Below are positions 1-64,000 of a stretch of DNA of 64,000 bases, in pieces (position 1 is the first letter of the stretch; each line of letters starts with the position of its first letter). The notes beneath the pieces were generated by a model. The model ran no database searches. It saw only the letters and a program-made list of their open reading frames with translations, and was not told the origin of the DNA. The stretch spans positions 19,677,946 through 19,741,945 of the forward strand of contig NC_057749.1 in the NCBI RefSeq assembly GCF_004010195.1. The letters are read 5' to 3'. The translations under genes and the position numbers were made by a program. The stretch is from Chiloscyllium plagiosum. Its lineage: Eukaryota.

Positions 1-176
1 CCCTCCTCTAGCTTATCTCTCCACGCTTCAGGCTCTCTGCCTTTATTCCTGATGAAGGGCTTTTGCCCGAAACGTCGATTTTGCCTGTCCTCGGATGCTG
101 CCTGAACTGCTGTGCTCTTCCAGCACCACTGATCCAGAATCTGGTTTCCAGCATCTGCAGTCATTGTTTTTACCTC
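1..176 (+). mobile_element. 3' end (pseudo-LTR) of a Penelope-like element, cut by the window edge
   Basis: Near-identical to 59695-59793 and to the reverse complement of about 58895-59035, both belonging to a GIY-YIG-encoding PLE fragment; ends in a ...ccagcatctgcagtc... tail. Confidence 0.8.
45..80 (+). ncRNA. Minimal type I hammerhead ribozyme motif (PLE type)
   Basis: CTGATGA (49-55), A, GGGC-TTTT-GCCC stem II (57-68), GAAA (69-72), CG, TC (75-76); palindromic ACGT mini-helix III; helix I is weak. Confidence 0.7.
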
Positions 177-820
177 CTTTGAAGTGGCCCATTGTGAAGT
201 AAATTTCAGGACAATCAGGAAAATCATGTGTTTCAAGACCTTCTTGCTGTTCAAATGCCAGCCACTTGCACATCACCAAACTTCATGGGCTGTGTCATTG
301 GGCAGCATCTCAAATCTGGAATTTCCTCCCTAAACACCTCAGACTCTTCACACATCTCTCTTAAGATGCTCGTTCTAATCCTAACTAGGGGAGGTCTAAA
401 GGGATAGCAGGTGGCCATTTCCCATTGTTGGAGCAGAAGCTCTGCGTACAAATCCAATTCCATAGAAGTCCTGTCTTAATGCAACCAACGAGGTTGACCA
501 TTAACCTCTAAATCTTTCTGAAAAAGCAGGCAGTAAGACAGAGTTATTGATCAGCCAGAACTGTATCAAATCTGCAGTGCAACAGCTTGCCTATGCTAAA
601 AGACTCCATGCACATGTTCTCGCCATGTGTAAATTACATCCTTGTTCTGAGAGATTAGATACACACACACTTTCACTAAGCCTGCTTATACTGGAGAAGG
701 TTCAGATTTATTTTTTAATGTGCTCTCCACTTTAAAACATCTTCAACACAGCAGACAGACTGATGGGTTGTCCATCATTTACAATTACGAGAACTCTGGC
801 CGTGTTGTTTGGATTCATTC

Positions 821-1020
821 ATGATGTGGAGGTGCTGGTGTTGGACTGGGGTGGACAAAGTCAGAAGTTACACAACACCAGGTTATAGTCTAACAGGTTT
901 ATTTAAAATCATAAGCTATTGAAGCTAGCTGACCAGGCCTTCACCTGACAAAAGTGCAGTACTTTAAAAGCTTGTGATTTCAAATAAACCTGTTAGACTC
1001 CAACCTGATGTCTGTGACTT
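821..1020 (-). mobile_element. Degenerate fold-back PLE-derived element, family 2
   Basis: Arms at about 867-917 and 969-1020 are imperfect reverse complements; homologous to 28065-28256. Confidence 0.7.
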
Positions 1021-4000
1021 GACTAGATTTATCTAATCAGGAAAATCATGGTACAGCTGCCTTTTAAGGGAGGATCTTGTCTCTGGAACACACACAATAT
1101 AACACCGTGCACTGATAATATGGGGCAAGGTGGTAATTATACTTGACTCAATTCCCTTTCCACTCCCTGGCAAAAATCCTGTCCCAGACATTGTAGATTT
1201 GGGTAAAGTGGTTTGTTGAATTTCAGGAAACAGGTACAGAAAGGAGTTGGGGCAGATCCACGTGCAAAGCGTCTGATTGAAATAATTTCTCCTTCAGTTT
1301 AAATTGTTGTGATTTTCCAAAATTTGGTATTCTTGCATGTGTCCTGATGAAGTCAGACCAAAAGCATCAGCAATATGTTCAAAATATTAGACGCAGTTGA
1401 CATTATGTGGCGTTTTACACAGATTCCTGGTATCAGGAGCAGTCCAGTGCTCAGTTATTGATCCATTTGGAAAGCTTTCCAAGGGACACAGTTTAGGAAG
1501 AGAAATGTGCAGCAGATGTTTAAAGCTCTGACCTAACTGTAGACTGATATAGTTTAGGGTTGTCCAATCTTTTCAGTTGGAGGGAAACACATTTCAACTT
1601 TTTGTCACTTTTGTAGCCAATAGGTAAATTTCAGTAAGATAAGCTTTGCCACAACAGTAAACGTGAATTTCAGATAAACAAAAAAAAATCCAAAGCAATT
1701 TATCAAGTAATAAAATCAACTAGCAGAGTTAACTGAGAAATCTTATTTTTGTCTATTTGTTTACGTGGCTGGGGTACAGAGAGAAAAAGACAAGGCTCCA
1801 AGTCCTGATGACTAGCAAGTGGGTGGGGACCAAGACCAAGTGAAGGAGTTAGGTTTGACTAACATTGATGTTTTTTTTCAAAAACTGGTATGGCATACTC
1901 TGAGCTGGCCTCAGAAGAATTCACAAGGTAGCAGTTGGAAGCAGGTTTCTCACCAATCCAGATTTTCCACCCCACTCAGCCTGCTGAGGCTAGGCGAGAG
2001 GTAAAGGAGTGGATCTGTATCTGGCTCGGTCCCACTCACTCTGCCATGCAGCCTCCTCCCGCCCTGCCTTATCAGTTACTCACTCATCTACCCACCAATC
2101 CCCATCACTCACTCAACCTCTACCAAATAAAAAAGCCCACCTGACTCCCAACCAGCCTTTCTTTCAATCCCTATCCTGCCATCTGGAGTCTAACTGTTGT
2201 GTATACCTCTTACCCAAGTCAGGGTCTCCCTGACAGCTTCCAATTCCTGTTTCACAGATTAGCTATCATGGCTTCAGGTCTCAGGATGAATTAAATTACT
2301 CACATTGTGCTATTCATTGCTCTTTCAAACATACTATTTTCAGTAATCATGGGAGAGATATAGACTCTGAATGGAGTAGTAGCTCCTTGCAAATTCTTCC
2401 AGTTACACTTACATGTATTCTGAACAATGGTTTCACATAATTCCTCAGAGGCTGTGGGCTACCTGTTGGACGAGTCTGACATGGTGAAAGGGAGGCCATT
2501 AAGCCATTGCACCTGCTCTTTGAATTAATCCTCACCTTAACTGCTATCTTCCTTCTCTTTCCCATGACCCTGCATATGTTTCCCTTGCAAACATTTCAGT
2601 GGGTATCCAATCACAAACAGTGTGTAATTAAGAATGGATAATGACCATCCTTAAGACCAGCCTGTACCTTTTTCCCATTTGCTGTCTCTTACGTTTACGT
2701 GTCTACAGCCCTTTAAATTTGCTTTGGCCTGCTTTCCCAAGATTTTCTTCCTTGCTTTATTTTCTCTGTGGAGCTCCTTAAACTTGGTCTGATTATGGAC
2801 CCAGATATCATCTACACTAAGTACCTGAAGCTCAGCCTCCAAAATCAGAACAACACATAGACAGTTGGGTCATAACATATCATCCCACCAGAGGCCCAAT
2901 TGCAAAAGCTAAGACTTTCTTTATTTCAATGACTCCTTTAGCAGAAAGTTTATCCATTGTGCACATTGCACAAATTGCAGTTGCTCTTTCTATCTTTCTC
3001 ACAGTCATGATATGTTTGACACTTAGTATGTGAATGTCATGAATCACTGTGGTAAGTTGTAAGGGATTGTTCTGGGAGTCTACTAAACAGCAAATGAGGG
3101 CCATTAGTACCAGAGATACCACAGTAATGTCATTGAATGCTATTTTTATTTTATTTTTCAGTCAATTATTCTGCCCTGTATTGGCTACATTCCATTCCTC
3201 AGTTAATCAACTAAAGCCCATTTGTCATTAATATTATACTGTTCACCCATAGATTTACAGATATTCTATTAGCTCACTAATCAATCACACACTTTGCCCT
3301 ATCCAACCCCCACCTTCCTGCATGCATTGTGACCCATCCAACCTCTCTCACTCTCACACATAGAATGGAGAGTGGGAGTTGGAGACCAGTTACAGAGATG
3401 CTCAGCACCCGGAATGGGCTGTTGACGCATGATAGGTTTCCAGTCTGGAGTCATGTTTCCGGTGTTCTACGATACTGGGGCACTGGGAAATCCAGATGTT
3501 GCACTGGAATGTGAACAGTTCCCACCCTCACCTTTCCCATTCTGTGTCACCACATTAACCTTAGTTAACACATGATCTGAGAGTGGGGACTGAAGTAACC
3601 ATTCAGATTTAATATCATCCAGTAGGAATTTCCAAACCAAAGTGAAAATTATTGGGGGTGAACCTCAAATGCTGTATGGGGAAAGGCAGGGCTAGACTTT
3701 AGCTGCTGATTGAGGGTTGAATGAAATTAAGCATAGTGGGAATTATTTAAACTACAGAGTTTACAGGTTTTTTTTGCAGCAGTGATCATGCCTCAAACAC
3801 CTGTCTTGAATGATATTTATTTTCCACTCAGAGAGGTAGAAAAAGTGATCTTACTTGCTGGCAGGCTTTTTGGAAGTCTAAGTCCTAACTTTGTCCTGTC
3901 TCTCCTCTCAGTTCTGTGACAAACTGTACTTAAATCAATTTCACAGGCTATGCTGGAAAATTGCTTTTATTCCCCTAAAGATACTTGGTATTAGTGTATC

Positions 4001-4729
4001 TCATAAAAGTATCAAATGCACCTTTTAAAAATAATTACAAGCAGAATCCTGCTGGGTTCTAAATTACGTGGGCTATGACGATATTTGTGGCAGAATCAGA
4101 CAAGAAGTCTGACAAGGTCCATCTCTAAATAGGGAGCATCTTTTAATGTGTTTGCCAAGCCTGTGACAAGTTTCTTGTTAGGCAGTGGCAAGTTGCCAAT
4201 TAAAGGAGATTGTAGCTTGTTAAATGCCTTGTTGATGCCCAACTCACCTCATTAATGTTCATCTTTCTGCCAAACCAAATGTTCCAAACAAGCGAGATGT
4301 CAAGAAAACTTAACACAGTAATCAGAAGGGATACCTAGTGAATTCAGCATGTTGCCTGCCCCAAAGGATTCCAGACATTTCAGAGCATGGTCCATGGACA
4401 CTTGCTACACACATCCCACTGACATTAGCATCCAATATGTCCAATCTCTAAGAACCCTCATGGCACATCTCTGAAACTATCATTGTAAGCTGGGACAAGG
4501 ACCCTGCATTCAGGGACATGCATCAGCTCACTGACTGGACCAGGCTGCATAGTGTCATAGCACTTACTCACTCTGAGCCTACCAAGATGCTACAGCATCC
4601 CTTTCTTGCATTGCCTCACCATGTCTTTATGCACTTTTCTCACTCAGCAAGAGATACTATGCTCATATTACTTCTGTTTGCCTTGCCATTTAGCACTGAC
4701 ACAAAACCAGGAGGTTTGTTATGAATGTC

Positions 4730-5560
4730 AGTCAAGACCTTGATCAAATGGGCTAATGCGCTGAGGAGTGCCACATGGAATTTAATTTACATAAATGTGA
4801 GATGCTGCATTTTGGAATGGCAAATCAGGGCAGGAATTGTACACTTAATGGTAAGGTCCTGGGGAGTGTTGCTGAACAAAGAGACCTTGGACTGCATGTT
4901 GATAGTTCCTTGAAAGTGGTGTCCCAGACTGACAGGATAGTGAAGATGATGTTTGGTATGCATACCTTTATTGGTCAGTACATTGAGTATAGGAGTTGGG
5001 AGGTCATTTGTTGGCTATACAGGATTTTGGTTAAGCCACTTTTAGAATACTACGTTCAATTCTGGTCTCCCTGCTGTAGGAAGGATGTTGTGAAACTTGA
5101 AAAGGTTCAGAAAAGATTTACAAGGATATTGCCAGGGTTGGAGGGTTTGAAATATATGGAGAGGCTGAATAGGATGGGACTATTTTCCCTGGAGCATGGG
5201 AGGCTGAGGGGTGACCTTATAGAGGTTTATAAAATCATGATGGGCATGGATAGGGTGAATAACCAAGGTCTTTTCCTTGGAGTGTGGGAGTCCAAATGAG
5301 ACGGTATAGGTTTAAGGTAAGAGGAGAAAGATTTTAAAAACAACTTTTTCATGCAAGGGTGATGTGTGTATGGAATGAGCTGCCAGAGGAAGTGATGGAG
5401 ACTGGTATAATTACAACATTTAAAAGGCATACAAATAGGAAGGGTTTAGAGGGGTATGGGCCAAATTCTGACAAATGGAACTAGATTAATTTAGGAGATC
5501 TGGTTGGTATGGACGAGTTGGATCAAAGAGTCTGTTTCCATGCTGTCCATCTCTATGATC
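4730..5560 (+). mobile_element. CR1/HER1-type LINE, 5'-truncated
   Basis: ORF 4775..5299 (FNLHKCEMLHFG...LVKPLLEYYVQFWSP...[13 protein letters not shown]) is a CR1 ORF2 C-terminus; 3' tail tgtttccatgctgt..ctctatga. Confidence 0.9.
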
Positions 5561-6119
5561 CTAAGTCAAGGGAATAACCTTTGCTCATGGCTCCTAACAC
5601 ACTAAGTCAAGGGTTCAAGGGCAGCCTATGATACTGTCCAGAGGCTTTGAAATGGTCAGTTGGTATTCAGGGTGGTCAGAGTCAGAATGCTGTCCACATA
5701 AGGGGTGTGGATCTGATTGTCGAGCTGCCAACCACCTGTCTTGAGTCTTTTGGCTGTATTGGGTACTGTTTCTCTACTGGAATGAGAGAGAGGCAATAAG
5801 AAAGGAGATGAAAGTGGGTGGCACAACTATTACATTTGGTGCAGGTGCAGAGGTGTCCAGAGTCAATAATCAGACAACATAGATGGCATGCAGGGTTATT
5901 GGTTTCAGGTGTGTAACAGAGAGTGAGGAAAGATGTTGCAGGCATTTGTGAGAGTGGTGGAGCATGAGGGCTTGATGGGAATAGCCTGTGTTAAGATAGT
6001 GAGGCACACCATGGGGTGGGAAAGTAGTCAACAGGCTAGGTTTGGTAACGTATGACAAAAAAAACTCAGTGACCACAGTGTTTTCCTTTGAGTTGTTAAA
6101 AACAACCTAATAATCCAAA

Positions 6120-6240
6120 CTTACATTTTCCAGTGAATATTCCAATAAAATATACGCATTTCTTACATTTTCCAGTTAACATTCAAATAAAATATATCCA
6201 GTTCTTACAATTTTGAGTTAATATTCAAATAAAATACACA
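6120..6240. repeat. AT-rich minisatellite, about 42-bp unit x3
   Basis: ttacattttccagtgaatattccaataaaata / ttacattttccagttaacattcaaataaaata / ttacaattttgagttaatattcaaataaaata. Confidence 0.8.
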
Positions 6241-6429
6241 CAATACTTAATACTTATAATTTCTCTGAGGATACTTCTGGGGAAGGTTGATGCTTCAGCA
6301 AATCCCAGGAGATTGTGAACTGGCAGATATAAAAATTTGGTCCATTTTCTAGTTATATTTCGGTGACCAGTTCTGTATAAACACTAAATGAGGGCTTCTT
6401 CTTACTGTTTGAAGTTTATACCATTTTGT

Positions 6430-6905
6430 TTTATAAGACTGAGAGGAAGAACTTCTTCACTCAGAGGACAGTGAATCTTTGGTAATGTCTATCTCAGAGA
6501 CCTCTGGAGACTCAGTCATCCAATATATTCAAGGCAGAGTTTGATGGATTTCAAGATATAAAGACATCAGGGATGATGGAAGAGAGTCTTCCTCACATGA
6601 TAACCCATCTCAATGTGTCCAGTTTATCCTGAGGACAGAGGATGATGAGGAGCGAATGCCACAAGATCATTGAGGGGTGGGAGATATCGGATAGATGTCA
6701 GAGGTAGGTTCTTTACTCAGAGAGTAGCAAGAGCATGGAATGCCCTGCCTGGAACAGCAGTAGACTCTCTAACCTTAAGGGCATCTAAATGATAAACATA
6801 TGGATGATAATGGAATAGTGTAGGTTAGATGGGTTTCAGATTGGTTTCACAGGTCAGTGCAATATCGAGGGCCAAAGGGCTTGTACTGCGCTGTTATGTT
6901 CTATA
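6430..6905 (+). mobile_element. Two CR1 3' fragments
   Basis: gaggaagaacttcttcactcagagg and ttctttactcagagagtag..atggaatgccctgcc motifs of the CR1 ORF2 end, plus 3' tails. Confidence 0.65.
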
Positions 6906-7304
6906 TCCTTGATGGAGAAGATTGTGAGTGGCAAGAAACCTTAACTTTCTTAGCATCTACCTGTTCATATTTGAGTACTCATAATAGCGAGGGTGTTGGT
7001 GGAGGTGAGATGATGCAGTAGAGTGGTGACTTTCATTCCAGCAGCAGCAACACTGTGAAGGGCACTTGTATTCGGCCACAAGGCTCACGTCTCATGGCAG
7101 AGAACTTAACAAGAAGGACTGTAAATCGAACACTTTTCCTTACTTCTGTATTTTTCTGCCTTTATATTCTATATTTTGGATTATTTTTCTGTTTTAAGAT
7201 GGCACCAGAGAGTGATGACACTATACAACACTTTCCACTGTATTTTGTTCCAAAATACATGTGACAATAAATAAATCAAAGTAAGAAACTTCTTCCTTAC
7301 ACAA

Positions 7305-7349
7305 GCCTAAACCCTAATCCTTTGCCTAAACCCTAATCCTTTGCCTAAA
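7305..7349. repeat. 19-bp tandem duplication (gcctaaaccctaatccttt x2.4)
   Basis: Directly visible in the sequence. Confidence 0.85.
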
Positions 7350-7635
7350 GCATAAATTTGTATCCCTCTAGTTCTTGGACAATCAGCTATGCGAACAGCT
7401 TTTCTATGCTTTTCTCTCAAATAGGATGCCATTCTTTCAAATAAAGAAGAGGGATGAGACAAAGAGGTAACTAACAATAAATAATGACAATTGTTGTTAG
7501 TTTTGGCAGAGTACTTCCTTGGAAAAGGCTGATCAAGATTTTAAGAAATGGTTAATAAGGCATGTGCAAGGAAGAACTGCTCATTTAAAATCCTGACTGG
7601 TCAGCAGAAACAAATACAGTTTTTATTATTCCCAG

Positions 7636-7711
7636 GCATGACGACCTGAAGGAGATGTTGGACAGTAATAAGGATTCCCTGAAGCTGGAAGCAATGAAGA
7701 GAATTGTAGCG
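7636..7711 (+). CDS. AP3B2: AP3B2 coding exon (equiv. exon 2): (R)[25 protein letters not shown]
   Basis: ttcccag|G acceptor, GCG|gtaagt donor, 76 nt; translation matches beta-3 adaptin. Confidence 0.95.
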
Positions 7712-10700
7712 GTAAGTCTAACAGAAGCAGCATTGCGTTTGCCTTTTACCACCTACTATTAGTCACCTATTTCTCTTCCAATCCCACTGAATCTAACTTC
7801 TGCACTATCTCACCTTTCCCTCTGGTCTTAGGCCTTTCTTTCCTTCTTCCTGGCAGTCCCATCTCCATTACTCACTCACATTCCCTGTCTGTCCCATAAC
7901 AGAAAATCATTCAAAAGCAAGGTATTACGGTAAACCTCTTGTCTAATAGACTGGAGCATTGTGTCTAATTATTGCCACCCCACTTCAGGAAAGATGTGAA
8001 GGCATTAGAGAAACTGCAGAAGAAATTCTTGAAAATAATTTCATAGACGAGGAGCTTCAATTATGAAAATAGATGGATTAAGGTTAGATTTATTGGAACA
8101 TTGATCGTGATGCCCAACTAAAGTCCAACATATTCCTATCTGTTTTCCATTATCAAGTATATTCAACCTTGTGTAGTAATTTGGTTTCTTTTGGTGAAGG
8201 ACAAAGTCCCATGATTGGGGAAACCGTCAGTATGATACTTTTATTCAAAATGGGACAGAAATAAAAACAGGGAACTGTAGGCCAGTTACCTTAACATCTG
8301 TCATTGGGAAAATATTAGAGCCTATTATAAAGAATATGATAGAGAATTTAGAGATACATAGCATAATCAACATGGCTTAATGAAGAGCAAGTAAAGCTTG
8401 TCAAATTTATTAGAATTGTTTGAGGAGGTTACAAGCAAGATACATAAAGGGTGATTATTATGTTCAATAGATAGATGGAGATAGTAGATGTATTATACTT
8501 GGATTACCCAAAGGTATTTGAGAAATCCTGCATATAAAGTAACTTAATAAATTAAGAGCCCATGGTGTTGAAAGCAGTGTATTAGCATGGATAAAAGATT
8601 GGCTAACTAATAGGAGATAGAGAATTGGGTTAAAAGGGCATTTTACAAAATGGCAACCTGTAACTAGAACAGTGTCATAGGGGATCAGTACTGGGCCACA
8701 ATTATTTACAATAAATATTAATGACTTGGATAAAGGAATTGAATGTACTATTGCTAGTTTTGTAGATGACACAGAAATAGATGGAAAAGCTAGGAATGAG
8801 TCCATCGAATGATATAGACAGGTCCAGTGAGTAGGCAAGAACATGGTAGATAGAACATAATGTGAGAAAATGTGAGGCTCTGCACTTGGCAGGAAGAATA
8901 GAAGATTAATGTTATTTATATGGGGAGAGCGTGTAGAAACTATAGCAGGAAGGATTTTGGAGTTCATGTGCATGAATCATGCAAACTTCATATCTTAAGT
9001 TCAGCAGGTAATAGGGAAAGCAAGTTGAATCTTGACATTTATTTCAAAGGGAATAGTTGAAAAAATATAGGTCTTGTTAGAACTACACATGACATTAATT
9101 AGGCTACACCTGGAATACTGTCAACCATTTTGGTCCTTTATCTAAGGAAAGTTATACTGGCACAGGAGGCAGTCCAGAGAAGATTCACCAGGTTTGTTCT
9201 TCTGAGAATGCATGGATTTTGTTATGAGAAGAAGTCGAGTTGATTAGCTTGTACTCATTGGAGTTTAGAAGAACAAGCAGAGAATTTATTGAAACATAAT
9301 CTAAGAGGGATTAACAGGATAGACTTGGAGAGATTGTTCCCCCTGGTGGGAAGTTCTAGAACCAAAGAGCATAACATCCGAGTAAGGAGTTGCCTATTTA
9401 AGACAGATGAGAGGATCTTTTTCTCTCAGAGGGTAGTCAATCTGTGGAATTCTATCGCGGAACATTGATGAGACTGACTCATTCGGTATATTCAAAGCTG
9501 AGATAGTCAGATCTTTAATCAGTAGGGAATCAAGTATGGGTAAAAGGCAGGACAATGGATTGAGAATGATTAGATCAGCTGGTGTCTGATTGAATGACAG
9601 GGCCAAATGACCTATTTCTGCTCCTCCATCTTATAGATGTGGTTTGCTGTGCTCATGCACTCACAGAAATGTCCACGTATGGAATTGTTTCCTGCAGGTT
9701 TTTCTAACTTCATCCTTTTGAATTAGAACTTAGAACAGTACAGCACAGTACAGACTCTTCGGCCCTCAATGTTGTGCCAACTATTTATCTTACTCTATGA
9801 TCAGACTAATTACATTGTACTAATCTTCCAAGTGCCTAACCAAGATTGCTTAAAATGTCTCTAATATATCTGACTCTACTGCCACCGCTGGCAGTGCATT
9901 CCACGCACCCACCACTCTCTGTATAAAGAACCTACCTCTGACATCTCCCCTAATCCTTCCTCCAATCATCTTTAAAATTATGTCCCCTTGTGATAGCCAT
10001 TTCTACCCTGGGAAAAAGTCTCTGACCATTCACTCTATCTATGCCTCTCATCATCTTGTACACCTCTATCAAGTCACCTCTCACCCTTCTTTGCTCCAAT
10101 GAACAAAACCCTAGCTCCCTCAACTTTTCTTCATAAGACATGCCCTCCAGTCCTGGCAGCATCCTGATAAACCTCCTCTGCAACCTCTCTAAAGCTTCCA
10201 CATCTTTCCTATAATGAGGTGACCAGAACTGAACACAATATTCCAAGTGTGGTCTAACCAGGATTTTATAGAGCTGCAGCATAACCTTGCGTCTCTTAAA
10301 CTCAGTCCCCCTGCTAACGAAAGCCAACATACCATACACCTTCTTACAACCCTATCAACTTGGGTCCTCAGAAACATAAAGGTCTCTATCATAAGTGTGG
10401 AATACCTTAGGATTTTCCTTAATCCTAACTGCCAAGGCTTTTTAATGCTCCCTTCTAGCTCTCCTTAGTCCATTCTTCAGTTCCTTCCTGGCTACCTTGT
10501 AACTCTCTAAAGCCCTATCTGATCCTTGCCTCCTCAACCTTAAGTAAGGTTCCTTCTTCCCCTTGACCAGATATTCCATATCCTTTGTCATCCAAGGCTC
10601 CTTCACACTACCCCTGATTAGTAATGCCACCATTCCACCTCTTTTGCCTCCTACCCCCATTCTTTATGAAACATCTAAACTCTGGAACATCCAATAACCA

Positions 10701-13700
10701 TTCCTGCCCCTGTGATATCCAAGTTTCCGTAATGGCCACAACATCGTAGCTCCAAGTACTGATCCATGCTCTAAGTTCGTCACCCTTATTCCCGATACGT
10801 CTTGCATAGCCACACTTCAACCCATCACACAGACTGCATCTTTGCCCTACCAAGTGTCTATCCCTCCTCACAGACTGTCTGCATGCTGTACCTGGCTGTT
10901 CACTACCTACTCTATCATCTGATCTGTAGCTCAGGTTCCTACCCCTGTGCCAATCTAGTTTAAACCCTCCTGAAGTTCTCTAGCAAACCTCCCGCCATGG
11001 ATGTCATTTCAGGTCAGTTCAGTTTAGGTACAACCTCCAGTTCAGGTACCAACTGACCTTCTTGTACAGATCCCATTTTCCCCAGAAGGTATCCCAATGA
11101 TCCATACATCTGAAGCCCTCCCTCCTACACTAGCCCTGCAGCCACTCGCTGTCTATTCCTAGCCTCACTAGCCCGTGGCACCGGTAGAAATCCTGACATT
11201 ACTATGCTCATCCTGCCTTCTAGCTTCCAACCTAATTCCATGTATTTTCTTTTCAGGTCCTTCTCCCTTTCCCTAGCTATGTCATTGGTACCGATGTGTG
11301 CTACAACCTCTGGATGCTCTTCCTCCCCCTTAAGAATCCTGTAGACTCAATCCAAGACATCCTTGACCCAGGCACCTGGGAGGCAACATACCATCCAGGA
11401 GTCCCACACACAACCACAGGATCTCCTGTCTGACCCTGTCATAATTGAATCTCCTATCACAATCACTCTCCTATTCTTGCCCCCTTCCCTTCTGAGCCAC
11501 AGAGCTAGGCTCAGTGCCAGAAACCTAGCCACTTTCTCCTGGTAGATCCGTTCCCCACAACAGTATCCGAAACAGTATACTTATTATTGAGGGGAACAGT
11601 CACAGGGGGTCCCTGTACTGTCTGCCTATTCTCTTTCTTTCTCCTGATGGTCACCCAGCTAGCTTTATCCTGTAACTTATGTACTACTACCCCTATAACT
11701 CCTCTCTATCACCCCCTCAGCCTCCTGAATGATCTGAAGTTCATCTTGCTCCAGCTTCAGCTCCAGAATTGAACATTGAATCCAGGTGCTTGATTTCACC
11801 CAGGTGGAAGAATCAGAATAATTAGAGGCAGGAAGACAATACCTTGGAGTCCAGAGACCCATCTGAGGAGATACCCATCAATGCAGGAATTAATTTCTCC
11901 TGTCACCAATTGAAAGCCTAAAGTGGGAGTCAATTGACCTCCTCACACCAAAGTCATGATTGTATCTGTTCCTGGCAGGCAAGAAAAGAGCCTTCCCAGC
12001 TGTTAAAATGGAGCAAACTGCCTGGCTGGTTATGTGTGGTTTGGCCTTGATCTTCCCTAATTTGGATATAATCAGAGGCACAGATATGGGCAGCACTTTG
12101 GCCTTTGTTGACCATCTGACTGCCTTTCTTCTTCTTACCTCTTCCCTGACAGCACTCCTTCTTTGAGCCCTACCTCAAAAAGGTACATGGTTCTGTTCTT
12201 TTGCATCTTGGTTGCTGTTCTGACAACAGCCATGTCTCCTGACCCAGTGGCGACTGCCTGTTGACTCCCAGGATATTTAGGTGGGACTCAATTTTCATGT
12301 CCTGTGTATTGATACACAGCTGAAAGCCCACTAGGCAACTACTTAAGTACTTGATAGACAGAAGGTATGGTGATCTTTCTTTTTGTGCTGCTGAGGAGGG
12401 TGGTATGTCATTTATCTTTACAGTCACCACCACACTTAAATAAAATGTCAGATTCCACCCATAGAAACAGGTAGATGGGATGGCTGAAAGCTTACTCTCA
12501 AAAGATGGATTTCCCCATGAAAATGAAGTTTACTGTAGCACAGTTGATCACATTCTTACCTCAATTGTAAAGCTCCAGACTTAACTCCAGCTTCAGAGAC
12601 TTCAACATATAATCTAGACTGATAGTTTCAGTGTACTGAGAAAGTGTACTGTTAGAGGTGCTACCTTCCAGATGAGATGTTAAACTGAGATTCTGTCTGC
12701 TTTCTCATCTGAATTTTAAAAAGTCATACTACAGATCCACATCCACAACAACGTGGATTATTCTTAGCTGCCTCTGAAATGGCTGAGCAAGTCACTCGGT
12801 TTAAGGACAATTAGGGATGGGCTACAAATGCTAGCCTTGCCAGCGACACTATGTTCCATGAAAGATTGAAAAACGTCTTACAGTAATTATTGAGAGATTT
12901 GAAGATGGGATTATAGTCACTTCCATAATACTCATCTAAAAAAATGATGTTAGTACAGTATTGGAGACCACAAACACTATTTGCACTTACTTGCATTTTC
13001 TCTGGGCATTGTGCAGGTTTATCAACTTGCGCCATGCCTATTACCACTTATATTCTCTCAGGAGGTCTACTGGAATGTACTAATTTCCCATATTTTCCTA
13101 ACATGTCATTTCAGTGTGACAAGTTTACATGGAAAGCTTATTATAAATAGAAGTTTCTGATGAAAAATGTTAACAGAGATTCCTGTGGATGCATCATTAT
13201 TGATATAAATTAATTGATAGTTCCTCTGTTCAGGAACTCCCTCAGCACAGGGTACAGCACGGTGGCACAGCGGTTAGTACTGCTGCCTTACAGCGCCAGA
13301 GACTTGGGTTCAATTCCTGCCTCGGGCAACAGTCTGTATGGAGTTTTCACATTCTCCCTGTGTCTGTGTGGGTTTCTTCCAGGTGCTCTGGTTTTCTCCC
13401 ACAGTCGAAAGATGTGCAGATTAGGTGAATTGGCCATGCTAAATTGCCTGTAGTGTTAGGTGAAGGGGTAAATTTAGGAGAATGGGTCTGGGTGGGTTGC
13501 TCTTCAGAGGGTCAGTGTGGATTTTTTTGGGCCGAAGGGCCTGTTTCCACACTGTAAGTAATCAGTCATTGCCACTTTCATTGTCTGAACAGTTGGTTAA
13601 AACTTGACTCTTAAGTGGTCTTGCATAATACTTGCTTAAGTATTTTGCTCCCCCATTGACCCTTCCTTTAGTAGTTCTTTTTTCTTTCATGGAATGTGGC

Positions 13701-16700
13701 ATTGCTGACAAGTGTGAAACTTTATTGCTGGAACAGCACAGCAGGTCAGGCAGCATCCAGGGAACAGGAGATTCGACGTTTCGGGCACAGGCCCTTCTGA
13801 AGAAGGGCCTGTGCCCGAAACGTCGAATCTCCTGTTCCCTGGATGCTGCCTGACCTGCTGTGCTGTTCCAGCAATAAAGTTTCAACTTTGATCTCCAGCA
13901 TCTGCAGACCTCACTTTCTCCATTGCTGACAAGGTCAATGTTTGTTCCCATTCCCAATTGCCTTTAACTGAGTGAAGTCAATTAAAAGTCAACCACATGA
14001 CTGTGAGTCTGGAGCCATGTGTAGGCTAGACTGGATAAGGATGGTAAATTCCCTTCTCTGATGATTTTTTGCATCAATCCGCAAACTAGCAATCTGGGCC
14101 TCTGGATTACTGGTCCTGTGTTATGAACATTACACCATTGTCTTCATATCATTGCATAATTAACATGATGGGGTAACACTAATGGACTTCATTTGACTCT
14201 GGGTTTCCTTAAGTAACACTTGTCCTGGATCCTGTGAAATTCCTGTGGGATGGGGACAGCTCTGCAATGCATGGGTGGGGATCTGGCTGCTGCTAGTTCC
14301 AGGAACAGCTGCCAGGACAGAGAACTCACAGTGACATCTTAAATATTTATCAGTGGTGTGGATAACAATTTCCATGCCTGCATCTACTAAATTATTTATA
14401 TCAAATTATTTTAGGTTTTATTTATTTTTTAATTAGCCTCTACTATGTTGCAAAAAGAGAAGGTCCTTTCTTTCCCTATCTTCAGTCCTTTAATGTAAGG
14501 CCTTGCTTTGGGCACAAAATAGGATCTTTAAGATTATGCCAGTATGCACATAATTTAATTGTGAATAACTCTCCTCCTGACTCACCAAAGCCTATCCACC
14601 ATCTACAAGGCAATATTCAAGTGCACATCCACTTCTCTGGATGTGTGCAGCTCCAACAACACTCAAGAAACTTGATACCATTTAGGACAAAGCAGTCCAC
14701 TTGATTGGCACCACATCCACAGACATTTAATCCCTCCAGCATCGACGTACAATAGCAGTGTGTACTGCCTACAAAATGCACAGTAGACATTCACCAAGGC
14801 TCCTTAGGCAGAACCTTGCAAACCCAAAATCACTATCACTTGGAAGGACGAGGACAGGCAGCAGATACAAAACAATACCACCATCTGCTGTTTCCCTCCA
14901 AATCACTCAGCATCTAGACTTGAAATTGCATCGCCAATCCTTCAGTATTGCTGGAACAAATTCCTGGAACACACTTCCTAATGACATTGTGGGTCTACCT
15001 GTAGCACATAGACTATAATGATTCAAGAGGAAGCTCACTACATCTTGTCAAGGGCAAAAAGGGATGGGCAATAAATTAAAAATAATCGAAATATACAACC
15101 AATGATTGTACATGCTTGGGACAGATAATTTGTAGAATGTGATGAATTGGAACGTGATCTTTACCATAATTTCCCGATCTCTATCTCCTACTGTTTCTCA
15201 ATCTCTGCACCTCTCTCTATTTCGTCTATCTCTTTTGACTCTTTTCCCTTCTCTGTTTCTATTTATGTTTCTCTTGTCCTCTCCCTCTTTCTCTACATCT
15301 CCTACCCTCAGCCTCTTCATCTCTCATGCCCACTCCCCTCTCCTTTTCAGTGCCTAGCTAATCACAAAGGATTGTAAGGCCTGGAGGAGTTTAGCAATAT
15401 GGAAGTGCCTTTAAGAACTGTGGAAGCAAGGATGATATGCATTTCTGGACCAGTGTAGGTCAGTAAGAACAGTGAGGAGGTCAAAGACAAAAAGGACTTC
15501 CTGCAAGTGAGGATATTGACAGTAGAGTTTTGAATGAATTGTTGACTAAAGAGATACTAAGTGGGAGGCCAACCTAGAATACATGAGAATAGTTGAATCT
15601 CAGAGGAAGAAAGGTATTAATGAGAATTTCAATAATGGATCAATGGAGGTAGTAGTAGAGGTCAAGGTATGTGGCACTGGGGAAGGACAGGATTTGGAAT
15701 TGCAAACACAGCTGATGGTGATATAGAAACCAAGTTGGAAATGGTTAAGCTTTAGGCAGATGGGAGAAGGATAGAGTTAACTGTCAAGGATTGAAGTTGT
15801 GTTAGGGACTTGTCAATATTATTGCTATTTACCATGGGAATTGCCAATATCAATTGGTGATGGAGTAATTATACTCTCCCACCAACAGAGGCAGCACAAC
15901 AGGAGGATGTAATTATATGGTCACAGATTTTTAAATTAAAATATGGGCAGAACAACATAAAATGGGAATATATTAAAATGTATGGCATTAAAATGTATGA
16001 TCAGTTACATTTGTACAGGTTGATTCAGGTGCTGTGTCTTCTCATCTCCATCTGATGGTTATATCTGAGCTCCTTGCTGAGATATTTGTATCATCGATAG
16101 CCATAGGTGAGATCTTGAAACCTGGAATTTGGCTAACATGGTTTCACTATTTAGGATAGTTGGTAAGGAAAAGCCAGGGAACTATAGATATTGGAGGGAA
16201 TCTTGAAGGACAGGATTTACATGTATTAGGATAAACAAAGGCTTATTCGGGATAGTCAGCATGGCTTTGTTCATTGGAAACTGTGTCTCACTAACTTGAT
16301 TTAGTTTTTTGAAGAAATAACAAAGAGGATTGATGAGGGTAGACTGGTGGACATGATCTATATGGATTTCAGTAAGACTTTCAACAAGGTTCCTCATGAG
16401 AGTCTGGTTAGCAAGGTTGGATCTCATGGAATACAGGGAGAACTAGCCATTTGGATACAGAACTGGCTAAAAGGTAGAAGAAACGTGTATTGAGTTTGCT
16501 TTTCAGACTGAAGGCCTGTGACCAGTGCACAAGGATCGTGCTAGGCCCACTGCTTTTCGTCATTTATATAAATGATTTGGATGGGAGCATAGGTGGTATG
16601 GTTGGTAACTTTACAGATGACACCAAAATTGGAGGTGTATTGGAGAGCGAGGAGTTCCACAGGATCTTGATGGGCTGAGGAGTGGCAGATGAAGTTTAAT

Positions 16701-19700
16701 TTAGATAAATGTGAGCTGCTATATTTTGGAAAGGCAAATCAGGGTAGGAAGTATATAGTTAATGGTGAGGTCCTGGGGAGTGTTGCTGAACAGAGACATT
16801 GGAGTGTAGGTGAAAGTGAGGACTGCAGATGCTGAAGATCAGAGTCGACAGTGTGGTGCTAGAAAAGCACAGCAGGTCAGGCAATATCCGAGGAACAGGA
16901 GAATTGATGTTTCGGACATAAGCCCTTCATCAGGCATGCCTGATGAAGGGCTTATGCCTGAAAAGTCGATTCCCCTGCTCCTCAGATACTGCCTGACCTG
17001 CTGTGCTTTTCCAACACCACATTCTTGACATTGGAATGTAGGTTCATAGTTCCTTGAAAGTGGAGTCGCAGGCAGATAGGATAGCAAAGAAAGCATTTAG
17101 TATGCTTTCCTTTATTGGTCAATGCATTAAGTGTAGGAGTTGGGAAGTCATTTTGCAGCTGTACAGGACATTGGCATACTCACACTTTTGGAACACTGTG
17201 TGCAATTCTGGTCTCGCTGCGATAGGAAGGGTATTGTGAAACTTGAAAGGGTTCAGAAAAGATTTAGAATTGGAGGGTTTGAGCTATAGGGAGAGGATGA
17301 ATAGGCTGGGGCTATTTTCCCTGGAGCATCGCAGGCTGAGAGGTGATCTTATAGATGTTTATAAAATCGTGAGGGGCATAGATAAGGTAAATAAACACAG
17401 TCTTTTCCCTGGGGTGGGGGAGTTCACAACCAGAGGGAATAGGTTTATGTTGAGAGGAGAAAGATTTAAAAGGCACCTAAGGGCAACCTTTTCACACAGA
17501 GGGCGGTGTATGTATGGAATGAGTTTCCAGAGGAAGTGGTACAACATTTAAAAGGCATCTGGATGGGTATATGAATAGGAAGGGTTTAGAGGGATAGGGG
17601 CCAAATGCTGGCAAATGGGACTAGATTAATTTAGGTTATATGGTCGGCATGGATGAGTTGGCCTGAGGGGTCTGTTGCTGTACTTACATCTCTGTCTCTA
17701 TGATTCCATCCTCTCCAGTGGTTAGCACTGCTGCCTCACAGCGCCAGAGACCCAGGTTCAATTCCCGCCTCAGGCGACTGACTCTGTGGAGTTTGCACGT
17801 TCTCCCCGTGTCTGCGTGGGTTTCCTCCGGGTGCTCCGGTTTCCTCCCACGTCCAAAGATGTGCAGGTCAGGTGAATTGGCCATGCTAAATTGCCTGTAG
17901 TGTTAGGTAAGGGGTAAATGTAGGGGTATGGGTGGGTTGCGCTTCGGCGGGTCGGTATGGACTTGTTGGGCCGAAGGGCCTGTTTCCACACTGTAAAGTA
18001 ATCTAATCTAATCTATAATCTAATCCATTATGTATTAGCCAAGCTAATATATCATCAGCAATGCTATAAGTTCTTATCTTCTGACACCTCACCACAACCC
18101 CGTTCCAACTCCAAATACAATCAGTTCTTCTGTAACATGATGGTTGTACTCTTTGCAACCCACTGTTATATGAAAATTGTGCTTTAGAAACATCACTTAA
18201 GGTGTTAGTGCTGTAATCGCGTTACAACCAACATACATTTTAAAACTTTGCACCATAGATACAGTGTCCTCAATTCATCAATCATGTTACAGCAAATTCA
18301 TGTTGACTAAATGCACATTCTAACAGGACGACACGGTGGCTCAGTGGTTAACACTGCTCCATCACAGCGCCAGGGACCTGGGTTCGATTCCAGTCTTGGG
18401 CAACTTTAAGTGGAGTTTGCACCTTCTCCCCGTGGGATTCCTCCCACAGTCCAAAGATGTGCAGGTTATATGAATTGGTCATGATAAATTGCCCATAGTG
18501 TTCAGGGTTAGGTGCATTCATCAGGGGTAAATATAGGATAATAAGATAGGGGAATGGGTCTGGTAGGGTTACTCTTCGGAGAGTCGGTGTGGACTTGTTG
18601 GGCCGTGGACCTGTTTCCACACTGCAGGGAATCTATGCTTCTATGACCTGTACACTACATCTGTTGGTTTCCATTTATTTACTCTGAGTGAAGAACTCAC
18701 TCCTCAGATCGGGCTGAGGCGTGAAATGTGGCCAGAAAGGGAAATGCGACACAAGTCTACAGCACACTGTGAAAAACTATCTGTTAAGCTCCACTCATTA
18801 GCTAATCTACTGTGCAGCTTTTGTGGATCTCTGAAACATCCTGCAGCTTAATGGAGCTCTGTTTATCTACAGACTTGTGTTGGTTGCCAGCCATCAAGTT
18901 ACATTTGGACTTTCATTTAACTTGACAATGAATCTTTTGTTCCACTGGCCCACAGGTGGGCATCAGGGAACCTCAAGTGGTGCAGAGTTTTAAGGTATTG
19001 TTTATTTTGAGTTGCTGCTGCAACCAACAGATCTTGATGTATTCCAGTATTCGTTTCATACAGCAATTAAAGTCAGACCAATCCAAACTCCCCCTTATGC
19101 TTAAGACTGGACAAACCAGCAAAAATAAGAAATAAAAACACAAAAGAAAGTCTTGCTTTTTAGAATGTCCCAAAGCTCCTCACAACCAATGAGATTTATT
19201 CTTTGAAGTGTGGTCACTGAGTTGTCAGAGTTGGGGAGAGTGTTTTTGACCCTTAGCTAGTGAGCAGTTTATACAGCTTGGTATAATGCAATTAATAATG
19301 CCAGTATTTCTCAATAGTGAGTGAAAGTTTTTGTGTTTTTTATTTGATTTGCAGATGATTGCCAGAGGAAAGAATGCTTCAGAACTCTTTCCTGCAGTGG
19401 TGAAGAATGTTGCCTGCAAAAACATTGAGGTAAGTGAAATTTCTCACTCCATTATGAGTGTGAAGGGATTTAGAGAATGAGCCTCCTAAAATCACCAGAG
19501 TGAACTACAGTAGCAGAGTGTTTTTCTCTTTTTTTTATGGAATGTGGGTGGCACTGGGAAGACTAGTATTTGTTGCCCATTCCTCATTGCCCTTTAACTG
19601 AGTAGGAGTCATCTTTTTATTTCCTCTTTTTATATCATCTATCCTTTACTGCTGCTGGATCAAAATCCCAGAACTCCCTCCTTAACGACATTTTATATCG

Positions 19701-22700
19701 ACACTACTTGGACTACAGCAGATCAAGAAAGCTCCTCACCACCTTCTCCAGGGCAATTAGAGATGGTCAATAGCAATGTCCACATCCCATGAACAAAAAC
19801 AAAATTACTGAGTTCACTCCATTTGTTTAAAGTATTCAGCTCTTTCTTCCCCAGGTGCAGTCTCACCAAGGCTTTTTTAAAAAGTTGCAACAAAACTTCT
19901 CTACTCTTGTTTTCAAAACATGTTGCAAGAAAAGCCAATAGACCATTTGTTTTCCTACTTGCTTGCCACACATGCATGTAAACCTTCAGTGACTCTTGAT
20001 GAAGACATCAGTCTCTTTAAACAAAAACATTTCCCAATCTCTCACCATTTCAGAAATACTCGGAATTTTTGTTTCTCTTACCGAAGTGTATAACTCCATA
20101 TTTTCTCCACATTGTATTCCGTATGCTAAATCTTTTCCCATGCTATCAGTCTCTTGTTGAAGCACTTTTGTAATCTTCTCACAACTCACCTTCCTATCCT
20201 TGCTTTTGCGTCAATGGTAAACATGGCAAATATTATATTTGATCACTACATCAAATCTCATTGACCATTTGCAGTAGGCAGCATACCAATAATACTCAAC
20301 CAGCTCTTAATTACAAGGCTCAGAACAGTGTATCCATCAATAGATGTGACCCTGCTATTGGACATAATTTAGTAAATATTTTGGACTGTGCTAAAAATTA
20401 CACCAGAAACCAATCAGGGAACACATATTCCATGAGGTCCAGTTGGCTGACCTTGTTACAAACACTACAGTTACAACTTCAAAAACCCCCTAAAAGGCTT
20501 GTCAGATGTGATTTCCTATTTCTAAATCCATGATGACTCTGTTCAACCACATCATTATTTTCTAAGTTACCAGTTCTTGCATTTCCTTTCATAGATTCTA
20601 GTGTTTTCCCCTCTACCACTAGGGAAAATTCTTCTAGGCCTTGACAGGGTAGATGCAAGAAAGATGTTTCCCTGTCTAGGAATGGGTCTGGAACTAGGGG
20701 GCACAGTCTCAGAATAAAGGGCAGGACAAAGACTGAAATGAGGAATTTATCGATTCAGATGGTTGTGAATATTTGAAGTCTCAGTTATTCAGTAGTTCAA
20801 TTCAGAGATCAGTAGGTTTCCAGATGCTAAAGATATGAAGGAATATGGTGGGAACATGCATAAAGGTAACAATTCAGCCATGATCTGGTTGAATGGCAGA
20901 GCAGGCTTAAGGAGCCAAGTGGTTTCGTAGAATCATAGAATCCCTTCAGTGTGGAAACAGGCCCTTCAGCCCAACAAGTCCACACTGACCCTCTGAAGAG
21001 TAACCCACCCAGACCCATTCCTCCTACCCTATATTTACCCCTGACTAATGCACCTAACCTGCACATTACTGAACACTATGGGCAATTTAGCATGGCCATT
21101 TCATCCAACCTGCACATCTTTGGATTGTGGGAGGAAACGGGAGGAAAACCCACACAGATACGGGGAGAATGCAAACTCCGCACAGACAGTTGCCTGAGGC
21201 TAGAATTGAACCTGAATCCCTGGCGCGGTGAGGCAGCAATGCTAACTACTGAGCTGCCATGCTCTACTACTACTCTACAACTACTCCTATTTCCTATGTT
21301 CTCGCTATGCTATTTCAGAACAAATTTAAAAGTTAGCCATAGCTCAGTGGAGTGGAGTCAAATGCAGACCAGACCAAATAAGAACAGCAGATTTCCTTCT
21401 TTGAAGGGGTATTAGTGAAGAACATTCCTTCTTACTAATTCAGGGAATATGGGCTTTGCTGGCTGGGTCAGCATATATTGTACATTCTTAATATCCTTGT
21501 GAAGGTAGTGGTAACCTGCCTTTTTAAATTGCTGCAGTCCATTTATGTAATTAGATTCCCTACAGTATAGAAACAGGCCATTTGGCCCAACAAGTCCACA
21601 CCGACCCTCCAGTGGATAACCCACTCAGACCCATTCCACTACCCTATATTTATTCCTGACTAATGCACCTAACGCTATGGGCAATTTAGTATGGCCAATT
21701 CACCTAACTTGCACATTTTTGAATTGTGGGAGGAAACCGAATCACGGGGAAAATATGCAGACTCCACGCAGACAGTTGCCCGAGGCGGGAATCAAACCTG
21801 GGTGCCTGGCGCTGTGAGGCAGCAGTGCTAACCACTGTGCTGCCCAAAATGACATCCAAAGTGCTGTTAGGGAGCGAATTCCAGCAACCTGAAGACACAG
21901 CAATATATGTCCAAGTCAGGAAGAGGAAGGTGAAAATACTTAATAGGAGAGCTCTTGGAAAACAGTGACAGGATTAAACAGTCAGAGTGGATTTACAAAG
22001 GGGAAAACTTGCTTGATAAACCAAATAGAATTTTTTTGAAGCTATAATTATTTGATAAGGGATGACAGGTGGGTGTGTTTTATTTGGACTTCCAGAAGGC
22101 TTTTGATAAGATTCCACATAAAAGACCTAGGATATAAAATTAAAGTGCATGAGATCAGGATTAGTGTACTGACCTGGATAGAAAATTGGTTGGCTGACAT
22201 GAAACAAAAAGTGTAGGAATAAAAGAGCCTTTTTCTAAATAGCAGGCAGTGACTAATGGGGTATCAAAAGATGAGTTTAACGCCAGTTATTTACAATATA
22301 TATGAATGTTTTAAATGAGGGAACCAAATGGAAGATCTCCAAGTCTGAAAATGACACAAAGTTGAGTTGAAGGGTGAGCTGCGCGAACAATACAGAACTG
22401 CTTCAGTGTGACTTACACAAGTTGAGTGAGTGGGTAAATGCATGGTAGATGATGTATAATGTGGATAAATGTGAGGTTTTCCACTTTGGTAGCAAAAACA
22501 GGAAGGTGAATGAAAGCAAGCATGCAGGTACAGCAGGCAATGAAGAAAGCTAATAGCATGCTGGCCTTCATAACAAGAGGAATTGAGTATAGAAGCAAAG
22601 AGGTCCTTCTGCAGCTGTCCATTAAAGGATTGGACACTCTGGAGGCAGGAAGCATGTTTCCGCTGATGGGTGAGTCCCGAACCAGAGGACACAGTTTAAA

Positions 22701-25700
22701 AATAAGGGGTAGGCCACTTAGAACAGAGTTGAGGAGAAACTTCTTCACCCAGAGAGTGGTGGGTGTATGGAATGCTCTGCCCCAGAAGGCTGCGGAGGCC
22801 AAGTTTCTGGATACTTTCAAGAAAGAGTTGGATAGAGCTCTTAAGGATTGTGGAATCAAGGGTTATGGGGATAAGGCAGGAACAGATACTGATTCAGAAT
22901 GATCAGCCATGATCATAATGAATGGTGGTGCTGGCTCGAAGGGCAGAATGGCCTCCTCCTGTACCTATTGTCTATTGTGATTATTACCTGAATGTGATAG
23001 ATTGAGAAAGAGTGTGGTGTTGGAATAGATGTCCTTGTACACCAATGCTGAAAGTAGGCATGCAGGAGCAATTGGCAATGAAGAATGCAAACCGTATGTT
23101 GGCCTTCATAGTTTGTACAGGGTCGTGATGAAACAGCACCTGGAGTATCTGTCTAGTTTTGGTCACCTTACCTGAGAAAGGATGTTCTGGCCATGGAGAA
23201 AGTGCAACAAAGGTTTACCAGACTGATTCATGGGATAGCAGGACTGATGTATGAAGAGAGATTGATTGATTAGGACGATATCCTCTGGAATTTGGAAGAA
23301 TGGGGGCATTTTCACAGAAACTTAGAAAATTCTAACAGGACTAGACAGCGTAAATGCAGGAAGGATGTTTCCAATGACCAGAACTAGGGGTCACAGTTTA
23401 GGAATACGGGGGAAGCCATTTAGGACTGAAATGAGGAGAAATGCCTTCACTCTGACAGTGGTCAGCCTGTAGGATTCTTCCTATAAAAGTGGTTGAAGCC
23501 AAACTTTGAAAATCTTCAAGAAGGAGTTAGATATTGTTCTTAGATCAGAAGGAATCATAGAGTATGGGGAGAAAGCTAGAGCAGGACACTTGATTTGGAT
23601 GACTTTCCTTAGTTCATTGAATTTATATTCAATATTAATTCCGAAGATTAACAGCCAACCAGGTGCTTTACCAGGAATAAAACTGGGTGCAGGGTTGAAT
23701 TTAAAACATGTTGGATTTTGTATTTTTCGGTTGTGATTTGAAAACCTTTTGCGATTTCATGGTCAATTCTTTCTCTTCCACCTTAACCCCCACCCCGGCC
23801 TTTGCAGGTAAAGAAGTTGGTTTATGTTTATCTGGTTCGATATGCAGAGGAGCAGCAGGATCTGGCTTTACTTTCCATCAGCACCTTCCAGAGAGGATTA
23901 AAGGTCATTATTGTCAATCTTACAGTGACTTGTTATTGAATGTTACCGAGAAACTATCTCCTTTTCCTGTTGTAGCTGTTTGAAGTTATTTATATTTATT
24001 TACTCAATGCAATAATGGTCCAGGTAAGAGTTATTAGCACAACAGAGCATAGTCACTCTGGAGGAGGATATTGACTCTGGAGTAATCATTGGGTTGTCAA
24101 TATATTACATGGTTTACAGGCAAAGTGGCTTGAACCAATTATCTTCCTTGCCAATGGGGAAATCACATATGTCTCTCTTTGTCTTTTTCTGTAACTTGAA
24201 AAAGAAGCTTCCCTGTTTCAGACGGCCTGTATTTCACTGTGAAGGTGACAGCCATGTGATATTATTGTTAAACTATTAATCCAGAGACTCAGCTAATGTC
24301 TGGGGACCTGGGTTCAAATCCTGCCATGGAAGATAGTGGAATTTGAATTCAATGAAAATATAGAATTAAGAGTCTAATGATGATCATGAATCCATTGTCA
24401 ATTATTGGAAAAACCCATCTGGTTCACTAATGTTCTTTCGGGAAGGATTTTGTCATTCTCAGCTACATGTGATTCCAGACCCACAACAATGTGGTTAACT
24501 CTTAATGGGCAGTTAGGGATGGGTAATAAATGCTGGCCTAGCTAGTGATCCCATCCCATGAATCAATACAAAAAAATTAAAATGTCAGAATCAGTCTCTA
24601 AAATAGAAGAAATGCAGAATTTGAAAGAGAAGTTATGTAAATCTCTGACTATGTCAGGAGTAATTACTTTTCCACTTTGGCACTGAACAGCCTTCAGTAC
24701 TCAACATTGAGTTCAACAACTTTAGAGCACAAATTTTGTCCTCCATTTTGATTACCACCCTTCCCCCATATACATAATTCTGTTCTCAGTACCTATTTTC
24801 TGTTATTAACACCTACTCTTCATCCAAATGTCTTCTCTGTTACAATTAGCACTCTCTTTGCCTTTTGCTGTCAGACACCTTTACCATCTGTTCCACTTGC
24901 TCCACTTACCCCTTTTGTGAAACAAAGAATTCATAACTTTTTCAGCCCTCTTCAGTTTCAAAGAAGGGTCACTTCGGACCCAAGTGTTAATTCTGTTCCT
25001 TTCTCCACAAATGCTGCCAGACTTGCTGAGCATTTTCAGTAGTTACTATTTTTATTTCACAAGTGATTTCTGGGCACCTCACCTCCAGAATGATTTAAGG
25101 GTTTTGGAGCAACTGTACCACAGACTCACTAGAACCATATTAGGAAATAAATTCTGGGCCAGGTTGCTTGGACTAGGCTTGTGTTCCTTTGGATATCGCA
25201 GATAAGATGTGATCTAATTGGGATGTTCAATTTGATTAAAGGGAATTGGTGGAGTAGATAGTGGTCATTGTGTATTGTAATTCACTCAGGGATTGAGTTG
25301 TTGTGGCAAAGAGTACCAGTACACATATGTTGTATCCAGAACTATGGATAGTTATGTTAGAGGCTTCAACTTTCACATGGCTATTAGAAATCTTTCATGT
25401 TCTTACTACCTGCCAGTGGTATGTGTTCAAAGGATTTTCACTTGATAGCCAATCCATTCTGAAGAAGAATGTTTGTTGTCTTTCATTTTCTACAAAGGCT
25501 GCCAGACTTGCCGTGTTTCTCTGACACTTTCTGCTTTTATTGTTTACAATCAACCTATATGGCCATATTGTGAACATCCCTTTCTTGAGAATTTAGTCCT
25601 TCAGTGGGACTTGAAGAAACAGTTGACAGATAGAAACTGTTTCCTCTGTTTGGTGTGAATGGGGAGACGACAACAAGGTGTGTAACCTTAAAATTGCAGC

Positions 25701-28700
25701 TCGACTGTCTGCAGATGATTAGCTAGATGGATTAGCCATGGGAAATGTGAGGTTAGAGAGATAGGGTAGGAGTTGGGTCTGGGTGACATATGCTTCCTTC
25801 TTTTTCTTGACCAAACCCTCAATTTCTCTAGTCCTCCAGCATTCTCTACACCTACCAGCCTTGCCCTTCACCTGAACAGGAGCATGCAGTCTTTGAACTC
25901 TCGTTATCTTATTTTTCAAGGCTTCCCATTTTCCTGCCTTGCCTTTCCTTGCGAATATCCGCCACCGCCCACCAATTAACTTCTGAAAGTTCTTGCCTAA
26001 TACCATCAAAATTGGTCTTCCTCCAATTTAGAAATAACACTTTTAGGTCTGGTCTATCCTTTTCCATCACTATTTTAAAACTCGTAGAATTATTGTCACT
26101 AGCTCTAAAGTGCTCCCCAACTGACACATCAATCACCTACCTTGACTTATTTCCCAAGAGTAGGTCAAGGGTTGCAGGTACATCCGCATACAAAATCAAA
26201 AAATTTTCTTGTACACGCTTAACAAATTCCTCCCCATCTAAACCCTGAACACTATGGCAGTCGCAGTCTCTGTTTGGGAACTGAGATCTTCTTTCACATT
26301 TGTTTCTCAATTTCCTGCTGACCAATGAGGCGGGGGGGGGTCAATAGTACATTCCCAACAAGGTGATCATCTCTTCCTTATTTCTCAGAAATGCCATCTT
26401 TCAAAGGGAATAACAGTTCATACTCAATGAGAAATGGGTGCTGATCGGTTAGCAGTTCAACTCTGCATGGTTATAGCCTTGTCCTGAAAAATGTGCCAAG
26501 AGCAATTGTACTTATCTCATTTGTTTAATTCAAAAATGGCACAATATCCATGGATGTACCTTTTGACTGCAGACAACAGATTCCTGCATATGAGTATGTG
26601 TAGCTTCCAGCATGCATAAGTGAGCCACATTGTGAAATGGACTGATAATCTTAAATTGGTGGTAAGTGTAATTCTTAATACTCTGGATTGTTTTTCCTAC
26701 TTCTAGGACCCAAACCAGCTGATTCGAGCCAGTGCCCTCCGTGTCCTGTCCAGCATCCGTGTCACAATTATCGTCCCCATTATGATGCTGGCAATAAAAG
26801 AGGCTGCATCTGACATGTCACCTTATGTCAGGAAGACAGCTGCCCATGCCATTCCAAAACTCTACAGGTAAAACTTTCACATGATCCCTTGCATTGCCAG
26901 ACAGTGGGAACTCTTGGAAATTTTGTTGTGTCTTTTATTAATAGACATGAAAACATGTGAAAAATCTTAAATATTAGGGTTCTTGCAGACGCACTAGCAA
27001 CTGAGAGTAACTATGTTTTGGAGGAATGCCTTTTGTGTTGTATAATTTCTATGGTTCTGTGGAATGGGTGCCAATATAATTGCAAGAAAATGAGGACTGC
27101 AGATGCTGGAGATCAGAGTCAAAGAGTGTGGTGCTGGAAGAGCACAGCCGGTCAGACTGCATCCAAGGGGCAGAAGAGTCAATGTTTCGAGCATAAGCTC
27201 TTCATTATGCTCGAAACATCTACTCTCCTGCTCCTCAGATGCTGCCTGACTGGCTGTGCTTTCTCAGCACCATACTCTTCAACCCATTATAACTGCACTA
27301 ACCGAAGACTACAGTGAATGTTCAAAAACTTAAATTTCACCAAGAAGAAAATAACTTGCATGACAACACATAATCCAATTAAGAGTTATTAACACAACAG
27401 AGTGTAGTCACTCTGGAGAAGGATATTGACTCTTGAGTAAGCATTGCGTTGTCAATGTATTACCTGGTTTTCAGGTAAAGTGGCTTGAACCAATTATCTC
27501 CCTCGCCTATGGGGAAATTGCATACATCTCGCTTTGTCTTTATCAGTAGCCTGAAAAAAAACCTTTCTGTTTCAGCTTGCCCTGAATTTCACTGAGGAGG
27601 TGATGGCCTTGTGATATTATTGCTAGACTTTTAATCCAGGACCTGGGTTCGAATCCTGCCATAAAACATGGTGGAATTTGAATTCAATAAAAATCTGGAA
27701 TTAAGAGTCTCTGAATTTTCTGTTAATGTTCAAAGACTTACGTTTCACCAAGAAGAAAATAATTTACATGGCCACATTGTGGGGGTCTTTTGTGACCTCG
27801 GGATTTTCCAAAGTGCTTTATTGCCAACAAAATACTTTTGAAGTATTAACTCAATCTTAATGCAGGAAGCAGAATAAGTCAATTTATGTACAACAAGCTC
27901 CTCCAGACAGCGATGGGATAAATGATTTAGAAAGGACATTTTGAAGAATTCCATAGCGTAATGTATAATAAGGCTCACATGATATATTCCTAGTTACTAG
28001 GTTACTAGTAGTTACTAGGTGTTTTCATGCATAATTAACAAAATCAATAATCATTTTTAGAATGTTAAAAATCACACAACACCAGGTTATAGTCCAACAG
28101 GTTTAATTGGAAGCACTAGCTTTTGGAGCAACACTCCGAACCTGATGAAGGAACGGCGCTCTGAAAGCTAGTGCTTCCAATTAAATCTGTTGGACTATAA
28201 CCTGGTGTTGTGTGATTTTTAACTTTGTACACCCCAGTCCAACACCGACATCTCCAAATCATTTTTAGAATGAGCTAGATTAAATTTGTTGATATAATTT
28301 ACTGGTTTACCAATTATCAATTGGTAAATTACCAAAGTAATACTGTCACATCAGTAGAATGTGATATGAAATTGTGGGAAGATCTTCACTGTAAATACAT
28401 GGAAATCTGGGTGCAGTTCAGCATTTGTTAACACCTGTCAATGATTCAGGACCTTTCATTCCCATTGGTGAAGCTTGTTTGTTTGACTTAGGTAGTTCAG
28501 TGTTTTTTTTCCTTACTCTTTCATTGAATGTGGACAATAAAGGAAAGGCCAGCATTGTTCATTCCCAATTTACCTTGAATTGAATTGTTAGGCCATTTCA
28601 GAGGGGAGTGGAGAGTCGATTACTTTGCTGTGGGTCTGGAGTCATGTGTTGGCCAGACTTAGTAAAGAAAGCAGATTTCATTCCTCAAATGCCATTAGTG

Positions 28701-31700
28701 AAACAAATCAGTTTTTATGACTCATTGATATTTCATGGTCATTATTATTGAGACTAGCTTTTTAGTTCCAGATTTATTAATTTAATTTAAATTCCATGAG
28801 CTGTTATGGTAGTGTTTGAATCTGTGTCCCCAGAGCATTTGCCTGGGCTTCTGCATTACTGGTGAAGTGACTTTGCCATTATGCCACCATCTCCGCTTCA
28901 TTCTCTTTTTTTTACTGCTCCACCACTGCCATTTTTTGCTAGTCTAGACCATAGGTGAGTTGTGTCTATCTGCTAATTTCATCAGGAACTCCCTGGGAAC
29001 TTGAACTGTCAGGGCTGCTTGCAAAGACATATTAGATTGACCTTTCCATTTAAATGGGCCTTCAGTGGAGCAGAGAAAGTGGCCACAGGGTAATCATTGC
29101 TCAGTACTAAGTTGATCCTGACTTCGTGCTCCCCTCTGTTTTGTTACAGTTTGGACCAAGATCAGAAAGACCAGTTAATCGAGGTGATTGAGAAGCTGCT
29201 GGCTGACAAAACCACGGTAAGGAAGCAATGCTGAGAAGTTCAGATCCTCATGGTAGGCCAGGAATCTTGTTGTGCTTGGCTATTTATAACCGAACTTAAC
29301 ATCTGTCTTTCCAACAGAACATAAAAGTTTCATAGTCTTCTGGAACACTCACTCAATTGACATATGGAGCTAATTTCTGTGTAACGTTCTGTGTCCTTGA
29401 ATTCAATTTAATAATAAGTTGCTTAAGGAAGGATGTTGGACACAGTTCAAAAAAAGTTCACTTTGTTGATTCCTGGAATGGAAGTATTTTGTCTTATGAG
29501 AAAAAATTTAGCAATTTGGAACCGTGCACACTGGAGTTGAGAAGAATGAGAGGTGATCTTATTGGAAAGCATAAAATTTGGATTGGATATAACAGGTTAG
29601 ATGCTAAGAGTATGTTTCTCTCTGTTGAAGGGGAATGTAAAATGCGGGGAGGGAGGACACAATTCTAGAATAAGGCGTCGTGTATTTCGATAAATAGGAA
29701 TTTCTTCTCTCAAAGGACCATAGCTTTTGGAAATTCTCCCACTGAGCCATGGAGGCTGAGTCATTGAAAATATTCAAGGCTGAGTTAGACAGTTTTCAAT
29801 CAAAAAGGAAGTTGAGTGTTATAGGAGCAGGCTGGAAAGTAAAGCTGAGACCGCAATCAAGTAAGCTATGATTTTATCAAATGGCAGAACAGACCTAAAA
29901 GGCCATATGGTTTACTCCTGCTCCTAATTTGTGTCCTTATTTATTGAATGGCCTCTCCCACCTACTTCAGTGATCTTTCCTAACTGCTAAGCTCTATCAC
30001 CCGAAAAAAGAAAAGTCTGATCCACCCGAAAAAAGTCTGATCCATTTTGATCAGAGTAATAGAAAGGCAACTTTTAGATATGGACAGAAACTTGGGAATG
30101 CTTTTGTGCAGAGGGAGCTAGGTGTCCCTGTGCTATTAAAGTAGCAACCCAGAGAACTTGAGCCCAGTTGTCATGCAAGCTGAGAGTTTGAATTTGGTTT
30201 TAAAACAATATTGTGGAAATGATAAGCAATTGTCAGTTTTTTAAAAAGACTGTGATTCTGTTGTTAAATGCTCCAACTGGTCCCCTGATGCAATTTATGC
30301 TAAAAATGTGATGCCAGCCCCATAGCAACATGCTTGACATGGTAACTACCCTCAATATGACATCTGCAGACTACTCATCTGAATAGGTCTTCTTCAGTGA
30401 AATAGGGATGACCAATAAATGCCAGTCATCTGCAAAAAAAACGGATAAGTCTGATCCATTTTGATCAGAGTAATAGAAAGGCAACTTTTAGGTATGGACA
30501 GAAACTTGGGAATGCTTTTGTGCAGAGGGAGCTAGGTGTCCTTGTGCATGAATTGTAGGAAACTAGTACGAAAGGGTTTGACGTAAGAAAAGAGATTGAG
30601 CTGTTTCAGCTTATACTCTGGAGTTTAGAAGAATGAGAGGAAATCTGCTTGAGGTTTATAAGATACTAAAGAGGATTGACAAAGTAAATGTGTAAAATCT
30701 AGAATGAGAGGCCATAGTTTTAGGGTAAGGAATAACAGATTTAGAACTTACTTTTCTCAAACGATGGTGAATAGACAGATCTGCTATTTAAGAGAGGGTC
30801 TGTTGAAAGTACGCAGTTAGTAAGCTGAGACACAGTCCAAGTCAGTATCTAATTAAGGGAATTTAACATGGGAATTCAGTGCAGAGGGGAAAAGATGCTT
30901 TTTGCTTGCCTTGTTTTGGGTCATAGTTCTCAAGATTCTTTTCAAATAGAATAAATTGAAGCCCAGGATCTGGGCCCAGCACAAAAGAGTGACATCACAG
31001 GTAAACCGTAATGTTCATTGGTTGGTGGTAGCTACTAATTTGACTGTCTATTATAAATTACTTTCAGATTGAAGGTAAATAGAGGAAATCTATACAGGTT
31101 ATAAACTAAAAGATCAGTAAAAAGACGTTTTTAAAAGCAAATTAAAAACTAAATAATTAAGATAGAGAAGCCAGGGCATGTAACTGTGGTTCATAGTTAC
31201 CACATCTGTAGCAAGTGTTGGTTGCTTGAGGAACTCTGGCTCAGAGTTTATGAGCTCATGTCTGACCTTCAGACATGGTGACACATCAGGTAGGGAGAGA
31301 GTTAACCGAGCACTGCGTTTCAGGAGGCAATCCCATCCCTTAGATTAACTACTTTAAGTTTGGTCAGTATTCAGGGACAGGAGGGTGTGACAATGCTGCT
31401 CCTTTAACAAGGTAATATTGTTCTTGGTTTGTTTTCAAAAGGGATTGTAAAAGCAGAGGTGCCAACATGGCAACCAGAGACTACCTAAGTCGACAATCAG
31501 GGGAGGCCTTAGTTTTTTTAAAAACAGGTGTACAATGAAAAGTGAATGGCCAGTTCTCCCAGTTCAGGTATTTTTCTTGTTTAGTTTTAGCAGTTAGAGA
31601 CTGCTGGAGACAGAGAAGCAGCTACTGTGAAAAGAGGTTCCATGCTTCAGCAAATGATCCCTGGCTGATACTCTGTCTCTAATGTCTCTCTTCTAAGAAC

Positions 31701-34700
31701 CTGGGTTTGAATTTACCTTTTTTGCCAAGGGGTATGTTTATGGGGGGTGTTGCAGAAAATTGGAACAGCATCCTTAAGTTGCCGGAGAGTCAGTTGGGTT
31801 TTCAGACAGATTAAGTCCATAACTGATTGGGGGCTCTTTGCGTGATTTATTCTTTAGTTCCAATTTGGGATTAGAGTTGTTGAACTCAAAGGCAGTGAGT
31901 GTAGGTGTTAATGTCTTTTGTTCCAGGTGTTGAATTTGGTTAGTTTAAACAGTGCTCGGAGTAGTAGTGGCTGTTTCAGTCACTACGAGTTTTCTGGGGA
32001 TGGAAGAAGTGACTTTGGTGGCTTTACAAAAGGTGAACAAGGCAAAGCTGCTGGAATTGGCAGACAAGCTGGAATTGGAGTTACCTTTGTCCGTAAGAAA
32101 AGGAGAAATAATTACAGCGATAGCTCAACATTTAAATTTGCTGGAAATGCCATCGGAATCTTTGGAGACCACTAAAATTCAATTGAAAATGAAGCAGAGT
32201 GAGTTAGAGGCAAAAGAAACAGAAAGAGAAAAAAAATGAAACTGTTTGAACTTTGATTAAAAGCAAAGGAAATAGAAAAAGTGAGAAGAAAGGAAGAAAG
32301 AGGAAGTTTGAACTTCATAAGCTGGCACTTAGGCAGGAAGGGCAGCTTAAAAGGATGGAGATGAAGGCTGAAGGGAACCCTAGTGAGGAAGAGAGTGAGG
32401 ATGAGCAAACCCATCATAGCCAAAGGCCTGGTGGGGATCTGTTTAAAGCATTGCCTAAATTTGATGAGAAGGATGTAGTAATCTTTTTCATCTCATCAGA
32501 GAAGGTGGCTAAATAAATGAAATGGCCAATGACCATGTTGGTTTTGTTGATCCAAACAGAACTTACAGATAGAGCTATGAGGTCTTTGCATTACTATCAG
32601 AGAGGTATGTAGGGCATATGAGGAGGTGAAGAAAGCCATTTTAAATGCACATGAGCTTGTGCCAGAAACCTACAGATAATGTTTCAGAAAACTAAGAAGG
32701 GACCCTGGTCAAACCTATATTGAGCTTGAAAGGGTCAAAGTAATTTTGAGAGATGGATAAGTGCATTAAAAATAGAGCAAATCTATGATGCTCTTAGAGA
32801 AACAATTATTTTAGAGGAGTTCAAAAATTCACTTCCTGAGGTAATGCAAACTTGTGTGGAAGAGCAGAGAGTTAAAACAGCAAAGTTAGCAGCTGAAATG
32901 TCTGATGATTGAGTTGGTTGATAAGTCAAAGTTTGGCTTCCAACATTAATTTCAATCCATGAGGGATGGACTTTCGGGAAAAGAGAAATCCTCACATGGT
33001 AAGGGAAAAGTAGATCTCAATAAAGATCATAAGGATAACTTACCACAGGGAAAAAGGAAACCCATGTAGGGGAAAGAGAAGTTAAAAAGCTCCGGTCATA
33101 GAATCATACGGATATATAGCATGGAAACAGACCCATTGGTCCAACTCATCCATGTCTATCAGATATCCCAACCTAATCTATTCCCATATGCCCTTGGCCC
33201 ATATCCCTCGAAACCCTTCCTATTCATATACCCATCCAGATGCCTTTTAAATGCTGTAATTGTACCAGCCTCCACCACCTCCTCTGGCAGCTTATTCCAT
33301 ACACGCACCATACTCTGTGTGAAAAAGTTGCCCCCTTAGGTCCCTTTTATATCTTTCTCCTTTCATCCTAACCCTCAACCTCAAGTTTGGGATACCCCCC
33401 ACCCCAGGGAAAAGACCTTGTCTATTCATCCCATCCATGTCCCTCATGATTTTATAATCCTCGATAACATCACCCCTCAGCCTCTGACGCTCCAGGGAAA
33501 ACAGCCCCGGCCTCTTCAGCCTCTCTCTATAGCTCAAATCCTCCCAGCCTGGTAACATCCTTGTAAATCTTTTCTGAACCCTTTCAACATCCTTCCGATA
33601 GGAAGGAGACCAGAATAGCACACAATATTCCAAAAGTGGCCTAACCAATCTCCTGTACAGCTGCAGCATGACCTCCAACTCCTATACTCAGTCTCTGACC
33701 AATAAAGGAAAACATACTAAATGCCTCCTTCACTATCCTGTCAAACTGAAACCCTACTTTCAAGGAACTACGATCCTGCATTCCAAGGTCTCTTTGTTCA
33801 ACAACACTCCTCAGCACCTTACCATTAAGTGTATAAGTCCTGCTCTGATTTACTTTTCCAAAATGCAGCACCTCGCCTTTGTCTAAATTAAACTCCATCT
33901 GTCACTTCTCAGCCCATTGGCCCATCTGATCAAGCTCTCCTTGTACTCTGAGGTAACTTTCTTCACTGTCCATGACAGTGTCATCTGCAAATTTACTAAC
34001 CATACTTACGATGTTCACATCCAAATCATTTATATAAAAAACGAAAAACAGTGGACCCAATACTGAGCCTTATGGCACTTCACTGGTCACAGATCTCCAG
34101 TCTGAAAAACAACCCTCCAGCACCACCCTCTGTCTTCTACCTTTAAGCCAGTTCTGTATCCAAATGGCTAACCAGTCTCCCATGAGGAACCATGTTGAAC
34201 GCCTTACTGAAGTTCATATAGATCACATCCACCATTCTGCTCTCATCAATCCTCTTTGTTACTTCTTCAAAAAACTCAATCAAGTTCATGAACATGATTT
34301 CCCATGCACAAAGCACAATCAGCCCTTGCCTTTCCAAATACATGTACATCCTGTTCCTCAAGATTCCCTCCAACAACCTGCCCACCACTGATGTCAAGCT
34401 CACTGGTCCATAGTTCCCTTGGTTTTCTTACCCCCTTAATAGTGGCACCATGTTAGCCAACCTCCAGTCTTCTGGCACTTCACCTGTGACTATCAATGAT
34501 ACAAATATCTCAGCAAGGGGCACAGCAATCATTTCCCTAGCTTCCCACAGATTTCTAGCATATACCTGATATGTGGGGATTTATCCACCTTTATGCAGTT
34601 TAGGAATCCAGCACCACCTCTGCAATGAAGACATTTTTAAGATGTCACCATCTATTTCCCCACATTTTATATATTCCATGTCCTTCTCCACAGTAAACAC

Positions 34701-37700
34701 TGATGCAAAATACTTGTTTAATATCTCCCCATCTCCTGCGGTTCCACACGTAGGCTGCCTTGCTGATCGTTGAGGTACCCCATTCTCTCCCTAGATACCC
34801 TTTTGTCTTTAATGTATTTGTAAAATCACTTTGGATTCTCCTTAACCCTATTTGCCAAAGCTATTTCATGTCCCCTTGTTACCCTCCTGATTTCCTTCTT
34901 AAATATACTCCTACTGCCTTTATACTCTTATAAGGATTCACTCAATCTCTCCTGTCTATACCTGACAGATGCTTCCTTCTTTGATTTAACCAAAGCCTCG
35001 ATTTCTCTAGTCATCCAGCTTTCCCTACACATACCAGCCTTTCCTTTCACTTTAACAGGAATAAAGTGTTGCTGGAAAAGCGCAGCAGGTCAGGTAGCAT
35101 CCAAGGAGCAGGAGAATCGACGTTTCAGGCATAAGCCCTTCTTCAGCCCTTGAAGAAGGGCTTAAGCCCGAAACGTCGATTCTCCTGCTCCTTGGATGCT
35201 GCCTGACCTGCTGCGCTTTTCCAGCAACACATTTTTCAGCTCTGATCTCCAGCATCTGCAGTCCTCACTTTCTCCTAACAGGAATATACTGACTCTGGAC
35301 TCTTGTTACTTCATTTTTGAAGGCTTACCATTTTTCAGCCGTCCCTTTACCTGTGAACATCTGCCCCGGTCTGCATTTGAAAGCTCTTGCCCTCCAGAAC
35401 TAGAGGGCATAGGTCTAGGGTGAGAAGGGAAAGATATAAAAGAGACCTAAGGGGCAACTTTTTCACACAGAGGGTGGTTTGGGTATGGAATGAGCTGCCA
35501 GAGGATGTGGTGGAGGCTGGTACAATTGCAACATTTAAGAGGCATTTGGATGGGTATATGAATAGGAAGGGTTGGAGGGATATGGGCCAGGTGCTGGCAG
35601 ATGGGGCTAGATTGGGTTGAGATATCTGGTCAGCATGGACGGGTTGGACCAAAGGGTCTGTTTCCATGCTGTACATCTCTATGACTCTAATACAGTCAAA
35701 ATTGGCCTTCCACCTATTTAGAACTTAAATTTTACATCCGGTCTATACTTTTCATCACTATTATTAAAACTAATAGTATTATGGTTGTTCGCCCCAAAGT
35801 GCTCCCCCACTGACACCTCAGTCACTTGCCCTGCCTTATTTCCCAAGAGTAGGTCAAGTTTTGCACCTCCTGTAGTAGGTACATCCAAATACTGAATCAG
35901 AAAATTTTTCTTATGCACTCTTAACAAATTCCTCTCCCTCTAAACCCTTAACAATATGGCAGTCCCAGTCTATGTTTGGAAAGTCAAAGGTCTGTACCAT
36001 AACTACCGTATTATTCTTACAGATAACTGAAATCTCCTTACAAATTTGTTTCTCAATTTCCCACTGACTATTAGAGGGTTTATAATACAATCCCAATAAG
36101 GTGGTCATCCTTTTCTTATTTCTCAGTTCCACCCAAATAACTTCCCTGGATGTATTCCCAGATGTATGGGTGGCAGGGTGGCACAGTGGTTAGCACTGCT
36201 GCCTCACAGCGCCAGAGACCTGGGTTCAATTCCCACCTCAGGCGACTCTCTGTGTGGAGTTTGCACATTCTCCCCGTGACTGCGTGGGTTTCCTCCGGGT
36301 GCTCCGGTTTCCTCCCACAGTCCGAAAATGTGCAGGTCAGGTGGATTGGTCATGCTAAATTGCCCATAGTGTTAGGTGTAGGAGAATGGGTCTGGGTGGG
36401 TTGCACTTCAGCGAGTCGGTGTGGACTTGTTGGGCCGAAGGGCCTGTTTCCACACTGTAAGTAATCTAATCTAATATATCCTCCCTAAGTACAGAGGTAA
36501 TGCTCTCCCTTATCAAAAACATCACTGCCCCTTCTCCCTTTCTATCTTTCTTTTGCATTTGTATCCTGGAATATTAAGCTGCCAGTCCTGTCCATTCCTG
36601 AGCCATGTTTCTGTACTTGCTATGATATCCCAGTCCCATGTTCCTAACCATACTCAGAGTTTATCTGCTTTCCCTGTTAGGCCTCTTGCAATAAAGTAAA
36701 TGCAGTTTAATTTATCAGTCCTACCTTGTTCTCTGCTTTGTTGCTGCCTGCTCTGACTGTTTGACTTGCTCCTCTTCCCAACTATACCAGTCTCAGATTG
36801 ATGTCTTGCCTCATTATTTCCCTGCTCCCCCACCCCCCGCACCACCTTACTGGTTTAAATCCTCCCAAGCAGCTCTAGCAAATCTCCCTGCCCGTATATT
36901 AGTCCCCTTCCAAATCAGGTGTAATCCGTCTTTCTAGATACAGGTCACTTCTACCCCAGAAGAGATTCCAATGATCCAAAAATGTGAACCATTCTCCCCT
37001 GCACCAGCTCCTCAGCCATGCATTAATCTGCTCTATCCTCCTATTCCGACCCTCACTAGCTCATAGCACCAGGAGTAATACAGATATTACTACCGTCTAG
37101 GATCTCCTTTTTAAATTCCTGCCTAACTTTCTATATTCTCCCTTCAGAATCTCATTCTTTTCCTGTTTGTTTCACTGCAATAAAGTAAGCCACATGAAAT
37201 CACAGTGTTGGTGGGTGAGGAAAAGCACTTGGAAGACAGATGTAAGGAAACAGGATAAGCCAGTGAATTTTGTTGGAGTGGTAACGCAAAGCACAGTGGA
37301 GGCAAGAAAGTTGCAGCAGAATGTACAACCTGGTCGGAGGTTGGTTAAGCAGTAAGTGAATGATCTTCTTAAACCATTTATTTGCGAAGGTAAAGTTTAT
37401 TCACAGGCCAGGAGCAGCAGGTAAAGAGGTTACAATATTAAGAGATGTAGGATCCTCTCAATCTTTAATGTTGAAAGATGAGGAGCTATGTACCTCCAAA
37501 GGAGTATTGCCAGAAAAAATGCTAGTAACTGAAATTTATGGTGAGATAAGGAGTGCTCAGTTATGTAGAGTGAGTTTAGATTGTCCAGTGAAAAGTGGAA
37601 AAGTGCTGGTGGGGGACTGGAAAAACTCTCAGCTCCAGGAATACAATTTGTCCTCGTTAATGATATAGCTGGTGCACAGGAGGGAGTGCTGTCAACTATG

Positions 37701-40700
37701 GTTGAAAAGTCAGTGGAAATCAGGCAACTGAGATATTACAAGAAGCATACCCTGGCATTTTCCTGACTGTATAGTAATGAGGTCACAAAGTCAACAGTTG
37801 AAACAGGAGAGATCAAAGAGTCCAGATAAGAAAGATGAAGTGGAATTATCAGAGGTCCTGTTTGATCAATTGGTTGAGACAAACCAGGAGCAGAAGGATG
37901 ACAAAGTAGACAACTTCACTTCAGAGAAATTAATTCAATTACAGCAAAAATTGAAGCAATTGTACCAAAAGATATACATGAAAGTAGAACCTGAGTGTAT
38001 CCCTGAGTGCTACTATCTTAAAAATAATGTGTTAATAAGAAAATGGAGACCATCACATATTCAGGCAGCTGAGAAATGGGCAGAAGTTCATCAAGTCATA
38101 TTGCCAGTGGGTTATAGAAAGGAGGCGTTGTGAATAGTGCACAAGCTACCACTAGGGGGTAATTTAGGGGTAAAAAAAACTCAAGCTAAAATACAAAACC
38201 ATTTTTACTGGCCTGGACTGTACAAGGATGTTGTTGAATTTTGCTAGACATGTCATACTTGTCAGGTCATTCAAAAACCACAGGCAGTAATAAAACCCAC
38301 ATCTTTTAATACTCATTCCTGCATTTCAGGAACCTTTTCCAAGAGCCTTAATTGATTGTATAGGACACCCAACCTAAAACAAAAAGTGGGAATCAATATT
38401 TGTTAACAATTATGGATGTATCCACTAATTTCCAGAGGCCATTCCATTCCGCAATATCATAGATAAAAGGATTGTAGAAGAATTACTCAAACTTTTCACT
38501 AGATACGTACTATCCACAGAGATACAGGCAGATCAAGGGTCAAACTTTATATCAAAATTTTTCAAGAAAGTTATGGACAGTTTAAGAATAAAACAATTCA
38601 AATCCACTGCATACCGTCCACAGTTGCAGGGAGCACTAGAAAGGTGGCATCAGATATTCAAGACCATGTCGCGGGCTTATAGTCAAGATTATTCAGATGA
38701 TTGGGATAAAGGAATTCTGTTTGTACTTTTTGCCATCAGAGATACACCAAACGAATTGACCAAATTCCATCCAAGTTAAAGAGGGGTTGGGTGATCAGCA
38801 GAGGTTCTTAAAGTTTCCAGAATAAGTAATAGGATAGAGAACATGGAAATGGCCAGGAACCTAACTTCAGTAAATAAAGGGATAACTATGAGATGGGGAG
38901 CAGTCAATGCAGGATTGAGGGTGTTGTACTTAAATGCACACAATATTTAGAGATCAGCAGACTCAACAAGAAAAGCAGTGTGGATCTTGCAGCTGCTGCT
39001 GGATTGCAGGCTTAGTTAAAGATTTATTATAGTTCTTTCAAATGTTATTATAGTCAAATAATGTAAGATTTCTCTTCATTAACATTCTATAGATTAGATT
39101 ACAGTGTGGAAACAGGCCCTTCGGCCCAACAAGTCCACACCGACCCGCCGAAGCGTAACCCACCCATACCCCTGCATTTACCCCTTACCTAACACTACGG
39201 GCAATTTAGCATGGCCAATTCACCTGACCTGCACATCTTTGGACTGTGGGATGAAACCGGAGCACCCGGAGGAAACCCACGCAGACACGGGGAGAACGTG
39301 CAAACTCCACACAGTCAGTCGCCTGAGGCGGGAATTGAACCCGGGTCTCTGGCGCTGTGAGTCAGCAGTGCTAACCACTGTGCCACCGTGCCGCCTACTA
39401 TAAGACCATAAGACATAGGAGTGAAAGTAAGTCCATTCAGTCTATCTAGTCCACTTACCATTTAATCATGACTGATGAGCATTTCAACTTTACTTACCCA
39501 CACTCCTCCTGTAGCCCTTAATTCCTTGCGAGATCAAGAATTTATCAATCTCTGCCTTGAAGAATTTAACGTCCCGGCCTCCACTGTGCTCCGTGGCAAT
39601 GAGTTCCACAGGCCCACCACTCTCTGGCTGAAGAAATGTCTTCTCATTTCTGTTCTAAATTGACCCCCTCTCATTCTAAGGCTGTGCCCACGGGTCCTAG
39701 TCTCCCCACCGAATGGAAACAAATTCCCAGCATCCACCCTTTCTAAGCCATGCGTTATCTTGTAAGTTTCTATTAGATCTCCCCTCAACTTTCTCAACTC
39801 TAATGAATACAATCCCAGGATCCTCAGCTGTTCATCGTATATTAGGCCTACCCATTCCAGGGATCATCAATGTGACTCTCCGCTGGACACGCTCCAATGC
39901 CAGTATGTCCTTCCTGAGGTGTGGGGCCCAAAGTTGGACACAGTATTTTAAATCGGGCCTAACTAGAGCATCATAAAGTCTCAGAAGCACATCACTGCTT
40001 TTATATTCCAACCCTTTTGAGATAAATGACAATGCTACACGGATCTTAATCACCGATCCAACCTGCAAGTTAACCTTTAGAGAATCCTGGACTAGCACTC
40101 CCAGATCTCTATGTACTTTGGTTTTATGAATTTTCTCACCATTTAGAAAATAGTTCATGCCTGTATTCTTTTTTCCAAAGTGCAAGACCTCGCATTTGCT
40201 CACGATGAATTTCATCAACCATTTTCTGGACCACTCTCCTAAACTGTCTAATTCTTTCTGCAGCCTCCCACCTCCTCAGTATTACCTGCCCCTGTCCACC
40301 TAACTTTGTATCATCAGCAAACTTCACCGAAATGCCCCCAGTCCCTTCATCCAGATCACTAATATATACAGTGAACAGCTGCAAGCCCAACACTGAACCC
40401 TGCGGGACACCACTTGTCACCAGTTGCCATTCCGCAGAAGAACCTTTTATTCCAACTCTCTGCCTTCTGTCAGACAGCCAATCCTCAATCCGTGCCAGTA
40501 GCTCACCTCGAACACCATGGGCCCTCACCTCTATTCAGCAGCCTCCCGTGAAGCATTTTATCAAAGGCCTTTTGGAAGTCCAGGTAGATAACATCCACTG
40601 GGTTTCCCTGGTCTAACCTACTTGTTGCCTCTTCAAAGAGTTCTAACAGGTTTGTCAGGCAGGACCTCCCCTTATTAAATCCATGCTGACTTGTTCAAAT

Positions 40701-43700
40701 CCGACCCTGCACTTCCAAGAATTTAGAAATCTCATCCTTACCGATGGATTCTAGAATTTTACAAACAACGAAGGTTAGGCTGATTGGCCTATAATTTTCC
40801 ATCTTTTGTATTGATCCTTTCTTGAACAAGGGAGTTACAACAGCAATTTTCCAAACACCTGGGACTTTCCCTGCCTCCACTGACTTTTGAAAGATCACAG
40901 CCATTGCCTCTGCTATTTCCTCAGCCACCTCCCTCAGAACTCTAGGATGTAGCCCAATAGGGCCAGGAGATTTATCAATTTTTAGATCTTTTAGCTTTTC
41001 TAGCACTTTCACTTTTGTAATGGCTATCATACTCAACCCTGCCCCCGACTCTCCTTAATTGTTAGTATATTACTCATGTCTTTCACTGTGAAGACTGACA
41101 CAAAATACTTATTAAGTTCTTCAGCTATTTCCTTATCTCCCAGCACTAGCCTTCCGGCATCAATTTGGAGCAGCCCAATGTCTACTTTGCCTTTCATTTG
41201 TTTCTGATGTATTGAAAGAAACTTTTGCTATCATTTCTAATATTACTGACTAGCCTACCTTCATATTTGATCCTCTCCTTCCTTATTTCTCTCTTTGTTG
41301 TCCTCTGTTTTTGTAGGCTTCCCAATCTTCTGATTTCCCAGTGCTCCTGGCCACTTTATAGGCTTCTTCTTCTTTGATACATTTCCTGACTTCCTTTCTC
41401 AGCAATGGCTGTCTGATTACCGCTCTCCACTCAGATAATCTTTCTTTTCTTTGGGATGAACCTCTATACTGTGTCCTCAATTACACCCAAAAACTCCTGC
41501 CATTATTGCTCTACTGTCTTCCTGGCTAGGCTCTGCTTTCAGGTGATTTTCATCAGTTCCTCTTTCATGCCCCTGTAATTACCTTTATTTAACTATAATA
41601 CCATTACAACCGATTTTGCCTTCTCTCTTTCCAACTGCAGACTGAACTCTACCATATTATGATCGCTGCCTCCTAAGTGTTCCCTTTAAATCTTTTGTAA
41701 AGTCTGGCTCATTACATAGCACTAAGTCCAGAATAGCCTGCTCCCTTGTGGGCTCCATCAAAAGCTGATCCAAAAAAGCCATCCTGTAAGCATTCCACGA
41801 ATTCACTTTCTTTGGATCCACCAGCAACATTATTCACCCAGTCCACCTGCATATTGAAGTCCCCCATGATCACCATGACCTTGCCTTTCTGACATGCTCT
41901 ATCTATTTCCCGGTACATCCTGCACTCTGGTCCTGACCACTGTTAGGAGATCTGTGCATAACTCCCATTATGGTTTTTCGCCTTTATGGCTCCTCAACTC
42001 CACCCACACAACCTCCACATCATCCGACCTTATGCCATTCATTGCCATGGATTTAATTTCATTCTCAACTAACAAGGGAACCCTGCCCCCTAAAAAAAAA
42101 CCCCAAAATTGCAATTTTTAAAAAATGAGCTTTACAGGGTATACAGTAAACAGCTGAGTTTTTTTATTCTAAATTCAGAGGTTAAAAAAATCTATATATG
42201 TTTTAGAAGGTTTTTTTACATTGCAGAGCATCTTTTTTTTTACCAAAAAACAAAAGTTTTTAGTAAGGAGTTGTGTTTTCGTTCTGGAGAGACCTCCATG
42301 TGGTCGGCTGTTGAGAAGGAATTTATTGATGAGGAGTCATCTTTTCTTCAGTTATTCAGCAAGTGGTTGATTTTATTTAAGTTTTATGCTTTATATCCTT
42401 TAATGTTTTCAATGTTAACATTATTTTCTGTCGGTTATAGAAAGTAGCTTATTTTGTATATAAGGCATTATTGAAACATCCTTTTTGTGGCTTAATATTA
42501 TTAAAAGCATATATGAAATATAGCGTGAGATGGCTAGTAGATTTAGGAACGTTATTATGCAGCAGCATTAGTCAGATAGATGGGTGACTGTCGGGAAAGG
42601 TAAGAAGGTAGTTCAAAAGTCTCTGATGGCTAATGCTCTGACAAATGGATATTCTGTTTTTGGAACTGTAGAACGGGATAATCTCTCTGATGAAAATGGA
42701 AGGGGCAGTCAGTTATTGGACACTTGGGATGATTCTTGTGTTAGACAGCATTTGAAAAGATTTAATAGAATTATCAGGGACTCTCCTGTCAGGAGCATAG
42801 ACAGGAAATTCTATGGCAGTTAGCATAAATTTAGGATGGTTTGTTACTTTCCTGATGCTAGGATTAAGGATGTCTCTTAACATTTCATGCATATTGTTAA
42901 AGGTGAGATTGAGAAGCCAGTAATTATTGTACACATTGGTCGGAATGGCATTTTCAGGGAAAAGATTAAAGCAGTACAGAGTGAATTTAAGAGATTAGGA
43001 AGAAGGTTAAAACTTGAACCTCAAAAGTAGTAATCTCTAGTTTTCTCCTGGTGCCAAACTCAAATGAGGGAAAGAATAAAAGGATAAAGGAGATAAATCA
43101 ATGGCTGAAGAGATGGTGTAATGTTCAGGGTTCTTGAATCATTGAGATTTCTGCTTGAAGAGGATGGGTTTCACCTGTACTGGAAAGGGACCAATATCCT
43201 AGCAGGAAAATTTGCTAACTCTATTAAGGGAGACTGTAAAACTATTAGAGAGAAGGGGTGAAGGGATCCTAAGTAGAAAAGTAAATAGAAAGATACAGGA
43301 GAATGGGTTTAAATCTGAAAAGAAGTTAAAGAGACAAGACCAAATCATAGAACAGAGTAACTCTGAAGATTTGAACTGCATTTATTTCAATGCAAGGGGT
43401 CTTACAGGTAAGGCTGGTGAACTCAGCACATTTGGGAATGTGGGATTGGGACATCATAGCTATTACAGAAACTTGACTGAGGGATAGACAGAACCGGCAG
43501 CTCAAATGTTTCTAGTTTCAGATGCTGTGGGCAGGTTAGAAAAAGAGGCAAAGACGAGGGAGAAGTGGCATTTTTGATGAAGGAAAGTACTACTTCTGTA
43601 ACTCGAAGATATTTCTGAAAAATCATTGTGAAGATGTGGGTTGAAATTAGAAATAAAAGGGAATGATCTCCTTCATAGGTTTGTACTGCAGACCTGCCAA

Positions 43701-46700
43701 TAATCAGAGGGAAATAGAGGAACAAATATGGAGCGAGATCTCAGATATATGTAAGAATAATAAGGTTTAATAGGTGATTTTAATTTTACAAATATTGACC
43801 GAGACTACCATAATGTTAAAGGTTTGGGTGGTGAAGAATTTAAGTGCATTCAGGAAAATTCCCTCTCAATATGTAAATGTTCCTACTAGAGAAGGAGAAA
43901 CATGTTACCTTTTCTTGGGTAATAAGATAGAGCACACACACATGCATGTATGCACGCACACCTCAGTGTATTGGGTGAATTTGCAGTTACAGATTTGTAT
44001 TTGAAGATACATTCTATTTTGTTCAACACTCACACAATCTGTAGACAGTCAATCCATGTAACATTATATAAATTCCTACTTTGGAAGTAGCACCAATCTG
44101 ACTCAAGTTTGGGATGCAGACAGACTCTAACCTCACACCTTTAATGCATAATCTGAGTGAGATATCACCCTTTTGTAAAATAAAACTTTAAATTATCTTG
44201 AGACTGTGACTGGAAAGAAGTTCCGGGATTTACATATTAATCAATCAAAATTTGCATCCCCATTCTAAGTGATTAAAGACTGAACAGCAATCTTGGTTCG
44301 TTCAATACATCGCATCAGTTGTATGACACTTTGATCTTTTACTATAAATTCTGTGTCCTATGATCCTGCCCAATAGCCACCTGACAAAGGAGCAGCACTC
44401 CGAAAGCTTGTACTTCTAAATATACCTAATGGACTATAACCTAGTATTGTGTGGTTTTTAGTTTTGTCCAGCCCAGTCCAACACTGACAGCTCCACGTCA
44501 ATAGGGGCACACTTTGGGTCTAATGATCGTAATTCTATTTGTTTTAAACTAGTTATGGAGAAGGACAAACCTTCTATAAAAAATTAAGTTTTAATTGGAG
44601 TAAGGCAAAATTAAATGATATGAGACAGCTTTCAAAAGTTGATTGGAGTAGACTGTTTGGAAGTAAAAGGACTTCTCACAAGTGGGAGGCATTCAAGAAT
44701 GTGACGATGAAAGTTCAGAGGCATTTTGATCCTGTTAGAGTGAAGAGTAAGGCTAGTAAGATTAAGGAACAATGGGTGAATAAAGATATTGAGGTTCTTG
44801 TTAAGAATAAAAGAGAATCTTACTTTAGATGTAGACAACGTGGTTCAATTGAATCTCTTAATCAATGTAAAGACTGTAGGGGCATTCTTAAAAGAGAAAT
44901 CAGGAAGGTAAAGAGGGGACATGAGATAACATTGGCAGATAAGGTTACGGATAATCCGAAGACATTCTGCAAATACATTAAGAGCAAGAGGGTAACTAGA
45001 GAGAGAGTAGGGCCTCTTAACAATCAAGGATGTCGTCTTTGTGTTGAACCCCAGGAGTTGGGTGAGATACTAAATGAATAGCTCACATCAGATTTTACTC
45101 TGTAGAAAGAAATGGAGTCTGGAGAATGCAGAAAAATAAACTTGGATGTTTTAAAAATAGTTCACATTATGGAAGAGTAAGTTTGGGAGGTCTTATAGAA
45201 TATAAAGGTGGATAAATCTCCAGGACCTGATCAATTAAGGACAAAGGGTAACTAGGGAGAGAATAGGGCCCCTCAAAGATCAGCAAGGCAGCTTTTGTGT
45301 AGAGCCGCAGGAGATGGAGCAGATACTAAATGAGTATTTTGCATCAGTATTTACTGTGGAAAAGGACATGGAAGATATAGAATGTAGGGAAATAGATGGT
45401 GACATCTTGAAAAATATCTATATTACAGAGGAGGAAGTGCTGGATGTCTTGAAATGCACATAAGTGGATAAATCCCCAGGATCTGATTAGGTGTACCCTA
45501 GAACTCTTTGGGAAGCTAGGGAAGTGATTGCTGGGCCCCTTACTGAGATATTTGTATCATTGGTAGTCACAGGTGAGGCACCAGAAGGCTGGAGGTTTGC
45601 TAACGTGGTGCCACTGTTTAAGAAGGGTGGTAAGGACAAGACAGGAAACTATAGACCAGTGAGCCTTACATCGGTGGTGGGCATGTTGTTGGAGGGAATC
45701 CTGAGGGACAGGATGTACATGTATTTGGAAAAGCAAGGATTGATTAGGGATAGTCAACATGGCTTTATGCGTGGGAAATCATGTTTCACAAACTTGACTG
45801 AATTTTTTGAAGGAGTAACAAAGAGGGCAGAGCGGTAGACGTGATCTATATGGACTTAGTAAGGCCTTCGACAAGGTTCCCCATGGGAGACTGGTGAGCA
45901 AGGTTAGATCTCATGGAATACAGAGAGAACTAGCCATTTGGATACAGAACTGGCTCGAAGGTAGAAGACAGAGGGTGGTGGTGGAGGGTTGTTTTTCAGA
46001 CTGGAGGCCTGTGACCAGTGGAGTACCACAAGGATCGGTGCTGGGTCCACTACTTTTCATCATTTATATAAATGATTTGGATGTGAGCATAAAAGGTACA
46101 GTTAGTAAGTTTGCTGATGACACCAAAATTGGAGGTGTCATGGACAGCAAAGAAAGTTACCTCCGATTACAACAGGATCTTGATCAGATGGGCCATTGGG
46201 CTGAGAAGTGGCATATGGAGTTTAATTCAGATAAATGTGAGGTGCTGCATTTTGGGAAAACCGATCTTAGCAGGAGTTATACACTTAATGGTAAGGTCTT
46301 AGGGAGTGTTGCTGAACAAAGAGTCCTTGGAGTGCAAGTTCATAGCTCCTTGAAAGTGGAGTCGCAGGTAGATACAATAGTGAAGAAGGCATTTGGTATG
46401 CTTTCCTTTATTGACCAGAGTATTGAGTACAGGAATTGGGAGGTCATGTTGCGGCTGTACAGGACATTGGTTAGGCCACTGTTGGAATATTGCATGCAGT
46501 TCTGGTCTCCTTCCTATGGGAAAGATGTTGTGAAACTTGAAAGGATTCAGAAAAGATTTACAAAGATGTTGCCAGGGTTGGAGGATTTAAGCTACAGGGA
46601 GAGGCTGAATAGGCTAGGGCTGTTTTCCATGGAGTGTTGGAGGATGAGGGGTGACCTCATAGAGGTTTATAAAATCATGAATGGCATGGATAGGATAAAT

Positions 46701-49700
46701 AGACAAAGTCTTTTCCCTAGGGTCGGGGAGTCCAGAACTAGAGGGCATTGGTGTAGGGTGAGAGGGGAAAGATATAAAAGAGACCTAAGAGGCAACGTTT
46801 TTATTCAGTAGGTTATACCAGTATGGAATGAGCTGCCAGAGGAAGTGGTGGAGGCTAGTACAATTGCAACATTTAAAAGGCATTTGGATGGGTATATGAA
46901 TAGGGAGGGTTTGGAGGGATATGGGCCGGGTGCTGGCAGGTGGGACTAGATTGGGTTGGGATATCTGGTCGGCATGGATGAGTTGGCCGAAGGGTCTGTT
47001 TCCATGCTGTACATCTCTATGACTCTATAACTCTAATGTATCCCAGAACATTGTGGGAAGTAAGAGAAGAAATTACGAGACCCCTTGCAGAAATAGTGGC
47101 ACCATCTATAACTACAGGTGAAGTGCCTGATGACTGGAGGGTGGCTAATGTTGTACCTTTGTTTTAAAAAGGTTGTGAGGAGAAACCGGGGACCTGTGAA
47201 ACTGACTTTGGTTGTGGGTAAAGTGTTGGAGGTGATTATAAAAGATAGGATTTATGGACATTTAGAGAGGCAAAAATTGATTAGGGATCGTCAGCATGGG
47301 TTTTACGTGAGGTAGAGTAATTAGTAAAGTTATGCCATATGGGTTTCAGGCTGAGCTTGATAATGGATGCCTGTGACCAGCAGTGTTCCACAGGTACAGG
47401 TTGTGGGTCCTCTTTTCATTGTCATTTTTATAATTGATTCGTATGAGAATTTTGAAGGCATGGTTAGTAAGTTTGCAAACGACACAAAAATTGATGGCAT
47501 TGTAGACAATGAAGAAGGTTTTCTAAGATTACAAAGGGATCTTGATCAAATAGATTAATGGGCTGAAAAATAGCAGATGGAGTTCAATCTGGATAAATGC
47601 AAGGTATTGCATTTTGGTACAATAAACAAGCATAGGGCTTACACAATTAATGGTAGGGTCTTGGGTAGTGTTATAGAACAAAGGGACCTAGAGTTGCATG
47701 TACATAATTCTTTTAACTTTGCATCACATATTTAGACAGGTTGGTTCAAAAGGTGGTTGGCACGCTTGCCTTCAATACTCAGTCCTTTGAGTATAGGAGT
47801 TGGGAAGTCATGTTAAGGTTGTACAGGACATTGGTGAGGCCTCTTCTAGAATACTGTGTCCAGATCTGGTCACCCAGTGATGAGAAGGATATTATCAAGT
47901 TGGAGAGGGTTCAGAAGAGATTTACTGGGATGTTGCCATGTATGGAAGGTTTGGGTTATAAAGAAAGGCTGGATACGCTGGGAGTTTTCTTAACTGGAGC
48001 GTAAGAAGTTGAGAAGCGATTTGATAGAAGTTTATAAAATAATGAGAGGTATAGACAGAGTTAATGGTACTTATTTTTTCCCTAGGATGGGGGATTTCAA
48101 GACCAGAGATACTTTTTTAAGGTGAGAGGCGAGAGATTTAAAAAAGACGTAAGAGGCACTTTTTTTACACAGAGGGTAGTTCACATGTGAAATGAACTTC
48201 CTGAGGAAATGGTGGATGTGGATACAATTACAACATTTAAAAGATACATTAATAGGAAAGTTTTGGAGGGATATGGACCAGGTGCAGATGGATGGGACTA
48301 GTTTAGTTTGGGGTCATGTTCGGCATGGACTGTTGGACTGAAGTGTCTGTTTCTATGCTGTGTGACTCTATGTAAAACAAGGAAAATGAGCTTGTAAAGC
48401 AAATTGAAATTGAAGCTATAATGTGTGTTTCACAGAGATGTGGCTACAAGGGTATCAGGGTGAGGAATTAAATATCCAAGGATATACATTCTATCAAAAG
48501 GAAGGCAGATGGGCAGAGGGGATGGAGTTGTCTTGTTAGTAAGAAATGAAATTAAATTGATAGCAAGAATGATACAGACTCAGAAGGCATAGAATCTGTG
48601 TGGGTAGAGTTGAGCTACCGCAGGGAAAAAAGGACGCTGATGGGAGTTCTGTTCAGGTCTCCTTACAGTAGTCAAGATGTGGGGCAGAAAATAAATCCGG
48701 AGATAGAAAAGGCATGTAATAAAGGCACTATTGTAATACTCATGTGAGACTTCAGTATGCAGGCGGACTGGGAAAATCAGGTTTGTAGCAGATCTTAAGA
48801 AAAGGAATTCATAGAATATCCATGAGATTTTCTTTGGAGCAGCTTGTGGTATAGCACGAGGGAACAGGCAATTCTCGATTTGGTGTTGTGTAATGAGGTA
48901 GACTTGATTATGGAGCTTAAGATGAAAGCATCCTTGGAGGGTAATGACCATAATATGATAGAATTTACCCTGCAGTTTGAGAGTGAGAAGCTGTTGTCAG
49001 ATGTAATGTTATTACAATTGAGTAAAGGTAACTCCAAAGACATGAGGGAAGAGCTGGCCAGAATTTGAAAGGGAGTCTAGCAGAGAAGACAGAGGAGCAG
49101 CAATGGAAGGAGATTCTGGGAGTAATTCAAGAGGCAAAACCAAAATGCATCTCTAGGAGGAAGAAGCATACTAAGGGGAGAATGAGGCAAAACTGGCTGA
49201 CAGGGGAAGTCTGGGGCAACATAGAAGCAAAAGAAAAAGCATACAATGTGGTGAAGATTAGAGGGAAGCCATAAGATTGGGAAGCCTTTAAAAGCCAGCA
49301 GAGGATAACTAAAAAAACAATAATGGGGGGAAAGATGAAATATGAAAGTAATATAAAGATAGCTAGTAATATAAAAGAAGATTGCAAGAGTTCTTTAGAT
49401 ATATAAAAGGTAAGAGTGGACATTGGAATATGAGGCTTGAGAAATAATATGGAGAACAAAGAGAGAGTGCTGGAATTGAATAGGTATTTTGCATCAGTTT
49501 TCATTTGGAATAGTGCAAGCAGTTTTGCTCCTTGTATCTAAAGAAGGATGTGCTTGTCTTGGAAGAGTCCAGAGGACGTTTACAAGTATGATTCTGGAGA
49601 TTAAGCTCTTGTCATAGAGGAGTGGTTGAGAACCCTGGGTCTGACCTTGTTGGAGTTTAGAAGGATGAGGGGAGAGTCTGCTTGAAAATTACAGAATACT

Positions 49701-52700
49701 GAAAGGCCTGTAGATGTAGGGAAAATGTTTCCACTGATAGGAATGACCAGGATCCTAATGCACAGTTTCAAAGTAAGGGGGTGACCCTTTAGAACTGAGA
49801 TGAGGAGGAATTTCTTCAATCAAAAGGTGGTGAATCTGTTAAACTCATTCTTGCAGAAGGCTGTGGAGGCCAAATCATTGAGTATATTTAAGACAGAGAA
49901 AAGTAGGTTCTTGATTGTTAAGGGGATCAATGGTTATGGGAGACGGCAGGAGAATAGGGTTGCAAAATATATCAGGCATTATTGAATAGTGGAGCAGACT
50001 TGATGGGCTGAATAACATAATTCTGCTCCTATGTCTTATGGTCTTACAGTCAGACTTTTAATTAATAATGGGTTGAAGGGGTGTAGAGAGTGGGCAGGAA
50101 TGTGGAGTTGAGGCTGAGATGAGATCAGCCACGACCATATCAAGTAATGGAGCAGACTCAAGGGGCTGAATTGTGTACTCCTGCTCCTAATTCTTATATA
50201 TTTATGTTCTTATGTCTTGCCAGTGGCATCTCCATTGGCACAAGAAGTCAAATTACTTGCTCATACTCAATTGCCTCACTCCTGTCTGTCTGCCAGTTGG
50301 TTGCAGGAAGTGTGGTGATGGCCTTTGAAGAAGTTTGCCCTGAGAGGATTGATCTGATCCACAAGAACTATCGGAAACTCTGCAACCTTTTGATTGATGT
50401 GGAGGAATGGGGACAAGTTGTCATCATCAATATGCTCACACGCTATGCACGGACCCAGTTCCTCAACCCTAACCAGAACGTAAGTGTACAGTGCCCCCAT
50501 CTGTCCTGCCTCTCCCCTTCCCATTACACACCTTCCCAGTTTACTGTCCTTATACTTTATAAGGTGTTACCATTGCAAGTTATTTCCCAAGATCTCTAAT
50601 ATTGCAAGTTATTTCCCAGGATCTCTACCAACACACTTTGGTCTTTGTTTTGTACAAGTTTGGCATTTCAATTTCCAAAACAGTTAACTACGTAGAAGCA
50701 GGCCATTTGACCATGTGATCTGAGCCCACTCCTGGTCAACTTACCATTTCTTTCTATTCCATTCTGACTTCTGTGTTTATTGGCTTTTCCTTTGAATGTA
50801 TTGATGCCATTTTACCCCATCCTTCCTTAATGCCCTGAGTTAGATATTTTCATCACTGCTGTCAACTCACACCAGGTCCCATTTCCTAATCAGCTTTGTT
50901 CTTTGTTTTTTAAATTCTTGATTTTTAAATTCCAGTCACCATTTTCAATTCCTCCGTGGCCTCGCTCCTTACCTCTATGATTTCGTCTAACCCTGTAACC
51001 CTGCAAAATACCTCTGCGCCTTCAATTCTGGCCTCATGAGTATCCCTGATTTTAATAACCTTCTCTCCCAAAAATATACTAAATTCATAACATTGTAAAA
51101 GTATGACATTACAAAGAACAAATCAGATCCACTTCTTTCAGCGAAGTACTTGGCACTCTATGGTACCTCATCACATATAAAATTACGTGTTATATGCATA
51201 ATTTATATTTAATGTCAAACATTTTTTGATGGATACTACCAAGGAGTTTTAGATGATTTCTAGTTTCTTGGTGAAGTATTACGGGAGAGTTTACCACAGC
51301 TGCTCCAGACTTTGGCGCAACTTGAGCACATATTCCTGGAATGTTCCAACCTGTAACATTCAGACACTGGCAGCTCTTTGTACTGGAAGATTATCATGTT
51401 TCAAGCAGATCAAAGAACATATCTCACTGAGTTAATGTTGCCCTAGCTGAAGTTGATATTCATCTCAGTTTATGTTCTTATTTCACAAAACACCACTGCA
51501 TTGCTTATGACCTGCTTGAATGACAGTCTCTTCCCCACCAGTGTGAGGAAGGGCAGAGTGTGCAGGAAGGATCTGACAGAGAGGGCTGTTCTCACCACAT
51601 GCTGCATTTTGGTGGTGAGGAATTCGATCAAATGGCTTGGGCGGTCTGTTGAGGGAATCAGCTAACAGGATCCACCATCTTTTCAGACAGGATCTTGAGG
51701 ACATTACGTGCTGACCACTATGTGATGGACTTGTGGTCAAAGTTGTTTTTCTTCAGCAACTGTTCACAAGGAATTCTGTGGCGATGTGGCTAGATCAATC
51801 CTTCACATCACTGGGGGCAAGTAGATGCCTGCAGTGGCATCTGTGATTCTAATTGCCCTACCATTGGCAGCCATGCATCCTGTTTTCTAGACTCCAAGCA
51901 GAGGAAATTCCTCCCCAAACCTCCCTATCTCTTTTAAACTTTAAAACACTTGCTAAAACCTACCACTTTGACCAATCTTTAGTCATGCCCCCTAGTAACT
52001 TGGTGTCAAATTTTGTTTCATAGGATTTCTGTTAGGGGCCTTGGAAAGATGTAGTACTTTGAAAATTCTGTATTAATACATATTATCGATGGAGCCAGCA
52101 TGCTTCAGGGGAAGCTGGATAGACTGAGTGATCTTCATAAATGTTTGTGTAAAATTTAGTTCTTTGCCTAGCTCCCCTGTATAAATTATCTGTTTGTTAC
52201 CTGGCTTCCCAATGGATTATAACAGTGCCATTTGTTTCCTGGTCACTGTGGGCAGGAATCTTTATTGGAGGAAAACCCAGAAAAAGCATTTTATGGATCT
52301 GATGAGGAGGAATCCAAGCAAGGGGAAATGGATGCAGCTGTGCTTCCAAAACGGAAACCGTATGTCATGGATCCTGACCATCGTCTACTGCTTCGCAACA
52401 CCAAACCTCTTCTCCAGAGCCGGAATGCTGCGGTAAGCTGTAGCATTTTGGGGCAGGTCCCCATGCCTAAGGGGTGCAAATATGCCTTTAATATGGAAAT
52501 ACTGCCAGCAAGCTACAAACGTCAGGCTGAGATGGTGGTGTTTTGATAATGTGACTGAACCGCTAAACTAGAGACTCAGGCTAATATTGTGATGACGTGA
52601 GTTCAAATTCCACCACAGTAGCTGGTGGAATTTAAATTTTATTATTAAAATACAGCTTTCATCAATTGTCATAACAATCCTTCTGGCTCACCATTGTCTT

Positions 52701-55700
52701 TTGGGGAAGGAAACCTGCCATCTTTATCCAGCTGGGCCTCCATGTGATTCCAGACGCAGAGCAGTGTGGATGACTCATAACTGCCGTCTGAAATTGATGA
52801 GAAACCCACCCTGGTGATTGGGGATTGACAACCATTGCAGGTCTTGACAGAAATACTCATATGCCATAAAAGAATAAAACTTAAACTTAGCATGGGACTC
52901 ACAGAAATATTTATAAGGGAGTGAATCTTAAGAGTTAAACTCTTTTATAAAATTTAATACTGCATGCTTTCAATTAACATTTCAATTTAAATTTATTGTT
53001 TAAGTTTTAACTTTCTGTCCTGCTTGGGTAGGGCTAAACAATCTTTAAGGAAAAGTAGAGCAATAATCATGGAACATTTTAATCTAAATCTTAATATCTG
53101 TAAAATCAGATGGATAAAGGGAGCTTAGATCTGGGTTTCATAAAATATTTTCAAGACAGTTTCTTAGAACAGAATGTTTTTGAGCTGACCAGAGTGCAGG
53201 CTATGTCACTCCTTCTAGTGTGCAACAAAATAGCACAATTAATAATCTTGCAATGAAGAAGCCCTTAGGTAGCAACAATGATAATATTATTGAATTTTAT
53301 ATTCAATTTGGGGAGAGAGGAGTGTGGCCAAGACTGGTATTTTAAAACTTTAATAAGGGCAATATGAGAGCATGACACAGAGCTAGCAAAAGTGGACTGA
53401 CAAATCAGGTGAATGGATAGGTCAATGAAGATGAATTGGAAGACATTCAAGGGAATATTCCCAAATACACAGAATAGATACATTCAAATAATAAAGAAAA
53501 ATTCAGATGGAAACAACCATCATCACTGTTTAACTAAAGAAGCTAGAGATTTAATAAATCTTAAAAATAAGCATATTATTGACCAAAGATCACAGGCAGG
53601 ACAAAAGAGTGCACAGAATATCAAAAGCAGAAAAGATTGTCTAAAAGATGAATAAAATAGGAAGATTTAGAGTACAAGAGAAAGCTAGCTAAAAATATGA
53701 AAACAGATAGTGAGAGTTTCTTTTGATATTTAAGAAGGAAAAGAGGAAACAAAGTGAACATTAGTCCAATAGAAAGTAAGGCTGGACCATTAATAATGGA
53801 AAAGAAGAAAATGATAATTGAAAGGTAAAAGTTTTCAGGGCGGGAAATGGAGAAATGTTATGATTGTGCAGGAAGGATTACACTGGTACTGGAATCAAAA
53901 TACAAGACTCCACCAGTCACACCATTAGCAGAAATGTGTTGATTCAATCACCAAATGACCAATCACTTCTCTTTTGGACTATCATTCAGAATAGAAGAAG
54001 TGTCCACCAGGCTTCTTTAATGAACTCTAAATAATCTGTCTATTATAAACAAGGCTTAATCTTGAAGAACATGGTTAAAGCCTAGTTAAGCTATGATCCA
54101 AAATTAGACTATTTCCCCTCTGTCTCATGCAAAGAGACACCTAAACAGCATGAAAAGAAAGTCTCTGCAGAGGTTACGTTCTTTTAACTGAAAAGCAAGA
54201 GGGATAAAACAACTCCTGCAGGCCAAGGGTCTGGAATCAAAGGATAAAGTGTGATGACTTTGCATGTCCACTTTCTCCTGTCAACAAAGCTGAACTGCTG
54301 ACAGCTGTAGATTGATGATGGATGTCCAATTCTGATTCCAACCAATTTGGATTTGAGTCTCTGAGAATTGGTCACAGACCAATCCTTCAGGTGTTACCAG
54401 GTACACAGAAATACCGGCTGATAGGAACTTCTGTGTAGAACAGGATTCAGGAGAGAGTCCTATTGCTTCCTTACACAGATTTCTAAGTCTGAAGAATAGA
54501 ACTGTTCAGTCCAAAGAGGTTTGCTAGGCATTTAATAGTATAGGGGATCCTAATCCGATTTTTCAGTATTTAAAGCAATAAAGTCCATATTATATTAGTA
54601 TAGGGGCCTGTAATCCTCTTAAAGCCACCTTACCTCCTTTTGTTTAAGGCAGTTAATCGCATATCTTATCTCCTTGAAAACTTTCCTAAGCAGTAACTCT
54701 AAATTCACTTGATTTCATGTAAAAAGCAGTTAGTCCATAGCATACATTTAACTGCTGACCTAATTTCAAAGAAACCATCCTGCTTCAATCATGAAAATAT
54801 CTAATAGTTCAAATCTTCAAGAATTTTTCGAGAATACTCCTTAAATATAAACATGTATTTCCAATAGAAGGCATATCAACTGAGAGTCATGTTGAAATCA
54901 GTAATGTATTGATAGCAAACCAGCTAAAGGGAAAGCAGCTAATTAGGAAAATGAAGAAATAGTCACATCAGTTCACGTCAACAGTGCTTCCTACCTTCGC
55001 CTGCAGCCATCCTGGTCCAAATGTTGGCACCGTCAGGGTTCCCTTGCTCAAAGCTGATCTCTTCCTTTGTCTCCTTGGCCCTCAGGTGGTGATGGCTGTG
55101 GCACAACTTTATTTCCACCTTGCTCCCAAAGCAGAGGTTGGTGTGATAGCCAAGGCTCTCGTTCGCCTGCTACGCAGTCACAGGTAAGCAGTACATCTTC
55201 AGCAAATGCGTCTGAATTTCAATAGCTAGAGATGTCCATCACATCTGAAGAAGAAAAGAACTTCCTGATTTCTATTGAACCTGAGTGCTGTTGTCAATGA
55301 CCAGCTCTGATCTTGCAGGGTTCCTGCTCAACTTGCAGGGGGTTTTGAAATACCTGCCATTGGTGTTCTGCTTGCCAGAAGCACTATCAATCACACATGC
55401 AAAAAAGTATTCAGGGTTTCATTTGCAATGGGGAGGTTACGAGGCATTTCAGTCAGAGTGAGAAGTCATTATTTCGCCCACGTTGGGGCCATAAAGGATT
55501 TGTTTTTAGTTAAATACATAGTGCAGATTCGTGTTAAATTATTGGTAAGGTGAATCTGATTGGGGCTATGCAATATTTTTAGGCTCCCCAAGCTCCAAGG
55601 TAATTTTTAAAAAGTGCAAGAATTGAGCATATTCGTTTTGATCACAGAGTGTGGATCCCTGCATATATTCATCACTTCTAGCAAATGGAAATGAGCCATT

Positions 55701-57881
55701 TATAAGCTCATCTGCTTATGTTCCTTTAGTTGCTTGAAATAAGTCAAGTACAGACCATACTCAACTGGCCCACACTTGCAAAATCTGAAATACAGTGACT
55801 ACTGTTAGATGTCCAAAAATGTGCAGGTCAGGTGAATTGGCCATGCTAAATTGCCCGTAGTGTTAGGTGCAGGGGTAAATGTAGGGGAATGGGTCTGGGT
55901 AGGTTGCGCTTCGGCGGGTCGGTGTGGACTTGTTGGGCCGAAGGGCCTGTTTCCACACTAAGTAATCTAATCTAATCTAATGTGATTCTGTGATTGAGCA
56001 ACACTTGCTGGACAATACTGTATTGCTAATAGCTACTGTAATGATGAATTTAAGATATGGAGGGATCCGTTCTCTGCAAACAAAATGAAAGTATTCAAGA
56101 CTTGCATTGCATTTTGAAATACCCAAAAGCTTGAGAAGCATCATTGCTGAACCAATCAGAATCAATTTTGTCACCAGTCAGCACCATTTTCATCTGTAGT
56201 ACAAATTCCTACAATTCTTTGAAATTTGACATTCTAGTGTCTGTCCTAATGACTGCAAGATGAAAAATTTCAGAAATCGGTCTTTTTGGAGATAAATCTA
56301 ACAGTCTGTTTCAAAGAGCCTTTGAGTGATCATTGGTCTGCATCCTTATAGTCATGTCAACTTGATGTGCAGAAATAAGATGCTTATTCCCGTTCCATCC
56401 CTGCATTGTCCTGTCATACAATCACATATCTTCCTGACTTGGAACTATATTGCTGTTCCTTTACTGTCATTGAGTCAAAATCCTGCAACTTCCACCCTAA
56501 GAGTACTGTGCATGTATCTACAATGTATTAGCTGTAGCAGTTCAAGAGGCAGCTCACCATCGTCTTCTCAAGGGTAATTGGGAATAAGTGGCCAGGCTAG
56601 CGATGCCCAAATCCTATAAAAGAATAAATTAAAAAGGAATTAGCATGGCAGACAGCTATGTGCATGTTCTAATTTCCTAATTTGCCAGCTAAGTTTTTGG
56701 GAACTGGACAATGAATTGATCTTTTCAGATGGCTTTGATTTTGGGTTAACCACAACTTTGAAATTGCCCTATGACCAGACCAGTTAGTGATGGGGTCTCC
56801 TCAAGAGCTCAACAACAGCCATCACGAGAGCTCGGCATCAAGGAGTGTTCAGATGCATTGGTGTCTCCTCTGAGATGGTCTGAGATGAGCTGATGTACTG
56901 ATATTAATAAAAATGATCAGACTATATACTGATATTAATAAAAATGTCCAGACTTTGCTTTCTTCAGTTTAACTTCTCAAGACCTGTATTCTAGTCACCT
57001 ACTGTTGGGCTTTAGTCTTTTTCCTGAGATCCTGAGACAGATTGTCAATGCAAAGCTGAAAATGTATTGCTGGAAAAGCGCAGTAGGTCAGGCAGCATCC
57101 AAGGAACAGGAGAATCGATGTTTCGGGCATAAGCCCTTCTTCCTGAAGAAGGGCTTATGCCCGAAACGTCGATTCTCCTGCTCCTTGGATGCTGCCTGAC
57201 CTGCTGCGCTTTTCCAGCAACACATTTTCAGCTCTGATCTCCAGCATCTGCAGTCTTCATTTTCTCCTCGAAGATTGTCAATGCAAGTCATTTTTTGCTT
57301 ATTCTTCACCAGAGCCTTCCCATTAACTGAAACAGCTTGTTCAGCAATCATTCTTCCATTAAGCTTAAAGAGACACTTGCATTTATACAGTAACTTTTAC
57401 AACCTCAAGATGTCCTCAGGCCACCCACAGCCAATGAGATGCTTTTGAAATCTGAAAAATTCTGAAAATTAATAACCGTCTGATAAATGAAAATCCTCCG
57501 TCTCATTTTTGTCTTGAATAGGAAACCTTTATTTTGAAACTGTGCCCCCTTATTCTGGATTCCTCTTCTCAGCACCTATACTGTGAAGCCCCTCAGAATG
57601 TTACATGTTTTAATAAGATCACTTCTCATTCTAAAATCCAGTGATTGTTGAACATGGGATCTTTTATGTCTACCTGTGAGTACAAGTGGGGTATTGTTCT
57701 AGAGATGCTACCTACTGTGCCATGAGATCTTTGGATTTTAACATCTCCTCTGAAACTCTGCCTGTGTCCTTTAAATTGTGGTGTCTTCCTTTACAGTCAG
57801 TTTTCATTACCATAATAATTGAGCGAAGCTTGGGTGTGGTAAATGGGCTAGTTTAGCTGATTTAAGTGCAATGAATTATAG

Positions 57882-57915
<34 letters not shown>

Positions 57916-60900
57916 ATCTATCCCCCTCACTCTCTCCAAACAGTGAAGTGCAGTTTGTGGTGCTGCAGAATGTTGCCTCCATGTCAATCAAACGAAGGGT
58001 GAGTCATGATTATTTCAATTCCTTCAGGAACCTGAAGTTCCCCTGTGTTACAAATCCTGCATCACTTTGATGGGCATTTCTGTTGTTACTGTTTCTATAA
58101 ATGTAAAGCCCCTTTGCTCATGTCTAGTCTGGCTGACAACATCAAGAAATAAGCAAGACTTTGGCTAAGGTGCAATCTGGGCTATTTTGTTTGATCCTGT
58201 GACATTAATGTTGAGAACAGAGAATTGTTAGCACTGGGGATGGGTAATAAACACTATTTTGTAGTTCAAATGAACTGTCATGGGCAACAGAAATGAGAGG
58301 AACTGAAGTAGTTCACAGAAGTTAGGATTGTTTTCTTGAAAGGAGTGGAGTAATAGGTGTGCTATGTAGCAGTTCACTCAAGGATTCTGACTTGCTGGAG
58401 CAATAAAACTTGGACACGTTATCGTCTGGAGCAATGCGTAATGATAGTTGAGGCTCCAATTCCTCTCCATCACATGGCTGACCAGGAATCTTTACATATA
58501 CCACTGGCAAGTGTTGGAAGGATTTACAAGTTGATACTCAATACTTTTGATACTAAATACTTTTAGCTGCGTTATGAATATATCTTCCTTCGTCCTCCTT
58601 GGATTCACCAAATTCTAGAATAGGACTCCAATCTGGATCTTCTGGCCCAGAGCTAGGGATGCTACTTGCCTGATTTTACAGAGAGATTCACTGTTGTGAA
58701 GGGATTTGAAAGGGTATGTGGGAGAAATAGTTTCCATTGCCAGAAGCATTGATAACCAGAGAAAACAGAGTTAAGAAAATTGGCCATAAGAACTGGAGGT
58801 GGAGATGACAAGAAATCTATGAACGTACAAAGAAAATGTGCAAGGATGTAGAGCAGAAGGAGTGGGATGAACTGGATTGGTACAGATTTTCAAGGTTCTG
58901 GATCAGTGGTGCTGGAAGAGCACAGCAATTCAGGCAGCATCCGAGGACAGGCAAAATCGACGTTTCGGGCAAAAGCCCTTCATCAGGAATAAAGGCAGAG
59001 AGCCTGAAGCGTGGAGAGATAAGCTAGGGGAGGGTGGGGTTGGGGATAGAGTGGCATAGAGTACAATAGGTCAGTGGGGAAGGAGATGAACGTGATAGGT
59101 CAGGGAGGAGAGGGTGGAGTGGATAGGTGGAAAAGAAGCTGGGCAGGTCGGACAAGTCCGGACAGGTCAGGGGACCGAGTTTCTGGAGGTTAGAAGCTAG
59201 GATGAGGTGGGGGAACGGGAAATGAGGAAACTGTTGAAATCCACACTGATGCCCTGGGGTTGAAGTGTTCCCAGTGGCTCAACATTTCAACTCCCCCTCC
59301 CACTCTGCCAAGGATATGGAGGTGCTGGGCCTCCTCCACCACCGCTCCCTCACCACCAGACGCCTGGAGGAAGAACGCCTCATCTTCCACCTCGGAACAC
59401 TTCAACCCCAGGCCACCACCAGACGCCTGGAGGAAGAACGCCTCATCTTCCGCCTCGGAACACTTCAACCCCAGGGCATCAATGTGGATTTCAACAGTTT
59501 CCTCATTTCCCCTTCCCCCACCTCATCCTAGCTTCTAACCTCCAGCAACTCGATCCCCTGACCTGTCCGGACTTGCCCGACCTGCCCAGCTCCTTTTCCA
59601 CCTATCCACTCCACCCTCTCCTCCCTGACCTATCACCTTCATCTCCTTCCCCACCTACCTATTGTACTCTATGCTACTCTCTCCCAACCCACACCCTCCC
59701 CTAGCTTATCTCTCCACGCTTCAGGCTCTCTGCCTTTATTCCTGAAACGTCGATTTTGCCTGTCCTCGGATGCTGCCTGAATTGCTGTGCTCTGCTAACT
59801 CAGAAGGACAATGGAACAGATTCAGGAAAACATAAATGGACCGATATCAAAGAACTAGTTTGAAGTAAAAAAGGCAGAGAAGGAAAGAAATAACAGCAAT
59901 GACGTTACAAGTTCCTCTCTCCCTGTCTGTCTCCAGCTCAGGAACCAGTGTCCAATGAAAAAGCAACTTGGAAAAACAGCCATTCATTGAGATCTCAAGG
60001 ACGTCTGCAAACTCTGTCACTGTTGAGGAAACAAGACAACAGCAAAACAATTGTGGTGTCAAGTTTCACTCTCATAATTCAAGAACTTTAAAATGCTATT
60101 TATTTTACCTTCCTGTCTGTAATAGACACCGTAACCCTTTTAAACATATTATCTGTGTTTTTGTGTGCGTATCACATAATGTTTTTACTATTTTGATTGG
60201 AGGGATTGTGAGTAATAGATTTCATTTTCCTTTCACCAAGAAACCTTGCATTTTCGGCTAGTTCATTTTAAACTGATTAGAACATAGAACAGTACAGCAG
60301 AGGAACAGGCTCTTTAGTCCACCATTGCTGTGCTGACCATGATGCCATTCTAAACTAATCCCATCTGCCAGGACATGGTGGGTGGTGTCTCGAACGTATG
60401 TGGGGAGTTCCTGGACGAGGGGGGATAGGACAGTGTCGAGGTAGGTAGAGATGAGTTCAGTGGGGCAGGAGCATGCTGAGACAATGGGTCGGCCAGGGTG
60501 GTCAGGCTTGTGGATTTTCAAGGGTCAGGGCACAGATACAATGGTTCAGATGTGATGTTTCTCTGCTGTTTGTCTGATTGTATAAGGATGATGAATAAAT
60601 AGCTCTCATAAATTAGCAGAAAACAGTGACAATGAAGTTATGAAAATTTGAGTGAGGGTGAGAATAATTGAAGAATATTGCAGATGTTTCATGTCTCACA
60701 AGGTTACCATAGATACAGATAAACAGTCAAATCTCTGATGTAATGAGCACATTATTGACCACCCCTTCTGATTTTTATTTTTAAGGGAATGTTTGAGCCC
60801 CACCTGAAGAGTTTCTACATCAGATCCACTGACCCAACGCAGATTAAAGTGCTGAAGGTGGGTGTGCACTCACAATTGCTGTTGATTTGCATATATTAGT

Positions 60901-61042
60901 GCTACAGAGTAACAGATTGGTTACAGCTGCTCCACACAGAAAACCAAGATAATATTCATCTCTCTCTTGTCTTTTGCAGTTGGAAGTTCTGACCAATCTG
61001 GCCAGTGAGACCAATATATCAACCATTCTCCGTGAGTTCCAG
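7636..61042 (+). CDS. AP3B2: AP-3 complex subunit beta-2 (beta-3B adaptin), partial multi-exon gene: 11 internal coding exons encoding the N-terminal adaptin (HEAT-repeat) trunk
   Basis: Exons 7636-7711, 19355-19429, 23808-23903, 26707-26867, 29150-29216, 50297-50479, 52256-52432, 55086-55183, 57944-57998, 60786-60857 and 60980-61042 total 1123 nt and splice into one open frame (HDDLKEML...TILREFQ). Residues [21 protein letters not shown] and [22 protein letters not shown] match AP3B2 rather than AP3B1, from recalled human sequences. Confidence 0.93.
8220..9635 (+). mobile_element. Old CR1 LINE (decayed RT region and 3' end)
   Basis: Remnants gggaactgtaggccagttaccttaacatctg ([13 protein letters not shown]), INDL, FVDDT, plus a CR1 3' tail. 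Confidence 0.85.
9725..11780 (-). mobile_element. CR1 LINE with internal deletions (ORF1 esterase part, APE part, RT C-terminus, 3' tail)
   Basis: Minus-strand ORFs 11347..11532 ([23 protein letters not shown]-like ORF1), 10608..10871 ([13 protein letters not shown]) and 9950..10339 ([15 protein letters not shown]). Confidence 0.9.
12560..12870 (+). mobile_element. DeuSINE-like (SacSINE1/AmnSINE1-related) SINE remnant
   Basis: gtactgttagaggtgctaccttccagatgagatgttaaactgag resembles the Deu-domain core as recalled; 3' tail caattagggatgggctacaaatgctagccttgccagcgac. Confidence 0.55.
13250..13563 (+). mobile_element. HE1 SINE (tRNA-derived V-SINE)
   Basis: A-box/B-box head (ggtggcacagcggttag...gggttcaattcc), V-domain tctccc..gtgggttt..ggtgctc.ggttt, tail gggcctgtttccacactgtaag. 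Confidence 0.9.
13713..13920 (+). mobile_element. Fold-back PLE-derived mini-element, family 1, with hammerhead core
   Basis: Perfect 84-bp inverted repeat 13715-13798/13801-13884 plus a 36-nt tail; 13-bp TSD CATTGCTGACAAG at 13700-13712 and 13921-13933; core CTGAAGA-A-GGGC CTGT GCCC-GAAA-CGTC. Confidence 0.88.
14573..15077 (+). mobile_element. LINE 3' fragment (CR1/L2 group) sharing its tail with the local tRNA-derived SINEs
   Basis: Decayed RT C-terminus followed by tail caagggcaaaaagggatgggcaataaat; related pieces at about 19650-19800 and 56380-56630. Confidence 0.6.
15175..15350. repeat. CT-rich low-complexity tract
   Basis: Almost purely pyrimidine on the + strand. Confidence 0.8.
16065..17703 (+). 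mobile_element. CR1 LINE (RT region to 3' tail), interrupted by a fold-back element
   Basis: [14 protein letters not shown]...FTDDTK (ORF 16490..16678) and [12 protein letters not shown] (17243..17551). Confidence 0.9.
16812..17026 (-). mobile_element. Fold-back PLE-derived mini-element, family 1
   Basis: Palindrome centred on ggcatgcc (about 16936); 17-bp TSD gacattgg(a)[g/a]tgtaggt at 16795-16811 and 17027-17043 with 1 mismatch; CTGATGA on both strands. Confidence 0.85.
17716..18025 (+). mobile_element. HE1 SINE, young copy
   Basis: CpG-intact HE1 body with (taatc)n tail. Confidence 0.92.
18326..18645 (+). mobile_element. HE1 SINE
   Basis: acggtggctcagtggtta head, with HE1 body and tail. 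Confidence 0.88.
19355..19429 (+). CDS. AP3B2: AP3B2 coding exon (equiv. exon 3): [25 protein letters not shown]
   Basis: tttgcag| acceptor, GAG|gtaagt donor, 75 nt, phase 0-0. Confidence 0.95.
19840..20925. mobile_element. Old CR1 fragments (minus-strand RT pieces, then a plus-strand 3' end)
   Basis: ORF 19723..19977 (-) [19 protein letters not shown]1 3' sequence at about 20620-20925. Confidence 0.6.
20927..21262 (-). mobile_element. HE1 SINE
   Basis: Reverse complement of the HE1 body (cagtgtggaaacaggcccttc...gaggcagcaatgctaac). Confidence 0.9.
21550..21846 (-). mobile_element. HE1 SINE
   Basis: Reverse complement of HE1 (ggcgctgtgaggcagcagtgctaaccactgtg). Confidence 0.9.
21950..23600 (+). 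mobile_element. CR1 LINE RT region with a nested younger CR1 3' piece (about 22505-22980)
   Basis: [13 protein letters not shown] at about 22080; ORF 22510..22902 ([10 protein letters not shown]...[10 protein letters not shown]). Confidence 0.85.
23808..23903 (+). CDS. AP3B2: AP3B2 coding exon (equiv. exon 4): [32 protein letters not shown]
   Basis: tttgcag| acceptor, weak AAG|gtcatt donor, 96 nt, phase 0-0. Confidence 0.95.
24240..24572 (+). mobile_element. tRNA-derived shark SINE (non-HE1 family)
   Basis: B-box gggttcaaatcc, then ggaatttgaattcaat...ggttcactaatg, tail gggcagttagggatgggtaataaatgctggcc; other copies at about 28510-28895(-), 52530-52870(+), 61235-61500(-) and 13685-14140(-). 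Confidence 0.7.
25790..26390 (-). mobile_element. CR1 LINE fragment (APE/linker region)
   Basis: ORFs 25909..26136 and 26137..26325 ([20 protein letters not shown]). Confidence 0.85.
26707..26867 (+). CDS. AP3B2: AP3B2 coding exon (equiv. exon 5): [53 protein letters not shown](S)
   Basis: ttctag| acceptor, CAG|gtaaaa donor, 161 nt. Confidence 0.95.
27085..27283 (-). mobile_element. Fold-back PLE-derived mini-element, family 1 (older copy)
   Basis: Imperfect palindrome centred near 27200; degenerate 14-bp TSD ccaatataattgca (27071-27084) / ccattataactgca (27284-27297). Confidence 0.8.
28065..28256 (+). mobile_element. Fold-back PLE-derived mini-element, family 2, with hammerhead core
   Basis: Inverted arms at about 28064-28125 and 28160-28223; 16-bp direct repeat aatcatttttagaatg at 28049-28064 and 28257-28272; CTGATGA 28142-28148 ... 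GAAAGCTA 28163-28170. Confidence 0.85.
29150..29216 (+). CDS. AP3B2: AP3B2 coding exon (equiv. exon 6): (S)[22 protein letters not shown]
   Basis: ttacag| acceptor, ACG|gtaagg donor, 67 nt; completes the phase-2 codon from the previous exon. Confidence 0.95.
29420..29940 (+). mobile_element. Old CR1 3' fragment
   Basis: [11 protein letters not shown] in ORF 29357..29668, plus a CR1 tail. Confidence 0.75.
31386..33096 (+). mobile_element. Gypsy LTR retrotransposon (Gmr1-like), 5' part: putative LTR (about 31386-31823), degenerate tRNA-Pro PBS, gag
   Basis: TGGGGGCTC at 31828-31836; gag pieces [13 protein letters not shown] (31952..32239) and [11 protein letters not shown] (32253..32516); capsid/SCAN-like [18 protein letters not shown] at about 32785-32840. 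Confidence 0.8.
35064..35275 (+). mobile_element. Fold-back PLE-derived mini-element, family 1
   Basis: Palindrome centred near 35148; 11-bp TSD taacaggaata at 35053-35063 and 35276-35286; minus strand reads CTGAAGA-A-GGGC TTAT GCCT-GAAACGTC. Confidence 0.87.
35392..35688 (+). mobile_element. Short CR1 3' end inserted antisense into the minus-strand CR1
   Basis: ORF 35387..35620 [27 protein letters not shown] and tail tgtttccatgctgtacatctctatgactct. Confidence 0.88.
36168..36473 (+). mobile_element. HE1 SINE nested in CR1
   Basis: Full HE1 head, body and tail interrupting the CR1 APE region. Confidence 0.92.
37166..38778 (+). mobile_element. Gypsy (Gmr1-like) continuation: zinc knuckle, protease, integrase (decayed)
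   Basis: [14 protein letters not shown] (CCHC remnant), [11 protein letters not shown] (aspartic protease), [21 protein letters not shown] (integrase zinc region), ADQGSNF and [17 protein letters not shown] (integrase core). Confidence 0.88.
39090..39395 (-). mobile_element. HE1 SINE, young copy
   Basis: Near-exact reverse complement of 17716-18025. Confidence 0.93.
39400..42090 (-). mobile_element. CR1 LINE (second subfamily), APE to 3' tail
   Basis: ORFs 41712..41918 (IMGDFN), 40695..41036 (NYRPISLT), 40136..40528 ([16 protein letters not shown]), 39832..40218 and 39534..39812. Confidence 0.92.
43930..44500 (+). mobile_element. PLE 3' end/pseudo-LTR, family 2 (non-palindromic, longer copy)
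   Basis: Ends in cac-CTGACAA-AGGAG CAGCA CTCC-GAAAGCTT-gta...ggactataacct...cccagtccaacac, the same terminus as 28141-28256; interrupts CR1 between LGNK and GAHFGSND. Confidence 0.75.
45236..47033 (+). mobile_element. Younger 5'-truncated CR1 with a largely open RT (ORFs 45491..45838 and 45894..46811)
   Basis: [42 protein letters not shown]; tail ctctatgactctataactct. Confidence 0.93.
48400..50212 (+). mobile_element. CR1 fragments (APE/linker and two 3' ends)
   Basis: [14 protein letters not shown] (48844..49068), [11 protein letters not shown] (49800..49985), tctgctcctatgtcttatg tails. Confidence 0.82.
50297..50479 (+). CDS. AP3B2: AP3B2 coding exon (equiv. exon 7): [61 protein letters not shown]
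   Basis: tgccag| acceptor, AAC|gtaagt donor, 183 nt; lies within ORF 50147..50599. Confidence 0.96.
51490..51790 (-). mobile_element. Possible Tx1/L1-clade LINE C-terminal fragment
   Basis: Minus strand reads ...[18 protein letters not shown]...; ALPVRSFLH and GGEETV in shifted frames, resembling the zf-RVT region as recalled. Confidence 0.5.
52256..52432 (+). CDS. AP3B2: AP3B2 coding exon (equiv. exon 8): [59 protein letters not shown]
   Basis: gggcag| acceptor, GCG|gtaagc donor, 177 nt; lies within ORF 52232..52546. Confidence 0.95.
53030..53830 (+). mobile_element. Old CR1 APE/linker fragment
   Basis: Similar to 48700-49500; ORF 53413..53655 ([13 protein letters not shown]). Confidence 0.65.
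55086..55183 (+). CDS. AP3B2: AP3B2 coding exon (equiv. exon 9): [32 protein letters not shown](S)
   Basis: cctcag| acceptor, CAG|gtaagc donor, 98 nt. Confidence 0.95.
55808..55980 (+). mobile_element. HE1 SINE 3' half
   Basis: gtgcaggtcaggtgaattggccatgctaaattgccc...gggcctgtttccacact(aatct)n. Confidence 0.9.
57054..57271 (+). mobile_element. Fold-back PLE-derived mini-element, family 1, with intact hammerhead core
   Basis: Palindrome centred near 57143; 15-bp TSD agattgtcaatgcaa at 57039-57053 and 57272-57286; CTGAAGA 57143-57149, GGGC TTAT GCCC, GAAACGTC 57163-57170. Confidence 0.88.
57883..57936. repeat. (CT)n microsatellite forming the polypyrimidine tract of the 57944 exon
   Basis: ctctctct... 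immediately upstream of aaacag|. Confidence 0.85.
57944..57998 (+). CDS. AP3B2: AP3B2 coding exon (equiv. exon 10): (S)[18 protein letters not shown]
   Basis: (CT)n tract followed by aaacag| acceptor, AGG|gtgagt donor, 55 nt. Confidence 0.94.
58895..59793 (+). mobile_element. Penelope-like element 3' fragment: GIY-YIG endonuclease C-terminus and pseudo-LTR, preceded by an inverted copy of its own 3' end
   Basis: ORF 59265..59531 [17 protein letters not shown]...[24 protein letters not shown] is typical of a PLE endonuclease C-terminus; 58895-59271 is the reverse complement of about 59457-59793. Confidence 0.88.
58955..58990 (-). ncRNA. Minimal hammerhead ribozyme motif in the inverted PLE arm
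   Basis: Minus strand CTGATGA-A-GGGC TTTT GCCC-GAAA-CGTC (58986 down to 58959), identical to 49-76. Confidence 0.7.
60375..60521 (-). mobile_element. PLE reverse-transcriptase fragment
   Basis: [47 protein letters not shown] (ORF 60258..60521) is the PLE/telomerase-like RT motif 1-2 region. Confidence 0.85.
60786..60857 (+). CDS. AP3B2: AP3B2 coding exon (equiv. exon 11): [24 protein letters not shown]
   Basis: ttttaag| acceptor, AAG|gtgggt donor, 72 nt. Confidence 0.94.
60980..61042 (+). CDS. AP3B2: AP3B2 coding exon (equiv. exon 12): [21 protein letters not shown]
   Basis: tttgcag| acceptor after a 122-nt intron, CAG|gtaagg donor, 63 nt. Confidence 0.94.
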
Positions 61043-61527
61043 GTAAGGATGGAACAGACATTCGCACTACTCAGTGCTTCCTGTGTAACACGCTGTGATT
61101 AACACCAGCTGCTTCTCAGTGCACCAGCGAAGTCTCTCCACCATACCTCATTCCAACTGGGACACTAATATCCTTCTGCCCCATTTTATTGTGACTTGAG
61201 CAGTGATAACCTTCTGCTTTATTCACTTTTCTTCATTCTCTCATGGGATGAGAGTGTTGCTGGCAAGACCAAAATTTGTTGCCGACTTTAACTGCTCTTG
61301 AGCTGAGTGGTTTCCTGGGCCATTTCAGATGGCAGTCAAAAATCAGCAAAGTTACTATGAGTGAAGTTACATGTAGGGCAAGACCAGATAAGGATGGCAG
61401 ATTTCTTTCTCTAAAGGACATTGTGAATCAGCTATCTTCTCACAAAAATCAAAATTATTTCCATGGTCATTCATTTCCAGAATTAAACCCCTCGGGGGTT
61501 TTAAACCATGTCACCATAAACCATGTC

Positions 61528-62190
61528 CTGCAGCAGGCAACGAAGAAGGCAAATCGTACATTGTCCTTCATAGCAAGAGAATCGGAGTACAACAACAGGA
61601 ATGTCTTACTGCAATTGTAAAGGGCCTTGGTGAGACCACACCTGAAGCACTGTGTGCAGTTTTCTCCTCCTTATTTGAGGAAGGACATTTTGGCTGCGGA
61701 AGGCGTGCTACAAATGTTTATCAGACTGATTCCTGGGGTGGCAGGACTGATGTACAAAGAAAGACAGAATCAATTAGGACTGTACTCACTGGAATTTAGG
61801 AGTTTGAGGGGATTCTCATAGAAACATGTAAAATTTCAACTGGACTAGACAGGTTAAATGCAGGAAGGATGTATCCGAGAGAGTCCAGAGAGTCTAGAAC
61901 TGGGTTGCTGTCTAAGGATACTGGGTAGGCCACTTAGGACTGAGTTGAAGAAAAATTTCTTCGTCTAGAAAGTGGTGAGCCTGTGGATTCCTCTGCCACA
62001 GAAAGCAGTGGATGCCAAAACATTTAATTTTTTCAAAAATTAGATGCAGTTCTTAGAGCTAGAGGGATCAAAGAGTGTGGGGACAAAGAGGGAACAAGAT
62101 ACTGAGGAGGATAATCAGCCATGATCGTATTGAAATGGTGGTGCAGGCTCAAAGGACTGAATGGCCTGCTCCTTCTCCTATTTTATATTC
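61528..62190 (+). mobile_element. CR1 3' fragment
   Basis: QQATKKANRTL, LVRPHLKHCVQF, plus a CR1 tail. Confidence 0.85.
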
Positions 62191-62251
62191 TTCCATGATG
62201 TTTGTTACACATCAACTTTAGTGATTGGAAAGTAGTAATCAGAAAGATTCT

Positions 62252-62567
62252 GGGTGGCACGGTGGCGCAGTGGTTAGCGTTGCTGCCTCACAGCGCCACA
62301 GACCCGGGTTCAATAACCGCCTCAGGCAACTGTCTGTGTGGAGTTCGCACATTCTCCCCGTGTCTGCGTGGGTTTCCTCCAGGTACTCCGGTTTCCTCCC
62401 ACAGTACAAAAATAATGTGCAGGTTAGGTGAATTGGCCATGCTAAATTGCCCGTAGTGTTAGGTGAAGGGGTAAATGTAGGGGAATGGTTCTGGGTGGGT
62501 TGCTCTTTGGAGGGTCGGTGTGGACTTGTTGGGCCGAAGGGCCTGTTTCCACACTGCAAGTAATCTA
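62252..62567 (+). mobile_element. HE1 SINE
   Basis: Full HE1 head, body and tail. Confidence 0.92.
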
Positions 62568-62889
62568 AATATATTTTCCAACTGGAGACTGGATTGTGAG
62601 ATTTGCTCCTACAAACGGTTGTAGAAAGAGCCCATGAATTCTACTGAAAGTGAATTTGACAGTTGTACTGTTGTAAGCATGTAGAGCAGCTAGAAGAGTA
62701 AGAATGGATGAGATGGATGTTAAGGGAGTGGGTACTGAATGAGAGAGAGTGGGTTTGAACTGCATGGTTCATGTGAGAACAGTAGAACAACATTGATGAG
62801 CTGACACCCTTTGTAAGTTATAATGATTACCACCTTAAAGCTAGAAAGTTACTATAAGTGAACCATTCCTATATGGTCCTTTGTGTTAG

Positions 62890-63068
62890 CTGTGTAAGTG
62901 TGTGTATGTGAGTGTATGCTTGAGTAGGTGCATGCACATACACAGATATGTAGCTGCATATACACTTGTGGGTGTGCATGTGTGTGTGTGTGCATGTAGG
63001 ATGTGTATGAATGTGCACAATTTTGAGTGTGTATAGGTACCTGTGTTTGAGTAATCATGTATGTATAT
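62890..63068. repeat. Degenerate (TG)n/(CA)n low-complexity tract
   Basis: gtgtgtatgtgagtgtatg...tgtgtgtgtgtgcatg. Confidence 0.75.
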
Positions 63069-64000
63069 ATTAAGGGGAGAACTTTGCATTCCTATGCAGA
63101 AGGTTCTGATGTTTAAACATTCTTTTGGGTCATTGAATTACATTACAAATCTCAGGATGCTCCAAAGTATTTTACAACCAATGAAGAACTGATGAATGTA
63201 GCAATTGTTATAATGTAAGAAACTAAGTGAACACTACATCTACCCAGTATTCAACCATCTCTGATTGGAAGAACTAAATACTTCTGCAAAAATATCTGAC
63301 CTATTGAGTTCAGCAGAGGAGACAGTTTGGACCAAACTGTACAAGAATTAGGAATTAACACAGTTTAACCGAGAGAAAAAAAATGTTTCTGTATATAGTG
63401 CAGGTTAAAACTAACCTGTTTTAGAATATAAATATAAGACGGTCACTAATAAATCCAAAAGGATTTTAAGAAAAATGTTTTTACCCAGTCAGTGGTGAAA
63501 TTGTGGAATTTGCTGCCTCGATGAATTAGAGTCCTCATGCTTCCTGGTTTTTGGAACTGTGCAATTAGTTTTCTTGAGCTATTGTCAGCAAATGAGAGGA
63601 AGTGTTACTGTATATATTGTTCATGAAATCTATAGCATTCCAGAGGTATGGCTTAGAACCAGATCATGTTGTCTGAGCCTTGTTGGTCTATCCAACACTC
63701 AATCTCCAACCTTGGAATTGTTCCAAATGCACCACTTTGTTGTTAATTGTGAAGCAAATAACATTTAGGGCCAATGAATATTGTTTGGAAGTTCTGAGTC
63801 CTGAGAGGGCAACTGAATGGGAAAGAGAGAGAAACAGAAGTCAGATGAGAAACAGAAAGAAAGACAAAACATCAATTGGGAAGAAAGAGAGAAACTGAAA
63901 CTTGGGGTGGGGGATGAAAGAGCTAGAAATTGTGGGAGGCAAGAGAGCGGTAATAAAACACACGCTATAGAGGGGAAGAAGGTGAGAAACAGAAACTGGG

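Follow-up and report, generated by a model that had tools for sequence, protein, structure and literature searches.

A fold-back insertion in the Chiloscyllium plagiosum genome is very likely a young, extremely 5'-truncated copy of an abundant Penelope-like element

Results

Anatomy and age of the insertion

Positions 13713–13920 of the window (the whole 64,000-nt stretch of DNA analyzed here) very likely stem from an abundant Penelope-like element (PLE) that inserted here very recently, as an extremely 5'-truncated copy that was dead on arrival. The insertion contains the last ~125 nt of the element in the sense orientation, from the hammerhead core to the tail, and the first ~86 nt of this stretch are repeated in the antisense orientation and joined to it head-to-head. 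The two arms (13715–13798 and 13801–13884), 84 nt each, are 100% complementary and lie 2 nt apart, while the target-site duplication (TSD) on either side of the insertion is a perfect direct repeat of 13 bp. The copy has no ORF and no pseudo-LTR pair, and is non-coding. A preliminary description, made from the letters of the window, had reported the inverted repeat, the 2-nt spacer, the 36-nt tail and the 13-bp TSD; all of these were reproduced here, and its reading of these features as those of a non-coding PLE retro-insertion is supported. The features are as follows.

13690..14060 (approximate limits), no strand: older interspersed repeat that received the insertion
13700..13712, no strand: left copy of the TSD, CATTGCTGACAAG, identical to the right copy in 13/13 positions; present once in empty-site contigs
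13713..13714, no strand: TG dinucleotide between the TSD and the inverted arm, unpaired with the right arm (the repeat begins at 13715)
13715..13798, minus strand: inverted (antisense) 5'-truncated PLE arm, its end being the proximal 3' end of the family, which has no tail (position ~86–92, numbered from C3 of the hammerhead)
13797..13798, no strand: 2-nt junction microhomology CT; in the family alignment it can be assigned equally to the inverted arm, as its last bases, and to the direct arm, as the CT that opens CTGAAGA
13797..13824, plus strand: minimal hammerhead core lacking the 5' strand of helix I (descriptor match; features as in PMC4209133)
13799..13800, no strand: 2-nt spacer GA, the symmetry centre
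13801..13884, plus strand: direct (sense) PLE arm
13885..13920, plus strand: 36-nt "tail", the distal 3' end, in one arm only and with no partner in the left arm
13921..13933, no strand: right copy of the TSD, CATTGCTGACAAG

As RNA, the hairpin has a minimum free energy of –182.4 kcal/mol with an 83-bp stem, and a single DNA strand folds at –117.1 kcal/mol.

The insertion is very recent, as had been proposed, because its arms are 100% identical and the empty site occurs both in a related species and in a run labelled as the same species. Position 13699 is joined directly to 13921 in record 6 of the same-label run X1 (846 nt), and equally in records 14 (797 nt) and 29 (449 nt) of the related species, organism B. 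The preliminary description had suggested looking for the TSD at an empty site, and each of these three contigs holds a single TSD copy. As, moreover, the old repeat around the insertion has a paralogue (L038) that is unbroken at the corresponding site, the TSD is genuine. The only X1 contig over the unique left flank has the empty form, and no short-read contig was found across the filled junctions, the filled allele being seen only in the assembly. The PLE family has been active recently, and perhaps still is.

Family of the element

Longer copies of the family extend upstream into the end of an ORF. The C-terminus visible in this genome comprises 163 aa (L003:1282–1770) and contains IIYCIRCGLLYIGETGR as well as a CxxC...HxH motif; the latter, like YIGETGR, was spotted by eye, and the Pfam GIY-YIG model scores 18.4 bits on this fragment (E=0.0028), under the cut-off of 22.6. 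Relatives of the ORF end, taken from other records, were also compared with Pfam. One (P0007) matches RVT_1 at 30.1 bits (cut-off 29.6) and GIY-YIG at 21.3 bits, and another (P0004) matches RVT_1 at 24.9 bits and GIY-YIG at 23.6 bits (cut-off 22.6). The longer relatives of the ORF carry RT (RVT_1) followed by a C-terminal GIY-YIG domain, the RT being seen only in the relatives from other records. The window copy belongs to the A subtype, of which the sample contains no long copy, and this subtype is linked to the ORF-bearing B/C type solely by 84–85% nucleotide identity. Among the papers listed on Penelope, sharks and hammerheads, none describes the window's PLE family.

Letters of the A subtype seem to be far commoner in organism A than in organism B, in terms of summed contig depth, which does not equal copy number and is not evidence.

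Census of fold-backs

Eighty-three PLE arms and 22 head-to-head pairs were identified in a sample of ~335 kb (334,974 non-N bases), comprising the window and sampled loci of the same genome. The window itself holds five further fold-backs, four of them with arm identities of 95, 94, 85 and 83% and the fifth, a large one, with 93%. The architecture thus recurs across the genome sample, with a turning point that differs from copy to copy. For example, among A-type copies the centre is CCCTTCT-GA-AGAAGGG in the window and CAGGAATTCCTG at L018, while L028 is a solo arm with its own TSD. As these near-identical copies differ in their turning points, the fold-back is formed anew at each insertion. 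The centres of the 18 tight pairs (spacer of at most 30 nt) are scattered over positions –35 to +43, and the younger fold-backs have exact TSDs of 11–17 bp. The notion of a distinct "mini-element" therefore gives way to that of a routine PLE integration product, with 18 tight fold-backs in ~335 kb, each with its own turning point; the fold-back architecture at 13713–13920 is ordinary, and the shape is already known for the PLE class. Still, a larger fold-back, at 58888–59793, recurs at L002, L004 and L012, where its internal structure is preserved at ~97% identity and the flanks differ; some fold-backs therefore seem to spread as units.

Exactly one tail is present in 18/18 tight pairs. Out of 39 solo arms, 20 are tailed, 17 end at position 78–100, and two end elsewhere; given these counts, simple arithmetic sets the chance of 18/18 one-tail pairs at ~3e-6 if the arms were independent. 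In the three wide pairs (spacers of 337–445 nt) no tails were scored, and at least one of these pairs may bear a diverged tail. The 5' ends also show a marked preference: 35 of the 72 scorable ends are localized at –8 to +8 from C3, none at –20 to –9, and six at +9 to +20. Perfect palindromes of this size are deletion-prone, and the asymmetric or shortened centres of older copies may reflect palindrome decay.

Hammerhead core

The boxes of the core are CTGAAGA (13797–13803), A (13804), GGGC (13805–13808), CTGT (13809–13812), GCCC (13813–13816), GAAA (13817–13820), CG (13821–13822) and TC (13823–13824), with the palindromic ACGU at 13820–13823; the symmetry centre, 13799/13800, falls within the CTGAAGA box. 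This is where the preliminary description had placed them. The CUGANGA box comes first, followed by helix II and then by the GAAA and UH boxes (13797–13824); helix II of the window copy, GGGC/GCCC, has 4 bp, a CUGU loop and an extra A in front of it. No box of the minimal PLE hammerhead, as published, is missing from the right arm, and the predicted cleavage site is after C13824. The earlier claim of a ribozyme core holds for the catalytic boxes, all of which are present, and fails on completeness, as the native 5' strand of helix I (ATTC) has been replaced by the inverted arm at the turning point and at most two pairs remain. The bases upstream of the core are CCTT, where only G-U and A-U pairs are possible, short of the ~4–5 bp expected of helix I. 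On the minus strand, the fold-back reads CTTCAGA where CTGANGA is expected.

The hammerhead boxes are not due to chance, because a generic minimal-hammerhead descriptor has 30 matches in the 335-kb sample and none in each of 20 shuffles. The extra base between A9 and 10.1 is present in 30/30 descriptor matches, and the 10.1–11.1 pair is G-C in 35 and G-U in five of the 40 distinct rows. In helix I of native copies (ATTC/GATT) the third pair is unpaired in 33/40 rows, and 64.4% of the cells are paired overall. Helix II is paired in 96.9% of cells within the family and nearly invariant, with a double change in two cells. Covariation in stem II, a check proposed earlier, was not distinguishable from shuffles of the family alignment with its nearly invariant stem, the score being matched by 122/500 of them. 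Where the window family has UUC/GAx, GGGC/GCCC and ACGU, another family in the sample, unrelated to it, carries CAC/GUG, GGAG/CUCC and AGCU, respectively; these substitutions fit the hammerhead fold, in a comparison that spans two families only.

The proposed comparison with Rfam hammerhead models gave no match at E≤10 in 13300–14300, in positions 1–200 of the window or in L020 900–1130, native-context copies included, and no Rfam family reached its gathering score over the whole window. The hammerhead test is a weak one, because the published minimal motifs came from a custom descriptor. We do not expect the transcript of 13713–13920 to cleave itself or to have a function for the host, because in the modelled fold all core bases would be locked in the 83-bp RNA hairpin.

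Surrounding repeat and host gene

The older interspersed repeat that spans the insertion site has three paralogues with 72–77% identity. The insertion indeed lies inside an older repeat, which the preliminary description took for a SINE. The host gene is an AP-3 beta subunit gene, on the plus strand and in the same orientation as the element. The preliminary description had placed the hairpin in the AP3B2 pre-mRNA, of which the AP-3 beta gene stands, while the beta-2 identity and the intronic position are unproven: the solved structures compared are only AP-3 beta-1 and unnamed beta chains, and no AP-3 beta exon was found by Pfam upstream of 13.7 kb among the 150 longest plus-strand frames (all of at least 39 aa). 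These were taken from 262 plus-strand open frames of at least 28 aa in window positions 1–23800, and the sole Adaptin_N match in this exon scan is at 19325–19477 (E=7.3e-4, below the cut-off). Probably, the insertion is neutral and is situated upstream of an AP-3 beta subunit gene or within an early intron of it.

Discussion

Alternative explanations

Several other origins of the hairpin have to be weighed against a truncated PLE insertion. It might be a mobile non-autonomous master fold-back, the whole transcript of which is reverse-transcribed and inserted, and the recurrence of the 58888–59793 structure at L002, L004 and L012 (~97%, different flanks) is what such an origin would look like. 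However, the near-identical A-type copies differ in turning point, one of them being a solo arm, and the centres of the 18 tight pairs spread from –35 to +43, which makes this origin very unlikely for the hairpin at 13713–13920. A perfect inverted repeat inside a direct repeat also resembles a MITE or a foldback-type DNA transposon with terminal inverted repeats; yet here the arms meet centrally without an internal segment, a 36-nt unpaired extension at one end renders the ends asymmetric, and the TSD is not of fixed length, varying from 11 to 17 bp among copies. As the sequence is, moreover, the 3' end of an RT/GIY-YIG retroelement, and solo arms with TSDs exist, a DNA transposon is the least probable of the origins considered. 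Hardly more probable is an assembly artefact, i.e., an inverted duplication introduced during assembly or through a chimeric long read: it agrees with the lack of short-read contigs over the filled junctions and with the empty form of the sole X1 left-flank contig, but would yield neither a TSD of 13 bp nor a 36-nt tail on one side only, nor the exact architecture that 17 other tight fold-backs of all ages share.

One might further consider a working RNA element of the host gene, either a precursor of the microRNA type or a ribozyme whose self-cleavage acts on the AP-3 beta transcript, as the CUGANGA...GAAA...UC core is intact, the orientation is that of the gene, and Rfam reports sub-threshold microRNA hairpin matches, the best being mir-4776 with 52.9 bits (gathering score 97). 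These matches score equally on both strands and therefore merely reflect the perfect hairpin. Since the related species and one contig with the same species label lack the insertion, it is not a conserved part of the gene; helix I is lost and all core bases are paired in the hairpin, and even complete metazoan PLE hammerheads have low activity (PMC4209133). A host function is accordingly very improbable, and the truncated PLE insertion is the reading retained below.

Proposed integration mechanism

Genomic footprints suggest a model with two strands and two start sites. The PLE enzyme (RT plus GIY-YIG nuclease) would cut the two target strands 13 bp apart and prime cDNA from both. On the template RNA, one cDNA would begin at the distal of two internal start sites and so include the tail, and the other, at the proximal site ~35 nt upstream, leaving no tail. 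Both would halt at a common point, the 5' edge of the hammerhead, where a short RNA transcribed from the initiator-like TCATTCC in the pseudo-LTR (a putative start) probably has its 5' end, and the two cDNA ends would then be joined via the 2-nt microhomology. We put forward only tentatively that the footprints record PLE integration in vivo, with a staggered cut primed on both strands by a paired enzyme complex, the distal start always being used on one side and the proximal one on the other, both cDNAs being copied from one short RNA whose start, at TCATTCC, precedes the hammerhead by 4 nt, and the machinery being still active in this vertebrate, as the empty allele would indicate. If this is true, the genome offers natural data against which the in vitro model of PLE integration can be checked.

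Significance

The insertion is probably inconsequential for the host gene, and at most the fold-back gives rise to double-stranded RNA or to instability of the palindrome. It is notable mainly since some sequenced animals retain the empty site, and it offers a presence/absence marker. Its value is that of a clean, dated example of PLE integration, with unmutated arms, a perfect TSD, a 2-nt microhomology and a known empty allele. Taken with its older relatives, it yields two simple rules, one tail per fold-back and a hot spot of 5' ends at the hammerhead edge, and a whole-genome survey could compare both with the model of PLE reverse transcription recently derived in vitro.

Comparison with known systems

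In twin priming of human L1, which produces 5' inversions, each target strand primes a cDNA and microhomology links the two, and the inverted part derives from a different, upstream part of the RNA. Here, in contrast, both cDNAs copy the same segment, and a palindrome results.

Canonical endonuclease-containing PLEs (Penelope/Poseidon/Neptune) share with the window family RT followed by GIY-YIG (in the relatives of the latter) and a hammerhead near the 3' end. As far as the available text on these elements goes, heavy 5' truncation, a head-to-head 5'-truncated copy, a 30–40-bp tail at one end and variable-length TSDs are common to both as well. The available parts of two papers describe head-to-head inverted 5'-truncated PLE copies with palindromic junctions and a 30–40-bp tail at one end (PMC8557442, PMC3846280), and the tail is also described in the available part of a third (PMC11167929). 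Unlike the canonical elements, the window copy is reduced to ~125 + 86 nt, with no ORF and no pseudo-LTR pair.

The minimal hammerheads of metazoan PLEs (Cervera and de la Pena, 2014; PMC4209133) have the same CUGANGA, GAAA and UH boxes, the same unpaired nucleotide between A9 and 10.1, and the same G10.1–C11.1 pair. They likewise lack helix III, have a palindromic ACGU (15.2–16.2) able to pair in a dimer and a short helix I, and occur as opposite-strand pairs. The difference is in helix II, which has 4 bp here and 6–8 bp in the published motifs of Schistosoma and Drosophila (PMC4209133), and in the 5' strand of helix I, which is gone from the window copy.

The closest experimental parallel concerns the Poseidon PLE of the green anole (Frangieh et al., 2024; PMC11167929). 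According to the available part of this paper, the enzyme in vitro cleaves and extends both target strands, as proposed here, and reverse transcription starts from two adjacent internal sites that delimit the tail, with the hammerhead some tens of nucleotides upstream of them, as in the window family. The same text reports that the choice of the start site does not depend on whether the top or the bottom strand is extended; therefore a strict one-tail rule does not follow from this part of the work (PMC11167929), whereas 18/18 tight fold-backs in our sample use one start site per side.

Structure and Location of the Fold-Back

The element at 13713–13920 has the arms, gap, tail and flanking duplication ascribed to it in the preliminary description.

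Features of the window fold-back and of its host gene
13700–13712 and 13921–13933: target-site duplication (TSD), CATTGCTGACAAG
13715–13798: left arm (antisense), 84 nt
13801–13884: right arm (sense), 84 nt, 100% complementary to the left arm across a 2-nt gap
13797–13824: hammerhead string CTGAAGA-A-GGGC-CTGT-GCCC-GAAA-CG-TC
13885–13920: one-sided unpaired tail, 36 nt, without partner
19325–19477, plus strand: weak Adaptin_N exon
23802–23903, 26641–26886 and 50294–50476, plus strand: Adaptin_N exons, with more downstream past the window end

As the hammerhead string spans 13797–13824, the symmetry centre (13799/13800) falls inside the first hammerhead box. The computed RNA fold of the element is an 83-bp hairpin (–182.4 kcal/mol), and the palindrome as single-stranded DNA is computed to fold at –117.1 kcal/mol.

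Two exons match residues 126–178 and 202–259 of AP-3 beta-1, far better than AP-1 or AP-2 beta, further AP-3 beta exons are found past the window end (C40:19752204 and C40:19758762), and, judging by sequence similarity, the host gene is that of the AP-3 complex beta subunit. The fold-back is oriented as this gene, 5.4 kb upstream of its first detectable exon, and would be located either ahead of the gene or within one of its early introns.

The insertion lies 135 nt downstream of the end (approximately 13563) of an older, extremely abundant repeat (window 13450–13565, summed contig depth in millions in all four sequencing runs), which is distinct from the less abundant old repeat spanning the insertion site. 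Weak RVT_1 fragments on the plus strand at 8198–8377, 8681–8809 and 16305–16490 (E 0.0035 to 0.09) are probably decayed remnants of other retroelements.

Age of the Insertion

Contigs from four public runs were aligned to 13450–14200. An 846-nt contig from X1, a run with the same species label, matches 13536–13699 and 13921–14200 at adjacent record positions with three differences, and represents an empty site with a single TSD copy, as had been anticipated for a vacant site. Empty sites are also seen in a 797-nt contig (run X14) and a 449-nt contig (run X9) of organism B, a related species, at approximately 96% identity; therefore, the insertion is younger than the split of the two species, and the very recent origin suggested in the preliminary description is borne out by the contigs of both organisms. 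In the contigs of run X6 the left flank is outside coverage. A paralogue of the old repeat around the site is continuous across the insertion point. Either the insertion is polymorphic in the species, or the assembled individual, of which X1 may itself be a sample, is heterozygous for it.

Within 13759–13891, letters of the young A subtype, to which the window copy belongs (e.g., 13839, 13875–13881), constitute a far larger share of the summed contig depth in organism A (the same species label) than in organism B, which hints at a lineage-specific burst, with the caveat that summed depth does not equal copy number.

Copies of the Family and Formation of Fold-Backs

BLAST with the right arm as the query identified more copies in the window, including four tight fold-backs, each with its own flanking duplication.

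Further fold-backs in the window
57051–57266: tight, arms 95% identical, spacer 2 nt
35059–35274: tight, arms 94% identical, spacer 5 nt
16812–17029: tight, arms 85% identical, spacer 0 nt
27085–27279: tight, arms 83% identical, spacer 8 nt
58888–59793: large, 307-nt arms, 93% identical

Searches with two long reference copies found 83 arms, of which 39 are solo arms and the rest form 22 head-to-head pairs, in 334,974 non-N bases (the window, 20 stretches of 10 kb in its neighbourhood, a further five of that length on other contigs, and the protein-search loci). What had been taken for a distinct mini-element is one among many such insertions of a Penelope-like element (PLE). The similarity-independent part of the sample (window and 25 stretches, 303,201 non-N bases) contains 65 arms, approximately one per 5 kb, which by rough extrapolation to 3.56 Gb gives several hundred thousand arms.

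Each fold-back was formed at its own insertion, since the same young subtype shows differing centres: CCCTTCT-GA-AGAAGGG in the window copy and CAGGAATTCCTG in the copy at 4083–4303 of sampled locus L018 (97.5–98.9% identity to the window copy), and L028 contains a third copy of this subtype, a solo arm flanked by a 12-bp duplication of its own. The younger fold-backs have exact flanking duplications of 11–17 bp, and arm-to-arm identity falls from 100% to approximately 80% across copies, as expected if the arms start identical and then decay.

A composite fold-back of about 900 bp, comprising, in both orientations, the end of the PLE open reading frame (ORF) with the untranslated region and hammerhead that follow it, occurs on four contigs (window 58888–59793, L002 1214–2133, L004 1258–2085 and L012 1200–2024). 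Its copies share approximately 97% identity and a common internal structure in unrelated flanks, as if the composite had been copied whole. In the window, CAGAAGGA may be an 8-bp duplication located just beyond the matched ends. At the extreme end of the ORF we observe a 63-nt (21-codon) tandem duplication, with two copies in window 59330–59460 and five in L004 (minus strand, 156-aa open frame).

Tails and 5′ Ends

Exactly one arm reaches the tail in all 18 tight pairs (spacer up to 30 nt), the partner arm stopping at position 80–94, counted from C3, the first base of the hammerhead. Among the 39 solo arms, 20 have the tail, 17 end at 78–100, and two elsewhere; no tail was scored in the three wide pairs, each of the large 58888–59793 type. 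One pair with a 55-nt gap proved to be two separate insertions.

The 5′ ends are within 8 nt of C3 in 35 of the 72 arms whose ends are limited by neither query nor edge, with none at –20 to –9 and six at +9 to +20, and TSD-bearing solo arms show the same clustering. The 5′ ends show no pile-up at position 28/29, where cleavage is predicted, just two arms ending nearby. Both in solo and in fold-back copies the ends gather at position –4 from C3 (e.g., L020 960–1000), at the native TCATTCC, which fits an initiator consensus; copies of the B/C type have a T/A-rich box approximately 25–32 nt upstream of it. The short copies would then be run-off cDNAs from RNAs starting in the pseudo-LTR, and in tight fold-backs both target strands would be primed, one from each start site. 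We infer, rather than demonstrate, this run-off origin and the two-strand priming from separate start sites.

Hammerhead Motif

The minimal metazoan PLE hammerhead is described as comprising the catalytic boxes, an unpaired nucleotide between A9 and 10.1, the G10.1–C11.1 pair and a short helix I, with palindromic 15.2–16.2 and without helix III; activity is reported to be low and probably dimeric, and opposite-strand motif pairs are reported as well (Cervera and de la Pena, 2014, PMC4209133). A generic descriptor built from these features matches the sample at 30 sites, against zero in 20 block-shuffled versions. All 30 contain the extra unpaired nucleotide; 25 belong to the window family and four to a second family whose helices differ, the remaining match being doubtful.

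The core boxes of the proposed hammerhead are indeed present at 13797–13824, but the ribozyme is incomplete. In most native copies helix I is just ATTC/GATT, and 33 of 40 rows lack its third pair. The inverted-arm end (CCTT) stands in for the native ATTC strand in the window copy, leaving two possible helix I pairs there, and the minus-strand mirror copy reads CTTCAGA, not CTGANGA; therefore, the ribozyme core of the window copy is truncated and lies buried within a hairpin. The checks suggested at the outset gave no further support: Rfam hammerhead models at E<=10 match neither the window copy nor two native-context copies, and covariation in helix II, which is 96.9% paired and nearly invariant in 46 aligned copies (40 distinct rows; one of 47 candidates was dropped for an internal deletion), is indistinguishable from shuffles, 122 of 500 reaching its score.

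The second, unrelated minimal-hammerhead family has the form CACCTGATGA-A-GGAG-(5 nt)-CTCC-GAAA-GC-TA-GTG and is present in L018 (minus strand, approximately 1731–1770 in plus coordinates), L024 (minus strand) and L032 (6258 and 9648). The sequences of its helix I, helix II and palindrome differ, the boxes and the extra A being the same; in L024 it, too, forms a head-to-head fold-back.

Comparison with Known Penelope-Like Elements

Some copies extend upstream of the hammerhead through a 200–300-nt untranslated stretch to the ORF end, and, when the visible 163-aa C-terminus is used as a tblastn query, the coding end maps directly upstream of long copies of both the F and B/C types (e.g., L006, L018, L020, L031, L038); the window copy is 84–85% identical to the B/C-type reference. 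The visible fragment contains CxxC...HxH followed by IIYCIRCGLLYIGETGR...EH, and its match to Pfam GIY-YIG (E=0.0028) is under the cut-off. Longer relatives in the protein collection have a reverse transcriptase (RT) followed by GIY-YIG in Pfam searches: P0007, RVT_1 30.1 bits (cut-off 29.6) and GIY-YIG 21.3 bits; P0004, RVT_1 24.9 bits and GIY-YIG 23.6 bits (cut-off 22.6). Among named matches, the closest come from the shark Chiloscyllium punctatum (uncharacterized proteins, 88% and 75% identity). By homology, the family is a Penelope-like element, its RT being known from the relatives' proteins; the preliminary description had named the family correctly. The window insertion is a miniature textbook PLE insertion and no new kind of element; worth keeping are the empty allele and, across the family, the regularities in the tails and in the 5′ ends.

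The enzyme of an anole PLE was shown to cleave and extend both target strands in vitro and to initiate reverse transcription at two internal sites next to each other, which mark the limits of the tail, and the hammerhead is protein-assisted and dispensable for insertion (Frangieh et al., 2024, PMC11167929). The window family is like the published PLE architecture in its inverted truncated copy, head-to-head palindrome and one-sided tail: an inverted 5′-truncated copy adjoining the 5′ end and a 30–40-bp tail, often at one end only, are described by Craig et al. (2021, PMC8557442), and one inverted pseudo-LTR with a 31-bp tail, palindromic head-to-head junctions and TATA/initiator-like motifs within the pseudo-LTR, by Arkhipova et al. 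(2013, PMC3846280).

Follow-up and report, generated by a model that had tools for sequence, protein, structure and literature searches.

Short palindromic insertions of PLE parentage in a shark genome and evidence that their inverted half is built anew at each landing

Five short palindromic insertions are present in the window, the stretch of 64,000 nucleotides of shark DNA analysed here. A comparison with their genomic relatives supports the view that the palindrome is not inherited and that its mirror-image half is built anew at each landing. Their sequences suggest that they are dead-on-arrival mini-insertions made by a Penelope-like element (PLE) reverse transcriptase/GIY-YIG endonuclease through two-cDNA integration on a short RNA, a reading to which we give a probability of about 60%.

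All five copies (13713, 16812, 27085, 35064 and 57054) had boundaries within a few nucleotides of those given by an earlier sequence-only reading, which had described them as palindromic and duplication flanked, with a shared tail (Table 1). In each of them, the left and right arms, ~85 bp each, are reverse complements of each other, and a tail of 36 to 40 bp (...GATCTCCAGCATCTGCAG...CTTTCTCC) is attached to one arm alone. When copy 57054 was used as a blastn query against the window, all five copies were matched on both strands. The tail 16-mer, with up to 3 mismatches allowed, occurred 6 times in the window, versus 0.77 expected. The target duplications measured 13 bp for copy 13713, 15 bp (1 mismatch) for 16812, ~11 bp (2 mismatches) for 27085, 11 bp for 35064 and 15 bp for 57054; duplications had thus been recognized correctly, but their length was 11 to 15 bp rather than 11 to 17 bp. 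The two arms of copy 13713 were identical across the 60 positions compared. Two further members were found in the window. The one at its start was nonpalindromic as far as seen, and the long inverted pair had arms of ~360 nt that were 93 to 95% complementary and 179 nt apart, with a tail on neither arm and an 18-nt deletion that removed the core from the right arm.

Table 1. Positions of the insertions and their parts in the window
Feature	Position	Strand	Remarks
Left target-site duplication of copy 13713 (CATTGCTGACAAG)	13700..13712	.	Read from the sequence; right copy at 13921-13933
Copy 13713, tail-less (inverted) arm	13715..13796	-	Outer end at reverse-transcription start "site 1"
Copy 13713, sense arm with minimal hammerhead motif	13797..13884	+	0 mismatches to 4/5 units of tandem array L104
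Copy 13713, motif parts	13797-13803; 13817-13821; 13824		CUGAAGA; GAAAC; predicted cut after GUC
Copy 13713, one-sided ~37-bp tail	13885..13921	+	Bounded by the two start sites of reverse transcription
Copy 16812, older palindromic insertion	16808..17026	-	Centre perfect palindrome CAGGCATGCCTG; 15-bp duplication
Copy 16812, CUGAUGA core	16909-16933	-	
Copy 27085, old subfamily	27085..27283	-	Stem II compensated to GAGC/GCUC; on one arm, deletion of the centre extends past the CUGANGA box
Copy 35064, palindromic insertion	35058..35276	+	4-nt filler at centre
Copy 35064, intact core	35122-35146	-	Solely on the inverted arm
Copy 57054, palindromic insertion	57051..57272	+	Centre CCCTTCTTC-CT-GAAGAAGGG; 15-bp duplication
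Copy 57054, landmarks	57143-57167; 57170; ~57229; 57272		Core; predicted cut after this position; site 1; end of tail
Further member, longer copy of another subfamily	1..176	+	Cut by the window start; tail present; core 49-73
Further member, long head-to-head inverted pair	58917..59793	.	Of the related subfamily

The variants seen in copy 13713 had been taken as private to it. Instead, they define a subfamily with 331 first-look candidates genome-wide, from which 40 copies were scored; these were the best matches to one query rather than a random sample and were 91 to 100% identical to it. The 40 copies, which have unrelated flanks and their own duplications, showed 26 different centre junctions. 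The centre differences were read in one assembly, and their sole outside support came from contigs of three other runs, which break at the palindrome centre. Arms and tail were nearly identical in the first 21 aligned copies, and 22 of the 40 had zero differences in the 60 positions compared per arm. The differing centres of otherwise identical copies show that the inverted half is made afresh per insertion. The sublineage-defining substitutions 27C>T and 37G>A were present on both arms at 8 of 10 copy-sites, and identical junction types recurred in two sublineages. The recurrent junctions, found in 7, 5 and 3 copies, could be partly inherited. Among 31 mixed copies, the left-right divergence within a copy was 6.4%, versus 10% between copies, and minor states common to both arms of one copy numbered 49, versus 15.6 ± 3.2 after 200 shuffles (maximum, 25). 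Left arms did not form a clade of their own, the largest left-versus-right allele-frequency difference being 0.19. The longer arm was the tail-less one in 24 copies and the tail-side one in 19, and the arms were equal in 1 (P = 0.54; n = 44; three rows of this 44-copy junction table were corrected by eye). Regeneration of the inverted arm, as the sequence-only reading had proposed, is borne out by the diversity of junctions, the both-arm substitutions, the junctions shared between sublineages and the shuffle test, and the greater likeness of the two arms of one copy agrees with it.

Longer copies share ~170 nt upstream of the core and continue upstream into a GIY-YIG-like coding piece. In the sense copy L033, this open reading frame (ORF) piece, itself without a Pfam match, aligned at 63% over 46 amino acids to residues 818 to 863 of a 902-amino-acid protein with Pfam RVT_1 at 394 to 575 and GIY-YIG at 806 to 886. 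The piece lies upstream of the shared 3' end and points to a parent with a reverse transcriptase and, at the C terminus, a GIY-YIG domain, which establishes PLE parentage at the level of sequence. The published signature of PLE products was also present. Inverted 5'-truncated arms were found in 5 of 5 window copies and tandems in L077 and L104; a one-sided tail, of 36 to 40 bp, was seen in all 5 copies of the window and in 9 of 11 palindromes taken without selection; and duplications of variable length, ~10 to 16 bp, flanked all 39 copies parsed (parsing of L072 was not possible). In the same 39 copies, the outer ends fell within 0 to 4 nt (site 1) and 0 to 7 nt (site 2).

The arm and tail of copy 13713 recurred with 0 mismatches in 124 nt inside ~194-bp direct tandem (retrozyme-like) arrays. 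Array L104 had periods of 194 and 224 bp and at least 5 units, with 0 mismatches to the 13713 arm and tail in 4 of 5 units, and L077 was a tandem 1.7-mer. A search for the tail-linker-core junction of multi-unit loci gave 803 first-look candidates, and the 40 that were scored were all 94 to 100% identical to the query. The tandem units had no ORF and fell within the 150- to 450-bp repeat range of non-LTR retrozymes; the canonical type I hammerhead with loop 1-loop 2 contacts of those elements was not found, the motif being the minimal one only. Both parts of the initial description, "nonautonomous PLE or retrozyme-like," were therefore apt, given the GIY-YIG continuity of the longer copies and the ORF-less ~194-bp units.

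The pattern CUGANGA-N13-GAAAC occurred 6 times in the window, versus 0.10 expected, each time within the palindrome family. The Rfam hammerhead models gave no match in the window at the gathering score and none at an E value of ≤10 on 56900-57400, 58700-59900 and two tandem loci. The motif differs from a canonical type I hammerhead in having no covariance-model match and no helix III in cis. It has the features of the minimal PLE hammerhead (min-HHR), namely, a CUGANGA...GAAA core, an extra nucleotide after A9, G10.1-C11.1, a palindromic 15.2-16.2 and a short helix I (4 bp in the 13713 type); those other than the core pattern were read by eye. Only this minimal PLE-type motif fits, and its self-cleaving activity is putative; since helix III is absent (an ACGU palindrome), activity would be possible only as a dimer. 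Stem II was GGGC/GCCC, with the loops CUGU, AUGU, UUAU, UCAU, UUAA and UUUU, and one subfamily (copy 27085 and most of 20 relatives) had a compensated GAGC/GCUC stem. The earlier observation that stem II keeps its pairing while the loop varies was thus confirmed with six loops and one compensated pair; because stem II is otherwise invariant, its conservation says nothing either way.

The arms ended 0 to 6 nt upstream of CUGANGA, at the 5' edge of helix I with its initiator-like TCATTCC, i.e., 27 to 33 nt upstream of the predicted cleavage site. Of 44 copies, 33 had the end of the longer arm within q169-175 and 40 had it within q163-177. The arm 5' ends were scattered over ~7 nt and formed another cluster at q163, a loose pattern if there is just one start site. 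Seven simple (nonpalindromic) copies started at q165-182, with a readable flanking duplication in four, and two tandem insertions began at ATTCC, q171. The predicted cleavage site (after q202) was the breakpoint in 1 of the 31 mixed copies and in 0 of the 44 subfamily copies, and the nearest other breakpoint to it was that of L076, at q194-197. The ends of the arms, then, coincide with the 5' edge of helix I (q169-175) and not with the predicted cut. The same 5'-end pattern would be expected of a strong stop in reverse transcription. The idea that the ribozyme region sets where reverse transcription stops and turns back was not borne out as worded: the breakpoints did cluster beside the core, but the cut site itself was used in about 1 of 75 copies. 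Folding back at or just 5' of CUGANGA described the arm ends except in copy 27085, whose centre is deleted past the box.

In the two-cDNA model, the template would be a short RNA with only the 3' ~130 nt of the element unit, comprising the minimal hammerhead, a ~60-nt spacer and two reverse-transcription start sites ~38 to 40 nt apart. For the youngest subfamily, that of copy 13713, the source would be a retrozyme-like, ORF-less ~194-nt unit that is also found in direct tandem arrays, and an initiator-like TCA(+1)TTCC may direct transcription and set the RNA start. A dimeric PLE complex would nick both target strands. One strand would prime at the inner start site and give the arm without the tail, and the other would prime at the outer site and give the arm with the tail, both on one short RNA or on two RNAs. 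Both cDNAs would run off the RNA 5' end; the 3' end of one would then pair over 0 to 5 nt with the other, or jump onto it, and copy it, and this copying would be both second-strand synthesis and palindrome formation. Since either cDNA may invade, mirror-image ("flip/flop") centres would arise. No step would require hammerhead cleavage.

A single cDNA could also account for much of this through intramolecular self-priming, which we consider possible but doubtful. The cDNA from the outer site would run off the RNA, its 3' end would snap back and copy the arm, and a nick made by an endonuclease in one or the other strand of the inner site would open the hairpin to leave a one-sided tail and flip/flop centres. 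Palindromes found where inverted pLTRs join led to a self-priming proposal for PLEs in the available part of PMC3846280. Of 11 unselected palindromes, 9 had a one-sided tail (P = 0.03 if start sites are freely chosen); this tail follows from a hairpin and a nick by construction, whereas it obliges the two-cDNA model to make the extra assumption of one protomer per start site. The about equal numbers of mirror-image junctions (24 versus 19) fit self-priming and the two-cDNA model alike. The recurrent L059-type junction fits self-priming, as it makes use of an inverted repeat already in the sequence (TCTTC...GAAGA, loop of 9 nt). Target DNA is folded back over 15 nt where the 5' end of L077 joins it, and the L035 flank holds a palindrome; these cases show that intramolecular self-priming does occur in this system. 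No filler was present at 37 of 44 junctions, and in 29 to 31 of these (31 after by-eye corrections) the shorter arm stops at 1 to 5 nt of microhomology, which again counts for both models; however, 20 of the 37, the two commonest types included, would need a loop of 0 to 2 nt closed by 0 to 3 bp if the fold-back were intramolecular. In L010_2653 and L034, the inverted arm is reduced to the site-1-proximal 11 to 14 nt and so keeps its outer (site 1) end without the inner one, the opposite of what a fold-back predicts, and the tail-less simple copies L004_2513, L008_1803 and L037_794 mark site 1 as a genuine start site. The arms of L068 derive from two different sublineages, which also argues against self-priming; this single chimeric copy is the evidence for two templates, and later gene conversion could have made it as well.

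Inheritance of the whole palindrome seems very unlikely. A ~210-nt hairpin would be transcribed and copied whole like a SINE, its centre being varied by tip instability (slippage or centre-break deletion) during or after copying. Palindrome tips are indeed unstable; the outer ends are near constant, several junction types are common to 2 to 7 copies, every young-family junction can be expressed as a microhomology deletion across a longer perfect palindrome tip, and L061 and L066 hold a few nucleotides of another copy's centre. However, a palindromic master predicts one-armed new substitutions, whereas the sublineage-defining ones were on both arms at 8 of 10 copy-sites, and so was one private substitution in L054. 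Against it also stand the identical junctions recurring in two sublineages, the identical arm and tail in nonpalindromic tandem arrays (803 first-look multi-unit candidates), the same 5' ends in simple copies, the lack of an undeleted long centre in all 44 copies, and a predicted 84-bp perfect hairpin RNA (-182 kcal/mol) that would bury the partner strand of the start sites. A retrozyme route, in which a self-cleaved unit-length linear or circular RNA or the ribozyme fold would set the turn-back, is highly improbable. It is favored by a motif with all four hallmarks listed for PLE min-HHRs (in the available part of PMC4209133), the ~194-bp tandem arrays, a breakpoint cluster that adjoins the 5' edge of helix I and the stem II pair compensated between subfamilies. 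It is largely contradicted by the breakpoint positions, the predicted cut coinciding with the inner end in 1 of the 31 mixed copies and none of the 44 subfamily copies; the whole ribozyme is present in the arms, so copying took place on uncut RNA. The Rfam hammerhead models found no match, and in the accessible text of PMC11167929, the anole PLE inserts normally when its ribozyme is mutated, and reads ending at the cut site are absent. Movement of an ordinary MITE by a DNA transposase has next to no chance of being the explanation. The insertions are short, palindromic and duplication flanked, and Rfam hairpin (miRNA-type) models match them below threshold; however, the termini are asymmetric with a one-sided tail, a 5'-truncation series and tandem forms exist, and there is continuity with a GIY-YIG/RT element. 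The long variable duplications, together with the PLE parent, refute a MITE identity. Neither of the two signs of a MITE named beforehand was seen: left arms were not clustered apart from right arms (maximum frequency difference, 0.19), and the duplications were 10 to 16 bp rather than fixed at 2 to 9 bp.

A further reading, which we regard as a long shot, is that the minimal hammerhead is kept not as a cutter but as an RNA-pairing module that writes palindromes, with hairpin products that brake their own family. The ACGU helix III palindrome, formable only between two RNAs, would hold two templates head-to-head in the dimeric PLE complex, and this geometry would make both target strands prime at once. 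If so, 84-bp perfect hairpin RNAs from the products could feed small-RNA silencing of the source family, as a built-in brake.

PLE integration poses a puzzle as to the origin of the inverted copies and of the one-sided tail and as to the way in which the second strand is synthesized, and published in vitro work reaches first-strand priming on both strands. The shark genome is a high-copy natural record of this process, since its very many young near-identical mini-insertions make every junction readable to the nucleotide. Two-cDNA and single-hairpin models differ countably in loop sizes, flip/flop ratio, two-sided tails and chimeric arms, and the breakpoint data place the template 5' end at the hammerhead edge. 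The mini-insertions are easily misannotated as MITEs or miRNA-like hairpins (sub-threshold Rfam miRNA matches). Perfect 170-bp palindromes occur about once per 13 kb in the window (five in 64 kb), a density that matters for assembly and hairpin-derived small RNAs.

PLE insertions with an inverted 5'-truncated copy and a 30- to 40-bp tail at a single end are described in the available parts of PMC8557442 (Craig et al. 2021) and PMC3846280. The accessible text of PMC11167929 (Frangieh et al. 2024) reports that anole PLE cleaves and extends both strands and that reverse transcription starts at two adjacent internal sites bounding the tail. The architecture of inverted copy and tail is thus already published, as is self-priming at its junction (2013; Arkhipova et al., PMC3846280, in its available part). 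The shark insertions resemble published ones in the head-to-head inverted 5'-truncated copy beside a direct copy, the one-ended 30- to 40-bp extension, the variable duplications, the two sharp reverse-transcription start sites bounding the tail, the hammerhead motif ~60 to 100 nt upstream of these sites and the palindromic or microhomology junction. They differ in that truncation is extreme and stereotyped, with ~85-bp arms ending a few nucleotides from the hammerhead 5' edge, and in that the mini form dominates (9 of 26 unselected members in 191 kb, versus 2 long copies that stand singly and one long inverted pair). The source of the young shark subfamily also seems to be a tandem unit of ~194 nt with no ORF, in place of a full element. 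The available parts of PMC3846280, PMC8557442 and PMC11167929 contain neither statistics on flip/flop junctions nor the both-arm symmetry of new substitutions.

For PLE min-HHRs, dual motifs on opposite strands 100 to 700 bp apart are noted in the accessible text of PMC4209133 (Cervera & De la Pena 2014). The shark motif shares with them the CUGANGA and GAAA boxes, the absence of helix III, the unpaired nucleotide between A9 and 10.1, G10.1-C11.1 and the short helix I, but its stem II has only 4 bp instead of the 6 to 8 bp given there, its opposed motifs are 20 to 40 bp apart, and the through-transcript is predicted to lock both motifs in an 84-bp hairpin. Like animal non-LTR retrozymes (Cervera & de la Pena 2020, PMC7229834, in part), the shark elements form ORF-less 150- to 450-bp tandem repeats and have duplications of >4 bp and solo "monomer" derivatives; those retrozymes carry a type I hammerhead with loop-loop contacts, whereas the shark elements carry the minimal PLE type. 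Retrozymes are argued to derive from PLE pLTRs in the available part of a preprint by Li, Clavereau & Pollet (2026; 10.64898/2026.07.22.740005). The commonest shark product, the palindromic solo form, is unmentioned in the accessible portions of that preprint and of PMC7229834. The shark insertions are like MITEs in size, terminal inverted symmetry and flanking duplications and unlike them in the variable 10- to 16-bp duplications, one-sided tail, retroelement parent and regenerated centres. In L1 twin priming, the second target strand also primes reverse transcription and gives an inverted 5' part; there, the segment that becomes inverted is copied from a region further 5' in the same RNA and is not duplicated, whereas both shark arms copy the same ~85 nt.

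Five palindromic copies of a hammerhead-bearing element, named here by start position [13713(+), 16812(-), 27085(-), 35064(+), and 57054(+)], had been recognized in the sequence-only reading. All five were present as described: each has two ~85-bp arms, one inverted and one direct, and a tail of 36 to 40 bp on one side only. The target duplications assigned to them (11 to 17 bp) were also found, with a measured length of 11 to 15 bp. When copy 57054 was used as a query, matches on both strands were obtained at each of the five copies in the window. The tail 16-mer occurred 6 times in the window versus 0.77 expected, and the hammerhead core pattern occurred 6 times versus 0.10 expected, always within the family; the tail-side arm of copies 27085 and 35064 lacked an intact CUGANGA. 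Arm identity within the five copies was 100, 84, 83, 97, and 94%, versus 85% between copies; each arm of 35064 and of 57054 matched the arms of the other copy as well as it matched its own partner. The window also contains a related long inverted pair (see the table). Neither of its arms has a tail, and an 18-nt deletion between CCTGA/CCCGA repeats removed the hammerhead core from the right arm. Pfam gave no family for the window open reading frame (ORF) at 59264-59704. A 330-aa open frame at 45819-46811 (+) matched Pfam RVT_1 (E value of 2.9e-22); it adjoins no palindromic copy and is likely to be a piece of a different retroelement.

Positions of family features in the window and on the element ruler (q)
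Feature	Frame	Position	Remark
Related copy, cut by window edge	window	1-176	other relative in window
Long head-to-head inverted pair, related subfamily	window	58917-59793	arms of ~360 nt with 93-95% complementarity; spacer of 179 nt
A of ATTCC	ruler	q171	
CUGAAGA	ruler	q175-181	
Predicted ribozyme cut	ruler	after q202	
Tail-less outer end (site 1, inner reverse transcription start)	ruler	~q259-263	
Tail end (site 2, outer reverse transcription start)	ruler	~q299-304	

The ruler is the natural 304-bp 3' end of L032, a long genomic copy. Searches of the 3.56-Gb assembly with window copies returned 468, 331, and 5530 first-look candidates, 40 of which were scored each time. The 13713 subfamily set comprises copy 13713 and 39 other full-length matches among the 40 scored of 331 candidates. 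For a census, we classified the 26 family clusters in 191 kb (window plus flanks) that were not themselves search targets. Ten were palindromes (stereotyped ~85-nt arms in 9), and 7 were simple short copies. The others were single long copies (2/26), one long inverted pair (2/26 clusters), a copy cut by the window edge (1/26), fragments (3/26), and an odd form (1/26). Three loci (L016, L028, and L027_2565) were left out of one parse of copies as unparsed, L072 was left out of the target-duplication parse, and three rows of the inner-end counts (44 copies) were corrected by eye.

The proposal that the inverted arm is made anew at each insertion is supported by near-identical arms joined through 26 junction types and by diagnostic substitutions on both arms. 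The variants once thought private to copy 13713 define a young subfamily instead. Its arms and tail were almost without substitutions, and 22 of 40 copies did not differ from copy 13713 at any of the 60 positions compared per arm; the same 40 copies had 28 centre strings. All 39 parsed copies had unrelated flanks and their own duplication of 10 to 16 bp. A sublineage of 6 copies is marked by two tail substitutions; the two substitutions in its arms were present on both sides of the palindrome at 8 of 10 copy-sites, and the 6 copies had 6 different centres, some of types also found in the main lineage. One private substitution, in copy L054, was likewise on both arms. Private substitutions found only on the right arm or only on the left arm numbered 12 versus 5 with L072 (left arm rearranged) excluded, and about 10 versus 3 when the sublineage sites of L068 and the truncation indels of L076 were also removed; neither difference was significant. 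The proposed comparison of arm identity within and between copies was run on 31 mixed older copies, whose own arms differed by 6.4%, versus ~10% between copies. Minor states were found on both arms 49 times, versus 15.6 ± 3.2 when right arms were dealt to other copies (maximum of 25 in 200 shuffles). No allele was specific to the left arm, the largest left-right frequency difference being 0.19. In the oldest set (20 copies of an old subfamily), arm concordance was not significant (21 versus 16.0 ± 2.7). If the palindrome itself were the master that is copied, new substitutions would be inherited on one arm only, and the centre would be inherited too; neither was seen. One locus, L068 (G000:C25:43357009-43357343), had three states of sublineage b, one of the two branches of the 13713 subfamily, on its left arm; in the right arm, the inner portion had sublineage a states, and the tail had b states. 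Therefore, its arms came from two templates or from a recombinant.

The inner ends of the arms were clustered. Among 44 copies of the 13713 type, the end of the longer arm lay at q163-177 in 40, including 33 at q169-175. Two tandem insertions (L077 and L104) begin at the ATTCC of q171, and 7 simple copies start at q165-182; 4 of these were flanked by a recognizable duplication of their own, and three had neither tail nor inverted arm. The turn-back thus clusters beside the core. The predicted cut coincided with the inner end in 1 of the 31 mixed copies (L031_2794) and never in the 13713-type set of 44. The suggested causal role of the ribozyme in the turn-back was not supported. The arms include the whole ribozyme. 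TCATTCC, at which simple 5'-truncated copies begin, fits the initiator consensus YYANWYY. In the long copy, a TATA-like TTTTATC (a pattern match only) occurs 32 nt upstream of q171; the 194-nt tandem unit lacks it. TATA and Inr-like motifs have been described in the pLTRs of rotifer elements (Arkhipova et al., PMC3846280). Of 39 copies in the 13713 subfamily, 18 had a duplication whose terminal GT abuts the inner start site, and the duplication ended in T in 20 of 20 copies without intervening bases; the site's own sequence would continue ...GTTGAAAC. This suggests a 1- to 2-nt pairing of the nicked target with the RNA, or a target preference. Contigs from three runs labelled as three organisms (RNA status guessed) matched the arms within window positions 13613-14020 at ≥95% identity and broke at the two ends of the element as well as at its centre (13797). 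The centre is a branch point in independent data, and the family seems common to related species.

We next consider how the second arm arises. No untemplated filler was present at 37 of 44 junctions, and 29 to 31 of these 37 had microhomology of 1 to 5 nt. Junctions formed mirror-image pairs, such as CCCTTCT-GA-AGAAGGG versus CCCTTCT-TC-AGAAGGG, and similarly with loops CT/AG and GGAA/TTCC. The longer arm was the tail-less one in 24 copies and the tail-side one in 19, with one tie (P = 0.54). We favor a reading in which two cDNAs would be made, one per target strand, and their 3' ends would pair or jump onto each other. A single cDNA folding back on itself, a self-priming idea already published for Penelope-like elements (PLEs) (PMC3846280), also fits. 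However, fold-back would need a loop of 0 to 2 nt in 20 of the 37 filler-free junctions, the two commonest types included. We prefer two cDNAs for this reason, and also because the arms of L068 come from two sublineages, because two copies (L010_2653 and L034) keep only the start-site-proximal 11 to 14 nt of the inverted arm, and because PLE priming on both strands was shown in vitro (PMC11167929).

The tails speak against two cDNAs: of 11 unselected palindromes, 9 had a one-sided tail (P = 0.03 versus free choice), which the two-cDNA model can accommodate only if each strand is restricted to one start site. Target DNA folded back at the 5' junction of L077 and at that of L035, so self-priming does occur in this PLE system. 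At L077 (G000:C17:70727037-70727813, ~355-413), a tandem 1.7-unit insertion, the 5' junction has 15 nt of upstream target in reverse complement (stem of 15 bp, loop AACAC), followed by the element at ATTCC; the strand that folded back here was the target strand itself. A similar palindrome (CTTGTT|AACAAG) lies just upstream of the simple copy L035.

Some genome matches consisted of the direct arm and tail only, at 97 to 98% identity. Their upstream DNA distinguished three kinds of copy: long, simple 5'-truncated, and long inverted (L033). The long copies have ~170 nt upstream of the core in common; in L031 and L036, the stretches directly upstream of the shared 3' end read N. In L033, the sense copy continues into an ORF piece (100 aa) for which Pfam gave no family. 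Its best named homologue was an uncharacterised Chiloscyllium punctatum protein (93% identity). Another homologue, of 902 aa, has RVT_1 (394-575) and GIY-YIG (806-886) domains, and the piece aligned at 818-863, inside GIY-YIG. The parent of the palindromes is therefore an endonuclease-bearing PLE. A PLE or retrozyme-like origin had been suggested from the start, and this reading proved right. L104 is a direct tandem array of at least 5 units with periods of 194 and 224 bp, and 4 of 5 units carried the 13713 arm and tail with 0 mismatches; the young source of the 13713 type is retrozyme-like. A search for multi-unit junctions gave 803 first-look candidates. At another locus, L105 (G000:C19:4942200-4943000), each arm of a head-to-head insertion exceeds one 194-nt unit, and the centre lies within the arm region (~q215-235), not at q171; it has a 14-bp duplication, with a partial tail on one arm and none on the other.

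Rfam hammerhead models gave no match at any threshold used in the window and the regions searched. Rfam miRNA-family matches on the hairpin were far below the gathering score and reflect the long stem only. The motif is not a canonical hammerhead. It fits the min-HHR of PLEs described by Cervera and De la Peña (PMC4209133), with CUGANGA, an extra nucleotide, stem II closed by G10.1-C11.1, and GAAA, and likewise has an ACGU palindrome in place of helix III, so that activity would require a dimer. In 13713-type copies, helix I is a complete AUUC/GAAU of 4 bp; 57054-type copies form 3 of the 4 pairs. Stem II is an invariant GGGC/GCCC in most subfamilies and GAGC/GCUC, one compensated pair, in copy 27085 and most of 20 relatives. 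In a computed fold, a transcript through a palindromic copy formed an 84-bp perfect hairpin (-182 kcal/mol, z score of -26), within which the ribozyme is predicted to be unable to fold in cis.

In the main texts returned by full-text literature searches, we found neither this stereotyped palindromic mini-form nor any shark hammerhead element described; a whale-shark genome paper names Penelope only as one of the repeat classes. The shark element is not a MITE. According to the argument of a 2026 preprint (10.64898/2026.07.22.740005), the retrozymes of animals originated from PLE pLTRs; the shark element differs from a canonical retrozyme by its minimal ribozyme. The palindromes are a PLE product with a PLE-type minimal hammerhead. 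The anole PLE protein is reported to cleave and extend both target strands and to begin reverse transcription from a pair of neighbouring internal sites, which mark the limits of the tail (PMC11167929). Published PLE insertions, in the accounts cited, have an inverted 5'-truncated copy adjoining a direct one, with a 30- to 40-bp tail at one end (PMC8557442; PMC3846280), exactly the anatomy of the shark copies.
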